A stretch of 64,000 nucleotides of DNA from Chiloscyllium plagiosum (taxonomy: Eukaryota). Positions 1 through 64,000 of the stretch are shown here, one piece after another. The stretch is taken from assembly GCF_004010195.1 (NCBI RefSeq), contig NC_057718.1:3750917-3814916 (forward strand). The letters are read 5' to 3'. Every line of letters starts with the position of its first letter. The first letter of the stretch is position 1. The translations under genes and the position numbers were made by a program. The notes under the pieces were generated by a model. That model was given only the letters and a program-made list of their open reading frames with translations. It searched no databases and had not been told where the DNA came from.

Positions 1-299
1 TGAGTAGATTAGATACACTATAGTATGGAAACAGGCCATTTGGCCCAACAAGTCCACACCGACACATTCCTCAACCTGATATTTACCCATGACTAATGCA
101 GCTAATACTATGGGCAATTTAGCATGGCCAATTCACATGACATTTATGTTGTGGGAGAAAACTGGAGCACCCAGAGGAAGCCTGTGCAGAAATGGGGCAA
201 ATGTGCAAACTCCACAGACAGTCACCCAAGGCTGGAATTGAACCTGGGTCTCTGGTGTTGTGGGGCAGCAGTGCTAACCACTGAATCACCATGCCAGCC
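1..299 (-). mobile_element. HE1-like tRNA-derived SINE
   Basis: Reverse complement shows a tRNA-like head (gtggttagcactgctgcc...gggttcaattcc) and an (aatct)n-like tail; same family as 48301-48620. Confidence 0.8.
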
Positions 300-829
300 T
301 CAATGTTTTCAAGTTCTTTTAGAAGCATTTTCTTTAACTTGAGCACAAATGATCACATGGTCTTGAAATATCTAGAAGTTTCCATGTTAGAAATTCTTTG
401 GATTATGTCACCCTACACCAGCAATTGGTGATCAAGCTACACAGCCTTCTGAGAGTAGCATGAGTTGACTTGGCATTTAGCTTCAAATTATTCAATGTCA
501 GGAATTTTGCCCTCCCTCTTGATTTCAGATAACAGGAATGAAAAGTGGTTCTCTCATGCCCACTTTCGGTATACATAGGATACAGATATTCCAATAACTG
601 CTAGCCATCCAAGCACGTTTAATTTGAGTTTGCTGGGCCTTTTGTGAGCTCATTATGATTACCACTATGGGTCTGAGTCTATCAATTTAATTTTCAAACA
701 TTTCATTTTTCCCAAAACATGTGCTGAAGTTATTGATCTATGAGTCACATACCCCTCCACCTTCAGAGCTCACACACATGCACACAACCCCCACCCTCCC
801 ATGGTTTGTTATCAGTGACCAGCACCTTA

Positions 830-1710
830 AAAAGTCCTTATATTGCAAAAGATGCGTGCAATGTTACTCTCATTGTTTCCATGTTTGACACCTGAATCCT
901 ATGTGTGTTCAATCACTTTGAGTGGGTGTCCACACAAACTGAAAATACAGAGCCCATAAAAAGATTGACATATTCAACATGTAACTGGGTCCAGGGTTCA
1001 CCCGGCCATTCCCATGAAATGAGGGAGCTGCTGGCGGTAATTTTTGTCTGTGCTGGCACTCTGGGCACTGCTCACCAATGTGGCTGTCGCTGCATCCATT
1101 CCTGGCCACCAGCGATTACCTTCCACCACATTTTAATTTTGGAAGCCCCTGGATGACCCTGGTGGAGTTCTGGCGGGAACCTTTGCTCGGTGGAATCACT
1201 CCTGCTCCCTACAGTAATCTGCCATCCTCTATGGTAATCAGGGCTCAGCCGGTCCAGAAAGGTTTCAGTTCAGGTTGTGATGGCCCTTTGACTTCCCCCA
1301 ACAACACCAGCTGTTTTAGTTTAGCCAGGACCAGATCTTTTAGTGTCCAGAGTCAGGTCTGGTCAGCGGTGATGAGAAGGGTCTCCAGAAAGTTTATAAT
1401 TAGAACAGATTCTTCCAGTGACAGCATCACCGGTGGATTAATCTGCCAGCAGGAGGTGACTCAAGGCATCATATTTAGGACATAGCCTTCTGGAGTTTTC
1501 TGTCACCAAATTCCCCTTTATTTACACATGCTCAGTACGTGACACTGATCCAGCTCCCTCAGAGCCAACTTTCAGAGTGAACAGAACCCCTGAATCTCCT
1601 GTTCTTATCTGTCAGCCAGGGTTTCCTGATTGGACCAGGCTAATAGCCCCAATCAGGGAACTCATATTCCATGAAGTCTACCTGGCTGACCTCGTTACAC
1701 TCCCCATACA
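830..1710 (-). mobile_element. Gypsy LTR retrotransposon remnant (integrase fragment + LTR)
   Basis: Minus strand reads WWPGMD...CPECQ...WEWPGEPW (integrase zinc-finger region, frameshifted); LTR-like segment ~1490-1710 recurs at 15955-16160 and at 24850-24965/35293-35421. Confidence 0.7.
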
Positions 1711-1779
1711 GGGTCCCACCATTATTTGTATATGTCCGACCCTGGTTTGCCTTACCAATATATACAACCTCAGGTCTGT

Positions 1780-2115
1780 TTAAATTGAACATGATCTGCT
1801 AATCCTTAGCCCATTGGCCCATCTGATCCAGGTCCCATTGGACTCAAAGATAACCATCTTCACTGTCCACCATAACATCTATTTTGGTGTCATCTGCAAA
1901 CGTGCTAGCCATACCTCCTACATTCACATTCAAATAATTTATAAAAATGATGAAAAGCAGTGGATCTAGCACTAATCCATGTGGAACAGTGCTAGGCACA
2001 GGCCTCCAGTCTGAAAAGCACCCCTCCACCACCACCCTCTGTCTCCTCCCTTCTAGTCAAGTTTGTATCCAATTTGCAAGCTCTCCTGGATCCCAACTGA
2101 TGTCCCTTTACTAAC
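1780..2115 (-). mobile_element. CR1 LINE RT fragment
   Basis: VPHGLVLDPLLFIIFIN...FADDTK. Confidence 0.8.
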
Positions 2116-2418
2116 TAATCTACCACAAAGATTCTTCCTCAGTATGCTTTCTGATCTGCTTTCTGATCCTCAACGAGGGACATCATCACTAATCCTCCCT
2201 CTGAATTATCTTCATCTTCCAGGAGAGTTTCGGCTTTCATTTGTTTGCGATGCCACATCAACCCTTACTGATGGATTTTCTTTACTCATCGCTCTGGTTC
2301 CCAACACGACAGATAGATCCCAGAAACCTGTTCCTGGAAGTGTTCTGTTCTTGAACATAAGAACCAGGAGCAGGAGTAGGCCATCTGGCCACTCGAGCCT
2401 GCTCCACCATTCAATAAG

Positions 2419-3424
2419 ATGTGGAGTGCCACAAGGACCGATGCTGGGCCCTCTAATTTTTGTCATTTACATAAATGATTTGGATGCGATCATACGAGGT
2501 ACAGTTAGTAAGTTTGCAGATGACACCAAAATTGGAAATGTAGTGGACAGTGAACAGGGTTACCTCAGATTACAACAGGATCTGGACCAGATTGGCCAAT
2601 GGGCTGAGAAGTGGCAGATGGAGCTTAATTCAGATAAATATGAGGTGCTGCGTTTTGGGAAAGTAAATCTTAGCAGGACTTATATACTTAATTGTCAGGT
2701 CCTAGGGAGTGTTGCTGAACAAAGAGACTTTGGAGTGCAGGTTCATAGCTCCTTGAAAGAGGAGTTGCTGGTAGATAGGATAGTGAAGAAGGTGTTTGGT
2801 ATGCTTTCCTTTATTGGTTAGAGTATTGAATACAGGAGTTGGGAGATCATGTTGCGGCTGTACAGGACATTGGTTAGGCCACTGTTAGAATATTGCATGC
2901 AATTCTGGTCTCCTTCCTATTGGAACGATGTTATGAAACTTGAACGGGTTCGGAAAAGATTCACAAGGATGTTGCCAGGGTTGGAGGATTTGAGCTATAG
3001 AGAGGGCTATTTTCCCTGGAATGTCGGAGGCTGAGAGGTGACCTTGTAGAGGTTTACAAAATTATGAGGGGCATGGATAGGGTAAATAGGCAAAGTCTCT
3101 TTCCTGGGGTCGGGAAGTCCACAACTAGAGGGCATAGGTTTAGGGTGAGAGGGTAAAGATATAAAAGATACCTACTGGGCAACCTTTTCACACAGAGGGT
3201 GGTACATATATGGAATGAGCTGCCAGAGGAAGTGGTGGAGGCTGGTACAATTGCAACATTAAAGAGGCATTTGGATGGGCATATGAATAGGAAGGGTTTG
3301 GAGGGTTCTGGGCCAGGTGCTGGCAGGTGGGACTAGATTGGGTTGGGCTATCTAGTCGGCATGGATGGGTTGGACCGAAAGGTCTGTTGCCATGCTGTAC
3401 ACCTCTATGACTCTATGACTCTAT
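2419..3424 (+). mobile_element. CR1 LINE 3' fragment inserted into an older minus-strand CR1 tail
   Basis: GVPQGPMLGPLIFVIYINDL...FADDTK, LVRPLLEYC; (ctctatga)n tail; paralogous empty site near 16885. Confidence 0.88.
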
Positions 3425-3880
3425 GGCTGATCATTTCATGGCCTCAGCTCCACTTCTCCGCCCTCTCACTATAACCCTTAATTTCTTTACTAATTAAAAA
3501 GTTATCTATCTTAGCTTTAAAAACATTCAATGCAAAAGCCTCAACTACTTCACTGGGCAGGGAATTCCACAGATTCACAACCTGCTGCTTGAAGAAGTTC
3601 TTCCTCAATTCAGTCCAAAATCTGCTCCCCCTAATTTTAAGGCAATTCTTTCTTGTCCTAGTTTCACCCACCAATAGAAACATCCTTTCTACTTCTATCT
3701 TATCTACTTGCTTCGTAATTTTATGTTTCTATAAGATTCCCCCTCATTCTTCTAAATTCCAATGAATATAATCCCAGTCTACTCAGTCTCTCCTCATAAG
3801 CCATCCCCCTTAATTCCAGAATCAACCCAGTGATTCTGCATCCTCTCTCGTCTCAGTATATCCTTTCAACCTCCTTTGGA
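3425..3880 (-). mobile_element. CR1 LINE 3' end (continues at 2360-2418)
   Basis: ORF 3444-3683 (ELRKNFF...VVNLWNSLP) is typical of the CR1 ORF2 C-terminus. Confidence 0.8.
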
Positions 3881-4279
3881 CTTTTATATTTGTGGGTGAT
3901 GCTGCAAGCCTTCGTCTAGCCATGGCATTTCCCAGAAGTGAGTCTAAATTTATTACACCATGGATGAGAGAGTTTGTGTTAGCAGGTGGGTGTGAGAGGG
4001 AATTATTTATCCGTATAGTAGGGGGATATTGAAGAGATATATGCAATTGACCCAGGGGATATACAGATATATGAATGATATTGTGGAGAGTTGGTCAGTG
4101 AGGGGGAGAATACAGTGTGAGGTGATGCCAATGAAAGGGATCTTGTTCCAGGGATAAATGAGAGGAAGAGAAATGTTGACAATCAGATTAATGAAAATGA
4201 TTATTTGGGATAAACATGCTGCCAGCCCTTTCCTGATTTGGGGAAAAGGAATAGGCTAATATTCCAGGGTGTGATACGG

Positions 4280-4630
4280 CAGGATGGGACCATTCACCGT
4301 CACTGATTAGCCACTGCCCTTTCACCGCCGAGGACGCTTCACCACTGCCCATTGGCCACTGAGGACGATTTGCCACCACAAGTCTTTGTAACTCATTTTT
4401 ATATATAAACCAATAAAATGATATTTATTTTACCTCTTTTTTTATCAATATGTACTATATAGTTGTATAAATAAAGGGGACTGAGAAGTATGGAAGAACA
4501 GGTAGGTGGGAAAACAATCAGTACATATATATATTTCCAGTGGTGAATAGTCTCCAGAGGTCAAACGACCCCAGTGGAGAAACGCTGGTGGTGAACCAGC
4601 AGTGGCTAATCGGCAGTGACGAATCTGCCA
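4280..4630. mobile_element. Degenerate MITE-like element with ~100 bp imperfect terminal inverted repeats
   Basis: Left arm attcaccgtcactgattagccactgccctttcaccgcc is approximately the reverse complement of right arm ggtggtgaaccagcagtggctaatcggcagtgacgaat; AT-rich core. Confidence 0.5.
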
Positions 4631-4649
4631 TGGCAAACCGTCACCAACC

Positions 4650-5275
4650 CGTGAGACGGATGGCAAGTGGGCTGAGAAATGGCAAATGGAGTTTAATATT
4701 GGTAAGTGTGAGGTCTTGCTTTTTGGGAAGTCAAATCAAATTTGGAGATTAATGGTGAATGGTTGAGCCTTATGAAATGTAGTAATGTAGTAATGGTGAA
4801 TGGTTGAGCCTTATGTAATAGAGGAACCTTGGAGTTCAGGTACACGTTTCTCTGAAAGCTGAGTCACAATAGACAGGGCAGTGAAGAAGGCTTTTGGCAC
4901 ACTAGCCTTCATCAATCAGGGCATCCAAGTGGGATCATCACTAGATTATTAACCCAGAAGTTGGGAAGTTCTGTTGCAGTTGTACAGGATGTTGGTGAGG
5001 CCACACTTGGTGTATTGTGTTCAGTTTTGGTCACCTTGCTTCAGGAAGGATGTTATGAAACTGGAAAGAGTGCAGAAGAAATTTACAAGGATATTGCCAG
5101 GCCTCAAGTGACTGAGTGATAGGGAAAGATTGGGCAACCTTGGAGTTTTTTCCTTTAGAGTGTAGGAGACTGAGGGGGAGTCTTATAGAAGTGTATCAGT
5201 GTGCATGGATATTTTAGTTGGCATGGACCAGTTTGGACTGAAGGGTTTTATGATTCTATGATTCTATGACTATGA
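4650..5275 (+). mobile_element. CR1 LINE 3' fragment
   Basis: LVRPHL-YCVQFWSP-like sequence; (ttctatga)n tail. Confidence 0.78.
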
Positions 5276-5524
5276 TTGGTTTGACAAGGTGTCTGGGAGC
5301 TGGTATATGAAGTGTACATGTGAGAAGCTGGACCTTGTGTCTCTGAGCAGCCCATGGGCATAGGGAGACACAGGGTTAGTCAGTAATCAGGTGATTACTA
5401 GTGTCAGTGAATACTGAGAAATTCTGTGTACATGGCAGTGAAACAGTTGTGAGGATTCAGGGTCAGGTTCTGAGGATGGCTGTGTCTGTCTGATCATGAG
5501 AATGGATATTGTAATAAGATAAGA

Positions 5525-6420
5525 CAGTAAAACACAGGAATGGAAGGAGGCCATTTGGCTCATCTAGCCTGCTCCACCATTCCATAGGATCATGGCTGAT
5601 CTGATAAACCCTCAAACCCGCTTTCCAGCCTTTCCCCCATGACCCTTGACTCTCTCACTAATTGAATTGCTGTCTATCTCATCCTTGAATATCCTTAATA
5701 ACCCAGCCATGACAGCCCTCTGTGGGAAAGAGTTCCACAGATTCACAACCTTCTGAGAGAAGAAATTTCTCCTTGACTCTGTTTGAAATGTGTGACCCAG
5801 TATTCTGAGTTATAACTTTGATTCTGAGACTCTCCCACAAGGGGAAACTACTCTCTATATCGCCTCTTCAATATCTTATATGCTTCACTAAGTTCTTCTC
5901 ATATTCTCCTAAACCCAGATGAGTACAGACCCAACCAACTCACCATCTCTTCATAAGAATATCCCTCCACATCCAGGATCAACTTAGTGAACCTTCTCTG
6001 GACTGCCTCCAATGTCAGTGTATTTTCCCACAGATAAGGGGCCCACAACAGCCCCCATTATTCCAGCTCTGGTCTAACTAGTGGAGAAAGTGAGGTCTGC
6101 AGACGCTGGAGATCAAAGCTGAAACTTTATTGCTGGTCTAACTAGTGCCTTGAATAGTTGTAACAAAGTCTCCCTATTGTTATCCTCCATTCCCTTTGAA
6201 ATAAAGGCCAATATTCAGGGGCCCACAACAGCCCCCATTATTCCAGCTCTGGTCTAACTAGTGCCTTGAATAGTTGTAACAAAGTCTCCCTATTGTTATC
6301 CTCCATTCCCTTTGAAATAAAGGCCAATATTCCATCTTCCCTCCTTACTCCCTGCTGAACTTGGATGTTAGCTTTCAGTGATTCATACACACTCTCCAAC
6401 CCTCCCAGTCCCTCTGTGCT
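5525..6420 (-). mobile_element. CR1 LINE 3' fragment with an internal ~115 bp tandem duplication and a Penelope-derived insertion (6084-6132)
   Basis: CR1 3' UTR and ORF2 tail; 6037-6216 duplicated at 6217-6332; insertion flanked by 15-bp TSD ctggtctaactagtg. Confidence 0.72.
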
Positions 6421-7271
6421 GGGCTGTCAAGCAGTCTTTCCCCTCATGGGAGGGAATGACCAAGTGGGATCATCACTAGATTATTAACCCAGAGACGAAG
6501 GGAAAGTTCTGAGACTCCATATTCAAATCCCTCCATAGAAAAGTTGGAATTTGAATTCCTTAAAAATCTGGTATTGAACATCTGATGATGACCATGAAAT
6601 GATCGCTCGGGAAACACCCATCTGATTTACTGCCATCCTTACTGGTTTGGCCTACATATGACTCCAGACCCACAGCAAAAGAGCCGATTCTTAACTGCAC
6701 CCTGAGCACCTATGCATGGGCAATAAATGCTGGCTTAGCCAGCAATGTTCACATCTTGAATGAAGAAATTGATTCATTTTCTTCCTGTTGAAGTACATGA
6801 CCTTGTATTTACCACAGCACATTTCATCCACCAATATTGCACCCACTCACTGAACCTGTCTATAGCTCTGTGCAGACTCTTTGTGTTACTCTCACCACTT
6901 GTCTTCCCATTTTTCTTGTGCCATCCACAAACTTTGCTGCAGTTGATTCACTTTCTCCATTGAGTCATTAATATCGATTGTCAATAATTGTGGCCCCAGC
7001 ATTGAGCCCTGTGGCACTTCACAAATTACAGGTTGTTACCATGAAAATGCACCTTTTATCCCAACTCCTGTCACTGTTTAGTTAGCTAATCCTCTGTCCA
7101 TACTATCTCCAATACCAGGATTCTCATCTTATTGACTAGGCTCATGTGTGGTACCTTATCAATAATGATTGGAAAATCCAAATGCATGACATCGACTTGA
7201 TCCCCTTTATCTATCCTGCTTCTTACCTCATCAAAGAGTTCCAGTAAATTTGTCTGGCATTATTTATCTTT

Positions 7272-7478
7272 GAGGAGAAAGTGAGGACTGCAGATGCTGG
7301 AGATCAGAGCTGAAAATGTGTTGCTGGAAAAGCGCAGCAGGTCAGGCAGCATCCAAGGAACAGGAGAATCGACATTTCGGGCATGAGCCCTTCTTCAGGC
7401 TTATGCCCGAAACGTCGATTCTCCTGTTCCTTGGATTCTGCCTGACCTGCTGCGCTTTTCCAGCAACACATTTTCAGC
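7272..7478. mobile_element. Palindromic non-autonomous Penelope-derived element
   Basis: Long inverted repeat (agctgaaaatgtgttgctggaaaag...cttttccagcaacacattttcagct); 16-bp TSD tctggcattatttatc at 7253-7268 and 7479-7494. Confidence 0.8.
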
Positions 7479-7891
7479 TCTGGCATTATTTATCCTTTGT
7501 AACGCCATGCTGACTCTGCTGATTGATGTTATACATTTCTAAATGTTCTGCCACTACCATCACCATCACCATCATCACTATCATTATTATTGTTGCTAGT
7601 ACTGAGGGTGAGCTGCCTTTTTGAACCACTGCAGTCCATGTCCTGCAGGTAGACCCATAAATCCCTTAGAGAGAGAATTCCAGCATTTTGACCCAGCAGC
7701 ATTGAAGGAACAATGATATATTTTCAAATCAGAATGGTAAGTGACTTGGATGGGAGTTTGTAGGGGATGCTGTTCCCATGTATCTGCTGCCCTTGTACTT
7801 CCAGATGCGAGTGAATGTGGGTTTTGATCATGCTGCAGAAGACATTGACAAGTCCAAACTGTTGATGAGATTTTCACCAGGGTTAAGAAAT

Positions 7892-8947
7892 TCAAAGTTT
7901 GTGAGAAGATTTGTAGCTCGGGTGCTTGTTGTTGTGGTTCTGTTCGCCGAGCTGGGAATTTGTGTTGCAGACATTTCATCCCCTGTCAAGGTGACATCCC
8001 CAGTGCTTGGGGGCCTCCTGTGAAGCACTTCTGTGATGTTTCCTCCGGAATTTATAGTGGTTTGTCTCTGCCACTTCCGGTTGTCAGTTCCAGCTGTCCG
8101 TTGCAGTGGTCGGTATATTGGGTCCAGGTCGATGTGCTTATTGATTGAATCTGTGGATGAGTGCCATGCCTCTAGGAATTCCCTGGCTGTTCTCTGTTTG
8201 GCTTGTCCTATAATAGTAGTGTTGTTCTGGTGAGTTGTTGTCTGAGAGTGCTGCGTGGTTGGTTTGTGTGCTGTTATGAGTCCTAGTGGTCGCAGTAGTC
8301 TGGCTGTCAGTTCGGAAATGCTCTTGATGTATGGTAGTGTGGCTAGTCCTTTGGGTTGCCAATACCCAGCATGAGCTAAACCAATGTAGTGTACAAAATC
8401 CCATGCAAGGACTGCACAAAACACTACATAGGACAAACAGGAAGACAGCTAACGATCTGCATCCATGAACACCAACTAACCATGAAACGACACGACCAGC
8501 TATCCTTAGTAACCACACACGCAGATGACAAGCAACATGAGTTCAACTGGGACAACACTCCTATTATAGGACAAGAAGGGCTTATGCCTGAAATGTCGAT
8601 TCTCCTGTTCCCTGGATGCTGCCTGACCTGCTGCACTTTTCCAGCAACACATTTTCAGCTATTATAGGACAAGCCAAACAGAGAACAGCCAGGGAATTCC
8701 TAGAGGCATGCCACTCATCCACAGATTCAATCAATAAGCATATCGACCTGGACCCAATATACCGACCACTGCAACGGACAGCTGGAACTGACAACCGGAA
8801 GCGGCAGAGACAAACCACTATAAATGCCAGAGGAAACATCACAGAAGCGCTTCACAGGAGACTCCCAAGCACTGAGGATGTCACCTAGATAGGGGACGAA
8901 ACGTCTGCAACACAAATTCCCAGCTTGGCGAACAGAACCACAACAGT
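7892..8947 (+). mobile_element. Truncated Penelope-like element (GIY-YIG endonuclease end) with inverted terminal arm
   Basis: VYKIPCKDCTKHYIGQTGRQL..IHEH GIY-YIG motif; ~7930-8215 is an inverted copy of 8660-8946; TSD gttaagaaat at 7882-7891 and 8948-8957; empty paralogous site at 18119-18127. Confidence 0.88.
8869..8908 (+). ncRNA. Minimal type I hammerhead ribozyme motif in the Penelope-like element
   Basis: gca-CUGAGGA-u-[guc a ccu agau agg g gac]-GAAA-c-GUC^-ugc: conserved core, stem II, 3-bp stem I, palindromic minimal stem III. Confidence 0.65.
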
Positions 8948-9173
8948 GTTAAGAAATATTATTTAACAGTCTGTTTGTTTAATAATTTTTATTTATGCTG
9001 ATGGATTTTATTTGATATGAATCAGTCACAAATGCGGCTCCCTGAATTAGTATAACAAAGTGTTCTCTCTATTTCACTGAAAATTCCTACCGCCCTGTTA
9101 GATCCTTTCAATACGGCAGTACAGAGAATCTACTCTTGTGGGAATAAACATATTGTAATCTTTTTTTTTAAAG

Positions 9174-9518
9174 CTATCACTGGTCCAGTCCTTCTCCAAT
9201 CTCCAAGCCTGGAACTTGTCACCGAGAGTCACACGGCTGAGTTACAGTGCACCATGAGGAACACCACAGTGACACACACCGATGTTCAGTGGTACCAACT
9301 GTCCCCAGAGCAAATTATGAAGCAGGTTTTAACACATACAGGAAATGGCTCCACACAACGGAGCCCAGGATTCACTGAGCGATTCCAGCCTTTCAGAGAC
9401 CCCTCCAATATCAGCTTCATTCTGACCATCACAAACGTTCAGCCCAATGACACTGGGGTCTATTACTGCTCTGTCTGGGGAAAGATCTATGGAAGTGGAA
9501 GCCAGCTCATTGTAGACA
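9174..9518 (+). CDS. Ig V-set (VJ-type) domain exon D1 of a multi-V-domain ITAM-bearing receptor
   Basis: Acceptor ttttttttaaag| and donor |gtaagt; 345 nt, phase 1/1, open frame ITGPVLLQSPSLELVTESHTAELQC...VQWYQ...FILTITNVQPNDTGVYYCSVWGKIYGSGSQLIVD with canonical Cys, Trp, DxGxYYC and a J-like YGSG strand. Confidence 0.92.
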
Positions 9519-11962
9519 GTAAGTAGAGTTTACATGACAATCACTTCCAAAAATAACATCTTGCCCAATGAATGAATTGGAGATCAGTTTGTGATCAAGA
9601 AGATTGAGGTGGTAATGGACAGTGATCTTGGGGATGGATTCACTGTGGGGAAGAACCTGAGCTCAGGTTCAATGTTGGTGGGTGGTGGAGAGAAAGGGTA
9701 TATTTTTGTGACAATGGGAGGAGGATTTTATGGGAAATGTGGAGTTTTATCCTGGAGATTGAGTGATATTAATTCCATTCAATTCACAAGGGTGTCAGTG
9801 CCATCAGGCTGGGTGAGCAGAGTCAGCGAGATTGCTCTGTGAGGTGCCACATCTGCAAGGGAACCTCCCAGGGATTGGGAATGGACCATAGAGCACAAAG
9901 GAGCACACATATCTCTCTTCATTCCAGAGACAATTGGTTCAATCCAGTTCAAAGAGAACCACTCCACATTGAGCATGGGGAAAGGGTACGCGCTTGGTCT
10001 CCATGAGCTCCCACAGCTGAGACTGGCATTGAAGCTGAGATGTTGGCATTATTCTACATTAGACTTCAGCCATTCGAGACGTCAACTAGGGAAGAGTGAT
10101 CATAATATTCTGGGAGTTCCTACGATATTTACCTGGAGCTTCGGGTTGAATATTGCTCAGAGTATGGTTTCAGTCCCCATCCTGGCTCAGGTAGTTCCTG
10201 GGCTTTCTCTTCTACTTGACCCATTGGGTGAGAATGGGCAGCCAATAGCAGATCAGATGTAATGCAGAGAGATGTGAGGATACTTGTATTGAATGGAGAA
10301 ATAAGAGCAGTTAAGATAATTTTATTTAAAAGTGCAATTCTAAATGGTATGCTGAAGCAGTCAGAGCTGGGAGTTTACTCTTTCATTGAAAAACGTTATT
10401 GAATGTATAAGAACCATTACTTAATGTTATGTTGCAAAAATAAAACACTAATTTCACCCAATTCACATGAAGCTGAAGAAAGTCTGAGATGTCAGCACTT
10501 CTAACTTCTGATATGATTTCCTTGCCGCACTGGAATGGTCTTTCTTCCAGGTTTTATTTCTGCAAACAGCATGAATTATTTCTGCAGAGCTGTGTCGCCC
10601 TGTCTGTACTGAATGTATGTTTGAGATTAATGGGATATGGTTTTATCCCAACTAAAATGTAATTGCCAATGTTGTGAAGTTGAAGACATACACTGTAACT
10701 TTAAGACAGAGTGAATGATGTTCTGAAGTGAGAGCTTACAGAGCTGACAGAAACAGTTCTTGGAGTTATGTCAACCCCAATAGGCTTGATACAGAAGGGT
10801 ATTTTCTTTAATGTGTGTGTTATGTCAAGAAATACTGTTGTGATTGCTAAAGTATTGTATTTCATTGTGTGTTTCTCAGTCTTAAAAATAGTGCTTTTAT
10901 GAATATAGCTTGGTACATTATATTCTTTTTCAGTTCTATTCACACAAAAAACACTTCATAAAAATCTCAAAAAATCTTTTCCTCCTGTTGAAACCAAGTC
11001 TGCTGCATTGTGTGTATTTTTTCTCAGTGGAACACTTGCTAGTTTGAAACAAAAAAGAATCCAAGCCAGATTTCAGTCTGGAATCAAATTTGTCCAAAAT
11101 TAACATCAACTGGGACCATAACAACACCAGTCAAAGTGATTGGGAATGTTCCCCTTGGAGAAGGAAAAGCTGAAAAGAGATTTGATCCAAATGTCCCATC
11201 CATCCAGGGAACATTCTGGTCTTAGATGATAACAAGTGTATCCTGGGCCAGAGATGGACGGTGGGATTGAGTGGGACAGGCACTTTAAGAGCTGTTGCAA
11301 GATACATGCATCTGAGAAACTGGGTTCCAGTTCTGTCAGCAGCTCCTGGGCACATGGAGACATGGGATCAGTTAGCAATTAGGAGATCCACAGTGCCAGG
11401 GATACCCAGTCCCAATGAATACACAGGGAACTGTGTACATGCCAGTGGGAGGATTGCAAGGGGTCAGACTCAGGGAAAGGTGATCATTCCGAGGAAAGCA
11501 GTGAGTGGGATGAGGAGGGAATGTGGGATATTTCCTGAAGATGCTGCAGTTTCTGACCAATGAGTGGGTCACCAGATAGGGCTGGGGTCAGGGAGAAGAG
11601 ACCGGGAGACGTGAGGAGCTTGGAGCATCTGGTGGGGGCACAGGATGTGGGGAAGGGGTGGGGGCAGGGGATCAGGACAGGGAGTGGGAAGAGCCTGAGG
11701 CTGGGAGCTGTAATCAGGAGCTGCCCTTTATTCAGGCAACATCACTGTACACTCTGACCCTGTTGCTCTTCTTGAAATATTTACACAAAAGTTATTAAAG
11801 TTATTTAATTACACAAACATGGTTGGTTTGATCTGCTCCAGTTTCATTGATTCAATTTTTAACCAGATCCATATTTAATGCAGAACGTGTTCCCTTTGAA
11901 CATTGTGGCACATTGTGACCTGAACAAATGATTCTTATATTCTTGATGTTTTTCCTCAAAAG

Positions 11963-12307
11963 GTGCATCTGGTCCAGTCCCTCTCCAGTCTCTGATAGTG
12001 GAACGTGTCACCGAGGGTCACACTGCCCAGTTACAGTGCACCATGAGGAATGCCACAGTGACACACACCGATGTTCGCTGGTACAGACAAGAACCAGGGA
12101 GTCATGTGACGTGGTTATCCACACGTGAAAGAAAGTATTCCACACAATGGAACACAGGGCTCACTACTCGAATCTCATTTTCCAGAGACAACTCCAGTAA
12201 CAGCTTCATTCTGACCATCACAAATGTACAGCCCAATGACACTGGGATCTATTACTGCACAGTGCAGGGAAGGATCGAAGACAGAGGAAGCCTGCTCATT
12301 GTAAACA
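11963..12307 (+). CDS. Ig V-set (VJ-type) domain exon D2
   Basis: Acceptor tttcctcaaaag| and donor |gtaagt; 345 nt, phase 1/1; ASGPVPLQSLIVERVTEGHTAQLQC...VRWYRQEPG...DTGIYYCTVQGRIEDRGSLLIVN; the G-strand diglycine motif is degenerate. Confidence 0.9.
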
Positions 12308-13469
12308 GTAAGTAGAGTTTACATGACAATTTTCTTCCAGCAATGGCCTTTTTCCAAATGAATGAATAGGGGTGCCTTTGCAATCAGGATAATTGAGGAA
12401 GTGATGGAGAGTGATTCAGGGATGGATTCACTGCAGGGAGGAAGGTCAGCTCAGGTTCGGTCATTCCCCAAAGTTGCCCCTCGCTGGGTGTAGCCTCAGG
12501 AGTATCTATGAGGGTGAGTACAGTGTGGCTGTTCGCTGAGCTGAAGGGGATGTTTCATCTTCACTGAGTCCTCATGTTGGACAGACATTTGGAGAAAGTG
12601 GGAACAGCCTTGTGATGATTGGAGGAGGTGGAGTGAAACAGTGCAGTGATGGGGGAGATGGAAATGTTGACCAGGTTTCTGAGGGTGAAATGATGAATGT
12701 AAGGTGTTCAGGAATGGTGCCCTGGGGACAGCACTGAGATGATCAGAGTCTGGAGGAGAAACCACTGGTGCTGGGAGGAAGCTGATGAGAAAAGCAGTCA
12801 GAGGGGGACATAGAGAGAGCAGTGCCAGGTGCTGCAATGTGTGTCTGAGATTTTCCAACAGAATGTGGACTCAATGTTTCTCAAAGGAGTGGAGAGTTGC
12901 GAGAGTAAGTAGGGGGAGAGACAGTGAGATGCACAGTCACACGAAGATCAGTTGTGATGCTGATTAGTGGTGGCTCAGTGTTGGGGCTGGGAGTGAATCT
13001 GGATTCCAGGATCTGGAACAGGGAGTAGGCAGGAGCTGGCTCCCCATTGTAAGAGGAAAGAGGCAGTCGGATGGTTGGTCTGGATTGTGGGGACAGAGGG
13101 ACTCTGTGTGGTGCTGCTAATTGGCCTGGGAAGGAGCATTGTTGATGTGAGGAGCTCTGTGCTCACATTTCCCTCATACAGGCAGTCAGTGATTTGGATC
13201 AATTTTCTGACAGTTTGTTGAGTTTGCTAAGAAATAGTTTTCTCGATATGAAATATTACTGACTGAGATAAATAAAGTGTCCATCCATGATAATGGGGGA
13301 TGGTTCACTAGGATCAGCTGACAAACAGGGTATTAGTGTCCAGTGTTTCAGTCTCATTAGTGATTGTAGTGTGGGTGAGGGTGGAGAGGGAGTTGAGATG
13401 GGTGTTAAGGGGGTGGTGCAGCATCCTGCTCTCTAGAGCATGGGACATGTGACAGTCCAGCCCAGGAAC

Positions 13470-15742
13470 AGACCCTTCAGCCCATAAACTCAGTGTCAAT
13501 CATGAAACCATTCTAAATGAATCCCATCTGCCCACACATGGTCCATATCCCTCTATTCCGTCCCTGTGTATGTGTCTGCATAAATGTCTCTTAAGTGCAA
13601 CTGTTGAATCTATTTCTACCACATCCCCTGGCAGTGCAGTCCAGACATCTGCCACTCTCTGTGTAATAAACTTCCCTCACACATCTTCTTTAAGTTTCAC
13701 CCCCTTCACCTTAAACCTACACGCCACCTGTGTTTGACATTTTCACCCTGAGAAAAACACTCTGACTATCCATCCTATCCATGTCTCTCATAGTTTTATA
13801 AACTTCTACCAGGTCGTCCCTCAGTCTCTGATTCTCTTGTGAAAACAATCCAAGTTTGTCCACCCTCTCCTTATAGACTCATGCACTCCAATCCAGGTAG
13901 CATCCTGGTAATCCTCTTTTGCACCCTCTCCAATGTATCCACATGCTTTCAATAGTGTGGTGACCATGATTGCACACAATACTCCAAATGTGGCTGAACG
14001 AAAGTGCTATACAGCTGGAAATTGACATGCCAATTTTCATCCTCAATGCACCATCCAATGCAGCCAAGCATGCCATCTCCCTTCTTTACCATCTTAGCCA
14101 CTTGTATTGCCACTTTCAGGGAGCTATGGACTTGCATCCCAAGATCCTTCTAGATATCAATGCTCCTGCGGGTCCTGCTATTTATTTAGTCTTTCTTCTC
14201 GCATTTGACCTCCCAAAATGCATCACTTCACACTTGTCCAGCTGAAACTCCATTTGCCATTTCACCAGACAACTTTCCAATTTATCAAAATCCCACTATA
14301 TCCTTTGGCAACCTTCTTCACCATCCACTACTCCACCAATTATTATGTCATCTGCAAACCTACTGAAACATAGAAAATAGGAGCAGGAGTAGGCCTTTCA
14401 GCCCTTCGAGCCTACACCAGCATTCAAAAAGATCATAGCTGATAATACAATCTCAGTATCTCATTCCTGCTTTATCTCCAGACCCTTTATTCTTTTAGCT
14501 GTAGGCCACGTCCAGTTCCCTCTTGAATATATCTGGCCCCAACAGTTTCCTGAGGGAGATAATTCCACAGTTTCACAATTCTGAGTGAAGAAATGCTTCC
14601 TCATCCTTGTTCTGAATGGTTTACCCCTTATTCTTAGACTGTGACCCCAGTTCTGAAATTCCCCAACATTCGGAACATACTTTCCACATCTAGCCTGTCC
14701 ATCCCATCAGGATTTTATATGTTTCTGTGAGATCCCCCTTCATTCATCTAAATTCCAGTGAGTACAAGCCTAGTTGATCCAGTCTTTCCTCATATGTCAC
14801 TCCTGCCATCCCAGGAATCAGTCTGGTGAACCTTCACTGGGCACCCTCAAAAGCAAGAATGTCCTTCTCAGACTAGAAGAACAAACCTGCACACAATACT
14901 CAAGGCATGGCCTCACCAAGGCCCTGTGTAACTGCAGCAAGACATCCTTACTCCGATACTCAAATCCTCTCACTATGAAGGCCAGCATGCCATTAGCTTT
15001 CCTCACTGCCTGCTGTACCTGTGTGCCAACCTTCAATGACTGTTCCACCATGACACCCAGGTCTCATTGCACCTCACCTCTTCCTAAACTGCCACCATTC
15101 AGATCAGAATCTGCCTTCCTGTTTTTACAACCAAAGTGGATAACCCCACATTTATCCACATTATATTACATTTGTCCACTCTGGCAGTCTGTCCAAAGCA
15201 CCCTGCAGCCTTTTAGTATCCTCATCACAGCACACCCTGCCACCCAGCTTAGTGTCATCTGCGCAGTTGGAGATATTGCATTCAATTTCTTCGTCCAAAT
15301 CGTTAATGTGTATTGTGAACAGCTGGGGTCTCAGCACTGAATCCTGCGTTATCCCACTCAGCAATGCCTGCCATTCTGATAAGGACCTCTTTATTCCAAC
15401 TCTTTGCTTCCTGTCTGTCAATCAGTTTTCTATCCATGTAGATACATTCCTTTTAATACCATGAGCTTTAACTTTCCTGACTAATCTTATGTCTGGAATC
15501 TTGTCAAATCCTTCTGAAAGTCCAGACACACATTTATGGCTTCACCCTTGTCCACTCTACTGGTTACATCCTCTATAAAAGTCCAGGAGATTTGCCAAGC
15601 ATGATTTCCTTTTAATGAATCCACACTGACTGGGACCGATTCTGTTACTACTTCCCAAATGCTCAATTAGTCCATCCTTAATGATTGACTCCAGCAATTT
15701 CAACACCACCAATGTCAAGCTGACTGGCCTATAATTCCCCAT
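13470..15742 (-). mobile_element. Two adjacent CR1 LINE fragments (about 13470-14365 and 14367-15742)
   Basis: RT motifs NYRPVSLT, GITQDSVLRPQLF...ADDTK, LVRPCLEYC; second 3' tail at ~14370. Confidence 0.85.
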
Positions 15743-16160
15743 TGACTTCCCCCAACAACATCAGTTGTTTTAGTTGAGCCAGGATTGAATCTTTTAGTGT
15801 CCACAGTCAGGTCTGGTCAGCGGTGGGACCAGAAGGGTTTCCAGAAAGTTTATAAATGAGAACGGACTCTTGCAGTGACAGTATCATCAGTGGATTCATC
15901 TGGCAGCATGAGGTAGCTCAAGGCATCATGTTTGCCACTTGGCCTTCTGGACAGTTTTCTGTCACCAAGCACCCCCTTTATTTAGTATGTGACACTGATC
16001 CAGCTCCCTCGGAGCCAGCTCTCAGAGCAGACAGAACCCCTGACACTCCTGTTCATATCTGTCAGCCAGAGCTTCCTGACTGGAACAGATTAATAGCCCC
16101 AGTCAGGGAACTCATATTCCATGAGGTTTACCTGGCTGACCGTGTTACAATCCTGACACA
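15742..16160 (-). mobile_element. Gypsy remnant + LTR, paralogue of 1288-1710
   Basis: Colinear similarity with 1288-1710, including the flanking gggtcccaccatta. Confidence 0.7.
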
Positions 16161-16229
16161 GGGTCCCACCATTAAGTGTATAGCTCCTGCCCTGGTTTGC
16201 CTTACCAATATACAACACATCACATTTGT

Positions 16230-17822
16230 CTAAATTGACTCCATCTACTAATCCTTGGCCCATTGGCCCATCTGATCATGGTCCAATTGGATACTAAGAT
16301 AAACGTCTTCACTGTCCACTGTTTTGGTATCATCTGCAAACTTACTGACCAAACCATTGACACTCATACCCAATTCATTTATATAAATGATGAAAAGAAG
16401 TGGATTCAACACCGATCCATGTGGAACACTGTTGGGCACAGGCCACCAGTCTAAAAAGCACCCCTCCACCATCACCCTCTGTCTCCTCCATTCCAGTCAA
16501 GTTTGTATCCAATTTAGAAACTCCTCCAGATCCCATCTGATGTCACTTTACTAACCAATCTATAATGCAGATCCTTCCTCAGTATTAGCTGACTGCGAAT
16601 TTATTCCATTCAAGGTCTTCTTTCTGATCCTCAACGGGGAACATCATCACAAATCCTCCCTCTGAATTATCTTCACCTTCCAGGAGAGTTTCAGCTCCCC
16701 TTTCATTTGTTTGTGGTGTCACATCAACCCTTACTGACCGATTTTCTTTACTCAGTGCTCTGGTTCCCACACACGACTGATAGATCCCAGAAATCTGTTC
16801 CTGCAAGTGTTCTGTTTCTTCAACAAAAGAACCAGGAGCAGGAGTCGGCCATCTGGTCCTTCGAGCCTGCTCCGCCACTCAATAAGATCATGACTGATCT
16901 TTTCATGGCCTCAGCTCCACTTACCCACCCTCCAAACATAACCCTTAATTCCTTTCCTGACCAAAAAGTTATCTATCTTAGGTTTAAAAACATTCAACGA
17001 GGAAGCCTCAACTTCTTTACTGTGCAGGAAATTTCACAGATTCACCACCCTCCACAATTCAGTCAAAACTTTGCTCCCCCTAATTTTGAGGCTGCGCCCT
17101 CTTGACCTAGTTTGAGCCACCAATGGAAACATCCTCTCTACTTTGATCTATTTTCTTCATAATTTTATTCTTCCACAAGATTCCCTCTCATTCTTCTAAA
17201 TTCCAATGAATATAATCCCAGTCTACACAATCTCATAAGTCAACCGCCTCAATTCCAGAATCATCCTCGTGAACCTCCTCTGCACCCAGTCTCGCCCCAG
17301 TGCAGCCTTTCAACTTCCTTTGGACATTTTATGTTTGTGGGCGAAGTTGCGAGCTTTCCAGCCAAGCCATTTCCCTGAAGGAATGTGCCCGTATTTCAGG
17401 GTGGGAGACCGGTGGCAGGATTGGGGCCCTGGCTGATATCTTTGCACCATCGCTTGCCAAGGCTGAGGTTCTGGAAGATTGGAGGGTAGCAAATGGTGTG
17501 TCCTTATTCAAGGAGGGCTGCAAAGAGAAACCTGGGAACTATCGACCAGTTAAGCCTAACATCTGGGGGAGGCAGGTTACTTGAGAAGATTCTGAGGGAT
17601 AAGATGTACATACATCTGGAAAGACAGGGTTTGATTAGGAGTAGTCAGCATGGGTTTGTGCATGGGAGATCATGCCTTACAAATTTATTTGAGTTCCTTG
17701 ACGAAGTGACCAGAAAGGTTGATGAGGGCAGGGGGTTAGATGTAATCTATATGGATTTTAGTAAGGCCTTCAAGAAGGTTCCACATGAGAGGCTGCTCCA
17801 GAAGTTTAGACAACATGGAATT
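16230..17822. mobile_element. Cluster of CR1 fragments (minus 16230-16580 and 16830-17290; plus 17400-17822)
   Basis: FADDTK, NYRPV and SQHGFVHGRSCLTNL...DVIYMDFSKAF motifs. Confidence 0.8.
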
Positions 17823-18343
17823 ATTATTGTCGCTATTGCTGGGGGTGAGCTGCATTCTTGAACTACTGTGGTCCATGTCCTGCACATAGACCCATTATGC
17901 TCTGAGGGAGAGAATTCCAGCATTTTGACCAGCAGCACTGAAGGAACGGTGATATATTTTCAAGTCAGAATGGTGAGTGGCTTGGAGGGGACCTTGCAGG
18001 TGGTGGAGTTCCCATGTATCTGCTGCCCTTGCCCTTCCAGATGGAAGTGAATGTGGGTTTTGATCGTGCTGCAGAAGACATTGATGTATCCAAAATGTCG
18101 AAGAGATTTTCAACAGAATTAAGAAATATTATTTCACACACTGTTTATTTAATTATATCTGTTTATGTGGACGGATTTTATTTGATATAATTCAGTCACA
18201 AATGCAGCTCTATGGATTAGTATAACAACGTGTTCTCACAATTTAATTGAAAATTCCTACCACTCTGCCAGATCCTTTCAATATGGTAGTACAGGGAATC
18301 TGCTCTTGTGGGAATAAACATCTTGTTTTCTTTTTCTTTAAAG

Positions 18344-18688
18344 GTATCAATGGTCCTGTCGTTCTCCAATCTCCGTGTCTGGAACGTGTCATTGAGGGTC
18401 ACACTGCCCGGTTACAGTGCACCATGAGGAACGCTGTAGTGACACACAACGATGTTCACTGGTACCGACTGTCCGCAGACCAAATTATGGAGCGGGTTTT
18501 AACACATCCAGGAAGTGGCTCCACACAACGGAGCCCAGGGTTCACTGAGCGATTCCAGCCTTTCAGAGACGCCTCCAATATCAGCTTCATTCTGACCATC
18601 ACAAACGTCCAGCCCAATGATACTGGGGTCTATTACTGCTCAGTCTGGGGAAAGGTCTATGGAAGTGGAAGCCAACTCATTGTAGACA
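18344..18688 (+). CDS. Ig V-set (VJ-type) domain exon D3
   Basis: Acceptor tttttctttaaag| and donor |gtaagt; 345 nt, phase 1/1; close paralogue of D1; ends DTGVYYCSVWGKVYGSGSQLIVD; extra Cys in the A strand (QSPC). Confidence 0.92.
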
Positions 18689-20595
18689 GTAAGTAGAGTT
18701 GACATGACAATCACCTCCAACAATAATCTTTTGCCCAATTAATGCATTGGAGATCAGTTTGTGATCAAGAAGATTGAGTAAGTGATAGAGAGTGATCTCA
18801 GGAATGGATTCACAGTGAGGAGGAAGCTGAGCTCAGGTTCAGTGTTCTTAGGTGGTGGGGAGAAAGGGGATACTTTTGTAACAATGGGAGGAGGGTTTTG
18901 TGGAAATGTGAAGCCTTATCCTGGAGATTGTGTTATATTAATTCCATTCAACTGACAAGAGTGTCAGTGCCATTGGGCTGGATGTGCAGAGTCAGGGAGA
19001 TTGCTCTGTGAGGTGCCACATCTGCAGGGGAATCTCCCAGGGATTAGGAATCAACCGTACAGGACAAAGGGGTACACACATCTCTCTCCATTTGAGAGAC
19101 AATTGGTTTGATCCAGGGTAAAGGGAACCACACCGCATTGAGCACAGGGAAAGGGGAAGGGCTCGCTCTCCATGAGCTCCACAGCTGAGATTGCGATAGA
19201 ATAGACAATAGAAGCTGAGATGTTGTCATTATTCTACATTATACTCCAGCCATCTGAGCCACCTGACTGGGGAAGAATGATCATAATATTCTGGGAGTTC
19301 CCAACATAATTAGCTGGAGCTTCGTGTTGAATATTGCTGAGAGCCTGGTTTCAGTCCCCATTCCTGGGGCTTTCTCTTTTACTTGTCCATTTAGGGTGAG
19401 TGGGCAGCCAATAGCAGATCAGATATAATGCAGACAGATGTGAGGATATTCAGATTGAGTGGAGAAATGAGAGCAGTGGAGACAATTTTATTTAAAAGTT
19501 TAATTCTAATGGTGTGCAGGAGCAGACAGATTTGGGAGTATACTCTTTCATTGAAATAAACCATGAAATGTTCAGAAACCATTCTGTAAAGTTTTGTAGT
19601 AAAAGTAAAGCACTAATTTTGCACAATTCACATGAAACTGAAGAAATTCTGAGATGTCAGCACATTCTGACTTCTGATGTGATATCCTTGCTGCACTGGG
19701 GTGGTCTTTCTTTCAAGCTTTTTTTTGACAAACAGCATGAACTATTTCTGCAGAACCAGGTTACCCTGTCTGTGAATAAATGTATGTTTAAGATTAATGG
19801 GAGGTATTTTAATTTCAAATACAAATGCAGATGTTGATCACATTTTCTGCTTGTTTCAAGAATCTGTCTAGCTGACAACCAATGTCAAGTTTATTGTCAT
19901 TAATCAACCTGCTATTTGTTGACTTTGGATTGGAGGACAGAAAATAGACAAAATAGTGTTGATTCAGTGACAGATTTAGTATGACTTGTGATATTAGAGA
20001 CTAACTGCTGATGAGAGGTGTATGGTTTCTGTTTAATTTTAATATCATTTTGCATTGAGTTTGGATTCTGAACTAGTGACATGTAGTCTTTGGGCTTTGT
20101 GTGTATGAGAGGATTTAAAGATTACAATGACAATATTGCTGGAGTGACAATCATTTTTTTCAAGAAGAAATCTATCTGACAGAAACAGTTCTTGGATTGT
20201 GAATGGGAAATTGTTTGCACTGGGTGAGCTTTTATAAGCAGACAAAGTAAACATTGAAATCATTAGGGTGCTTAGAGGTTGATGGAATTGTATTGTTTTT
20301 CAGTTCAAAGAGGCACATTTACATGGAAAGCCTGATTTTTATAATTCACCGAGTCCTGGCGTATGTTAAATATATAAAACATTTTCTTCTGATGAAAGGT
20401 GATAGTTTTGAATTGTTAAGAAGTAGGAACCTCAGTATAAGCCGCTTAATTTGAGAACTCCCCCCCCAAAAATGCCAAATTTAACCCAACTCTCTGCCAT
20501 TGTTTAGTCAGTAAATCCTCTGTCTTTACTCCCTGTTACACTGAGGACTCTCTTCGTATTAAGTAGTTTAATTTGTGGTACCTGACCAAAAGTGG

Positions 20596-20890
20596 TTGGG
20601 ACAGTGGCTCAGTGGTTAGCACTGCTGCCTTGCAGCACCAGGGACCCTGGTTCAATTCCAACCTTGTGTGGCTGTCTGTGTGGCGTTTGCACATTCTCCC
20701 TGTATCTGCATCTATTTCCTCTAATATTCCAAAGATGTGCAGGTTTGGTGAATTGACCATGCTAAAGTGTTCAGGGATGTGTAGGTTTAATGCATTAGTC
20801 TGGGATAAATATAAGATAAGGTCTGGTTGGTTACTCTTCAGAGGGTCATTATGGACTTGTTGGGCTGAAGTTTCTGTTTCCACACTGCAG
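20596..20890 (+). mobile_element. HE1-like SINE
   Basis: gtggctcagtggttagcactgctgcc...ggttcaattcc head and family body. Confidence 0.8.
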
Positions 20891-21222
20891 GGATTCTATA
20901 AAGCATTTTGTAAGTTCAAATGCACGATCGACTGGATACCCTTTATCTATGCTGTTTCTCACCTCATCAAAAAATTCCAATAAATTTGTCCAGCATTATT
21001 TATTTTTCACGACGTCATGCTGACTCTGCTGGATCATACGAGACATTTCTAAATGTTTTGCCAATACCATCATCATCATCACCATTTTCATTACTATTAT
21101 CACCACTGTCATTGTGAATATTATTGTTGCTTATTACTAGTGGTGATCTGCCTTCTTGAATTTCTGCAGTCCATGTGCTGTAGGTAGATCCACAGTGCCC
21201 TGATGGAGGGAATTCCGGGATT

Positions 21223-24200
21223 TAGAACATAGAAAAGTATAGAACAGGCCCTTCGGCCCATGATGTTGTGCCGAGGATCAATCCTAATGTAAAATAAAAT
21301 AACCAAACTATGCACCCCTCAATTCACTGCTGTCCATGTGCATGTCCAACATTGGCTTAAATGTCCCTAATGACTCAGCTTCTACCACCACTGGCAACGC
21401 ATTCCATGCATTCACAATTCTCTGCATAAAGAACTTACCTCTGACGTTCCCTCTATACCTTTCTCCTAATATCTTAAAACTATGATTCCTTGTGCCAGTC
21501 AATCCTGCCCTGGGGATAAGTCTCTGGCTGTTGACTCTATCCATGCCTCTCATTACCTTGTCTACCTCAATCAGGTCACCTCTTTTCCTCCTTCTCTCCA
21601 GAGAGAAAAGTCAGAGCTTAGTCAACCTCTCTTCATAAGGCATGCCCTCCAGTCCAGGCAGCACCCTGGTAAACCTTCTTTGCACCCCCTCTCCAAAACC
21701 TCTGTATCTTTCCTATAGTAGGGTGACCAGAACTGGACACAGTATTCCAATTGTGGTCTCACCAAGGACTTGTAGAACTGCAGCTCTATCACTCTATCCC
21801 CTTGTAAATGAAAACCAAAACAGCATATGATTTCTTAACAACCGTATTCACTTGGATGGCAACTTTGACGGATCAATGTACTTGAACACCAAGATCCCTC
21901 TGTTCCTCTACACTGCCAAGAATCCTGTCTTTAATCCTATATTCAGCATTTGAGATTGACCTTCCAAAATGCATTACTTCACATTTATCCAGGTTGAACT
22001 CCATCTGCCATTTCTCAGCCCAGCCCTGCATGCTGCCTATGTTGCGCTACAGCCTGCAATATCCCTCGATATTATCAACGGCACTTCCAACCTTTGTGTC
22101 ATCGGCAAATTTACTTACCCAACCCTCGACGGCCTCATCCATGTTATTTATAAAAACTACAAAGAGCAGAAGCCAAAGAAGAGACCCCTGCGGGACCCCA
22201 CTCAGCACTGACCTCCAGGCAGAATACTTTCCATCTACAACCACTCTCAGCCTTCTGTCAGCCAACCAATTCTGAATCCAGATAGCTAAATCCCCCTGTA
22301 TCCCATACCTCCTGACTTTATGAATGAGCCTACCATGGGGAACCTTATCAAATGCCTTGCTGAAGTCCATATACACCACATCCAGTGCTTGACCTTCGTT
22401 GACCTGTCTTGTCACCACCTCCAAGAACTCAATAAGAATAATGAGGCATGACCTGTCCCTCAGAAAGCCATGCTGACTGCCTTTAATCATGCTTTGCGTT
22501 TACAAATAGTCATAAATCCTATCCCTCAGAATTCTTTCCAAAATCTTGCTGACCACAGACATAAGACTGACTGGTCTGTAATTGCCAGGGATTTCCCTAT
22601 TACACTTCTTGAATAGAGGAACAACATTTGCGTCCTTCCAATCCTCTGGTACGACTCCTGTGGAGAGTGAGGAGGCAAAGATCTTTGTCAGTGGCTTAGC
22701 AACCTCCTTTCTCGCTTCCCAGAGCAGCCTAGGATAAATCTGGTCTGACCCTGGGGACTTATCAATCTTAATGTTTGCCAAAATTTCCAGCACATCGACT
22801 TCATGAATCTTGATCTGCTCAAGCCTGTATCGCAGCTCCTCAAAGTTCTCATTCACAACAAAATCCCTTTCTTTAATTAAAATTGAAGCAAAAATTTCAT
22901 TTAGGGCTTCCCCTATCTGCTCAGACTCTATGCACAAGTTGAGGAGAAAGTGAGGACTGCAGATGCTGGAGATCAGAGCTGAAAATGTGTTGCTGGAAAA
23001 GCGCAGCAGGTCAGGCAGCATCCAGGGAACAGGAGAATCGACGTTTCGGGCATAAGCCCTTCCTGAAGAAGGGCTTATGCCCGAAACGTCGATTCTCCTG
23101 TCCCTGGATGCTGCCTGACCTGCTGCGCTTTTCCAGCAACACATTTTCAGCTCTATGCACAAGTTCCCTATGCTATCCCTGATTAGTCCTACTTTCTCCC
23201 TGATCATTCTCTTATTCCTCACATATGAGTAAAATGCCTTTGGGTTCTCCCTAATCTTTCCCGCCAAGCCTTTTTTTGTGCCACTTCTTGGCTGTCCTCA
23301 GTCCATTTCTGAACTCCTTTCTAGCAAGCCTGTAATCCTCTAAAGATGTGCTAGATCCTTGCCTCCTCCACCTTACATTAGTTGCCTTCTTCTGTTTGAC
23401 GAGAAGCTCCTCTGTTCTCATCATCCAAGGGTCCTTAAGCTTACCCCTTCTTACCTGTCTCAGAGGAAGAAATTTGTGCATCACTCACAACAACTGCTCC
23501 TCACACAGTCTCCACATGTCTGCTGCGCCCTTTCTGTGGAGCAATTGCTCCCAGTCTGGGCTTCCCAACTCCTGTCTGATAGCGTCGTAATTTCCTTTTC
23601 CCCAATTAAATATCTTCCCTTAGTAACTGCTCCTTTCCCTCTTCAAGGCTATGGTAAATGTGAGGTAGTTGTGTTCACTGTCACCAAAGTGTTCTCCCAC
23701 CGCAAGATCTAACAGCTATCCTGGCTCATTGCCGAACACCAAATCCAAAATGGCCTCTCCCCTTGTTGGTCTGTCGACATACTGAGTAAGGAAACCCTCC
23801 TGAACACACCTGACAAAAACGGCTCCATCCAAACTATCTGCACTATGGAGGTTCCAGGCAATATTCGGAAAGTTGAAATCACCCATAACAACCCTGCTAC
23901 ATCTGCATTTTTCCAAAATCTGCCAGCCTATGAGTTCTTCAATCTCTCTACTGCTATTAGGGGTCTGTAGAAAACCCCCAATGAGGTAGTTGCTCCCCTG
24001 CTGTTCCTAAGTTCCACCCATACTGACTCAGTAGATAAACCTTCCTCAACAGCCTTTGTTTCTGTAGCTGTGATGCACTCTTTGATTCGCAATGCTACAC
24101 CCCCTCCTCTTTTTCCACCCTCTCTGTATTTTTTGAATGTTCTAAACCCTGGAACATCTAGCCGCCATTCCTGCCCCGATGAAACCCATGTCTCCATTAT

Positions 24201-24800
24201 GGCCACAGCATCATAGCCCCAAGTACTGATCCATGCTCTAAGTTCATCACTTTTATTTCTGACAATCTTTGCGTTAAAGCAGACACACTTTAACCGATCA
24301 CTTTGTTTCATCATAGATTCACTACATGCTGTCACTGCCCCGTCTACAACCGACCTCCTTGCAGATATGTAGGTCTGATTCCCACCCCCTTGCCAAACTA
24401 GTTTAAACCCTCCCAAACCCACGAGCAAATCTCCCACCCAGGTCATTTGTGCCCCTCCAGTTCAGGTGCAACCGTCCTTCATGTACAGGTCCCACATTTG
24501 CCAGAAGGCATCCCAATGGTCTAGGTATCTGAAGCCTTCCCTCCTGCACCAGCCTCACAGCCATGTGTTAAGCTGCATTCGCTGACTGTTCCACACCTCA
24601 CTATCTTGTGACACTGGCAGCAAACCTGAGATCATTACTCTACTCGTCCTGCTCTTCAGCCTCCAACCTAGCTCTCTGTAGTCACTTTTCAGATCCTCAA
24701 TCCCTTTCCTGGCTATATCATTGGTGCCAATATGTACCACAATTTCTGGCTGCTCACCCTCCCCCTTCAGAATCCTGTAAAACTGATCAGCGACATCCCG
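21223..24800 (-). mobile_element. Near full-length degenerate CR1 LINE (ORF1 esterase part, APE endonuclease, RT)
   Basis: VHIGTND (ORF1); CFNAKIVRNK...GGGVAL and MGDFNFP (endonuclease); NYRPVSL, SQHGF, DFSKAFDKV, FADDTK (RT); agaacatag tail. Confidence 0.92.
22941..23150. mobile_element. Palindromic non-autonomous Penelope-derived element containing a hammerhead core
   Basis: Long inverted repeat; 15-bp TSD ctctatgcacaagtt at 22926-22940 and 23151-23165; CUGAAGA-a-gggc-uuau-gccc-GAAA-c-GUC at 23063-23090. Confidence 0.82.
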
Positions 24801-27800
24801 ATCGGAATTAACCCAGTCAATCGGGATCGATTTTGACACAGTGACCATTACAGATGAAGTAACTCCACAGAAGCTGGTATCTCATCACCAAGTCACCCTT
24901 CATTTACATGTGCAGATTCCTTGACACTGATCCATCTCCCTCAGAGCCAGCTCTCAGAATGATCATGTGATGATGATGCTCCTTTAGCAGGTTTTGTTGT
25001 TCTTGGACCTGTTTTTCGCAGACATCGTAAAGACACAATATCTGAAAAGTCTGGGCTTGGATGGGTTTTAGGGACAGTTTAATTATAGCTAACAGATACT
25101 GCCTCAGACAAAAGGCTTTTATGTTTAAAACATAAACACTGGTACAATGAAAGGAGAATGGCCAGTTCTCCCAGCTCAGCTAACTCTGGTTTGGTTTGGT
25201 TTTGGCAGTCTGGCTATTCACTGAAAGCAGTCATGCAATTGTAAAACCTGTTGGATCCAAAGACGCAGGTCCATGCGGATCCTCTTTCTGACTTCTCTGA
25301 GACGCCGTGTTTGATTTTACCTTTTGTGCCAAGAGGTGTTTATGGAGATTATTGCAAATATTTGGAACAGCATCATTAAGTTGGGATAATCTGCTGGGTT
25401 TTTGGACAAGCTACGTTATTCTGTATTCTGTTCTGTTTTGTTTGTGTTTCATTCGATAATCTTGTGAATAAATTCTGTTTTGTTTAAAACAACTTGGTTT
25501 GACGAACTGCATCCCTTCTGGAATATCCATGTCACACCTGCCTAAAACAATGAGCAAGGTTAGGGTCTGGCCCACTTTCTTGAAATGTTTTGAGGGTGTC
25601 TGGCCTGGTCCATAGCCGATTGGGGGCTCTTTGCAGGATTTGTTATATAGGTCTGATTTGGGATTAGGGTTGTTGGACTCGAAGGCAGTGAGTGGGAGGT
25701 GTTAGTGTTCTTTGTTCCAGGTGTTGAATTTGGTTGGTTTAAACAGTGCTTGGGATAGCAATGGCTCTTTCAGTCACCAAGAGTTTTCTAGGTTTGGAAG
25801 AAGTGACCTTGGGGATTTTTAATAAATGTGGTTAAGGCCAAGCTGCTGGAATTAGCAGACAAGCTGAGGTTGGAGCTGCCTCCTTCTGTGAAGAAACGAG
25901 AGATAATTACATCAATTACTCAGCATTTACATTTGCTGGAATCTTTAGGGATGGCTAAAATTTAATTGAAAATGAGACAGCTTGAATTCTGATTAAAAGT
26001 AGAGGAAAGGTTAAAGAACAAATCACTTTAGCAGAACAATAAGAAAAAGAATGGATCACATTATTGAACAAAAAGAAGAAGAGAAGAGAGAGAAAAAGAG
26101 AGAGAAAAGGAGAGAGAAATAGAGAGGGAAGATGAAGAAATTACATGAGAAAGGGAGAGAGAGAGAAGAGAGAGGAAAGGAGAAGGAGGAAAGGAAGAAA
26201 GAGGGAGAGCTTGAACTTCAGAAACTTGCGCTAAGACAGGAAAGTGAGCTGAAAGGAATGGAGCTGAGGGCTGAAGGTAAGCTGAGTGAGGAAGAGCGTG
26301 AGAATGAGCAAACCCATGGTAGTCAAAGGCCTGGTGAGAACTGTTTAAATATATTCAAGCTTTGCCAAAATTTGACGAGAAGTATGTGGAAGTCTTTTTG
26401 AACTCATTTGAAAAGGTCGATAAACAAATGTGATGACCAGTGACCATGTGGGTTTTGTTGATCCAAACAAATTTGCAGGTAGAGAGAGTGAGGTATTCGC
26501 ATCACCATCAGAGGAGCTATCTGGGGCATAAGAGGAGGTGAAGAAAGCCATCTTAGGTGCAGATGAGTTTGTGCCAGAAGCCTACAGGCAATGTTTCAGG
26601 AATGTAAGGAGGGAACATACAAACAAAGTAATTTTGAGAGGTGGATAAAGGCATTAAAAAAAGAGCAAATGTATGACTCTCTTCAAGAGACAATTATTTT
26701 GGAGGAGTTTAAAAATTCACTTCCTGAAGTAATGAGCACTCATGTGGAAGAGCAGAGAGTTAAAAAGGCAAGATAACAGCTGAATTGGCTGATGAATATG
26801 AGTTGGCCATAAATCAAAGTTTTGCTTTGAAAAGCAATTTCCATCAGTGGAGGACAGAAATTGGGGAAAAGATAAATCCTTACGTGGAAGGGAAAGGTAG
26901 ATCTTGGTGATGATCATAGGGATAACTTCCCACAGGTTAAAATGGAAATCCTTGAAGGGGAATGATAAATTAAAAAGCTTCAGTATTTTCACTGCAATAA
27001 AGTAAGCCACATGAAATCACAGTGTTGGAGGGTTAGGAAAAACACTGGGAAGCCAAATATACAAAAATAGGATAAGCCAGTGACTTTGTGGTAATGGAAA
27101 GCACAGTGGAGGCTAGAAAGCTGCACCAGAATGTACAAGCTGGTTGGAGGTTAAGGAGGAAGTGCCAGATCTTCTTAACCTTATACCTGCAAAGGTAAAG
27201 TTTACCTGCATAGGACAGGAGCAGCAGGTAAAAAGGTTACGATATTAAGAGATACAGGATTCTCTCAAGCTGTGATGCTGAAAGATGAGGATATATATGT
27301 AGTTCTGAAGGACTATTGCCAGAAAAGGTGCTAGTAGCTGGAATTCAAGGTGAAACAAGAAGTGCACAATTATGTAAAGTGAGCTGAGAGTGTCCAGTGA
27401 AGAATACAGAAATCATGGTGGGAGTACTGGACAAACTCTCAGCTCTAGGAATACAATTTGTCCTTACTAATGATAAAGCTAGTTCACAGGTCGGAGTGTG
27501 ACCTACGGTGATTGGACAGCCAGTAGAAACTCAAGCAACTGAATGACTGCAGGACACATATCCTGGGATTTTTCCTGACTGTGTGGAAATGAGGTCACAA
27601 AGTCACCAGTTGAAACAGAAAGAGCAAAAATTTCAGAGAAGAAACTTGAAGTGGAATTAGCAGAGACCCTGTTTGTTCAGATGGTGGACACAAACCGAGA
27701 GCAGGTAGATGATAATGCGGATATCTTTAGTTCAGATAAATGAACTGAGTTACAGCAGAAAGATGAACATTTAGAGCAATTGTATCAAAAGACATAAATA

Positions 27801-30034
27801 GAAAAATAATTTGAATGTATCCTTGAATGTTATGACCTTAATATGATGGCTTATTAAGGAAATGGATACCATCACGAATTCAGGCAGATGAGAAATGGGC
27901 AGAAGTTCATCAAGTCATATTGCCACTTGGTTATAGAATGGAGGTGTTGTGAGCAGCACATGAGCTGCTACTAGAGGGTCATTAAGGAGTGAGAAAACAT
28001 CAAGTTAACATACAAAACATTTTTACTGGCCTGGATTGCACAAGGATCTCATTGAATTTTGCCAGGCATGTCATAAAGGTTCCTGATGAATGGTTTTTGC
28101 CCAAAACGTTGATTCTCCTGCTCCTCAGATGCTGCCTGACCTGTTGTGCTTTTCCAGAACCACACTCTCAACTCTGATCTCCAGCATCTGCAGTCCTCAC
28201 TTTCTCCTATGTCATATATGTCAGGTAATCGGAAAACCACATACAATAATAAAACCCTCACCTTTAATACCTATTCCTGCATTTGAGGAAACTTTTCCAA
28301 GAGTCTTAATTGATTGCATAGGAGCCCTACCTAAAACAAAAAGTGAGAATCAGTATTTGATAACAATAATGGGTGTGTCCTCTCGATTTCCAGAGGCCAT
28401 TCTATTTCACAGTATCACAGCTAAAAGGATTGTGGAGGAATTATTAAAATGTTTCATTAGTTGCGGACTTCCCACAGAGATGCAATCAGATCAGGGGTCA
28501 AACTTCATGTCTAATTTATTCAAGGAAGTTATGGACAGCTGAAGACTAAAACAATTCAAATTTACTGCATACCATCCTGCGTCGCAGGGACTGCTCGAAA
28601 GGTGTCATCAGACAATAAAAACCATGTTGAAGGCTTATAGTCAAGACTACCCAGTTGATTGGGAGAAGGGAATTCCATTTGTACTTCTTGCAATCAGAGA
28701 TGCATCAAAACAATCAACCAAATTCAGATGCTTTGAATTAGATTTTGGGCATTAAGGTGAGAGGACCACTAAAATTAATGAAGGAGAAATTGTTAAGTCA
28801 TAATTCAGAGACCACATATTTGGACTATGTGTCAATTTTTTGAGAATGATTAAATAGAGTGGGAGAGTTGGCGAGACAGCATTTAAAAGTATCACAGCAT
28901 ACAATGAAACATGAAGAAGACAAAAAAATCAAAAACGTGCAATGTTGCTGCAGGAGATAAAGTTTTACTGTAACTTCTCAGGTGAGCTGAACCTTTAAAA
29001 GCAAGGTTTAGTTGATCTTATCAAGTCAAAAGGAAATTGAATGAGCTGAACCCCCTATTTGCTCAGGACTCCAAACTGAAAGAAATCTCACAGAATGTGT
29101 CATGCAAATATGCTCAAAACGTCATTTGACAGGGAAGCAAAGAGAGAGGACAATGTGTTATTGGTTACAACACAGAGTGAAGAACCAAGTTCAGTGGCTT
29201 CTTAACTGGACATTCCTCAAATTAAATTGGACAATCAAGAAGGTGTCAAAATTTGAGATAAATTATTGTGTTACTTTCCAGAGAGAAATCAAATCGATCT
29301 GAAAGAGATATGACCGTACGGGAAGATATGTGGAAATAAGCTAGGAAGTACAAACCTAATAATGCATGATCTACCTATCACATTCTCAGCTGACTTGGCC
29401 CCAGCCCCACCCCCTCCCATTTATCTTTCAGCACTCCCAACCCACAAACCTCATTCCTGATGAAAAGCTTATGCTTGAAATGTCGATTCATCTGCTTCTC
29501 AGATGCTGCCTGACCTGCTGTGCTTTTCCAGCACCACATTCTCGACTCTGGTCTCCAGAATCGGCAGTCCTCAGATTCTCCTAATTATACATGATGTAGA
29601 TATAGGAGATGCTGTTGCAAGTAAGCAACATCCTTGTTGGCCTAACCCTCTAAAGTTAGCACAGGTTGAAAAGGAGATTGAACGCATGCTCCAAAATAAC
29701 GTAATCGAAGTGAGTTCCAGTGACTGGAGCTCATCCATGGTAATGGTGCCAAATGGGTACGTGTGGACGATTGCAAGGTCAATGCACTTACAAAGACTGC
29801 ATATCCAATTCCACCATTGGAAGACTGTGCTGAGAAGCAACTTATATTTCTCAGTTGGACTTGCTCAGAGGTTACTGGCAAGTACTTTTGTCAGAAAGAA
29901 CAAAGGTAATTTTGGCTTTCATAGCACCAAATAGACTGTATCTGTTTGTAGTCATGCCATTTGGTATGAAAAATGTTTCAGCCACATTTCAGAGACGATC
30001 CATTGCCAGATTATCTAATTGTGTCAAATATATA

Positions 30035-33000
30035 CAGATAGAACATAGAACATAGAACATTACAGTGCAATACAGGCCCTTCAGCCCTCAATGTTGCACC
30101 GACCTGTGGAACCAATCTGAAGCCCATCTAAACAACACTATTCAATTCTCATCCATTTGCCTATCCAATGACTATTTAAATGCCCTTAAATTTGGCAAGT
30201 GCACTCCCTGACCCTGCTACTCTCTGAGGTTTGAACCTTCCTCAGACATCTGTCCTATATCTGTCACCCCACAATTTAAAGCTACATCCTCTCATGCTAA
30301 CCATCTCCATCCGAGGAAAAAGGCTCTCGCTGTTCAACCTAATTAACCCTTTGATTATTTTATCTGTCTCAATTACGTCACCTCTCAACATTTTTCTCTC
30401 TAATCAAAACAGCCTCAAGTCCCTCAGCCTTTCCTCGTAAGATCTTCCCTCCATACCAGGTAACACCTCTGAACCGTTTCCAAAGCTTCCATTTCCTTCC
30501 TATAATGCGGTGATCAGAACTGTACACAATACTCCAAATGTGGCCACAACAGAGTTTTGTACAGCTGCAGCATGGTTCCGAAACTCAATCCCTCTACTCA
30601 TAAAAGCTAACAAACTGTATGCCTTCTTAACAACCCTATCAATCTGGGTGGCAATTTTCAAGGGTCTATGTACCTGGACACAGAGAACTCTCTGCTCATC
30701 TACACGACCAAGAAATTTACCATTAGCCCAGTACTGTGCATTCCTGTTACTCCTTCCAAAGTGAATCACCTCATTTTTCTCCGTTAAGCTCAATTTGCCA
30801 CCTCTCAGCCCAGCTTTGCAGCTTATCTATGTCTCTCTGTAAACCACAACATCTTTCATCACTACCCAAAACTCTACCGACCTTAGTGTTATCCGTAAAT
30901 TTTACTAACCCATTCTTCTATGCCCCCATCCAGGTCATTTATATAAATGACAAACAATAGTTGATCCAAAACAGATCCTTGTGGTCCACCACTAGCAACT
31001 GAACTCCAGGATAAATATTTCCCATCACCCACTAGCCTCTGTCTTCTTTTAGCTCACCAATTTCTATCCAAATCGCTAAATCACCCTCAATCCCATGCAA
31101 TCCATGCAATCCCATGTATTTTGTGCAATACGTTACTGTGGGGAACCTTATCAAATGCCTTACTTAAATTCATGTACACCACATCAACTATTTTACCCAC
31201 ATCCATCTGTTTGGTCAGCTTCTCAAAGAACTCTATAAGGTTTATGAGGCACAACCTACCCTTCACAAAACCGTATCGACTATCCCTAATCAACTTATCC
31301 ATCTCTCATTGATTGTAAATCCTATCGTTTATAACACTTTCTGACACTTTACTCACAACTGAAGTAAGGCTTACTGGTCTATCATTTCCAAGGTTGTCTC
31401 TACTCCTCTGCTTGAACAAGGGAACAACATTTGCTATTCCCCAATCTTCTGCCACTATTCCTGTAGACAATGACGCCATAAAGATCAAAACCAAAAGCTC
31501 AGCAATCTCATCCCTAGCTTCCCAGAGAATCCTAGGATAAATCCCATTTGGCCCAGAGGACTTATCTATCTTTATACTTTTCAGAATTGCTAACACACCC
31601 TCCTTATGCACTTTACTCCCATCTTATCTTGTAACCTGTATCTCAGTATTCTCCATGAGCATATTGTCTTTTTCTAATGTGAATACAGACGAAAAACATT
31701 CATTTAGTGCTTCCCCTATCTCCTCTGACTCCATGCACAACTTCCTATTACTGTGCTTGATTGGCCCGAATCTTACTCGAAGCATTTTTTATTCCTGATA
31801 TAGCTATAGAAAGTCTTATGGTTTTCCTTGATCCTATCTACCAATGACTTCTCATGTCTCCTCCTAGCTCTTGTTAACTCTCTCTTGAGGTCTTTTTCTG
31901 GTGAACTTGTAACTCTCAAGTGCCCTAACCGAGCCATCACAACTCATCCTAATATAAGCCTTTTCATCTAGACAAAAGATTCAAATTCCTCAGTAAACCA
32001 CGGCTCTTGCATTCGGAAACTTCTTCCCTGCCTGACCAGTATGAAATTCTCAAGGACGAGCAGTAGCTCCACATTTCAATTGTGCCCATCCCCTGCTGTT
32101 TCCTTCCCCTCTCATGCATCCTAAATCTTGCCTAATCACATCGTAATTGCCTTTCCCCCAGCTATAACTCTTGCCCTGCAGTATATACCTCCCTTTCTAT
32201 CACTCAGGTAAACCGAATTGTGGTCACTATCAGCAAAGTGCTCACATACCTCCAAATCTGACACCTGGCCTGGTTCATTACCCAGTACCAAATCTAATAT
32301 GGCCACGCCCCTTGTTGGCCTGTCTACGTACTGTCTCTGGAAACCCTTCTGCACACATTGGACAAAAACAGACCCATCTAAAGTACTTGAACTATAGTAA
32401 TCTCAGTCAATATTGGAAAGTTAAAGTCCCCCATGATAACTATCTTGTCACTTTTGCTCCTATCGAGGATCATCTTTAACATCCTTTCCTCCATATCTCT
32501 GGAACTATTTGGAGGCCTACAGAAAACTCCCAACAGGGTAACCTCTCCTTTCCTGTTTCTCAGCCCTTACTACCTCAGTAGAGGAGTCCTCAAACATCCT
32601 TTCTGCAATCATAACACTGTCCTTGACACACAGTGCCACACCAACCCCTCTTTTATGATTTTCTCTGTTCTTTGTGAAACATCTCAATCCCAGAACCTGC
32701 ACGAACCATTCCTGTCCCTACTCAATCCATGTCTCTAAAATGGCCACAACATCAAAAGCCCAGGTAACAACCCATGCTGCAAGTTCACCCACCTTATTCT
32801 GGGTGTTCCTTGCCTGCCGGTAGCTTATTGGATCTTGAAATCTTAGTTCTCACTTCAGCCTCCAGTACACTCCAACTACAAATTTGGTTCTCATCTCCCT
32901 GTTGAATGAGTTTAAACCCACCTGAAATGCGTTAGCAAATTTCTCCTCCAGAATATTTGTACGCCTCTGTTTCAGGTGAAGACCATCCTCTTTGTAGAGG

Positions 33001-34157
33001 TCGCAAATACGCTAGAAAGAGCCCCAATTATTCAGGAAACGAAAACCCTCCCTCCTGTACCATCCCTGTATACACATGTTCAACTCTTCTCTCTCCCCAT
33101 GTCTTGCCTCGCTAGCATGTGGCACGTTCAACAAATCAGAGACAACAATTCTGTTGTTTTAGCTCTAAGCTTCCACCCTAGCTCCCTGAATTTCTGGCTT
33201 AAATCCCCACCTCTCTTCCTACCTATGTCATAGTGTCTATGTAGACCACAAATTGGGGCTGATCCCCTCCCCTGCAAGAATCCTGAAAATACAGTCAGGG
33301 ACACCATGGACCCTGGCACCTGGAAGGCAACACACCAAACGTGAGTCTCTCTCGTTACTACAGAACCTCTTATCTATCCCCTTAACTATCAAGTCCCCAA
33401 TTGCTACTGCTCTGCTCCTCTTCCCCTTTCACTTCTGAGCAACAGGGACATACTCTGTGCCAAAGACCTGTGCCCCATTGCTTGCCCCTCATACGTCATC
33501 CCCCTCAACAGTATCCAAAACTATATACTTGTTGTTGAGAGGAAGGGCCAGAGGAGATCCCTGCACTGTCTGCAATTCTTTTTCCATCCCCTGACGGTAA
33601 GCCATCTCCCTTCTTCTTTTACCTGAGGTGTGACTACCTCTCTGTAACTCCTCTCAATAACCTCCTCCACATCCCAAATGATCAAAAATTCATTCAGCTC
33701 CAGCTTCAGTTCCTTAATGCGATTAACGAGGAGCTGGAGTTGGATGCAGTTCCCACAGATGAAGTCAGCAGGGACAGTAGTGGTGACCCTTACTTCCCGC
33801 ATTCTGCAGGAGGAACATTCAACCACCCTAACCTCCATTCCCACTATTCTAAATTTTCAACAAAATTACTGAAAAAACTAAAAATAAAGAAACCAGTCAC
33901 CTCACCAATTGGTGCACGCAACATTTTCTTTGGTTAGAGGTGCAGTACAGGTGGGAGACACTGTCTGAGTAGTGTTTTGGGTAAAGCAACCATCCAAGTA
34001 TAAAGCCTTACTTACCCAGCAGTCCCATGTCTGCTCCTGCTCAGTGTACGCTCCGCCTATACGCGAGGTAAACCTTTATACTTTTTAAAACTTACCTTTT
34101 GTCGGGCCTCTGGTCCTCACTGTCGCTCCTCCCACTCCAACTGCTGCCGATAAAAAA
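30035..34157 (-). mobile_element. Near full-length degenerate CR1 LINE nested in the Gypsy RT
   Basis: (agaacat)n tail; RT and endonuclease motifs; ORF1 zinc finger ECSSCRM...ICGNC at 33521-33844. Confidence 0.9.
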
Positions 34158-34481
34158 GATGACCTGGTGATTTTTATTCACACCTGGAAGGAACATTTGC
34201 AACATTGATCAGAATTGTTCGATCGATTTCAGAAGGCAGGCTTGGTGACAAACATAGCCAAAAGTCAATTTTCCAAAGGCCAAGTCACCTTCGAGGCCAT
34301 GTTATTGGACATGGACAAATAACCCCATGGGATGGAAAACACAAGGTAATTGGAGATTTTCCCATACCATCAACAAAAATAGCAGTGCTATGATTCCAAC
34401 GTTGAAAATTATCGCAAATTCATACTAAATTTAGCATTGTGGCTGCTCCACCTACTGAATTGTTAAAGAAAGACAAACAGT

Positions 34482-34767
34482 GGGCACACGGTGGCACAGT
34501 GGTTAGCACTGCTGCCTCACAGTGCCAGAGACCCGGGTTCAATTCCCGCCTCAGGCGACTCTCTGTGTGGAGTTTGCACATTCTCCCCGTGTCTGCATGG
34601 GTTTCCTCCAGTGCTCTGGTTTCCTCCCACAATCCAAAAATGTGCAGGTTAGGTGATTTGGCCATGGTACATTGCCTATAGTGGTAAATGTAGGGGAATG
34701 GGTCTGGGTGGGTGGCGGGTCAGTGTGGACTTGTTGGGCCGAAGGGCCTGTTTCCAATCTGTAAGTT
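34482..34767 (+). mobile_element. HE1-like SINE nested in the Gypsy element
   Basis: ggtggcacagtggttagcactgctgcctcacagtgccagagacccgggttcaattccc head. Confidence 0.88.
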
Positions 34768-35812
34768 TCAGTGGACTCTTTGCTTATTGATAGGACATTT
34801 TATTAAGGGGGAAAGGTGATACAGAACTCTCTCTGATTTGATTTGGTTTTAGTAGTCCGGCTATTCACTAAAAGCAGTCAGGCAGTTGTAAAACCTGCTG
34901 GACCAAAGGAAGCAGGTCCATGCTGATCCTCTCTCTGACATCTCTCCTGTATTTTATTTTACCTTTTGTTTGATTTTTGATGTGTTTGATTTTACCTTTT
35001 GTGCCAAGATGTGTTTATGGGAATTGTTGCAAATATTTGGAACAGCATCATGACGTTGGTATGGTCTTCTGGGTTTTCAGATAGGTTACGTTATTCTGTA
35101 TTCTGTTCTCTTTTGTTTGTGTTTCATTCAGTAATCTAGTAAATACATTTTATTTTGTTTAAAACTACGTGGTTTGATCAACTGCATCCCTCCTGGAATA
35201 TCGATGTTATACCTGCTTAAAGCAATGAGCAAATTTAGGGTCTGAGCCACTTTCGTGAAATGTTTTGAGGGGGTCTGACCTTGTCCATAGCAAACAGAAC
35301 CTCTGACACTCCTATTCTTTACTGTCAGCCAGGGCTCCCTGATTGGACCAGGTTAGCAGTCCCAATCAGGGAACTCATGTCCTGTGACATCCACCTGGCT
35401 GACCTCATTACAATCACTACAAAGAAACAATGATGCATTCTAAGAAAGGATGATGAGTGTTTTGGAGGGTAGCTTTCCGGGGGTGGTGTTCTCATCTATT
35501 TGCTGCTCTTATCCTTCCAGATGGAAATGGACCTGAGTTTTGATTCTGCTGTAGAAAATGGGCATGTACAAAATGTTGATCAGATTCTGACGAAAGTTCA
35601 GAGATATAATTTAACACTGTTTTTATAGTTATTTCTGTTAATGTTGATGGATTTTTTATCTGAATCGGTCACAGATGTATCTCAATTGTTCAGTGTAACT
35701 ACGTGTTCTCTCTGTTTAACTCAAAACTCCTACCACCCTTTCAGATCTTTCAATACGGCAAAACAGAGAATCTGTTCTTGTAGGAATAATGTATTGTTAT
35801 TTTTCTTTAAAG

Positions 35813-36157
35813 GTTTCACTGGTCCAGTCCTTCTCCAGTCTCCGAGCCTGGAACGTGTTGCCAAGGGTCACACTGCCCGGTTACAGTGTACCATGAGAAA
35901 CGCCACAGTGACACACACTGATGTTCACTGGTACAGACTGTCCCCAAAGCAAATTATGGAACGGGTTTTAACACATCCAGGAAATGGTTCCACACAATGG
36001 AGCCCAGGTGTCACAGAGCAATTCCAGTCTTCCAGAGACTCCTCCAGTAACAGCTTCACTCTGACCATCACAAACATGCAGCTCAGTGATACTGGGGTCT
36101 ATTACTGCTCAGTCTGGGGAAGGATCTATGGGAGAGGAAGCCAAATCAATATCACCA
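35813..36157 (+). CDS. Ig V-set (VJ-type) domain exon D4
   Basis: Acceptor ttttctttaaag| and donor |gtaagt; 345 nt, phase 1/1; FTGPVLLQSPSLERVAKGHTARLQC...HWYR...DTGVYYCSVWGRIYGRGSQINIT. Confidence 0.92.
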
Positions 36158-36859
36158 GTAAGTAGAGTTTACATGGCAATCTCCTCCAGTAATAACCTCT
36201 TACCCAATGAATGAATTGGAGATCAGTTTGCGATCAAGAAGATTGAGAAGGTGATGGACAGTGATCTCAGAAATGGATTATCTGTGGGGAGGAAGCTGAG
36301 CTCAGGTTCAGTAATTTATTTAATTGTTTTGTGAGATGTGGGTGTCACTGGCTGGGCCAGCATTTATTGCCCATCTTTAATTGCCCTTGAGAAGGTGGTG
36401 CTGAGCTGCCTTCTTTAACCACTGCAGTGACCCATTGGTTGCCATTCCTGGGTTGCAGTCGGGCTCCTACACACTCTGTTAAGACCCTGCTAAACGGTTC
36501 TTCAAAAGCTACGATCAGAATTAAGGGTGAAGCTTTAATTGAGGGTTGGCGATTCCCCAAGTCCTGACATGGACTATCTTGTCTGCTAAAATTTAACATC
36601 TTTATATAATCCTGACCAATAAAAGTGCTTTAATATATTAGATTGTGTGTTCCTCATCCTTAAATGAGCTGCCATTGGTATTTCATGAGCTAGTTTGCAA
36701 AATTTCATTCTGGTTTCAGATGGAGTGACCACCTGACAGACCACTGTCTATTGCTCATCTCCTGGTATTTGGGATGGTCTTTATTTCCTCACTAATACAT
36801 TGTGTTTCAAGCAATAACAGTCAGAGACTGCTTCTGATTCCATTTCGGGGGATAAAAAC

Positions 36860-37485
36860 AAAAATTGCTGGAAAATCTCAGTATTTGTTGAGAGAAATCA
36901 GAATTAATATTGCGGGTCCAGTGACCCTTGTACAGAACAAATGGCACCGAGGAAAATGATGATTTTTATACAGAAGATGGGGTGGGGAGGATGGTCAGGG
37001 TAAACGATAGATGAAGATAGAGCCCAGTGTGAGAGAAGGACTGTTGGACACACAAAGGAGTGGGTAATGGTCAGTCTGGAGGAATGAACAGCTGATGATG
37101 GAACAATTAGTAACTGACAATGGGTAGTGTGCTGTAGCTGACTGTGTAATGACAAGGCCTGGTGTATGGAGGAGGGGGAAAGCATGGAGAAAGGTGCTCA
37201 GTCTCTAAAATTGTTTAACTCAATATTAATTTCAGAAGGCTGCAGGGTAACCAAGTAGAAAATGAGGTGCTGTTGTTCCAGCTTGCTCTGAGCTTCACAA
37301 GAGCACTGCAGCAAGACTGAGACAGAGATGTTGGCCAGGGAACACGACAGTGTGTTGGAGTGGCAAGCACCTGGGAGGTTAGGATCATTTTTGCAGACAG
37401 AATGGAGGTGTTCTGAGAAGGGGCATCCAGTCTGTGTTTCATTTCCCAAATGAAGAGGAGACCACATTATGAGGAGTGAATACAG
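36860..37485 (-). mobile_element. Old Penelope-like 3' fragment
   Basis: Minus-strand HLGNET..FSEHL...KLEQQHLIFYL..LQP..INIE resembles the GIY-YIG C-terminus seen at 47400-47670. Confidence 0.55.
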
Positions 37486-37499
37486 TTTGTCTCATCACA

Positions 37500-37835
37500 G
37501 AATACTCAGAGGCCTGAATAGAGTAGAGTTGGAGAAGATGTTTGTTGGAGAGAGTAGGATGCAGGGCATAGCCTTACAGTGAAGGGATGATCAATTACAG
37601 CTGAGATGAAGAGGGATTTCTTCAAACAAAAGATGGTAAATCTGTGGAACTCATTGCTGCAGCGAGCTGCAGAGGTCAAGTCATTGAGTATATTCAAGAC
37701 AAAGATAGATAGGCTCTTATGAGCAAATGGATCAATGGAGAGAGAGCAGGAGAATGGGATTGAAACATATCAGCCATGATCGAATGGCAGAGCAGACCTG
37801 ATGGGCTGAATGGCCTAATTCTGCTTCTATATCCT
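37500..37835 (+). mobile_element. CR1 LINE 3' end
   Basis: ORF2 tail and 3' UTR (gatgggctgaatggcctaattctgcttc). Confidence 0.72.
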
Positions 37836-37993
37836 GCGGCCTTATGGTCTATAATGTCATATATATTTTGAATAATTAACCCCACTGGTTCACTCTGATC
37901 CTCTTATCATCTGTCCTTTCTCATTAACTCTAAATTGGAGTCCTTCAGAAAGTTCAGATGAGTTTTAATTTATTCAGATGTTTTCTCTTAAAG

Positions 37994-38338
37994 GTGCAAA
38001 TGTCCCAGTCCTTCACCAGTCTCTGAGGCTAGAACGTGTCACCGAGGGTCACACTGCTCGGTTACAGTGCACCATAAGGAACACTGCAGTGACACGCACC
38101 AACGTTCACTGGGACCGGGAGAAACCAGGAAATAAGATGGAGTGGGTTTTAACACATGACATGAGGAACATCACACAATGGAGCCCAGGATTTACTGAGC
38201 GATTCCAGTCTTCCAGAGAGCCCTCCAATAACAGCTTCATTCTGACCATCACTAACACGCAGCCCAATGACATTGGGGTCTATTACTGTAAAGTGTGGGG
38301 AGATATCAGTGGGAATGGAACCCAACTGACTGTTACAG
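37994..38338 (+). CDS. Ig V-set (VJ-type) domain exon D5
   Basis: Acceptor ttttctcttaaag| and donor |gtaagt; 345 nt, phase 1/1; ANVPVLHQSLRLERVTEGHTARLQC...HWDREKPG...DIGVYYCKVWGDISGNGTQLTVT. Confidence 0.9.
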
Positions 38339-41300
38339 GTAAGTGTTCTTTCCCTTAGAATAATCTGATACAGCAACCATTTCCACATGGATTTATTGAA
38401 GAGGAGAATGTGTTAAATTCCTCTTGTAAAGAGTAAGCAGAGAGCTCGATATAAACATAAAACAATTCTCCGCTTTTACTCACAGATAGATTAAACTGTT
38501 TCTCCTCTTGGACCAGTTCCTCAATCTCAAACTCTTTCTCTTCTGTCTGTCTTTCTGCTTCTCCATCTCATTTATTTTCAGTGTTGGATTCTCCTGTCTC
38601 TGTCTGGCTTTGTTTCATTCACTCTTATGATGGGGCCATCACCGGCCGGGCTGGTACTTGTCCATCATGAATGGTCCTTGAGAAGAAATGGCTTCTCTGC
38701 CACGGGAAGCAGCTTTGGCCAAAACATTGAATGTCTTCAGGGGAGAGTTAGATATAGTTCTGAGGGCTAAAGGGTTCAAAGGGTAAGGGGAGAACATGGG
38801 AATGATGGACTGAGTTGGATGATCAGCCATGATTGTGTTGAAAGGCAGTGCAGGCACAATGGGCTGAATGGCCTACTCCAGGTCATATTTTGTATGTTTT
38901 GAGAAGGTCATGGTGAGCTGCTTTCCTGAGCTAAAAATTTCGACTTTACACAAGTTAGGAGGGGGAGTGCTTGGATGGGAACCTGAAAGAGATGCTGCCC
39001 CATGTACCTGCTGCCTTTGTCTTTTCAGATGGGATAGGCTGTGGGTTCGGAAGCTGCTGTTGGAGGAGCCTTGGTGAATTACAGAAGGGCATCTTGTAGA
39101 TGGTACACACTGTACATCAGTGTAAAAGGAAGTGAACGTTGAAGGTGTGAGTTGTGGTGTCAATCAGGCAGGCTGCTTTCTTCTGGATGGCATGAAGCTT
39201 CATGAGTGTTGTTGGAACTGCACCCATCCAGGCAAGTTGTTCCATCATCCTCCTGATTTCTGCTTTGTTGACAGGCAGGCTGTGGGAGGCAGAGTGTGAG
39301 CTATTCACCTCGACCTGCTGTTGTAGCCACAGTATTTGATCACTGCTCCAGTTAATGGACATGTTAGTGTGGAAGCGCAGGTTGTGGTTCATCAGGGAAT
39401 TGTTTTCCATTTTTCTGACGGGGTGTGGGCATCACTGGCAAGGGCAGTATTTGTTCCTCATCCCTAATTGCCCTCCAACTGAGTCACTTGCCTGTTCATT
39501 TCAAAGGGCAGTAAGAACAAACCACATTGCTGTGTGTCTGAAGTTACATGTGGGCCAGATCAGGTAAGGATGGCAGATTTCCTTTCCTGATGAACATTAA
39601 TAAATCAGATGGGTTTTTACAACAATTGATGGGAACATCAGGAATTAAGGTGATATGTTTCCAGCTCTCAGTTAGCCTGGAACTGTTATGTATTATTGTC
39701 TTATGACTTGTTTGTAAGTACATTCAATAAAGAAGCAAACAGTTCTTGTCTTGTTTGGGGAAGCTGTTGCCCATAAGAGGTCTGGGTGGTATAAGGGGTG
39801 ACTCTGTAATTACCTAGCACTGTGTTCATGTGTTGATGTCCTTTTTGTTCTACAAATCTGGACGACACAAGTTTCTGGACAACATTAGATGCTTTATTAT
39901 CAGACAACCGGCAAGAGATTCTTAATGCGACCAGAAGTAATCCTTTATCAATTTGTGGTGACACTTCTCTACGAATCTCGGCTCTACACACAAAGGCAGT
40001 AATTTTTAACAGAATTAAACAAACGGTCTATAATTCACATGGTTGATTTTCATTACATTACTTAAGATAGGCAATTAATATGTTACAATGCCCAGTTATT
40101 GTCACTGTCCTGTGATAATGAGTGGATAGAATACAGGGACTGATTATTATATTCTTCATCAATGTGTGTTGATGGGAAGAGATTAAAACAGGAGAGCTTT
40201 ACTTATTCTCAATGTGGGATTCACATACCTATGTTAATCGAGAGAGGAAGCAAGATAATGGGAGCAGGAGGCAGTTAATAGAGTTATGGCCAAGGATGTC
40301 AGTCTTGTCCAGGGAGGACAAATACCTTTGCCAAAGGCTGCAAATGGATTCCACATGTATGGTTCCAGAGGATTCAGTTCTCTGAGAGTCAGCCAGCTCC
40401 CCTACTGAGACATCCTGTCTCATTTTGTGAGAGGCCAGACATGCAATTGATACTTCAATAAGTCCTCTTAGCAATGGAATGTTTAACATTTGAGTCATGA
40501 AAATGTATGCCATGAAAAACAAGTAAAAGATGGAAATGATGACTCTGTAACTTTCTAACTTCCACACATGTAGTGAAGGGTTTGGTGCCAAGGCTGCACA
40601 CAGGAGCTCACCAATACTCCATCAGCCTGTATTTATCTTTAGTTGGAGAGTTTAACAGAATACAAAGGGAGTTGTTTTGTAGAAACTTGTTGTATTACAC
40701 AGACATTCACTTCCATGAGTCAGTTCCACATTAAAACTGGATCTGTTTCTCAAAGTCATTTAAACTAAAGGTTAAACTGGGCTCCAGTGGAACTCATTAA
40801 GATGTGAGTAAGTAATCTGTGAAATTTCAAACTTACAGCTCTCAAGTCTTTAGGCTGTCATTTCCCACAATCCTCTGCAGCTCCTGTTCTGCTCAATGAT
40901 GCTCCCACTTGCCCCTCTGATGTCCTTGTCCTGAGCTAAACCCTTCCTCATCCCAACCGGATTACTCTCCTTATGACTTTCATTCATTCCCTTAGTCCAA
41001 GAGACCCAGACAGAGGGACATAGGAACTGGAGGAGACCATTCAGCCCATTATGCCTGCTCTACCACTCAATTAAATGATGGATGATCTGATATTAATCTC
41101 AACTGTACGTTCCTACAAATCTCTGGTCACCTTTCACCCCCGGGTCATCAAGAATCTCCCTCCCTCTGCCTTAAAAAAAATTTCAAGATTCTGCATCCAC
41201 TGTCTTTTGATGAAGGGAATTCCAACGACTCACAGCCCACTGAGAAAAACATTTCCTCATCTCTGTCTTCAACCTGCAATCCCTTATTTTTAAACTCTGA

Positions 41301-42336
41301 CCCTAGTTCTAGATTCTCCCTGAAGAGGAACCCGGTCAAGTCTCCTCAGGATCTTACAGGTTTCAATGAAGGCCCCTCTGAGCCCAATGGGATCCAGAGT
41401 GAACACATCTGGAGGAAGGGTTTGCAGCTCGAGGAAGTTTGGATCCGAGTTGAGGAGCTGGAGTCTGAGCTGCAGACATTGTGTCACATCAGGGAAGGGG
41501 AAAGTTCCCTGGAAACATTTCTCCAGAGGGTGCTCCCGCCTCATGGATTTGGGAATTGGAGATGAATCATGGATCAGAGACAGGAGGCTGTGACTGCAGG
41601 TGAGGATGGTGTGGATCCCAGACCTTTCTAACAGTGTGCCCAATGTCACAGGTTTGAGTTTGGGACCTGACTCCAAGGATTCCCCGACTCTGGGATAATA
41701 ACCCAGGTCAGGAGTGGAAGGGAAAGTCTGAGGTACCAATCAGAAGGGCCTCACTTTGCCCATTACTGACTCAATTCCAGGCAAGTGCAGTCAGGGTCTA
41801 TCTGGCTCAGGGACAGAATCAGAAAATCACAGAAAATTACCAGTGTAGAAGGAAACCATTCAGCCCATCCTGTCTGCACTGACTCTTCAAATGAGCATCA
41901 TTCCCAACTGCCAATGTCCTGCTCTCTCCCCACAGCCTTGCAGTGTTAGGAGATAGAATCGAATGGAACAACAGTGAATGAGAGAGGGTGTCCTCAGGGA
42001 GAATCGATTGCAGGCTGTTGAAACTTTTGACTTTATTCTTTTGGTTTTCTGTGAGAATGAAACATTTTAAATGGCTGCTCAGACTATTCAAATCAGTCAG
42101 CTGTGAGCATCGTGAAATTCTCCTCTCGATAATTTATTCACAAAATGATTCACAGCAGCAAATTGGAAAGCATTCAGTGATGGATATGTTTCAAATCATT
42201 CCTTCTCAAATTACAAGCAGCAATATCCACACAGGAAGCTTCAGTTCATCCTCAGCAAATCATCATTTAACCAGGAGGAGATTTTATAAAATGTTACAAA
42301 TCCAATAATCCTATTTTTTATCTTCAAAATGAACAG

Positions 42337-42684
42337 ATCCATTGGTTGATCCAGTCCTCATTCAGGATCCAGTGGTCAGCAAGGTAGCAGAGGGTGAAAC
42401 TGCCGAGTTCCAGTGTGCCATGTACAATGCCAGTGTGATTGACACTGATGTCCACTGGCACTACCAGCGACCTGGCAGCAGCAGGGAGTGGATGATAAGC
42501 CACTTTGTGAATGGCACCCTCACCAAGACCCAGGGTTTCCACGATCGTGTTCAGCTTTCCAGGAATGTCAGCAGGAACAGTTACACTCTGAGCCTTGTGA
42601 ATGTGACGCTCAATGATACTGCTGTGTACAGCTGCAGTGTGTGGAGCTACATCTATGGAGCAGGGAGCCAGCTCAATGTAACTG
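42337..42684 (+). CDS. Ig V-set (VJ-type) membrane-proximal domain exon D6
   Basis: Acceptor gaacag| and donor |gtaagt; 348 nt, phase 1/1; PLVDPVLIQDPVVSKVAEGETAEFQC...HWHYQRPG...DTAVYSCSVWSYIYGAGSQLNVT; most divergent domain, six N-glycosylation sequons. Confidence 0.9.
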
Positions 42685-43240
42685 GTAAGTCAATGGCAGG
42701 GAACACTGGTGTGACCAGAGAAAGGAGCACCCGTCTGCTGTGCTTCATCATGGAAGGGCAGAATGGTCATCAAGGCCAGATATTCCCAAGGCTGAATGGG
42801 GAGTGGCTTGGAGAGGAAATTGCAGGGGTGGTGTTCCCATGTAGCTGCTGCCCTTGCCCTTCTAGATGGAGGAGGTTGTGAATTTTGAAGATATTATCTG
42901 AGGATCTTTGCTGATTATCTGCAGTGTATCTTACAGATCATGTGTAGCAGAGATTCAGTGGTGGAGGGAGTGGATGTTTGTGGATGTGGTGTCAGTCAAT
43001 TGGGCTGCTTTGTCCTGGATGAAGTTAAGCTTCTTGAGTGTTGTTGGAGTTGTCCTCATCCAGGCAAAGTGGGGAATATTCCATCACATTTCTGACTTGT
43101 GCATTGTTGATAGTGGGCAAGCTTTGGGGAGTCAGAAGGGGTGGTGCCTAACCTGAGGAGCTCAAAATTAATGTTGTTGACGATCTTGAACATTTGTCAG
43201 ACTGAAGTGACTGTGTGTGTGACATTCTAATATTTTACAG

Positions 43241-43391
43241 AAGAATCTTCCCATGGTATTCCCCGGACTTCAGATCCCACTTTAATCATTGGCACCATTC
43301 TGGGCCTCGCTGTCTTAATCTGCATTGTCCTGCTCACATTTTACCTTTGGAAACGAAACCTGTGCTCATCAGTAAAGGACTCCACACAAGG
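43241..43391 (+). CDS. Stalk + transmembrane exon
   Basis: Acceptor tattttacag| and donor |gtaaat; phase 1/2; (E)ESSHGIPRTSDPTLIIGTILGLAVLICIVLLTFYLWKRNLCSSVKDSTQ(G): ~23-aa hydrophobic helix followed by a KR stop-transfer signal. Confidence 0.88.
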
Positions 43392-43660
43392 GTAAATGTC
43401 ATTTCTTCTTGGGTTTGATTCTGTCACTGCACTGTTATTGTTTTCGACATTGGGGATGATTGTTTTTAGTGAGTGCTGATATTTCCACTGCAGCACACAG
43501 ATCCATTGTAAATCATGGGTCAGTGACTGTCGAGACCATGCCACACATCCAGATGCCAAATCATTGCCAGTTTGCTTCATCTCCGGTATAACATGTCCTC
43601 CAGTGCCAGGACATAGGTTCCTGCTGTTGACAGTCAGAAAGCTTTGATTGGGTCAGGCAT

Positions 43661-43815
43661 GGGGGACATGGTGGCTCAGTAGTTAATGTTGCTGCCTCAC
43701 AGTGCCAGGGACCTGGGTTTGATTCCTACCTCAGGCGAATGTCAACATGGAGTTTACATATTCTCTCGATGTCTGTGTGGGTTTCCTCCGAGCTCCGGTT
43801 TCCTCCCACAGTCAC
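43661..43815 (+). mobile_element. HE1-like SINE, 5' part
   Basis: tRNA-like head and partial body. Confidence 0.7.
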
Positions 43816-44221
43816 AAGATTGACTCCCAGAGCCTCTCCACCCTCTGGATGAATAGATTTCCTCAGTGTCTGGACTCAAGATTTTCTGTTGTATTTTGTA
43901 TCCACAATGCCTTGTTCTTCATTCCCTCAATTGTCTGCTGCCATCTCATTCATTGCCCTTTGAAAGAGTTTTTAAGACTTTGATTGCAGCCCTGCAATCT
44001 GTGTCCTTCCAAAAGATATAACAACATTCTGAAGTCTATATTCAGATTTGCATGTGCTTATCCCAGGCAGCATCCCAGTGAGTTGGAGCAGTTTTCTCCC
44101 TCAGTATTTTCTCAGTCTGAAGCAACATGGAAGTGCAACAAATTTCTTGAAGAAATCTCTCCCTTCCACAGTTGGAAACAACAACAACTTTGCCAACTTT
44201 CCCAGAATGCCCTGTGATTTT

Positions 44222-45090
44222 GTTAGACAATAGACAATAGACAATAGGTGCAGGAGTAGGCCATTCAGCCCTTCGAGCCTGCACCGCCATTCAATATAAT
44301 CATGGCTGATCATTCCAATCAGTATCCTGTTCCTGCCTTATCTCCATAACCCTAGATTCCACTATCTTTGAGAGCTCTATCCAACTCCTTCTTAAAAGAA
44401 TCCAGAGAGTGGGCCTCCACTGCCCTCTGGGGCAGAACATTCCACACAGCCACTACTCTCTGGGTGAAGAAGTTTCTCCTGAGCTCTGTCCTAAATGGTC
44501 TACCCCGTATTTTTAAGCTGAACAGGTTGGACCGAAGGGTCTGTTTCCATGCTGTGCATCTCTATGACTCTATGACTCTATGAGTCTATGCCAAGGGCAT
44601 TGGATACACGGCAGCACCACTACCTACAGGGTTTCCCTCTAAGCTGATCACCATCCTCCGGTGGACATATATTGCTGCTTCTTCAATGGTCAAAATTCTT
44701 GAATTCCTTCATTGACTGGTGTACAAGAACACCCAGATCTCTCTGTACTGCCCCTTTACATAAATTGATTCCATTGAGGTAGTAGTCTGCCTTCCTGTTC
44801 TTGCTACCAAAGTGGATAACCATATATTTATCCACATTAAACTGCATCTGCCATGCATCTGCCCACTCACCTAACTTGTCCAGGTCACCCTGTAATCTCC
44901 TAACATCCTCATCACTTTTCACCCTGCCATCACTTTTCACCCTGCCAAATTTGCTAATGTTATTGCTGACACCATCTTCTATATCATTAACATATATTGT
45001 AAAAAGCTGTGGTCCCAGCACGGATCCCTGCGGTACCCCACTGGTCACTGCCTGCCATTCCGAAATGGAGCCGTTTATCACTACCCTTTG
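44222..45090 (-). mobile_element. CR1 fragments
   Basis: (tagacaa)n tail at 44222; GVPQGSVLGPQLFTIYVND at 44683-45120. Confidence 0.8.
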
Positions 45091-45285
45091 TTCAAATTCT
45101 TTCACTTGTTGTTCACACAAATTCTGCTCTTTTTAACAAATGTTCAAAGTTGTGAGGTCATCCTTTCACCTCGAAGCTAGTCTCAAAAGTTCACGATGAA
45201 AAGTGTAAAATCCATTAGCCTCGAGAGTGTGAAGATTACAATGTTGTTCTATGGTAAATAAATCTAATATGTAGCTTTTATTTAG

Positions 45286-45329
45286 GAGCCCTGTTGAAGA
45301 CCAGAATGCTGTGTATGAAAATGTAAATG
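45286..45329 (+). CDS. Cytoplasmic exon 1 (SPVEDQNAVYENVN)
   Basis: Acceptor ttttatttag| and donor |gtaagc; phase 2/1 matches the TM exon; encodes a YENV tyrosine motif. Confidence 0.82.
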
Positions 45330-45829
45330 GTAAGCAAACTAATTCCATCATTACCGCAATATTTGGCTGGTATTTCTCTCTGTTCCAAATTTCCATTTTA
45401 TAGTCAGATTCCTGATGTGATTAATAAGCAAATGGTTAGAGCAGGTCAGTTGTCTGATGAACAGAATTGACCATGAAAGGTGGTGAACACACAGCCAACA
45501 GAATGAAGGTGGTAGGTTCCCCCTGGGCTTTTAGCTGCAGCTTGAACCTACCCCTCAGGACGGCAATGCTGTAAACGGCGACCCCAAAAATGCTTGGAAT
45601 TTCAGACACAGAAACAGACTCCTGTAGTCCACCAGCTAACAGATACAGACCTTTTGACATCTGTTATACCCCATTCAGAACCATTCTTTATTGAATATCT
45701 TTTGAAAATCTAAATAAAACACATTACCAGTTCTAGGTAAAAACAATGACTGCAGATGCTGGAAACCAGATTCAGGATTAGTGGTGCTGGAAGAGCACAG
45801 CCGTTCAGGCAGCATCCGAGGAGCAGTAA

Positions 45830-45865
45830 AATCGACGTTTCGGGCAAAAGCCCTTCATCAGGAAT
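45830..45865 (-). ncRNA. Minimal hammerhead ribozyme motif in a Penelope-derived terminal fragment (45738-45890)
   Basis: Minus strand auuc-CUGAUGA-a-gggc-uuuu-gccc-GAAA-c-GUC^-gauu. Confidence 0.6.
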
Positions 45866-46059
45866 ACAGACAGAGAGCCTGAAGTGTGGAGCTAATGTCC
45901 ATCCATTCTAGTGGGACTTCCTGTTAAAACTGTAATGAATTAGACACAGTTTTCCTTTCATGAAGCAATGCGGACTCAACTTGATTAGATTTTGCTTGAC
46001 CAGATTAAATCACAGAATATTAATGTATTCTGAAGCCAGATGGTGGGACAGAAATTGAG

Positions 46060-47990
46060 GTGAGAGAAATTGAGGACTACAAATGCTGGAGATCAGAGTC
46101 GAAGAGTGTGGTGCTGGAAAAGCACAGCAGGTCAGGCAGCATCTGAGGAGCAGGAGAGTCGATGTTTCATGCATAAGCCCTTCATCAGGAATGAGGCTTG
46201 TGGACAGGGCGTCTGAGAGATAAATGGGAGGGGGGTGAGGTTGGGGGGAAGATAACAGGAATGCAATAGATAGATGAACGTGGGGTGTGAAGGTAACAGG
46301 TTGGAGAGGAGGGTGGAGCAGATAGGTGGGAAGAAAGATGGACAGGTAGGACCATTCAAAATAGTGGTGCTGAATTGGAAAGTGGGGTCTGGGATACAGT
46401 GGGGGAGAGGAAATGGAGAAACTGTGAAATCCATCGTGATTCTGTGTGGTTGGCGGATCCCACAGCGTTCTTCCTCCAGGTATCAGGTCGTTAGGTTTTA
46501 GTAATGGAGGAGGCCCAGGATCTGCATGTCCTTTGGTGGGATTGGTCAGTATGGGTCTCCCATTGCTTTTCTCTGAAATGATCTGAAATTTGGTGTCCTG
46601 TCTCCCCGAAGTAGAAGAGACCACATTGTGTGCAACGGATGAAATAGATGATGTGCTTGGAAGTACAGGTAAATCTCTGTCAGATATGGCAGGATCCTTT
46701 GGGGCCTTGAATGGAGGTGGGGGACAAGGTGTGGGTACAGATTTTGCACTTCTTGCAATAGCAGGGGAAGTTGCTGGGAGGGAAGGGTCGATTGGTGGGG
46801 GCCATGCACCTAACAAGGGAGTTGTGGAGGGAATGATGTCTCAGAGTTGCAGACAGTGGTGGGGAGGGAAATATAACTCTGATGGGGTCTGTTTGTGAGT
46901 GGCGGAAATGGCAAAGCATGATGTGATGTATCCAGAGGTTGGTGGGGTGGAAGGTGAAGAGCAGGGAGGTTCTGTCCTTGCTCCAACCAGACGGCCTCCC
47001 TCTTCAAAGACCAAAATTTCCCCTCTCACATGATTGATGATACTCTCTAGTGCATCTTCTCCACTGCCTACACCTCTGTCCTTGAAACCCACCCATCCAA
47101 TTGCAATAAGGACAAAACCCCCCTGATCCTCACCTTCCACTTCACCAATCTCTGGATACATTGCATCATTCCCCGTCTTTTCCACCACCTACAAACAGAC
47201 CCCACCACCAGGGATATATTTCCGTCCCCATCATTATCTGCATTTCGGTGAGACCATTCTCTCCCCGACTCCCTTGTTAGGCCCATGCACCCCACTAAAC
47301 CACCCTCCTCTCCCGGCATCTTTCACTGCCAAACCAAGAAGTGCAAAAACTGTGCCCACACCTCCCCCCTCACCTTCGCCCAAGGCCCAAAAGGATCCTT
47401 CCTCATACCTGTACTTCCACAAATGTCATTTACTGCATCTCTTGCACCCGATGTGGTTTCCCCTGAACATCTCTGGGGCCCCCACACTGAACAACCCCAC
47501 CACCCTGTGGCCAAATACTTTAACTCCCCTTCCCACTCCACCAAGGACATGCAGGTCCTGGCCTCCTCCATCACCAAACCCTAGCCACCCAGCACCTGCA
47601 GGAAGAATGCCTCATCTTCCACCTTGGCACCTTCCAACCACAAAGGATCAATGTGGATTTCACAAGTTTCCACATTTCCCCTCCCTCAGCCTAATCCTAG
47701 TCCCAACCTTCCAACTGGGCATTGCCCTCTTGAACAGACCTACCCATCCATCTGCCTTCCCACCTATCTGCTCCACCCTCCTCTCCAACCGATCATCTTT
47801 ACCCCATCTTCAATTACCTTTCGCATTCCCAGCTCCTTTCACCCCAACCCCACTGGCCTCCCATTTATCTCTCAGCCTCCTTGGCCCACAAGCCTCATTC
47901 CTGATAAAGGTCTTATTCTTGAAACATCAATTCTCCTACTCTTTGGATGCTGTCTAACCAGCTGTGCTTTTCCAGCTCCACACTCTTCGA
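46060..47990. mobile_element. Two Penelope-like 3' fragments in inverted arrangement (minus ~46060-46980, plus ~46985-47990)
   Basis: CKKCKICTH and CKNCAHT, GPKGS, HPVAKYFNS (GIY-YIG region); both end in the terminal repeat with a degenerate hammerhead. Confidence 0.8.
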
Positions 47991-48172
47991 GAAAGCCAGG
48001 TGCCAGTCTTTTCCATCTCCTTCTGTAGTTTCCTTCATTTAAAGTAATATCCTTTTCTGATTTTGTTCCCCAATCCACAATAAAGACAATTATAAAGATG
48101 TGGTCATTATGGGGAATGTTCTCCACAACATCCCAGCTGCCTATTTGTGATATTTGATTATTTGTCTCACAG

Positions 48173-48246
48173 ACTCACTGACAGCAGCTGGTGACCAGTG
48201 TCGCCCTGGAGCTTACAGAAACCCTCCTTCAACAGGACACAGATGG
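48173..48246 (+). CDS. Cytoplasmic exon 2 (DSLTAAGDQCRPGAYRNPPSTGHRW)
   Basis: Acceptor tttgtctcacag| and donor |gtgagc; phase 1/0 bridges the neighbouring exons exactly; open frame with YRNP. Confidence 0.7.
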
Positions 48247-48300
48247 GTGAGCTTCACTGTTCTTCATTGTACATGTTTCTGGAACAAGGAGGAACTGGTG

Positions 48301-48620
48301 ATTAGATTAGATTAGATTACTTACAGTGTGGAAACAGGCCCTTCGGCCCAACAAGTCCACACCGCCCCGCCGAAGCGCAACCCACCCATACCCTTACATT
48401 TACCCCTTACCTAACACTAACGGGCAATTTAGTATGGCCAATTCACCTAACCTGCACATCTTTTGGACTGTGGGAGGAAACCGGAGCACCCGGAGGAAAC
48501 CCACGCAGACACGGGGAGAACGTGCAAACTCCACACAGTCAGTCGCCTGAGGCGGGAATTGAACCCGGGTCTCTGACGCTGTGAGGCAGCAGTGCTAACC
48601 ACTGTGCCACCGTGCCGCCC
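48301..48620 (-). mobile_element. Young full-length HE1-like SINE
   Basis: Intact tRNA-like A/B boxes on the minus strand, CpGs retained, (aatct)n tail. Confidence 0.92.
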
Positions 48621-49122
48621 ATGGTGTCATGTTCAACTTATGATTCCAAATCAATTTCTCCTACACAGCCAACCTTTTGTCTTAAGCCCTTTGTTACACA
48701 TCACTGAGGTAACACGCTGGAAATGGAGGCCAGCTATTAATGGACTAGTCACAAACTTTAAAAATTTTTACAAACCACATGCAAGTCCCTCATTTTCCTA
48801 TCCTTTAGACCCAGGGTGACAGAATGCACAGACCAGGTTTCTCTCCTTAACACGAGTACCTATTTCTTACACAGCAATAGAATCTAGTTACAGGGAAACA
48901 ATGACATATAACCTTCCAGTTAAAACTCATACCCTCAAATAAACTCCCTCTTTCACACACACAGAATGACAGAGACAGATAAAAAAAACATTGGTATTAT
49001 GGACCGAGGGAAAGATTGGGTCCACATGGATTTCTAACTTGATTCTTCTGCTGCTCAGATGCTATTTCTCAATCTTCCTTCTCCAGATGCTTTTGCTTAT
49101 TTACAGGAGGCACGGGGGAACA

Positions 49123-49337
49123 GATTCACACTGACAGCAGCTCCCTGACTGATTCACACTGACAGTGACTCCCTGACTGATTCACACTGACAGTGACTCC
49201 CTGACTGATTCACACTGACAGCAGCTCCCTGACTGATTCACACTGATAGTGACTCCCTGACTGATTCACACTGACAGTGACTCCCTGACTGATTCACACT
49301 GACAGCGGCTCCCTGACTGATTCACACTGATTCACAC
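49123..49337. repeat. 28-bp minisatellite, ~7.5 copies
   Basis: Unit gattcacactgacagtgactccctgact. Confidence 0.92.
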
Positions 49338-49529
49338 AGTCTACGCTCTGGTGAGAACCCTTCATCTTCCTCCTACCTTACTTTTCAGATATTTTCTTCT
49401 GAGGATGATATGCATAAACCCACATGATGTGCTACTACCTGGTCCCACACCAACTGCACGATGAGAAAGTGGAATCTCTTGTAATTGATGCAAATTCTTC
49501 AGTTCACATGAAAAGCGTGCAAGTACTGG

Positions 49530-50312
49530 AGTCCTCTTGGCAGCATAGTGTAGTGGGGAAGCCCAGAATGGGACTCTCCAAGATGTGCAGCATGGGTTGG
49601 GAAGACCAGAATGGAATACTCTGGGAGTCACGGTGTGGGTTGGGAAGCCTGGAGCGCAACACTGTAGGGGGTGCAATGTGGGTTGGGAAGCCCAGAGTGG
49701 GACACTCTAGGGGGTGAAGTGTGGGTTGGGTAGTCTGGAGCGGGAACACTCTAGGGAGAGCAGTGTGGGTGGAGAAACCCGTAGTGGGACGCTCTAGTGG
49801 GTGCAGTTTGGGTTGGGAAGCCCAGAGCGGGACACTCTCGGGGGTGCAGTGTGGGTGGGGAAGCCTGGAACGGGACACTCTCGGGGGTACAGTGTGGATT
49901 GGGAAGCCCTGAGCAGGAAACTCTTGGAGGTGCAGTGTGGGTTGGGAATCCTGGAGGGGATACTCTAGGGGGTGCAGGGTGGGTTGGGAAGCCTGGAGTG
50001 GGACACTCTAGGGAGTGCAGGGTGGGTTGGGAAGCCTGGAGTGGGACACTTTAGGGGGTGTAGTTTGGGTTGGAAAGCCCTGAGCAAGACACTCTTGGCG
50101 GTGCAGTGTGGGTTGGGAATCCTGGAGTGGGACACTCTTGGCGGTGCAGTGTGGGTTGGGAAGCCTGGAGTGGGACTCTCTTGGCGGTGCAGTGTGGGTT
50201 GGGAAGCCTGGAGCAGGACACTCTCGGGGGTGCAGTGTGGGTTGGGAAGCCTGGAGCAGGACACTCTCAGGGGTGCAGTGTGGGTTGGGAAGCCTGGAGG
50301 GGGACACTCTTG
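49530..50312. repeat. 43-bp G-rich minisatellite, ~18 copies
   Basis: Unit ggtgcagtgtgggttgggaagcctggagyrggacactctcggg; period 43 (e.g. 50101 to 50144). Confidence 0.92.
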
Positions 50313-51520
50313 ACAGCATGCTGTAGCATTAGTGAAGCAAAGTTTGTGGTCTTTTTAAAGTTCTCTTTTCTTTATTTTTATTTGAAGTTAATGTGAACAG
50401 CACTTATATATAGCAATGGCACACACATTTCACCGTATTTTATATTGACATACATGTGACAATATATTTCACAATTTCTCAACCCACAGCAGCTCGCTGA
50501 CTGATTCATTAGACATTGCAGCCAACAGGAATTGCTGAAGGAGAAATCAGCTGCCTTTCTTCAGGGTTAAAGGGTTGTTTACTGCAGAGAACAGAGAGAC
50601 AGCTCCTGACCTGGTGGAGATCTGATGAATTCTCTGTATCTTGTAACAGTCTCAAACCTGTTCAGCTCACTGTGAGCTACTCACATTGTTATTGGAATGC
50701 AGAAGTCTTTTGTTATAAATACCTGGTCATGGGTTCACAGACTAATCAGCTACATGCTGTTGGTTTGAACTCCACTATTACTTGTCCTCCTGCCCCATCC
50801 CCTCCCTCCCATCCTGACTCCCTCTCTCTCTCCACACTCCTGCCCGACCTCCTCTGTAAACCCTCTCCCACTACTGCCCCAATAGGAAGCTGTGTAAACA
50901 ACACTTACAATGAGAGTCAGGTTACTTGATTTCATAAAATGCAGGAATCCATTAACAATCTCTGGATTCTAAACCAGTTAATTTTCCATTTCAGTCCACA
51001 CTTAAAAATACAAAACATAAAAACATTTCCACTCCTTGACAGCTCATGTCTCCAGAGAGAAACCAGGACAACTGATTCCAGATCCCTACATCATCTCTCA
51101 GACACTCATAAGGGGTTATTGGAGAGCAACTTAACATGGCTCATCGCCAATTATCCCTCATGGTGACCAGCAACTGATCCTTCAGCAGGAAAACTAAATC
51201 ACTCAAATTACCAAATGAGACATACTGGTCCAACTTGCTTTGTGTAATTCAGAATCAAGGTTGAGTCTGACCGGGATGTTAAGGTCCAAGTATTCCTGAT
51301 TTTCCTTCTGGAATGTACTTCTCTCTGGGAGCTATATTCCTCTTCCACTCAGCTGTATTGTCAGCTGTCCACTGACAGAAACTGTTTGCCAAATCAGTCA
51401 CCTTCATGAAAATAGATATGTTTCAAGACTAATTCCTGCCTCTGTCTAATCAGCATTCAGTCATCTCTCATTTTATAATGATTACTGAACACAATATTTA
51501 TTGTTTCCTTCTTATTACAG

Positions 51521-51562
51521 AATGTGAAGGATTCTCCAGCAGATTCTGACTCAACCTACATG
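51521..51562 (+). CDS. Cytoplasmic exon 3 (NVKDSPADSDSTYM), first part of the ITAM
   Basis: Strong acceptor ttccttcttattacag| and donor |gtaaat; phase 0/0. Confidence 0.8.
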
Positions 51563-52745
51563 GTAAATATCTAGTACTGCAATTAACGTTTGGCTTTACA
51601 ATATTCACCCTATTCCCAAAGAGCTCTCCTTCTGAGTTTCCATTGGTCCCTTCATTTGACTGTCATTTCTATTCACCAATCATCATCAGTGGGAATGGGC
51701 TCAGTTTCTAGCAAATAGGAATGTTCACCATATTGGATTCCCAACTCGATTACTGAGATTTTTCTGTTCTCCACTCTCTGAGCTCATTGCTTTCCAATCC
51801 CAGGGTCAGACCACCAGACACTGAGCCCCTCCTGGACCCTCCAAGTTCAAGTCTCATTCTCTGCCACTTGGCCCTACTGGCTCCCTGCTATCACTTCTTC
51901 CCTCAAAGCCAATCACTGGTCTCCTCAGTCACTGCCAACCTCAGGAGCCAACTATTGTCATCACTGCATTCAACAATTCTCAGAAGAAAAAAGTTCTTCC
52001 ATTTATATTACTCCACTCACAACCCCAGCATGGCTGAGGAGTCGTTACAATGACTGAAGTGCCTTTGAGGTGTGGTCACTGTTATCAGAAAGAGAGCAAC
52101 TGATATAAACACAGCAAGGTCACTGGAGAACAATGTTGCTTTAGAATATAAGAACATAAGAAATAAGAGCAAGTGTACAGCCGACAGCTCCTCCAAGCTG
52201 CTCCACCATTGAATACACGTCCTGGTGAATAATCTGTCCCAAATCCACTTTCCCACCTGCTCCTCATATTCCAGACATTCTCAGAGAAACCAAAGGTCTG
52301 TCCATTCCAACCTGAAATGCTGTCAGTGATGGAACATCATCAACTTTTTTGGAGAGAGAATTCCACAGATTAACAACCCTTTTAGGAAAGTGGATTCTAC
52401 CAAAAAGATCATTTGTATTCCTGCTCGGGAAGACAGGGTTTCAGTGTGACATCTCATTGAAAAGCCTGTCCTGCTGACAGTGCTGCACTGCCTCTGTACT
52501 GTACTGAGGGAGCAGCCTGGATGGTACAATCACATCTCAGGACTCCACTTTCAATCCAAACTCTCCAGTCTCAAAAACAAATGTTTTTCCACTGAGCTGA
52601 CACCAATGAATGAAGGAGGCTGTTAACATGGATCTGGTTCCAGGGATGGAAATCCCTTTTGCCCATGAGCAGTAAATATTGTTCGAATGTGAAATATTTC
52701 TAAATAAGCCATCACTGGTTTTAACATTTCTCTTTTTCCTGTTAG

Positions 52746-52787
52746 CCATTGCAGCAATGGGATCGCTCTATTTACAGTGAGCTTTAA
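52746..52787 (+). CDS. Last coding exon (PLQQWDRSIYSEL-stop), second part of the ITAM
   Basis: Acceptor tttctctttttcctgttag|; phase 0; TAA at 52785-52787; donor-like g|gtatgt immediately after the stop. Confidence 0.8.
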   Translation, partial: PLQQWDRSIYSEL

Positions 52788-53139
52788 GGTATGTTTCTAG
52801 TTTTGCCTCTGACAGGGTTGTTTACCTGATGCAGCAATGTTTATACTGTCTCCAAGAACATGAGAATCTGGGTGTGGGGATTTTGTTATTCATGAGTCTG
52901 AACGCTACTATTATGTACAGCTGCTGGAAAAATTGGAGGAGACTCATGTTATATGCAAACATGACCTTCCTCAGTCTTGTCAATGTCCAGATTAACATTA
53001 GCAATTGGGATACACAGAGCAGGATTATTTCCAGTAAATCCCATGCTTCATGTGATCTGATACAAGATGGAGTCAGAGATCTTTGTACTCTCAGGTCACA
53101 GGCTATGATGCAATGATGATGTCATCACCATATGAAATC

Positions 53140-53800
53140 ATGGAATCATTCAGTCCAAAAGAGACCCTTCAGCCCATCGAGTCTGTTCCATCAATCATTA
53201 CACTAAACGTCCACTAGTCCAAACTTCAACCACTACGTTCACAGCCTTGAATATTACATCATTGCAATTGCTTATCCAACTTAGTTTTGAAGGTTGAGGT
53301 TTCTCACCTCAACTACTCTCCCAGGCAGTGAATTCTATATTCTCACCTTTCGTCAAATCCCCTCTAAACCTCCGGCCTTCCACAGATTCATGGAATCATA
53401 CAGCACAGAAATAGACCTTCGATCTAACTCGTTCATTCCAACCACTTTCCCAGACTAATCTCGTCCAATTTGTGTGTGTTTGGCCCATCTCCAATAAAAT
53501 CTTTCCTGTTCATGTACCTATCCAAATGTCTTTTAAATGTTGCAATTGTACCTGCATCTCCCATTTCCTCTGGCAGTTCATTCCACTTATGAACCACCCT
53601 CCGTGTGAATATATTGCTCCACAGGTCCCTTTTAAATCTTGCTCCAGTCACCTTAAAAATATGCGCCTTAGTTTTGCATCCCTTACCCTCAGGAAACAAT
53701 CTTTGCTCTTCACCCTATCTATGTTCCTCCTGATTTTTAAGGTCACCCCCTCAATGTCTTACGCTCCAGTGAAAAACTCCCAGCCTGTCCAGCCACTCCT
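53140..53800 (-). mobile_element. CR1 3' fragments
   Basis: ORF 53433-53699 (FTRRVVHKWNELP...FKRHLDRYM). Confidence 0.75.
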
Positions 53801-54382
53801 TTTAACTATGGACAAACTCCCCAAGCTCCCTCTATCCCCCTGAGATTCCTTGTGTCCTGTCATTCATTGAGTCCTCCATATCTCATACACCTCCCCTGAC
53901 CCACTAACTGTGTGACTGAACACAACAACCAATGAAGTGGAATTAAAAATCCAGCGTCGTGGTGACCATTGAAACCTGGTCAGTGGTTATCGATGACTTC
54001 CCATTTAATGAACGCATCTGTCAGGGAGAAAAGCCTGTTGCTTATAACTGGGCTGGTCTATATGTGACTCCAGAACCACAGCAATGTAATTGAGTCTAAA
54101 CAACCCGCTGAAATGGCACTAACAAGACAGTCAGTTCAAGGGGCAATTCAGGAATGGGTCATGAATGCTGGCCCAGTCAGTGACATCCACATCCCATGAA
54201 TGAATAAAAAATAAACCATCACTCAACATGGCCCTGTGTTTATTGTAATCATTCTGGGGATGTGGGTGTGGTTGTCTGCACCAGCTTTTATTGACCATCT
54301 TTTGTTACCCTGGTGATGGTATGAACTGACAGTGGGCAGTGAGTGCAATGTGATCACAGGTCATTAGTGGTCATGTCTGAGA

Positions 54383-54407
54383 CACACATACACACACACA
54401 CACACAT
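54383..54407. repeat. (CA)n microsatellite
   Basis: acacacatacacacacacacacaca. Confidence 0.85.
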
Positions 54408-54647
54408 ACTTTTCCAATTTTCCCTTCATAACCCTGAGGTGTTGTGACCAACTGCAGCCTTGACTGACATTGTCTCTGGGATATATACATTCCCCACTGG
54501 CTAGTGAGACAAGGCTGGGAGCTCCCAGGCACGAATCACTGAGTTATCTCCTGAAATAACCCAGTACATGTGAAATTATCTTTTGTTGCTGCATTTGATG
54601 AAAGATTAATTTTGGAAATTAATAATATTTTCAATGTTATTTGACAG

Positions 54648-55087
54648 GCCCTAAAGGAACTCCTGAAACCTAAACTACAGAATCAATCTTTCTGTGCAAT
54701 ACCTGGGTCCTGGAACATAAGGATTATCAGATGCTGACTGCGGGACACTGTTCCCAGACTATACACACTCATTGATAGAAATTGTAAATAGTTGAGGCCT
54801 CAGCACTGACCCTGTGACAGTCTCTGACTCCAGAAGCACAGTTTAATTTGATTAATGTATGTCTCCTCTCTGGGCACTTTGGAATGGCCAACAAATGCTG
54901 GCTCGTTATTAATGCCCAATATCCATGAACAAGTGAAAGGTAGGCTTCGCTAGTTACAGCCCGAAACAACTCATTTATCATTGCTGCTTGTTGTTGTAAA
55001 TCTATCCTCTATTCATGATAAAATGATCCTCCCTTCAATGTGAGCTGTTGTTGGACAGCATAACCTCTGATGTGCTTTAGAAATAAA
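54648..55087 (+). other. Putative non-coding terminal (3' UTR) exon
   Basis: Donor 1 nt after the stop (52789 gtatgt); acceptor-like gttatttgacag| ending 54647 in non-repeat DNA; AATAAA at 55082-55087. End is uncertain. Confidence 0.4.
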
Positions 55088-55879
55088 AATGTACCACATC
55101 GATAGATCGCCCTTTCTCCTCATTGCTTGTTGTTTTGTCAACAAGATAATCAATGTGTCATTAATACTTTCATTTTCACAAAACCTTGGTGACTCTGTCT
55201 GTCTGCACTGAGATTTCAAAGTCTCTTGCTATAACAGCCTTGGTCATGGATTTGAACATTTTCTCCTCTTTGCTATTTTCTTGGCTTTATTACTGACTTG
55301 GAAGAGAACTTGCAGAGGGTGGTATTCGCATATATCTGCTCCCCTTGTGCTTCTAGATGGAAGTGGTCGTGAGTTTAGAAGATGCTGTCTAAGGACATCT
55401 GGTGAATTTCTGCAATGCATCTTGTATCTAGTACACACTGCTGTTACTGAGCATCGGTGGTGGAGGGAGGAGATGACATTCAAAGGTGTCATTCAAGCGG
55501 TTGCTTTGTCCTGGATGGTATCAAGCTTATTTCCTTTTGTTGGGATGTTTAAAGATGATATCACGTACGCCACACGTTCCTTAACTTCTGCCCCTGTAGC
55601 TGACGCCACCACAGCCACTTCCACCTCCATCGACGTCACTCACCTGAATATCAATGATGGCATCACATGTGTCATATGCGATGTCACTTCCGCCCCCTGT
55701 GGATGCCACTGAAGGCACCACTTCCAACTCCCTGAACCTCAGGGTGAGCATCATTTCTGTTGGTGACATCACCCATGATGCTATAACCACACCCACTCTT
55801 GAGAGAGTCTCCACCCCCACTCTCAGCTCCAGCCCACACAAGGTCACACCTCTCACCTCCAGCCCCACACCATGAACTA

Positions 55880-58260
55880 TCTCCCATCTCACCATCCCCC
55901 TGTCCACTTCCTCACTGACCATGAATGATCATTCCTCAGTAAAGGCCTCACCTTCATTCCCCCTATGCTCCTGGTTCAATGAATTGTACACACGTTGCAA
56001 AATCGAACAATTCCACTGCCTCCACTTCTGACTCCATGATTACATTTTCCATCAGGACTCCCACCCACCCTCCAAGGACCCCCTTCTCCCACCTCCAAAG
56101 CAACCCACCCACCTTGACTCCCCATGCTGATCTCTTACCTGCCCTTGATCTCTTCATTTCCAACTGCAGCCTGGACATTGACTGCATCAACCTGTCTGCT
56201 CACCTCACCCAGTCCAACCTTTCACCCTCCCAATGTGCAGTCCTCCACTCCCTTCACTCCAACCTCAATCTCACCATCAAACCAGCAGAGAAAAGGAGTA
56301 CAGTGGTAGTTTGGTGCACTGACCTCTACACCGTGAAGCCAAGCGCCAATTCATGGACTCCTCCTCCTGTTGCCCCCTCAAGCACAACCTCATCTCCCAT
56401 CACCAAACCATTAACTTCCAGACCATCCACAAACCCAATCACTTCAGGGGATCTCCCACCCACAGGCTCCAACCGCATCATCCGGGAACCCTGCACTGCC
56501 TGGGTCTACCTTCTATCCAAAACTTCACAAACCTGACTGCCCCGGTTGACCAGTTGTCTCAGCCTGCTCCTTCCCTGCTGAACACATCCATGCATACCTT
56601 GACAACACCCTGTTCCCCCTTGGTACAGACACGCCCCACCTATGTTGGGGACATCACCCACACACTCCAACTCCTCCATGACTTTAATTTCCCTGGCCCC
56701 AGTGCCTCACCTTCACCATAGACATCCAGTCCCGGTACACATCCATCCGCCTTGACAAAGGCCTCCAAGCTCTCCGCTACTTCCTCTCACAAACACACCC
56801 TCATCTCCCATCACCAAACCATTAACTCCCAGACCATCCACAAACCCAATCACCTCAGGGGACCTCCCACCCACAGGCTCCAACCACATCATCCGGGAAC
56901 CCTGGGCAGCATGGTGGCACAGTGGTTAGCACTGATATCTCACAGTGCCAGAGACCCGGGTTCAATTCCCACCTCAGACAACTGTCTGTGTGGAGTTTGC
57001 ATATTCTCCCCGTGTCTGCGTGGGTTTTCTCCAGGTGCTCCAGTTTCCTCCCACAGTCCAAATATGTGCAGGTTAGGTGAATTGGCCATGCTAAATTGCC
57101 TGTAGTATTAGGTGAAGGGGTAAATGTAGGGGAATGGGTCTGGGTGGGTAGCTCTTCGGAGGGTCAGTGTGGACTTGTTGGGCTGAAGAGCCTGTTTCCA
57201 CACTGTAAGTAATCTAATCTCACACCAATCTAACCAGTCCTCTTTCACTGACATTCTCATCCAATTGACTGAACTGGTCCTCACACTCAACAACTTCTCC
57301 TTTGAATCCTCCCACTACCTCCAGACCAAAAGAGTACACTGGGCAACCACATGGGTCCCAGCTATGCCTGCCTCTTCATCGGCTACGTGGAACAGTCTAT
57401 CTTCCGTAGCTATACCAGCACTATTCCCCACCTTTTCCTCCGTTACATCGATGACTGTACCGGCACCACAATGTGATCCCATGAGGAGGTTGAGCATTTC
57501 ATCAACTTCACTAAAACCTTCCACCCCGACCTCAAGCTCACCTGGACCATTTCAGATACCTTCCTCCCCTTCTGGACCTCTCCAGTACCATTTCCGGTGA
57601 CCGACTCAACATGGACGTACAGTACAAACCCAATGACACCCACAACTACCTGGATTACTCCCAGCCTGCCCTCTGTAAAATCACTATCCCTTATTCCCAA
57701 TTCCTCCGCCTCTGCCACACCTGCTCCCAGGAGGACAAATTCCACAGTAGAACATCCCAGATGGCTTCCTTCTTCAAAGACCACAATATCCCCTCCCATA
57801 TGCTCGATCCCCTACTCCTCACCTTCCACACCCTCAAACTCCGGATATATCGTGTCATCCTCCACCATTTCCACAACCTACAAACATACCCCATCACCAG
57901 GGATATAAATCCGTCCCCACCCCAATCTGTGTTCCAGGGAGAACATTCCTTCTGTGATTCCCTTTCTGTGCCCCAAAACAACCCACCCCCCACTCCCGGT
58001 ACCTTCCCTTGCCACCACAAGTAGTGCAAAACCTTCACCCACACCTCCCCCTTAACCTCCATCCAAGGCCTCAAAGGATCCTTCCACATTCAGCAGAGAT
58101 TTACCTGCACTTTCACACACGTCACCTACTCTACCTGCTGCTCCCGATGTGGACTCCTCTACATTGGGGAGAGAGAACACCTACTTGTGAACCATTTCAG
58201 AGAAAATCTCTGGGACACATGCACCAAACTACCACACTTTCCCGTGGCCGAACACTTTAA
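55880..58260 (+). mobile_element. Degenerate Penelope-like element (RT + GIY-YIG), interrupted by a SINE
   Basis: IKPAEKRSTVVVW, ELVLTLNNFSF, FLRYIDD-like (ttcctccgttacatcgatgac), IPYSQFLRL, and C-terminal CSRCG..YIGE. Confidence 0.85.
56904..57220 (+). mobile_element. HE1-like SINE
   Basis: Full head, body and gtaagtaatctaatct tail. Confidence 0.88.
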
Positions 58261-58261
58261 T

Positions 58262-60660
58262 TAGATTTGGTACTGGGTAATGAACTCGGCCAGCTGTCAG
58301 ATTTAGAGGTAGGTGAGCACTTTGTTGATAGTGACTACAATTTGGTTATGTTTACCTTGGTGATGGAAAGGGATAGGTATACACCCTAGGGCAAAAGTTA
58401 TAGCTGAGGGAAAGGCAATTACAATACGATTCAGCTAGATTTAGGATGCTCAGGATGGGGAAGGAAACTGCAGGGGGTGGGCACATTTGAAATGTGGAGC
58501 TTATTCAAGGAATAGCTGCTGTGGTCCTTGAGAAGTTTGTACATGTCAGGCAGGGAGGAAGTTGTCGAGCGTCGGGGGGGGTGCGGGGGCAGCGTGGTTT
58601 ACTAAGAAAGTTGAATCTCTTGTGTAGATGAAGAAGAAGGCTTATGTTAGGATGAGATGTGATGGCTCAGTTAGGGCACCTGAGAGTTACAAGTTAGCCA
58701 GGAAAGACTGAAAGAAAGAGCTAAGAACAGCCAGGAGGGGACATGAGAAGTCATTGGTGGATTGGATTAAGGAAAAACCTAAGGCTTTCTATAGCTATAT
58801 CAGGAATAAAAGAATGACTACAGTAAGATTCGGGGCAATCGAGCATAGTAGTGGGAAGTTGTGCGTGGAGTCAGAGGAGATAGGGGAAGTGCTAAATGAA
58901 TACTTTCCATCAGTATTCACATTAAAAAAAGACAATGTTGTCGAGGAAAAAACTGAGATACAGGCAACGAGACTAGATGGGATTGAGGTGCATAAGGAGG
59001 ACATGTTAACAATTCTGGAAGTTAAAGATAGATAAGTCCTCTGGGCTGGATGGGATTCATCCTTAGATTCTCTGGGAGGAGGAGATTGTCGAGACTTTGG
59101 CTTTGATCTTTAAGTTGTCATTGTCTACAGGAATAGTGCCAGAAGACTGGAGAATAGCAAATGTTGTTCTCTTGTTCAAGAAGGGGAGTAGAAACAACCC
59201 TGGAAATTCTCGAACTGTGAGCCTTACTTCAGTTGTAGGTAAAGTGTTGGAAAGAGTTACAAGATATAGGATTTATAATCATCTACGGAAGACTAAGTTG
59301 ATTAGTCAACATGATTTTGTGAAGGCTAAGTTGTGCCTCACAAGTCTTATTGAGTTCTTTGAAAAGGTGACCAAATAGGTGGATTGGGGTAAAGCAGTTG
59401 ATGTGGTATAAATGGATTTCAGTGAGGCGTTTGATAAGGTTCCACATGGTAGGCTATTGCACAAAATGTGGAGGCAGGAGATTGAGGGTGATATAGCAAT
59501 TTGAGCTGAAAATGTATTGCTGGAAACGTGCAGCAGGTCAGGCAGTATCCAAGGAACAGGAGAATCGACGTTTCAGGCATAAGCCCTTCTTCAGGAATAT
59601 AGCAGTTTGGCTAGCTGAAAGAAAACAGAGAGTGGTGGTTGTTGAGAAATATTCATCCTGGAGTTCAGATACTCAGGGGATACCGCAAGGATATGTTTTG
59701 GGCCCACTGTTGTTTGTCATTTATATAAATGATCTGGATGAGGACATAGAAGGATGAGTTAGTAAAATTTGCAGATGATACTAAGGTCGGTAGAGTTATG
59801 GATAGTGATGAAGGATGTTGAAGGTTACAGAGAGACATAGATAAGCTGCAGAGCTGGGCTGAAAGGTAGCACATGGAGTTTAATGCAGAAAAGTGTGAGG
59901 TGATTCACTTTGAAAGGATAAACAGGGAGACAGAGTACAGGGCTGATGGTAAGATTTTTGGGAGTGTAGGTGAGCAGAGACTTCTCGGTGTCCAGGTACA
60001 CAGATCCTTGAAAGTTGCCACCCAGGTTGATAGGTTTGTTCAGAAGGCATACAGCGTTAGCTTTTATTGGTAGGAGGATTGAGTTTCAGAACCATGAGGT
60101 CAGGCTGTAGCTGTACAAAACTCTGGTGTGGCCACATTTGGAGTATTGCGTACAGTTCTGGTCACCGCATTACAGGAAGGATGTGGAAGCATTGGAAAGG
60201 GTTCAGAAGAGATTTACTAGGGTGTTGCCTGGTATGGACGGAAGGTCTTATGAGGAAAGGCTCAGGGATTTGAGGCTGTTTTCATTAGAGAGAAAAAGGT
60301 TGAGAGGCAACTTAATTGAGACATATAAAATGATCAGAGGGCTAGATAGGTTTGGAGCCTTTTTCCTCTGATGGCAATGGCTAGCATGAGGGGACATAGT
60401 TTTAAATTGAGGGGTGATAGACATAGGACAGATGTCAGAGGTAGTTTCTTTACTCAGAGAGTAGTAGGGGTATGGAACGCCCTGCCTTCAACAGTAGTAG
60501 ACTTGCCAACTTTAAGAGCATTTAAATTGTTATTAGATAGGCATATCAATGAGAATGGAATAGTGTAGCTTAAGTGGGTTTCAGATTGGTTCCATAGGTC
60601 GATGCAACATCGAGGGCCAAAGGGTCTGTACTGCACTGTGACGTTCTATGTTCCATGTTA
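58262..60660 (+). mobile_element. CR1 LINE ORF2, degenerate, with a Penelope-derived insertion at 59504-59596
   Basis: EDWRIANV, SQHDF, GIPQGYVLGPLLF, PHLEYCVQFWSP; ttctatgttccatg tail; insertion has a 13-bp near-perfect TSD atatagcartttg. Confidence 0.9.
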
Positions 60661-61668
60661 TGTGTAATTTATTTAACTACGATGTAGCAAGCTTGATCAG
60701 ACTAACATCAACACTCTCAAGGGCAGATTAACAAACCCGGGTCAAAGGGAATGTTACTCAGCGACCGTGAACAAGCTCCTCCCCCGACTGAACACAGAGC
60801 AAAAGGTGTTCTTGATCAGGCTTTGGGGAAACAATGTCTGTCACCCCTAAAATTTGCATCTTCACCACTTTTTCTCTGAGTACATCTGGAATATTTCTTT
60901 TCTTACTTTAGTCCTTCAAAATATTCAATTATTTCAATTGTGCCTCCTTCACAAGGAGTGGGTTTTATAAGGCCCTGCCACTGTGTAATATTTAAAGTTG
61001 GGGCAGTTACACAATAAATAAAATGGAGTCCCTGCCCTTTGCCTTCTATTCTAGCTCCTAATTGAGGATGGGATGTGTCAAATCTGCTTTGGGAGTACCC
61101 TGTGCCCAATGGCATACTCTGCGATGACCCATTCCAACTTGACCCTCCTACTCCAGCCTTTCCCCCTCCCCCTTCCCCCTTCCCCAGCTAGTTGGGGCTC
61201 CAATCCCAGCATGAGTACAATGCTCAGGTTTAGGGTCAAGCCCGTGCTCCATGCTACCCTTCCCCGCTCCCCCCACCCACCCCCCGGGGCTGAGAAGACA
61301 AATAATGAAATGAAGTGAGAATGGGACAGGAACCTGTCTCAGACAGAAAGAAAGAATATGTTCAACCATCAAACAATACAGCACAGAAGGCGGCCCTTTG
61401 GCCCATTGTGACAATATCAACTCTTTGAGCCAGATGTCTAATAAGCCCCACTATTCAGTTTCCAACCTCACCAACCCCATTATTAAACTGCAGGGAACCT
61501 TTACTCAGTGTTATTTATTTACAGAGTGAAACAATAAAAGCACAGACCTCTGAACCCAATGCAATCAGTTTTAATACACTTTATGTTTCTGAATCTGAGA
61601 TCGAGTCCTGCACCTACATGCCCTCTCCAAAGCCTTCACATCCTTCTGGTAGTGTGCTGACCAGAAAA

Positions 61669-62068
61669 GTATACAATATTCCAAATGTGACTGAACTAAA
61701 GTTCTATCCATCTGCAACATGAGCTGCAGCTTCATCTAACAGGCAGCTCTGCCCCATTTCCATCTCCCGTTGTCCTGCAGAGGGAAACACCAACACAAAC
61801 CTGGTTCAATCATTTGACACCCACACAGACATTTAAGAAAGCATTTCTTTTTAAAGGTTCACTGAGTATGTATACAATATTCCAAATGTGACTGAACTAA
61901 AGTTCTATCCAGCTGCAACATGAGCTGCAGCTTCATCTAACAGGCAGCTCTGCCCCATTCCCATCTCCCGTTGTCCTGCAGAGGGAAACACCAACACAAA
62001 CCTGGTTCAATCATTTGACACCCACACAGACATTTAAGAAAGCATTTCTTTTTAAAGGTTCACTGAGT
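61669..62068. repeat. Near-perfect tandem duplication, 201-bp period
   Basis: 61669-61867 is repeated at 61870-62068 with about two mismatches. Confidence 0.92.
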
Positions 62069-62519
62069 GTTGATGTGGATTTGAGTGAAACCAACAAAGG
62101 CTCTCAGTTTCGATCTCTGCGCAATGTTGCTTAAAGTGACCCCAATCACAATCTTCCTGAATGCTCTTTAATTTCTTTGTTTTATCCACTGTCACATCCT
62201 GGGAGGTGCATGCTTGGGGAGGACAGAAGCAGACTCACTGGTGATGGGACTCAGGTTGAACTGTTTGCCAGATCTGACTATGTGGGGTCACCACCTGACT
62301 CAGAGTTTGCTGAATGAATGTTGCTGCATGGATCAATCCAAGGGGCAGTCATGAGGGATTTGGGGCAGATTCCAGGAAGCTAGTTTGACCGGCACCAATC
62401 TCTGGGAGGATTGACCTGAGAGATTTTGATGTTCAAACAGGGCCATCAACAATTCAGCACATTCTTTCTGTTTAAATAATCATCCAGTCCCCTGTTAAAT
62501 GCCTCAATTGGACCTTAAA

Positions 62520-64000
62520 ACCAGAAGATAAAGGAGGAGGATTCGGCCATTCAGCCCCTTAAACCTGCTCCATCATTGAAAGAGATCGTGGCTGTTCTGC
62601 TAAACCCCATCTCCGCTTTCCTGCCTTTTCCCCATAACTCTTAATTCTGTTACTCATTAAAAATTTGTTTCTCTCAAACTTGTATATACTTCATGACCCA
62701 GCATCAACAGCCCTCTGCAGTAAAGAATTCCATAGATTCACTTTCTCAGGGAGAAGAAATTCCTCCTCATCCCATCTTAAATCGGACACTCATCCTTCTG
62801 AGATTTCACCGTCTGGTCCCAGAGTCTCCCCGAAGGGGAAACAACCTCCTCTTTGTATTCACCCTATCAAGGCCCAACGAGGCTGATAGGTTTCAAATCT
62901 TCTTTTCATTCTAAAATACAGTCAGGACATGTCTCTGTTCCTTTGGAGGGAGAATAAAGCTGCGTACACATCATGCAATTAGCCTTACATTTATAGTTGG
63001 AAAATTATTGTTATCAGTTATTATCAGCAGAACACTTGGAAAACATAATCTGATCAAGCAGAGTCAGTGTGGCTTTATAAAAGAAATATCATGTTTGACT
63101 AATTCATTAGTTTTTCAAGAAAGTTTCAACAAGAGTGGATAGTGGGGAAATCTGTTGTGCTTGGATAATAATTGAAGGTGTATATTGGCATGGCTTCAGA
63201 ATTGGCTTATGGACAGGAAACAGTGAAGGAGAGTAAGGGCTCTTTTTCAGGCTGGTGACCCATGATCAGTGGGGGTTCCACAGGGATCAGTGCAGGGACC
63301 TCAACTGTTTACAATTTATATTAATGACTAAGAGAAAGTGAATGTACTGCAGAAATATTTCCAAATTATGAAAATACATGAAGTGGCATTTTGTGTGAAA
63401 GACAGAAACATTTTATGGAGAGATTTGGTAATTTAAGAAATTGGGAAAAAGAATCTGGTCGAGTATAATCTGGGAAAAAGTGAAGTTGCTCATTTTGGAA
63501 GGGAGAACCAAAAAAAAAGGTTCTTATTTAAAATTGCAGAAAGCTACAATACAAAGGGACTTCAGGAAATTTGTGCAGGTAATATAAAAGCTAGCAGACA
63601 GGAGCAGCAACTAATCAGGAAGACAAATGATATGTTGGCCCTTATTTCAAGGGAGTTGTACTATAAGAGAAGGGAATTCTTACTGCATCTGTAACATGTG
63701 CTGGTGATGCCACATCTGCAGTACTGTCAGCGGTTTTTGTTCCAATATTTAAAGAAGGACATTGTTTCATTGGAGACAGTTCAGGGATTGTTCACAAGGA
63801 TCATCTGTGGGATGGAAGGATTGGCTTATGAGTGAAGGCTGAACAGTTTGGGACTCTACTCAATGGAATTTAGAAGAATGAGAAGTGATCTAATTGAAAC
63901 ATACAGGACTCTGAAGGGGCCTGATCGGGTAAATGCTGAGAGAACATTTCCCATCATGGGAGAGTCTACGACCAGAGAGCACAGTCTCAGAACAAAGGAG
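62520..64000. mobile_element. Old CR1 fragments (minus ~62520-62880; plus ~62960-64000)
   Basis: CR1 3' UTR motif; GVPQGSV-GPQLF-like and PHLQYC-like remnants. Confidence 0.72.

Follow-up and report, generated by a model that had tools for sequence, protein, structure and literature searches.

A shark receptor gene with tandem single-exon V-J domains and its likely kinship with the immunoglobulin light chain sigma-2

Searches for remnants of the RAG-invaded ancestral gene have turned to single-exon V-J genes (PMC12227049). A stretch of 64,000 nucleotides from the shark Chiloscyllium plagiosum (the window) holds six exons, D1 to D6, each encoding a V-J unit in one piece, and raises the question of where such units come from. 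A sequence-only reading of the window had offered two origins, a pre-RAG ancestor of antigen receptors or an ancient germline-joined V-J recruited to a new receptor. That reading is partly supported: the second origin is the better supported of the two, and the pre-RAG option is disfavoured. The best explanation as a whole, that of a receptor gene within a cluster of paired receptors whose V-J domains derive from germline-joined sigma-2, is considered probable.

D1 to D6 are exons of a single gene, which the sequence-only reading overlooked: the leader, a seventh V and the TM and ITAM exons (43241-52787) are absent from its account. The window holds most of the gene. The leader exon (G000:C9:3734924-3734977) and the first V exon (C9:3744485-3744826) lie upstream of it, followed on the + strand by D1, the gene's second V (9174-9518), D2 (11963-12307), D3 (18344-18688), D4 (35813-36157), D5 (37994-38338) and D6 (42337-42684), which is of a membrane-proximal type kept across sharks and rays. 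The TM exon (43241-43391, +) encodes a hydrophobic stretch without a charged residue. Four cytoplasmic exons follow, also on the + strand. The first (45286-45329) carries a YENV tyrosine, presumably a YxN site of the Grb2 type, and is followed by the second (48173-48246). The third (51521-51562) terminates within the first YxxL of an ITAM, interrupted there by a phase-0 intron, and the fourth (52746-52787) supplies the rest of the motif (YxxL-x7-YxxL) and the stop codon. A phase-0 intron within the first YxxL is described as typical of ITAMs (PMC2110893). An NCBI model (P0002, 100% identical) connects D1-D6 with the TM and tail. The product is predicted to be a non-rearranging type I membrane receptor with seven V-J domains, an uncharged TM and an ITAM tail. 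The D3 unit (18111-19827) arose from the D1 unit (8941-10659) by recent duplication, with a DNA identity of 83.5%. Contigs from presumed RNA runs, derived from paralogues or relatives of the window gene, show a paralogue D6 donor spliced straight to the TM exon (two studies) and, in one contig, the end of a preceding V exon spliced to the start of the D5 exon. In one raw RNA run, depth over the exons was almost nil, which is uninformative in either direction.

The anatomy of the V-J units is largely as first read. All six match Pfam V-set (E 7e-16 to 9e-18) on the + strand, and all six are stop-free and of phase 1-1, with an AG acceptor and the expected phase-1 donor (GTAAGT). The very short CDR3 was confirmed at six residues in 6/6 window domains, a length found in 158/159 domains of the family. 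The J-like motif, claimed for every exon, has its GxG intact in five of six and is degenerate in D2 (EDRG). Strands A to G are indeed encoded in one exon: in the AlphaFold model of D5 the V domain is complete, G strand included (pLDDT 95; an earlier structure model was poor, pLDDT 72). Fold searches place Ig and TCR V domains in a tie within about 1 Z unit, and thus confirm the fold and not the donor class. Matches in the ESM Atlas were confined to the cluster of the family itself and to generic V-set clusters, and PDB sequence searches, dominated by multi-domain antibody constructs, did not discriminate among classes. D1-D6 contain the two canonical cysteines only, save one extra in D3, and no second Cys pair.

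The reported absence of RSS and of a C1 exon also stands. A scan of the whole window (heptamer with at most one mismatch, nonamer with at most two) gave two RSS-like matches, at positions 57743 and 36804 with spacers of 24 and 13, neither at a V end; shuffled sequence gives a mean of 1.07 matches. Split V genes elsewhere in the same genome yield canonical 12- and 23-RSS in a similar scan. No RSS was found at 11 loci of shortened family matches, most of which are accounted for by frameshifts or stops. An IgL C1 profile sensitive enough to pick up even divergent C1 exons on contig C39 finds none in the 94 kb around the window or over about 200 kb of cluster loci, and neither a C remnant nor a split V was found in the examined part of the cluster. 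The junction DNA can be read as a sigma-2 V end (GTG TGG), two codons and a sigma-2 J start.

Judged from its sequence, the window gene belongs to a large set of copies in cartilaginous fish in which activating and inhibitory forms are paired. The cluster spans 2.2 Mb (C9:2.02-4.26 Mb) and holds about 108 V matches (108 of the 150 listed, by hand count). Sixteen D6-type rows are 83-100% identical. Twelve TM exons are of the window-gene subtype: four, including that of the window gene, are followed by ITAM-type exons and four by ITIM/ITSM exons, with no tail class assigned within 10 kb for the remaining four. Of 62 family proteins checked, 53 have a TM stretch, and a regular expression assigns ITIM/ITSM to 34 of these, ITAM to 11 and neither to 8. 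The presence of either ITAM or ITIM/ITSM tails among cluster paralogues indicates a family of paired receptors. Its members are present in sharks, rays and the elephant shark, with none outside cartilaginous fish among 150 listed matches, 30 of them named. A prior description of the family was not found in a search limited to open-access literature.

The nearest class outside the family is sigma-2 for 49/51 domains. Mean V identity is 40% to sigma-2, 31% to lambda, 31% to kappa, 27% to TCR-gamma, 25% to UrIg and 23% to NCR3-like rows. In reciprocal genome searches, the sigma-2 V genes on C39 and the C9 cluster are mutual best outside matches. C39 carries split V-12RSS/J-23RSS clusters as well as joined V-J-C genes, and a record in its sigma-2 clade (P0246) bears the name type I light chain. 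The likely donor of the V-J units, whose ends the sequence-only reading likened to TCR-gamma and Ig-lambda, is sigma-2 (type I/NS5) and not TCR-gamma or lambda. A germline-joined TCR-gamma (or lambda) V-J as source appears highly improbable: TCR-gamma, in spite of the YYCxxW ends, TCR V domains among the fold matches and AU tests that do not reject a sister grouping (0.17, 0.15), is the nearest class for 0/51 domains, and a grouping of the family with lambda is rejected (p-AU 0.005).

The careful trees (ML, V only, CDR3 and J removed, 96 columns) agree in placing the family next to sigma-2 (4/4), with support of 91/92, 87/89 (9 core rows), 42/84 and 93/95 (UrIg-rooted). All trees omit near-duplicate rows, IgNAR, UrIg2 and curated CD8, VpreB and NKp30, and those giving 91/92 and 93/95 additionally omit long-branch rows. 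The grouping falls to 42% bootstrap once many long outgroups are included, the family's position was unresolved in a first quick tree, and two divergent family rows fell outside the clade in the 87/89 tree. The family is mostly sister to sigma-2 and not nested in it, sigma-2 monophyly being 73-90% in three trees and 29% in the UrIg-rooted one. Tyr87 is retained in 77/136 family domains versus 49/49 of sigma-2. The domains lie apart from the tested pIgR/CD300-, SIRP- and NITR-like rows, so that a grouping with V-sets outside the antigen receptors was not seen among these rows: no NITR-like row exceeds 41 bits per domain, and such rows branch apart; the pIgR-like P0202 scores 15.5 bits, and the sole row of that type in the tree does not group with the family.

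Since tree support depends on taxon choice, the likeness to sigma-2 might instead reflect gene conversion, or slow evolution of both groups, in a receptor of other V-set origin. The joined sigma-2 gene L004, which has a 6-codon CDR3 yet is not ancestral, would fit such a history. The two loci are nevertheless on separate contigs (C9, C39), the likeness spans all domain types, elephant shark members included, and DNA identity is merely about 70% over short stretches, which makes this reading very unlikely. L004 itself was rejected as direct ancestor because it nests with carpet-shark split NS5 genes; the shared CDR3 length would be a parallel event or an exchange. A retrocopy of a rearranged mRNA is also unlikely, because the leader intron and the J-type donor are retained and there is no fused C.

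A pre-RAG relic would go back to the V-J gene in its unsplit state, as it was when invaded by RAG, and would, like UrIg or NCR3, stand outside all rearranging receptors. The single-exon V-J, the split leader and the lack of RSS are consistent with this, AU tests with long-branch outgroups fail to reject it (0.10, 0.149), and UrIg likewise survives in cartilaginous fish only (PMC12227049). However, it is rejected under UrIg rooting (p-AU 0.021), where the family and UrIg join in 0/1000 bootstraps, and the lower identity to UrIg than to sigma-2 and the range of the listed matches also count against it. Gene mapping places BRF1 and two deiodinase genes on C10 and PBX/NOTCH matches on C8, C11, C30 and unplaced contigs (some PBX matches among the latter), leaving C9 with neither a PBX nor a NOTCH anchor. 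A relic is thus unlikely.

The direction of change could also have been the reverse, with the sigma-2 lineage ancestrally unsplit and the split, in shark NS5 alone, a later effect of RAG transposition or conversion. The family, the coelacanth-type sigma-2 genes and L011 are all joined, L023 falls with coelacanth sigma-2 in a clade made up of joined genes (96/81), and sigma-2 is joined in bony vertebrates, namely coelacanth, gar and turtle (PMC5985310); a split ancestor of the family is for that reason only inferred. Against this, CDR3 lengths differ among the joined genes (family 6, coelacanth 5, L011 8, L023 9), as expected of independent joints, and the V-12/J-23 RSS layout of NS5 is the same as that of kappa and sigma. 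Moreover, germline joining by RAG-like activity is on record as recurrent in sharks, and split NS4 genes showed no insertion footprint (PMC2193156). The reverse direction therefore appears distinctly unlikely.

The family's V-J domain likely traces back to germline joining of a V and a J of sigma-2. That the whole family of paired innate receptors arose, in a cartilaginous-fish ancestor, from a lone germline V-J joint made by RAG within a light-chain gene of antibodies is, on balance, a rather probable extension. The presumed event is a RAG-mediated fusion of split sigma-2-type V and J segments, in a germ cell that predates the separation of chimaeras and elasmobranchs, and would have fixed CDR3 at six codons. 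Still with its split leader, the joined exon would have shed both C exon and octamer promoter, come to be placed ahead of exons for the TM and the tyrosine motifs, and expanded by tandem duplication. An octamer precedes the three located C39 leaders; none was found within the 14 kb containing the C9 leader.

Sigma-2 (also sigma-cart, NS5 or type I) shares with the family a V framework of 40% mean identity, adjacency in the trees, a split leader and germline-joined V-J members, one with the 6-codon CDR3 (L004/P0048). Unlike sigma-2, the family lacks a C1 exon and an octamer near the leader, and it has V domains in tandem and a TM with an ITAM or ITIM tail; unlike rearranging Ig and TCR, the window gene has no RSS-flanked V and J segments in the window scan. 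Teleost NITR and hagfish APAR/NICIR likewise comprise many genes for non-rearranging V(J) receptors, activating in some forms and inhibitory in others, although NITR possesses an I domain with additional Cys whereas the domains of the window gene are all V-J. NCR3/NKp30, also a single-exon V-J receptor, has one V and a charged TM and is MHC-linked; in contrast, the window gene has seven V and an uncharged TM and lies on C9. The uncurated rows labelled NCR3-like are taken here to be such, and L075 as NKp30 was not confirmed by PDB sequence search. VpreB and the joined V of marsupial TCR-mu are non-rearranging V from antigen-receptor genes that stay within antigen-receptor complexes, whereas the family is predicted to be a separate multigene signalling family. 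Unlike the CD300/pIgR/TREM/MDIR type, window domains have no second intradomain disulfide. CEACAM1/CEACAM3-type receptors are also encoded by clusters of paralogues that have similar ectodomains and end in ITIM or intrinsic ITAM tails, and they resemble the window gene in layout, with four cytoplasmic exons and a phase-0 intron in the first YxxL (PMC2110893), but the family ectodomain is of antigen-receptor V-J type. The non-rearranging shark UrIg and UrIg2 (PMC12227049) share with the family a single-exon V-J, a split leader and a cartilaginous-fish host. UrIg, however, carries C1 domains and shows linkage to MHC or AgRC, and it never grouped with the family in the UrIg-rooted tree; UrIg2 is not among the tree rows.

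If this origin is correct, adaptive immunity gave rise to innate receptors, opposite to the usual direction, and germ-cell RAG activity may have had an evolutionary use. The family resembles a pre-RAG relic yet appears younger than RAG, which alters the reading of NITR, NCR3-like and other V-J receptors: single-exon V-J receptors could not safely be taken as pre-RAG relics. It also represents a large predicted set of candidate activating and inhibitory leukocyte receptors in sharks. The variable CC'C''/FG face may bind ligand, and the ITAM would lead to Syk-family activation. By analogy with CEACAM1/CEACAM3-type pairs, recruitment of SHP phosphatases would be expected of the inhibitory paralogues, which have similar ectodomains; their putative ligand is most likely a self cell-surface protein, and activating members are predicted to serve as pathogen counter-receptors. 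Amino-acid change in 15 exons peaks in CC'+C' (pN/pS 1.36, interval 0.98-1.88, versus 0.47 in FR3). The automatic NCBI names of family members are unrelated, including perlecan-like, SIRP-like and IgSF3-like.

All six V-J exons of the window (D1 to D6) lie on the forward strand, at 9174-9518, 11963-12307, 18344-18688, 35813-36157, 37994-38338 and 42337-42684. Each is a stop-free V-set exon of phase 1-1 with an AG acceptor and a GTAAGT donor (6/6), and holds V and J together with a CDR3 of 6 residues. The single-piece exons, very short CDR3 and phase-1 donor described in the sequence-only reading are thus borne out; the J-like motif follows V within the same exon, in degenerate form in D2. The absence of recombination signal sequences (RSS) and of C1 also held: a strict RSS scan of the whole window gave two matches, both away from V ends, where shuffled sequence gave 1.07 on average, and a C1 profile detected no C1 exon in the 94 kb around the window. 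The predicted D5 structure is a complete V domain (pLDDT 95), most similar in fold to V domains of Ig and TCR. The six-exon V-J feature is real. The introns and downstream region also contain fragments of retrotransposon-like ORFs, a self-inverted repeat of 1.9 kb, a 43-bp tandem array and a duplication of 201 bp (28090-28539, 29479-29931, 46099-47990, 49556-50310 and 61669-62068).

The window corresponds to C9:3750917-3814916 of the genome. A 100% identical NCBI protein of Chiloscyllium plagiosum, P0002, has a model that splices D1 to D6 to a transmembrane (TM) exon (43241-43391) and four tail exons, the last ending at 52787, all on the forward strand. Since this model lacks the gene start, and a leader exon (C9:3734924-3734977) and an additional V exon (C9:3744485-3744826) were found upstream of the window, the gene most likely encodes seven V domains. 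Its TM segment has no charged residues. The tail carries a YENV site and then a terminal YxxL-x7-YxxL, the first YxxL of which is interrupted by a phase-0 intron, a typical ITAM layout according to PMC2110893. Contigs of presumed RNA runs from two studies join a D6 donor straight to a paralogous TM exon, and one such contig has a V-to-V junction at the predicted boundary; these contigs stem from paralogues or relatives and not provably from the window gene.

The region C9:2.02-4.26 Mb contains 108 of 150 scored genome matches (counted by hand), many carrying stops. Twelve TM exons of the window subtype are followed by ITAM-type exons in four cases and ITIM/ITSM-type exons in four, the other four having no assignable tail within 10 kb. 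The family may work like other paired IgSF receptors: on the model of CEACAM-type pairs, with opposing ITAM and ITIM/ITSM members, the window gene would activate via its own ITAM and the ITIM/ITSM paralogues would inhibit. Across 15 exons, pN/pS peaks in the CC'-C' region (1.36, interval 0.98-1.88, versus 0.47 in FR3), and the replacement excess is less clear in CDR2 and CDR3. This pattern suggests a ligand face and does not in itself prove positive selection.

All 46 homologues in a protein search came from sharks and rays, and a profile search of 1.84 billion representatives added members from Callorhinchus milii, one a three-V TM protein. CDR3 has 6 residues in 158 of 159 family domains. 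Among the 150 matches listed in this profile search, the highest scores for single domains of non-family proteins belong to sigma-2 light chains (79-123 bits, those of a second search included); next come other Ig and TCR V domains with at most 56 bits, NITR-like domains with at most 41 and pIgR-like domains with 16. Because only 30 of the listed matches are named and the listing is skewed toward multi-domain proteins, absence of the family from bony vertebrates is suggested rather than shown. By the tests made, this is a chondrichthyan paired-receptor family that falls outside Ig, TCR, UrIg (non-rearranging shark Ig), NCR3 and NITR. No description was found in the open literature or under six gene identifiers; its novelty is provisional, since other papers (Kinlein 2021, Ohta 2019, Flajnik 2023, Saha 2014, Janes 2023 and the MDIR paper) could already mention it. 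One family V (L097, C9:2074868) lacks a donor and continues as a 1511-codon open frame; in a protein resembling it (P0087), V continues as repeats rich in N-glycosylation sites. Three further V exons lie away from the cluster (C9:68311510, C19:35346241 and C34:26078293), two broken and one intact, the latter with a related-species counterpart on the cluster chromosome.

The best genome matches outside the cluster lie among the sigma-2 V genes at C39:27.68-27.81 Mb, and in the reverse search the C9 cluster ranks above the remaining Ig and TCR V genes. For 49 of 51 family domains the closest class is sigma-2; identities average 40% to sigma-2, 33% to sigma, 31% to lambda and kappa, 28% to IgH, 27% to TCR-gamma, 25% to UrIg and 23% to NCR3-like domains, the own-genome outgroup classes being presumed from motifs and RSS type. 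The C39 region contains both V-12RSS/J-23RSS-C clusters and joined V-J-C genes. Amid these lie two genes made up of a V plus an adjacent divergent C1 (L033 and L038, 27759947 and 27817354), which we take to be PRARP-like. One record in the clade of C39 genes bears the name type I light chain, equated with sigma-2/NS5 in PMC5192425 and PMC5985310.

The tree alignments end at the second cysteine (96 columns), and CDR3 and J thus do not drive the trees. A first quick tree of 85 rows left the base open. Thereafter a branch uniting the family with sigma-2 was recovered at 93/95 (37 rows, rooted on UrIg rows recognised by eye against the PMC12227049 supplement), 91/92 (55 rows, long rows omitted), 87/89 for nine core rows (41 rows including NCR3- and CD8-like ones, where two divergent family rows strayed) and 42/84 (45 rows, with NITR-, SIRP- and pIgR-like rows added). 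The V ends were initially likened to those of Ig-lambda and TCR-gamma; the likely donor is sigma-2. In AU tests, grouping with lambda was rejected (0.005), grouping with TCR-gamma was not (0.17, 0.15), and neither was grouping with either sigma-2 subgroup (0.13, 0.23). Descent from a pre-RAG ancestor, one of two origins put forward, would place the family outside all rearranging receptors; this position was rejected with UrIg (0.021) and not with long-branch outgroups (0.10, 0.149). In the tree with NITR-, SIRP- and pIgR-like rows, two teleost NITR-like V domains join Ig light chain sigma V (95/97), possibly falsely through long branches; if true, this grouping would parallel a sigma-2 origin of the shark family.

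The other proposed origin, recruitment of an ancient germline-joined V-J, is the best reading and a reasonably probable one, with sigma-2 as donor: the family domain would derive from a sigma-2 V and J joined in the germline. The family junction DNA reads like a sigma-2 V end, two codons and a sigma-2 J start. Germline joining is recurrent in sharks and looks RAG-made, according to PMC2193156, and CDR3 lengths vary among the joined sigma-2-type genes (5, 6, 8 and 9), as expected of independent joints. A split sigma-2 ancestor is inferred only, because the bony-vertebrate sigma-2 genes reported in PMC5985310 are all joined. An octamer is present at C39 leaders and absent at the family leader, and Tyr87, at the heavy-chain interface, is retained in 77/136 family domains versus 49/49 for sigma-2; both features are consistent with loss of a light-chain role. 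A joined light chain with a 6-codon CDR3 (L004) was rejected as ancestor, being too young: it nests among carpet-shark NS5 genes.

Other V-J genes were met in the same genome. At C14:79.72-79.76 Mb (L130-L132) lie two divergently oriented genes, in each of which C1 exons come after a single-exon V-J; their V groups with UrIg (99/97, UrIg-rooted tree) and by eye is unlike published UrIg and UrIg2, and they are possibly further UrIg paralogues. Single-exon V-J with one light-chain-like C1 occurs at C45:12483085 and 12488010 (L011/L048); these genes, which take no firm position in any tree, are near sigma-2 by identity and have a conserved counterpart in another bamboo shark species (P0266). A joined V-J-C gene on C101085 (L023/L045) groups with coelacanth sigma-2, not shark NS5, which suggests two ancient sigma-2 subtypes in sharks. 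A second set of joined lambda-like light chains (L012-L014 and L053, C25:45.14-45.25 Mb) is separate from that at C25:44.1-44.3 Mb, and at C12:52.10 Mb (L138) a further single-exon V-J has a C1 exon behind it. Finally, a Pogona vitticeps model (P0111) contains four lambda-like V domains in tandem, all of them with a terminal J motif, and represents either joined genes or an annotation artefact.

Follow-up and report, generated by a model that had tools for sequence, protein, structure and literature searches.

CEACAM3 and the ITAM-bearing relatives of CEACAM1 in human, dog and Xenopus are, in the available portions of the papers describing them, single-chain receptors that carry an ITAM of their own in a tail encoded by several short exons. 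The first YxxL of this ITAM is typically split by a phase-0 intron, and these receptors are paired with ITIM/ITSM-bearing paralogues, the ectodomains being kept alike by recombination (PMC2110893, PMC2832619). The adaptors CD3, CD79, FcR-gamma and DAP12 have the ITAM consensus D/E/N-xx-YxxL/I-x7-YxxL/I and share an exon boundary within the first tyrosine module (PMC4536121, as far as its available text extends). Teleost NILT and NITR genes form clusters and encode V-domain receptors whose tails carry ITIMs or ITAMs (PMC3022915, likewise), and the Ig sigma-2 light chain of cartilaginous fish (sigma-cart, NS5) is known to include joined loci (PMC5192425 and PMC5985310, in the portions available). 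Several of these features recur in a receptor family of sharks, rays and, by its V domain, chimaera, one gene of which, from the bamboo shark Chiloscyllium plagiosum, is analyzed here. Most of this gene lies in the window, by which we mean the whole 64,000-nucleotide stretch of contig NC_057718.1 (hereafter C9) that was examined.

The family nevertheless differs from each of the known systems. The CEACAM-type N domain lacks the canonical disulfide and is accompanied by IgC2 domains. The shark ectodomain, in contrast, consists of tandem disulfide-bonded VJ domains in which both Cys residues are invariant, and its best 60 matches among solved structures (PDB) are all antibody chains; it is thus not of the CEACAM type. 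In the CD3, CD79, FcR-gamma and DAP12 adaptors the transmembrane (TM) segment contains an acidic residue, and an ectodomain for ligand binding is small or missing, whereas the shark gene encodes seven V domains (six V-set domains in the RefSeq protein XP_043552676.1) and a TM segment without a charged residue, which excludes it from the CD3/FcR-gamma/DAP12 group. NILT receptors contain one or two V domains, in which additional cysteines of the CX3C type occur, and NITRs mostly a V domain with a second V or C2 domain, whereas the shark family has up to seven V-set domains. Only the two canonical cysteines are invariant in the shark V alignment, and the extra NILT cysteines (CX3C/CX6C/CX7C in the available text of PMC3022915) are absent. 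No bony-fish receptor was recognized among the top-scoring single domains, where 10 of 141 new matches were named. Several family members bear the automatic NCBI name SIRP. Like the shark family, SIRPs have joined VJ domains and paired ITIM/ITSM tails; their V domain is followed by C1 domains, and their genes are linked to NSFL1C. This identity was rejected, since the family lacks C1-set domains and the SEP-domain genes, including NSFL1C, are on C20 and C4 rather than on C9, where a neuronal nicotinic receptor alpha subunit was identified as the neighbor of the family.

The homologues fall into three TM/tail types, for which we coined the labels A, B and C: ITIM/ITSM motifs close the tails of types A and B, and type C combines a YxN motif with an ITAM. 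All 11 exons within the window (Table 1) have AG/GT ends, and splicing them yields a single open frame of 807 residues that contains XP_043552676.1 (C. plagiosum) letter for letter. The complete gene has seven V exons, six in the window and one upstream; the latter and the leader exon are open and have canonical splice sites. The RefSeq model has no signal peptide and is thus probably not fully transcript-backed. Tandem arrays with units of 28, 43 and 201 nt occupy window positions 49123-49331, 49556-50310 and 61669-62068, either in introns or downstream, and the first two are common to the activating sister copies.

Table 1. Features of the bamboo-shark receptor gene. Positions are counted within the window unless prefixed with C9.
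Feature	Position	Strand	Remarks
Window	C9:3750917-3814916	+	holds most of the receptor gene
Leader exon	C9:3734924-3734977		upstream of window
Additional (seventh) V exon	from C9:3744484		upstream of window
V exon 1 in window	9174..9518	+	joined VJ-type V-set domain, phase 1/1
V exon 2	11963..12307	+	
V exon 3	18344..18688	+	
V exon 4	35813..36157	+	
V exon 5	37994..38338	+	
V exon 6, membrane-proximal	42337..42684	+	DNA 92-97% identical to 13 other copies, any tail type
TM exon, inhibitory-type subfamily (type B)	43241..43391	+	TM segment without charged residue
Tail exon C1, type B	45286..45329	+	shares 36-38 of 45 nt with five inhibitory copies
End of collinear homology to inhibitory type-B paralogues	45466..45474	.	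5' limit of the putative graft junction
Tail exon C2	48173..48246	+	74 nt, phase 1 to 0; carries YRNP; likely first tail exon of type C
Tail exon C3	51521..51562	+	42 nt, phase 0/0; ends D-S-T-Y-M, first part of ITAM
Phase-0 intron splitting first YxxL	51563..52745	+	
Tail exon C4	52746..52788	+	43 nt; remainder of ITAM, TAA at 52785-52787, donor 52789
CAG inside exon C4	52752-52754		possible alternative acceptor
Putative last exon C5	54648..55087	+	intact G-P-K-G-T-P-E-T-stop frame; candidate AATAAA at 55082

Matches to the V exons span roughly 2.0-4.3 Mb of C9, a cluster of about 2 Mb. It contains 13 matches to the type-B TM exon, of which seven lead to an ITIM/ITSM last exon and four to ITAM exons, the remaining two being unassigned, and five copies of the type-C ITAM. 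Domain by domain, the V exons are 78-90% identical to those of the inhibitory protein XP_043552677.1, with six of seven domains at 78% or more, and the membrane-proximal V exon is highly similar across all tail types. With alike ectodomains joined to opposing tails, and with clustered genes that show turnover and pseudogenes, the predicted products of the cluster display the pattern of paired receptors. Last-ITAM exons that are orphaned or inverted, without upstream exons, occur at 3.250, 3.665, 3.133 and 2.882 Mb of C9 (L003, L009, L010 and L012), which suggests that the cluster rearranges often. At L049:4833-9368 (C9 ~2.075-2.079 Mb), a family V exon continues without interruption through roughly 1,390 more codons of N-x-S/T-rich repeat. 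This frame of 1511 codons could encode a V domain carried by a glycosylated stalk of great length, or else a secreted protein. In the type-C RefSeq isoforms P0055, P0056, P0059 and P0092 the TM exon is skipped in frame and the V domain is joined to the ITAM tail, so that these are predicted soluble forms. The cluster is flanked by an exon of the neuronal nicotinic receptor alpha-2/alpha-4 type (L042:4758-6050, minus strand, C9 ~4.315 Mb), which may serve as a synteny anchor.

The first-pass annotation, made from the window alone, had proposed that a C-terminal ITAM is assembled across a phase-0 intron from two 42-nt coding exons. Exon C3 agrees with this description in length, in its phase 0/0 and in its AG/GT ends; it reads NVKDSPADSDSTYM and ends in TAC ATG. 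Exon C4 is preceded by AG and reads PLQQWDRSIYSEL-stop; it is 43 nt long, is followed by a donor GT and is not terminal. Splicing produces D-S-T-Y-M/P-L-x7-Y-S-E-L-stop, with the same junction as in XP_043552676.1, and the resulting YMPL-x7-YSEL conforms to the ITAM pattern YxxL/I-x6-8-YxxL/I. Lack of conservation in other sharks and rays had been named as grounds for abandoning this reading. The motif was found in 27 of the family proteins retrieved, from Chiloscyllium, Hemiscyllium, Rhincodon, Heptranchias, Mobula, Hypanus and Hemitrygon, with a spacer of seven residues in all 27; many of these are isoforms or close paralogues and do not represent independent events. The residue three positions before the first ITAM Tyr is Asp in the window and in the Hemiscyllium and Rhincodon orthologues and Asn in the other 24. 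A random donor-acceptor pair would create such an ITAM with a probability of ∼7e-5 (20/7769 decoy acceptors × 102/3997 decoy donors), which is an upper bound because real paralogous exons are among the decoy matches. The phase-0 intron splits the first YxxL identically in the five type-C genomic copies. As the annotation had pointed out, a two-exon ITAM is standard in ITAM genes (PMC4536121, PMC2110893 and PMC2832619, in their available portions); the split is their ordinary layout, and there is nothing new in it.

The unusual aspect of the gene is what the ITAM is attached to. The TM exon and C1 belong to type B, the inhibitory subfamily, and beyond C1 collinear homology breaks off at the same place in all six inhibitory type-B paralogues compared (the seventh, a TM fragment at C9:2.664 Mb, was left out), while all three activating copies continue past it. 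No alternative inhibitory last exon, or remnant of one, was found from position 43001 to 9 kb past the window. The Tyr motif of C1 is YENV, compared with YTTV, YATV or HTTV in the inhibitory paralogues; its value as a fixed mark of the switch is weakened by YETV in the whale shark and YSNV in an inhibitory Heptranchias gene. From C2 onward, the tail aligns without gaps to a type-C tail of Heptranchias. Exons C3 and C4 have the same lengths as their type-C counterparts and are identical at 26 of 42 and 31 of 43 nt, respectively. C2 equals the first tail exon of the Heptranchias gene in length and shares 7 of 24 residues with it (shuffle p ∼0.0014), and the similarity of its DNA with splice flanks is equalled by 2 of 3000 random stretches and none of 33 decoy exons. 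The match to the six other type-C proteins tested is weak (shuffle p 0.04-0.79), and we place moderate confidence in the proposed homology of C2 to the type-C first tail exon.

The distribution of the parts suggests a direction for the change. A type-B TM with an ITIM tail is found in Heptranchias, Cetorhinus, Carcharodon, Mustelus and Stegostoma, and a type-C TM with an ITAM in Heptranchias and rays. The hybrid of a type-B TM and an ITAM turned up in three genera only: Chiloscyllium, Hemiscyllium and Rhincodon (whale shark XP_048457354.1). It was not found outside carpet sharks in a protein collection clustered at 90%, in which activating and inhibitory models may share a cluster and from which the presence and absence underlying the graft direction were taken. 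Since both parent types are old and the hybrid was seen in three carpet-shark genera only, the hybrid is by parsimony the derived state, and we infer that an inhibitory gene gave rise to it. Recombination in the intron following C1, with phase 1 on both sides, would have joined the 5' part of a type-B gene to a type-C cassette; because C1 ends in the same phase 1 in which the cassette begins, the graft would have stayed in frame. In dog CEACAMs, as the accessible literature describes them, TM and tail exons move together, whereas the putative shark junction divides the tail itself, with one cytoplasmic exon on its 5' side. The gene is thus probably a single-chain paired receptor with an inhibitory-type TM and C1, the remaining tail exons likely being grafted from the activating subfamily, and with predicted ITAM-driven activation.

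The same arrangement could have arisen without a graft, either because the 5' part of an old activating gene, as far as C1, was overwritten by gene conversion from inhibitory neighbors, or because the hybrid is ancestral. Identity to the inhibitory copies declines from 92-95% in V6 through 81-87% in the TM exon and flanks to 72-79% in C1 and flanks, as conversion might leave it, and gene conversion between paired CEACAMs has been described (PMC2832619, in its available part). Phylogenetic trees do not nest the activating copies among the inhibitory ones: the TM-plus-flank tree fails to resolve the two (31/0), as does the V6 tree, and in the C1 tree they form sister groups. Yet its tail exceeds that of type C by one exon, C1 and C2 being both of the first-tail-exon kind, which argues against plain conversion, since that would replace an exon rather than add one; together with the hybrid not having been found outside carpet sharks, this leads us to regard an origin without a graft as unlikely. 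A recent graft was rejected, because the C1 flanks are merely 72-79% identical and the hybrid is present in the whale shark. The state of the window copy raises a separate question, that of early decay into a pseudogene. The codon of its TAA is AAA in eight and ACA in one of nine other genomic copies read, so that the stop is absent from all of them, and the three other ITAM-bearing type-B copies in the genome are all damaged, from which it follows that the hybrid subfamily may be decaying. Against this, every reading frame is open and every splice site canonical in the leader, in the seventh V exon and in the 11 exons of the window; Hemiscyllium has a tail of 93% identity, and the stop falls directly after the last ITAM residue. 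Exon C5 is intact and matches the end of the epaulette-shark (Hemiscyllium) orthologue; it is untranslated here because of the TAA in C4, which cost the window copy nine C-terminal residues and left the ITAM whole. The stop also lies 1 nt before the last junction, a position at which, as a general rule, nonsense-mediated decay is not expected. That the window copy is a decaying pseudogene appears quite improbable. The derived stop, possibly a polymorphism or an assembly error, leaves a C-terminal S-E-L (window 52776-52787 together with the stop), an ending that fits the class I PDZ-binding pattern.

Two further explanations concern the polarity of the signal. The first-pass annotation had pointed out that each ITAM half resembles an ITIM, and STYMPL and SIYSEL do match SxYxxL in the window copy; among the 27 ITAM proteins, conservation extends to the distal half alone, the pattern S/I/V/L-x-Y-xx-L/V fitting 26 distal and two proximal halves. 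It had also suggested that skipping of C3 might convert the receptor from activating to inhibitory. In such a splice-switch receptor, either the loss of C3 or use of the CAG 9 nt into C4 would remove the first YxxL and leave SIYSEL to act as an ITIM in a regulated inhibitory isoform. Skipping of C3 does preserve the reading frame, the distal half retains SxYxxL/I in 26 of the 27 proteins, and in Hemiscyllium XP_060686748.1 an acceptor 9 nt downstream, at a position where the window has its CAG, eliminates the first YxxL. This is, however, the only one of 28 models to do so, and none of the 28 annotated models with the last ITAM exon lacks the first. The phase-0 ends require no selection for skipping, because the standard layout ends every ITAM first-half exon in phase 0; moreover, a skipped form would keep both YxN sites, and seven dedicated inhibitory type-B copies are already at hand in the cluster. 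The proposed switch is thus unsupported, and we judge it very unlikely. Inhibition might instead occur without splicing if phosphorylation of both tyrosines led to activation and the distal SxYxxL, acting alone, to inhibition via SHP-1 or SHIP. The Ser two positions before the distal Tyr is conserved across sharks and rays in 26 of the 27 proteins, which leaves room for phosphatase binding, and DAP12 offers a precedent in binding SHIP1 through an ITIM-like ITAM half (PMC11866134, in its accessible part). That half is the proximal one in DAP12, however, and the shark proximal half fits in just two of 27; the distal Ser may also have been retained as a kinase or SH2 preference. We consider such dual use doubtful, and it can coexist with the explanation we prefer, that of a grafted activating receptor.

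For a grafted activating receptor of this kind, established ITAM biology predicts that binding of a ligand to the V domains would cluster the receptor, upon which Src-family kinases would phosphorylate both ITAM tyrosines and the tandem SH2 domains of Syk/ZAP-70 would dock on the doubly phosphorylated motif. YxN is a Grb2/Gads motif in the available text of PMC11599192, and the two YxN sites, YENV and YRNP, would recruit these adaptors. Because the TM segment has no charged residue, a DAP12 or FcR-gamma partner would not be needed, and the chain would signal alone, as CEACAM3 does. Its role would be that of a CEACAM3-like activating counterpart sharing ligands with the inhibitory copies. Judged from sequence, the gene is likely a Syk-coupled activating paired receptor made by exon shuffling.

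A profile of nine family V domains, searched against 1.84 billion representatives, first retrieved the family itself, with Callorhinchus among its members. Four light-chain V domains followed at 83-114 bits, and after these came other Ig and TCR V domains at 58 bits or less; the 83-114-bit light chain is Ig sigma-2 by the name of a cluster member. All 23 family V domains compared had sigma-2 as their best class, and all 7 sigma-2 V domains had the family as their nearest class, in a comparison that omitted 2 of 25 family and 1 of 8 sigma-2 V domains missed by the trimming pattern. Class labels such as lambda-like, kappa and TCR, in this comparison and in the trees, are our own reading of the sequences. 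Sigma-2 is thus the nearest V outside the family, and kinship of the two is supported by these comparisons. In trees that did not include SIRP, NCR3, CD8, NITR or named UrIg sequences, sigma-2 forms a clade of its own (99/99; 95/93) with the family outside it; two joined VJ genes of other kinds and a pair of long-branch TCR V domains fall with the family and sigma-2 on one branch (97/93) without internal resolution, and the family and sigma-2 alone make up one side of a branch in 2% of bootstrap trees. The trees lend no support to a direct origin of the family in an elasmobranch sigma-2 gene, for instance the joined locus on C39, as sigma-2 is monophyletic without the family. Nor do the shark genes qualify as sigma-2 light chains, which have a CL domain after VJ: the shark V exons splice to a TM exon, and the family has neither CL nor RSS, with tandem V exons, a TM segment and a signaling tail in their stead.

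Several loci are relevant to this kinship. The germline-joined sigma-2 gene on C39 (L052:5927-8439, ~27.806 Mb) has a V of the same length as those of the family, and its unusually short CDR3-J is nearly identical to theirs; nearby are one more joined gene (L058) and split genes bearing RSS (L054, L055 and L057), and an exon pair with V-like and C1-like sequence adjoins the sigma-2 gene on the opposite strand (L053:6682-7409, minus strand, ~27.817 Mb). The two further joined VJ genes on the branch shared by sigma-2 and the family are L061 (C45 ~12.483-12.488 Mb) and L069 (C101085), one of which may be UrIg-like; L061 also includes a C exon of light-chain type, with about 40% identity to the sigma-2 C. 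Tentatively, and with rather less than even confidence, we suggest a chondrichthyan-wide family of innate paired receptors derived from a germline-joined sigma-2 VJ gene or a non-rearranging sister of it, co-opted before the split of sharks and chimaeras, tandemly multiplied and given swappable ITIM/ITAM cassettes, with the window gene as one inhibitory-to-activating swap kept across carpet sharks.

We did not find the cluster described among the literature matches listed, which exclude most subscription journals; the papers compared, in their available portions, were PMC12227049 (on UrIg2, whose supplements could list the genes), PMC5192425, PMC5985310, PMC3022915 and PMC6795676. The gene offers a mapped case of a paired receptor that probably changed polarity by phase-compatible exon shuffling within the cytoplasmic tail, so that a receptor built as a brake is predicted to deliver a go signal. 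The V domains of the family are closest to those of an antibody light chain that rearranges, which makes the family relevant to the question of which joined-VJ genes go back to the RAG-invaded ancestor as relics and which are derivatives from it. A large ITIM/ITAM cluster in sharks, rays and chimaera (the last by its V domain) would place single-chain, CEACAM3-like activating receptors early in the history of jawed vertebrates.
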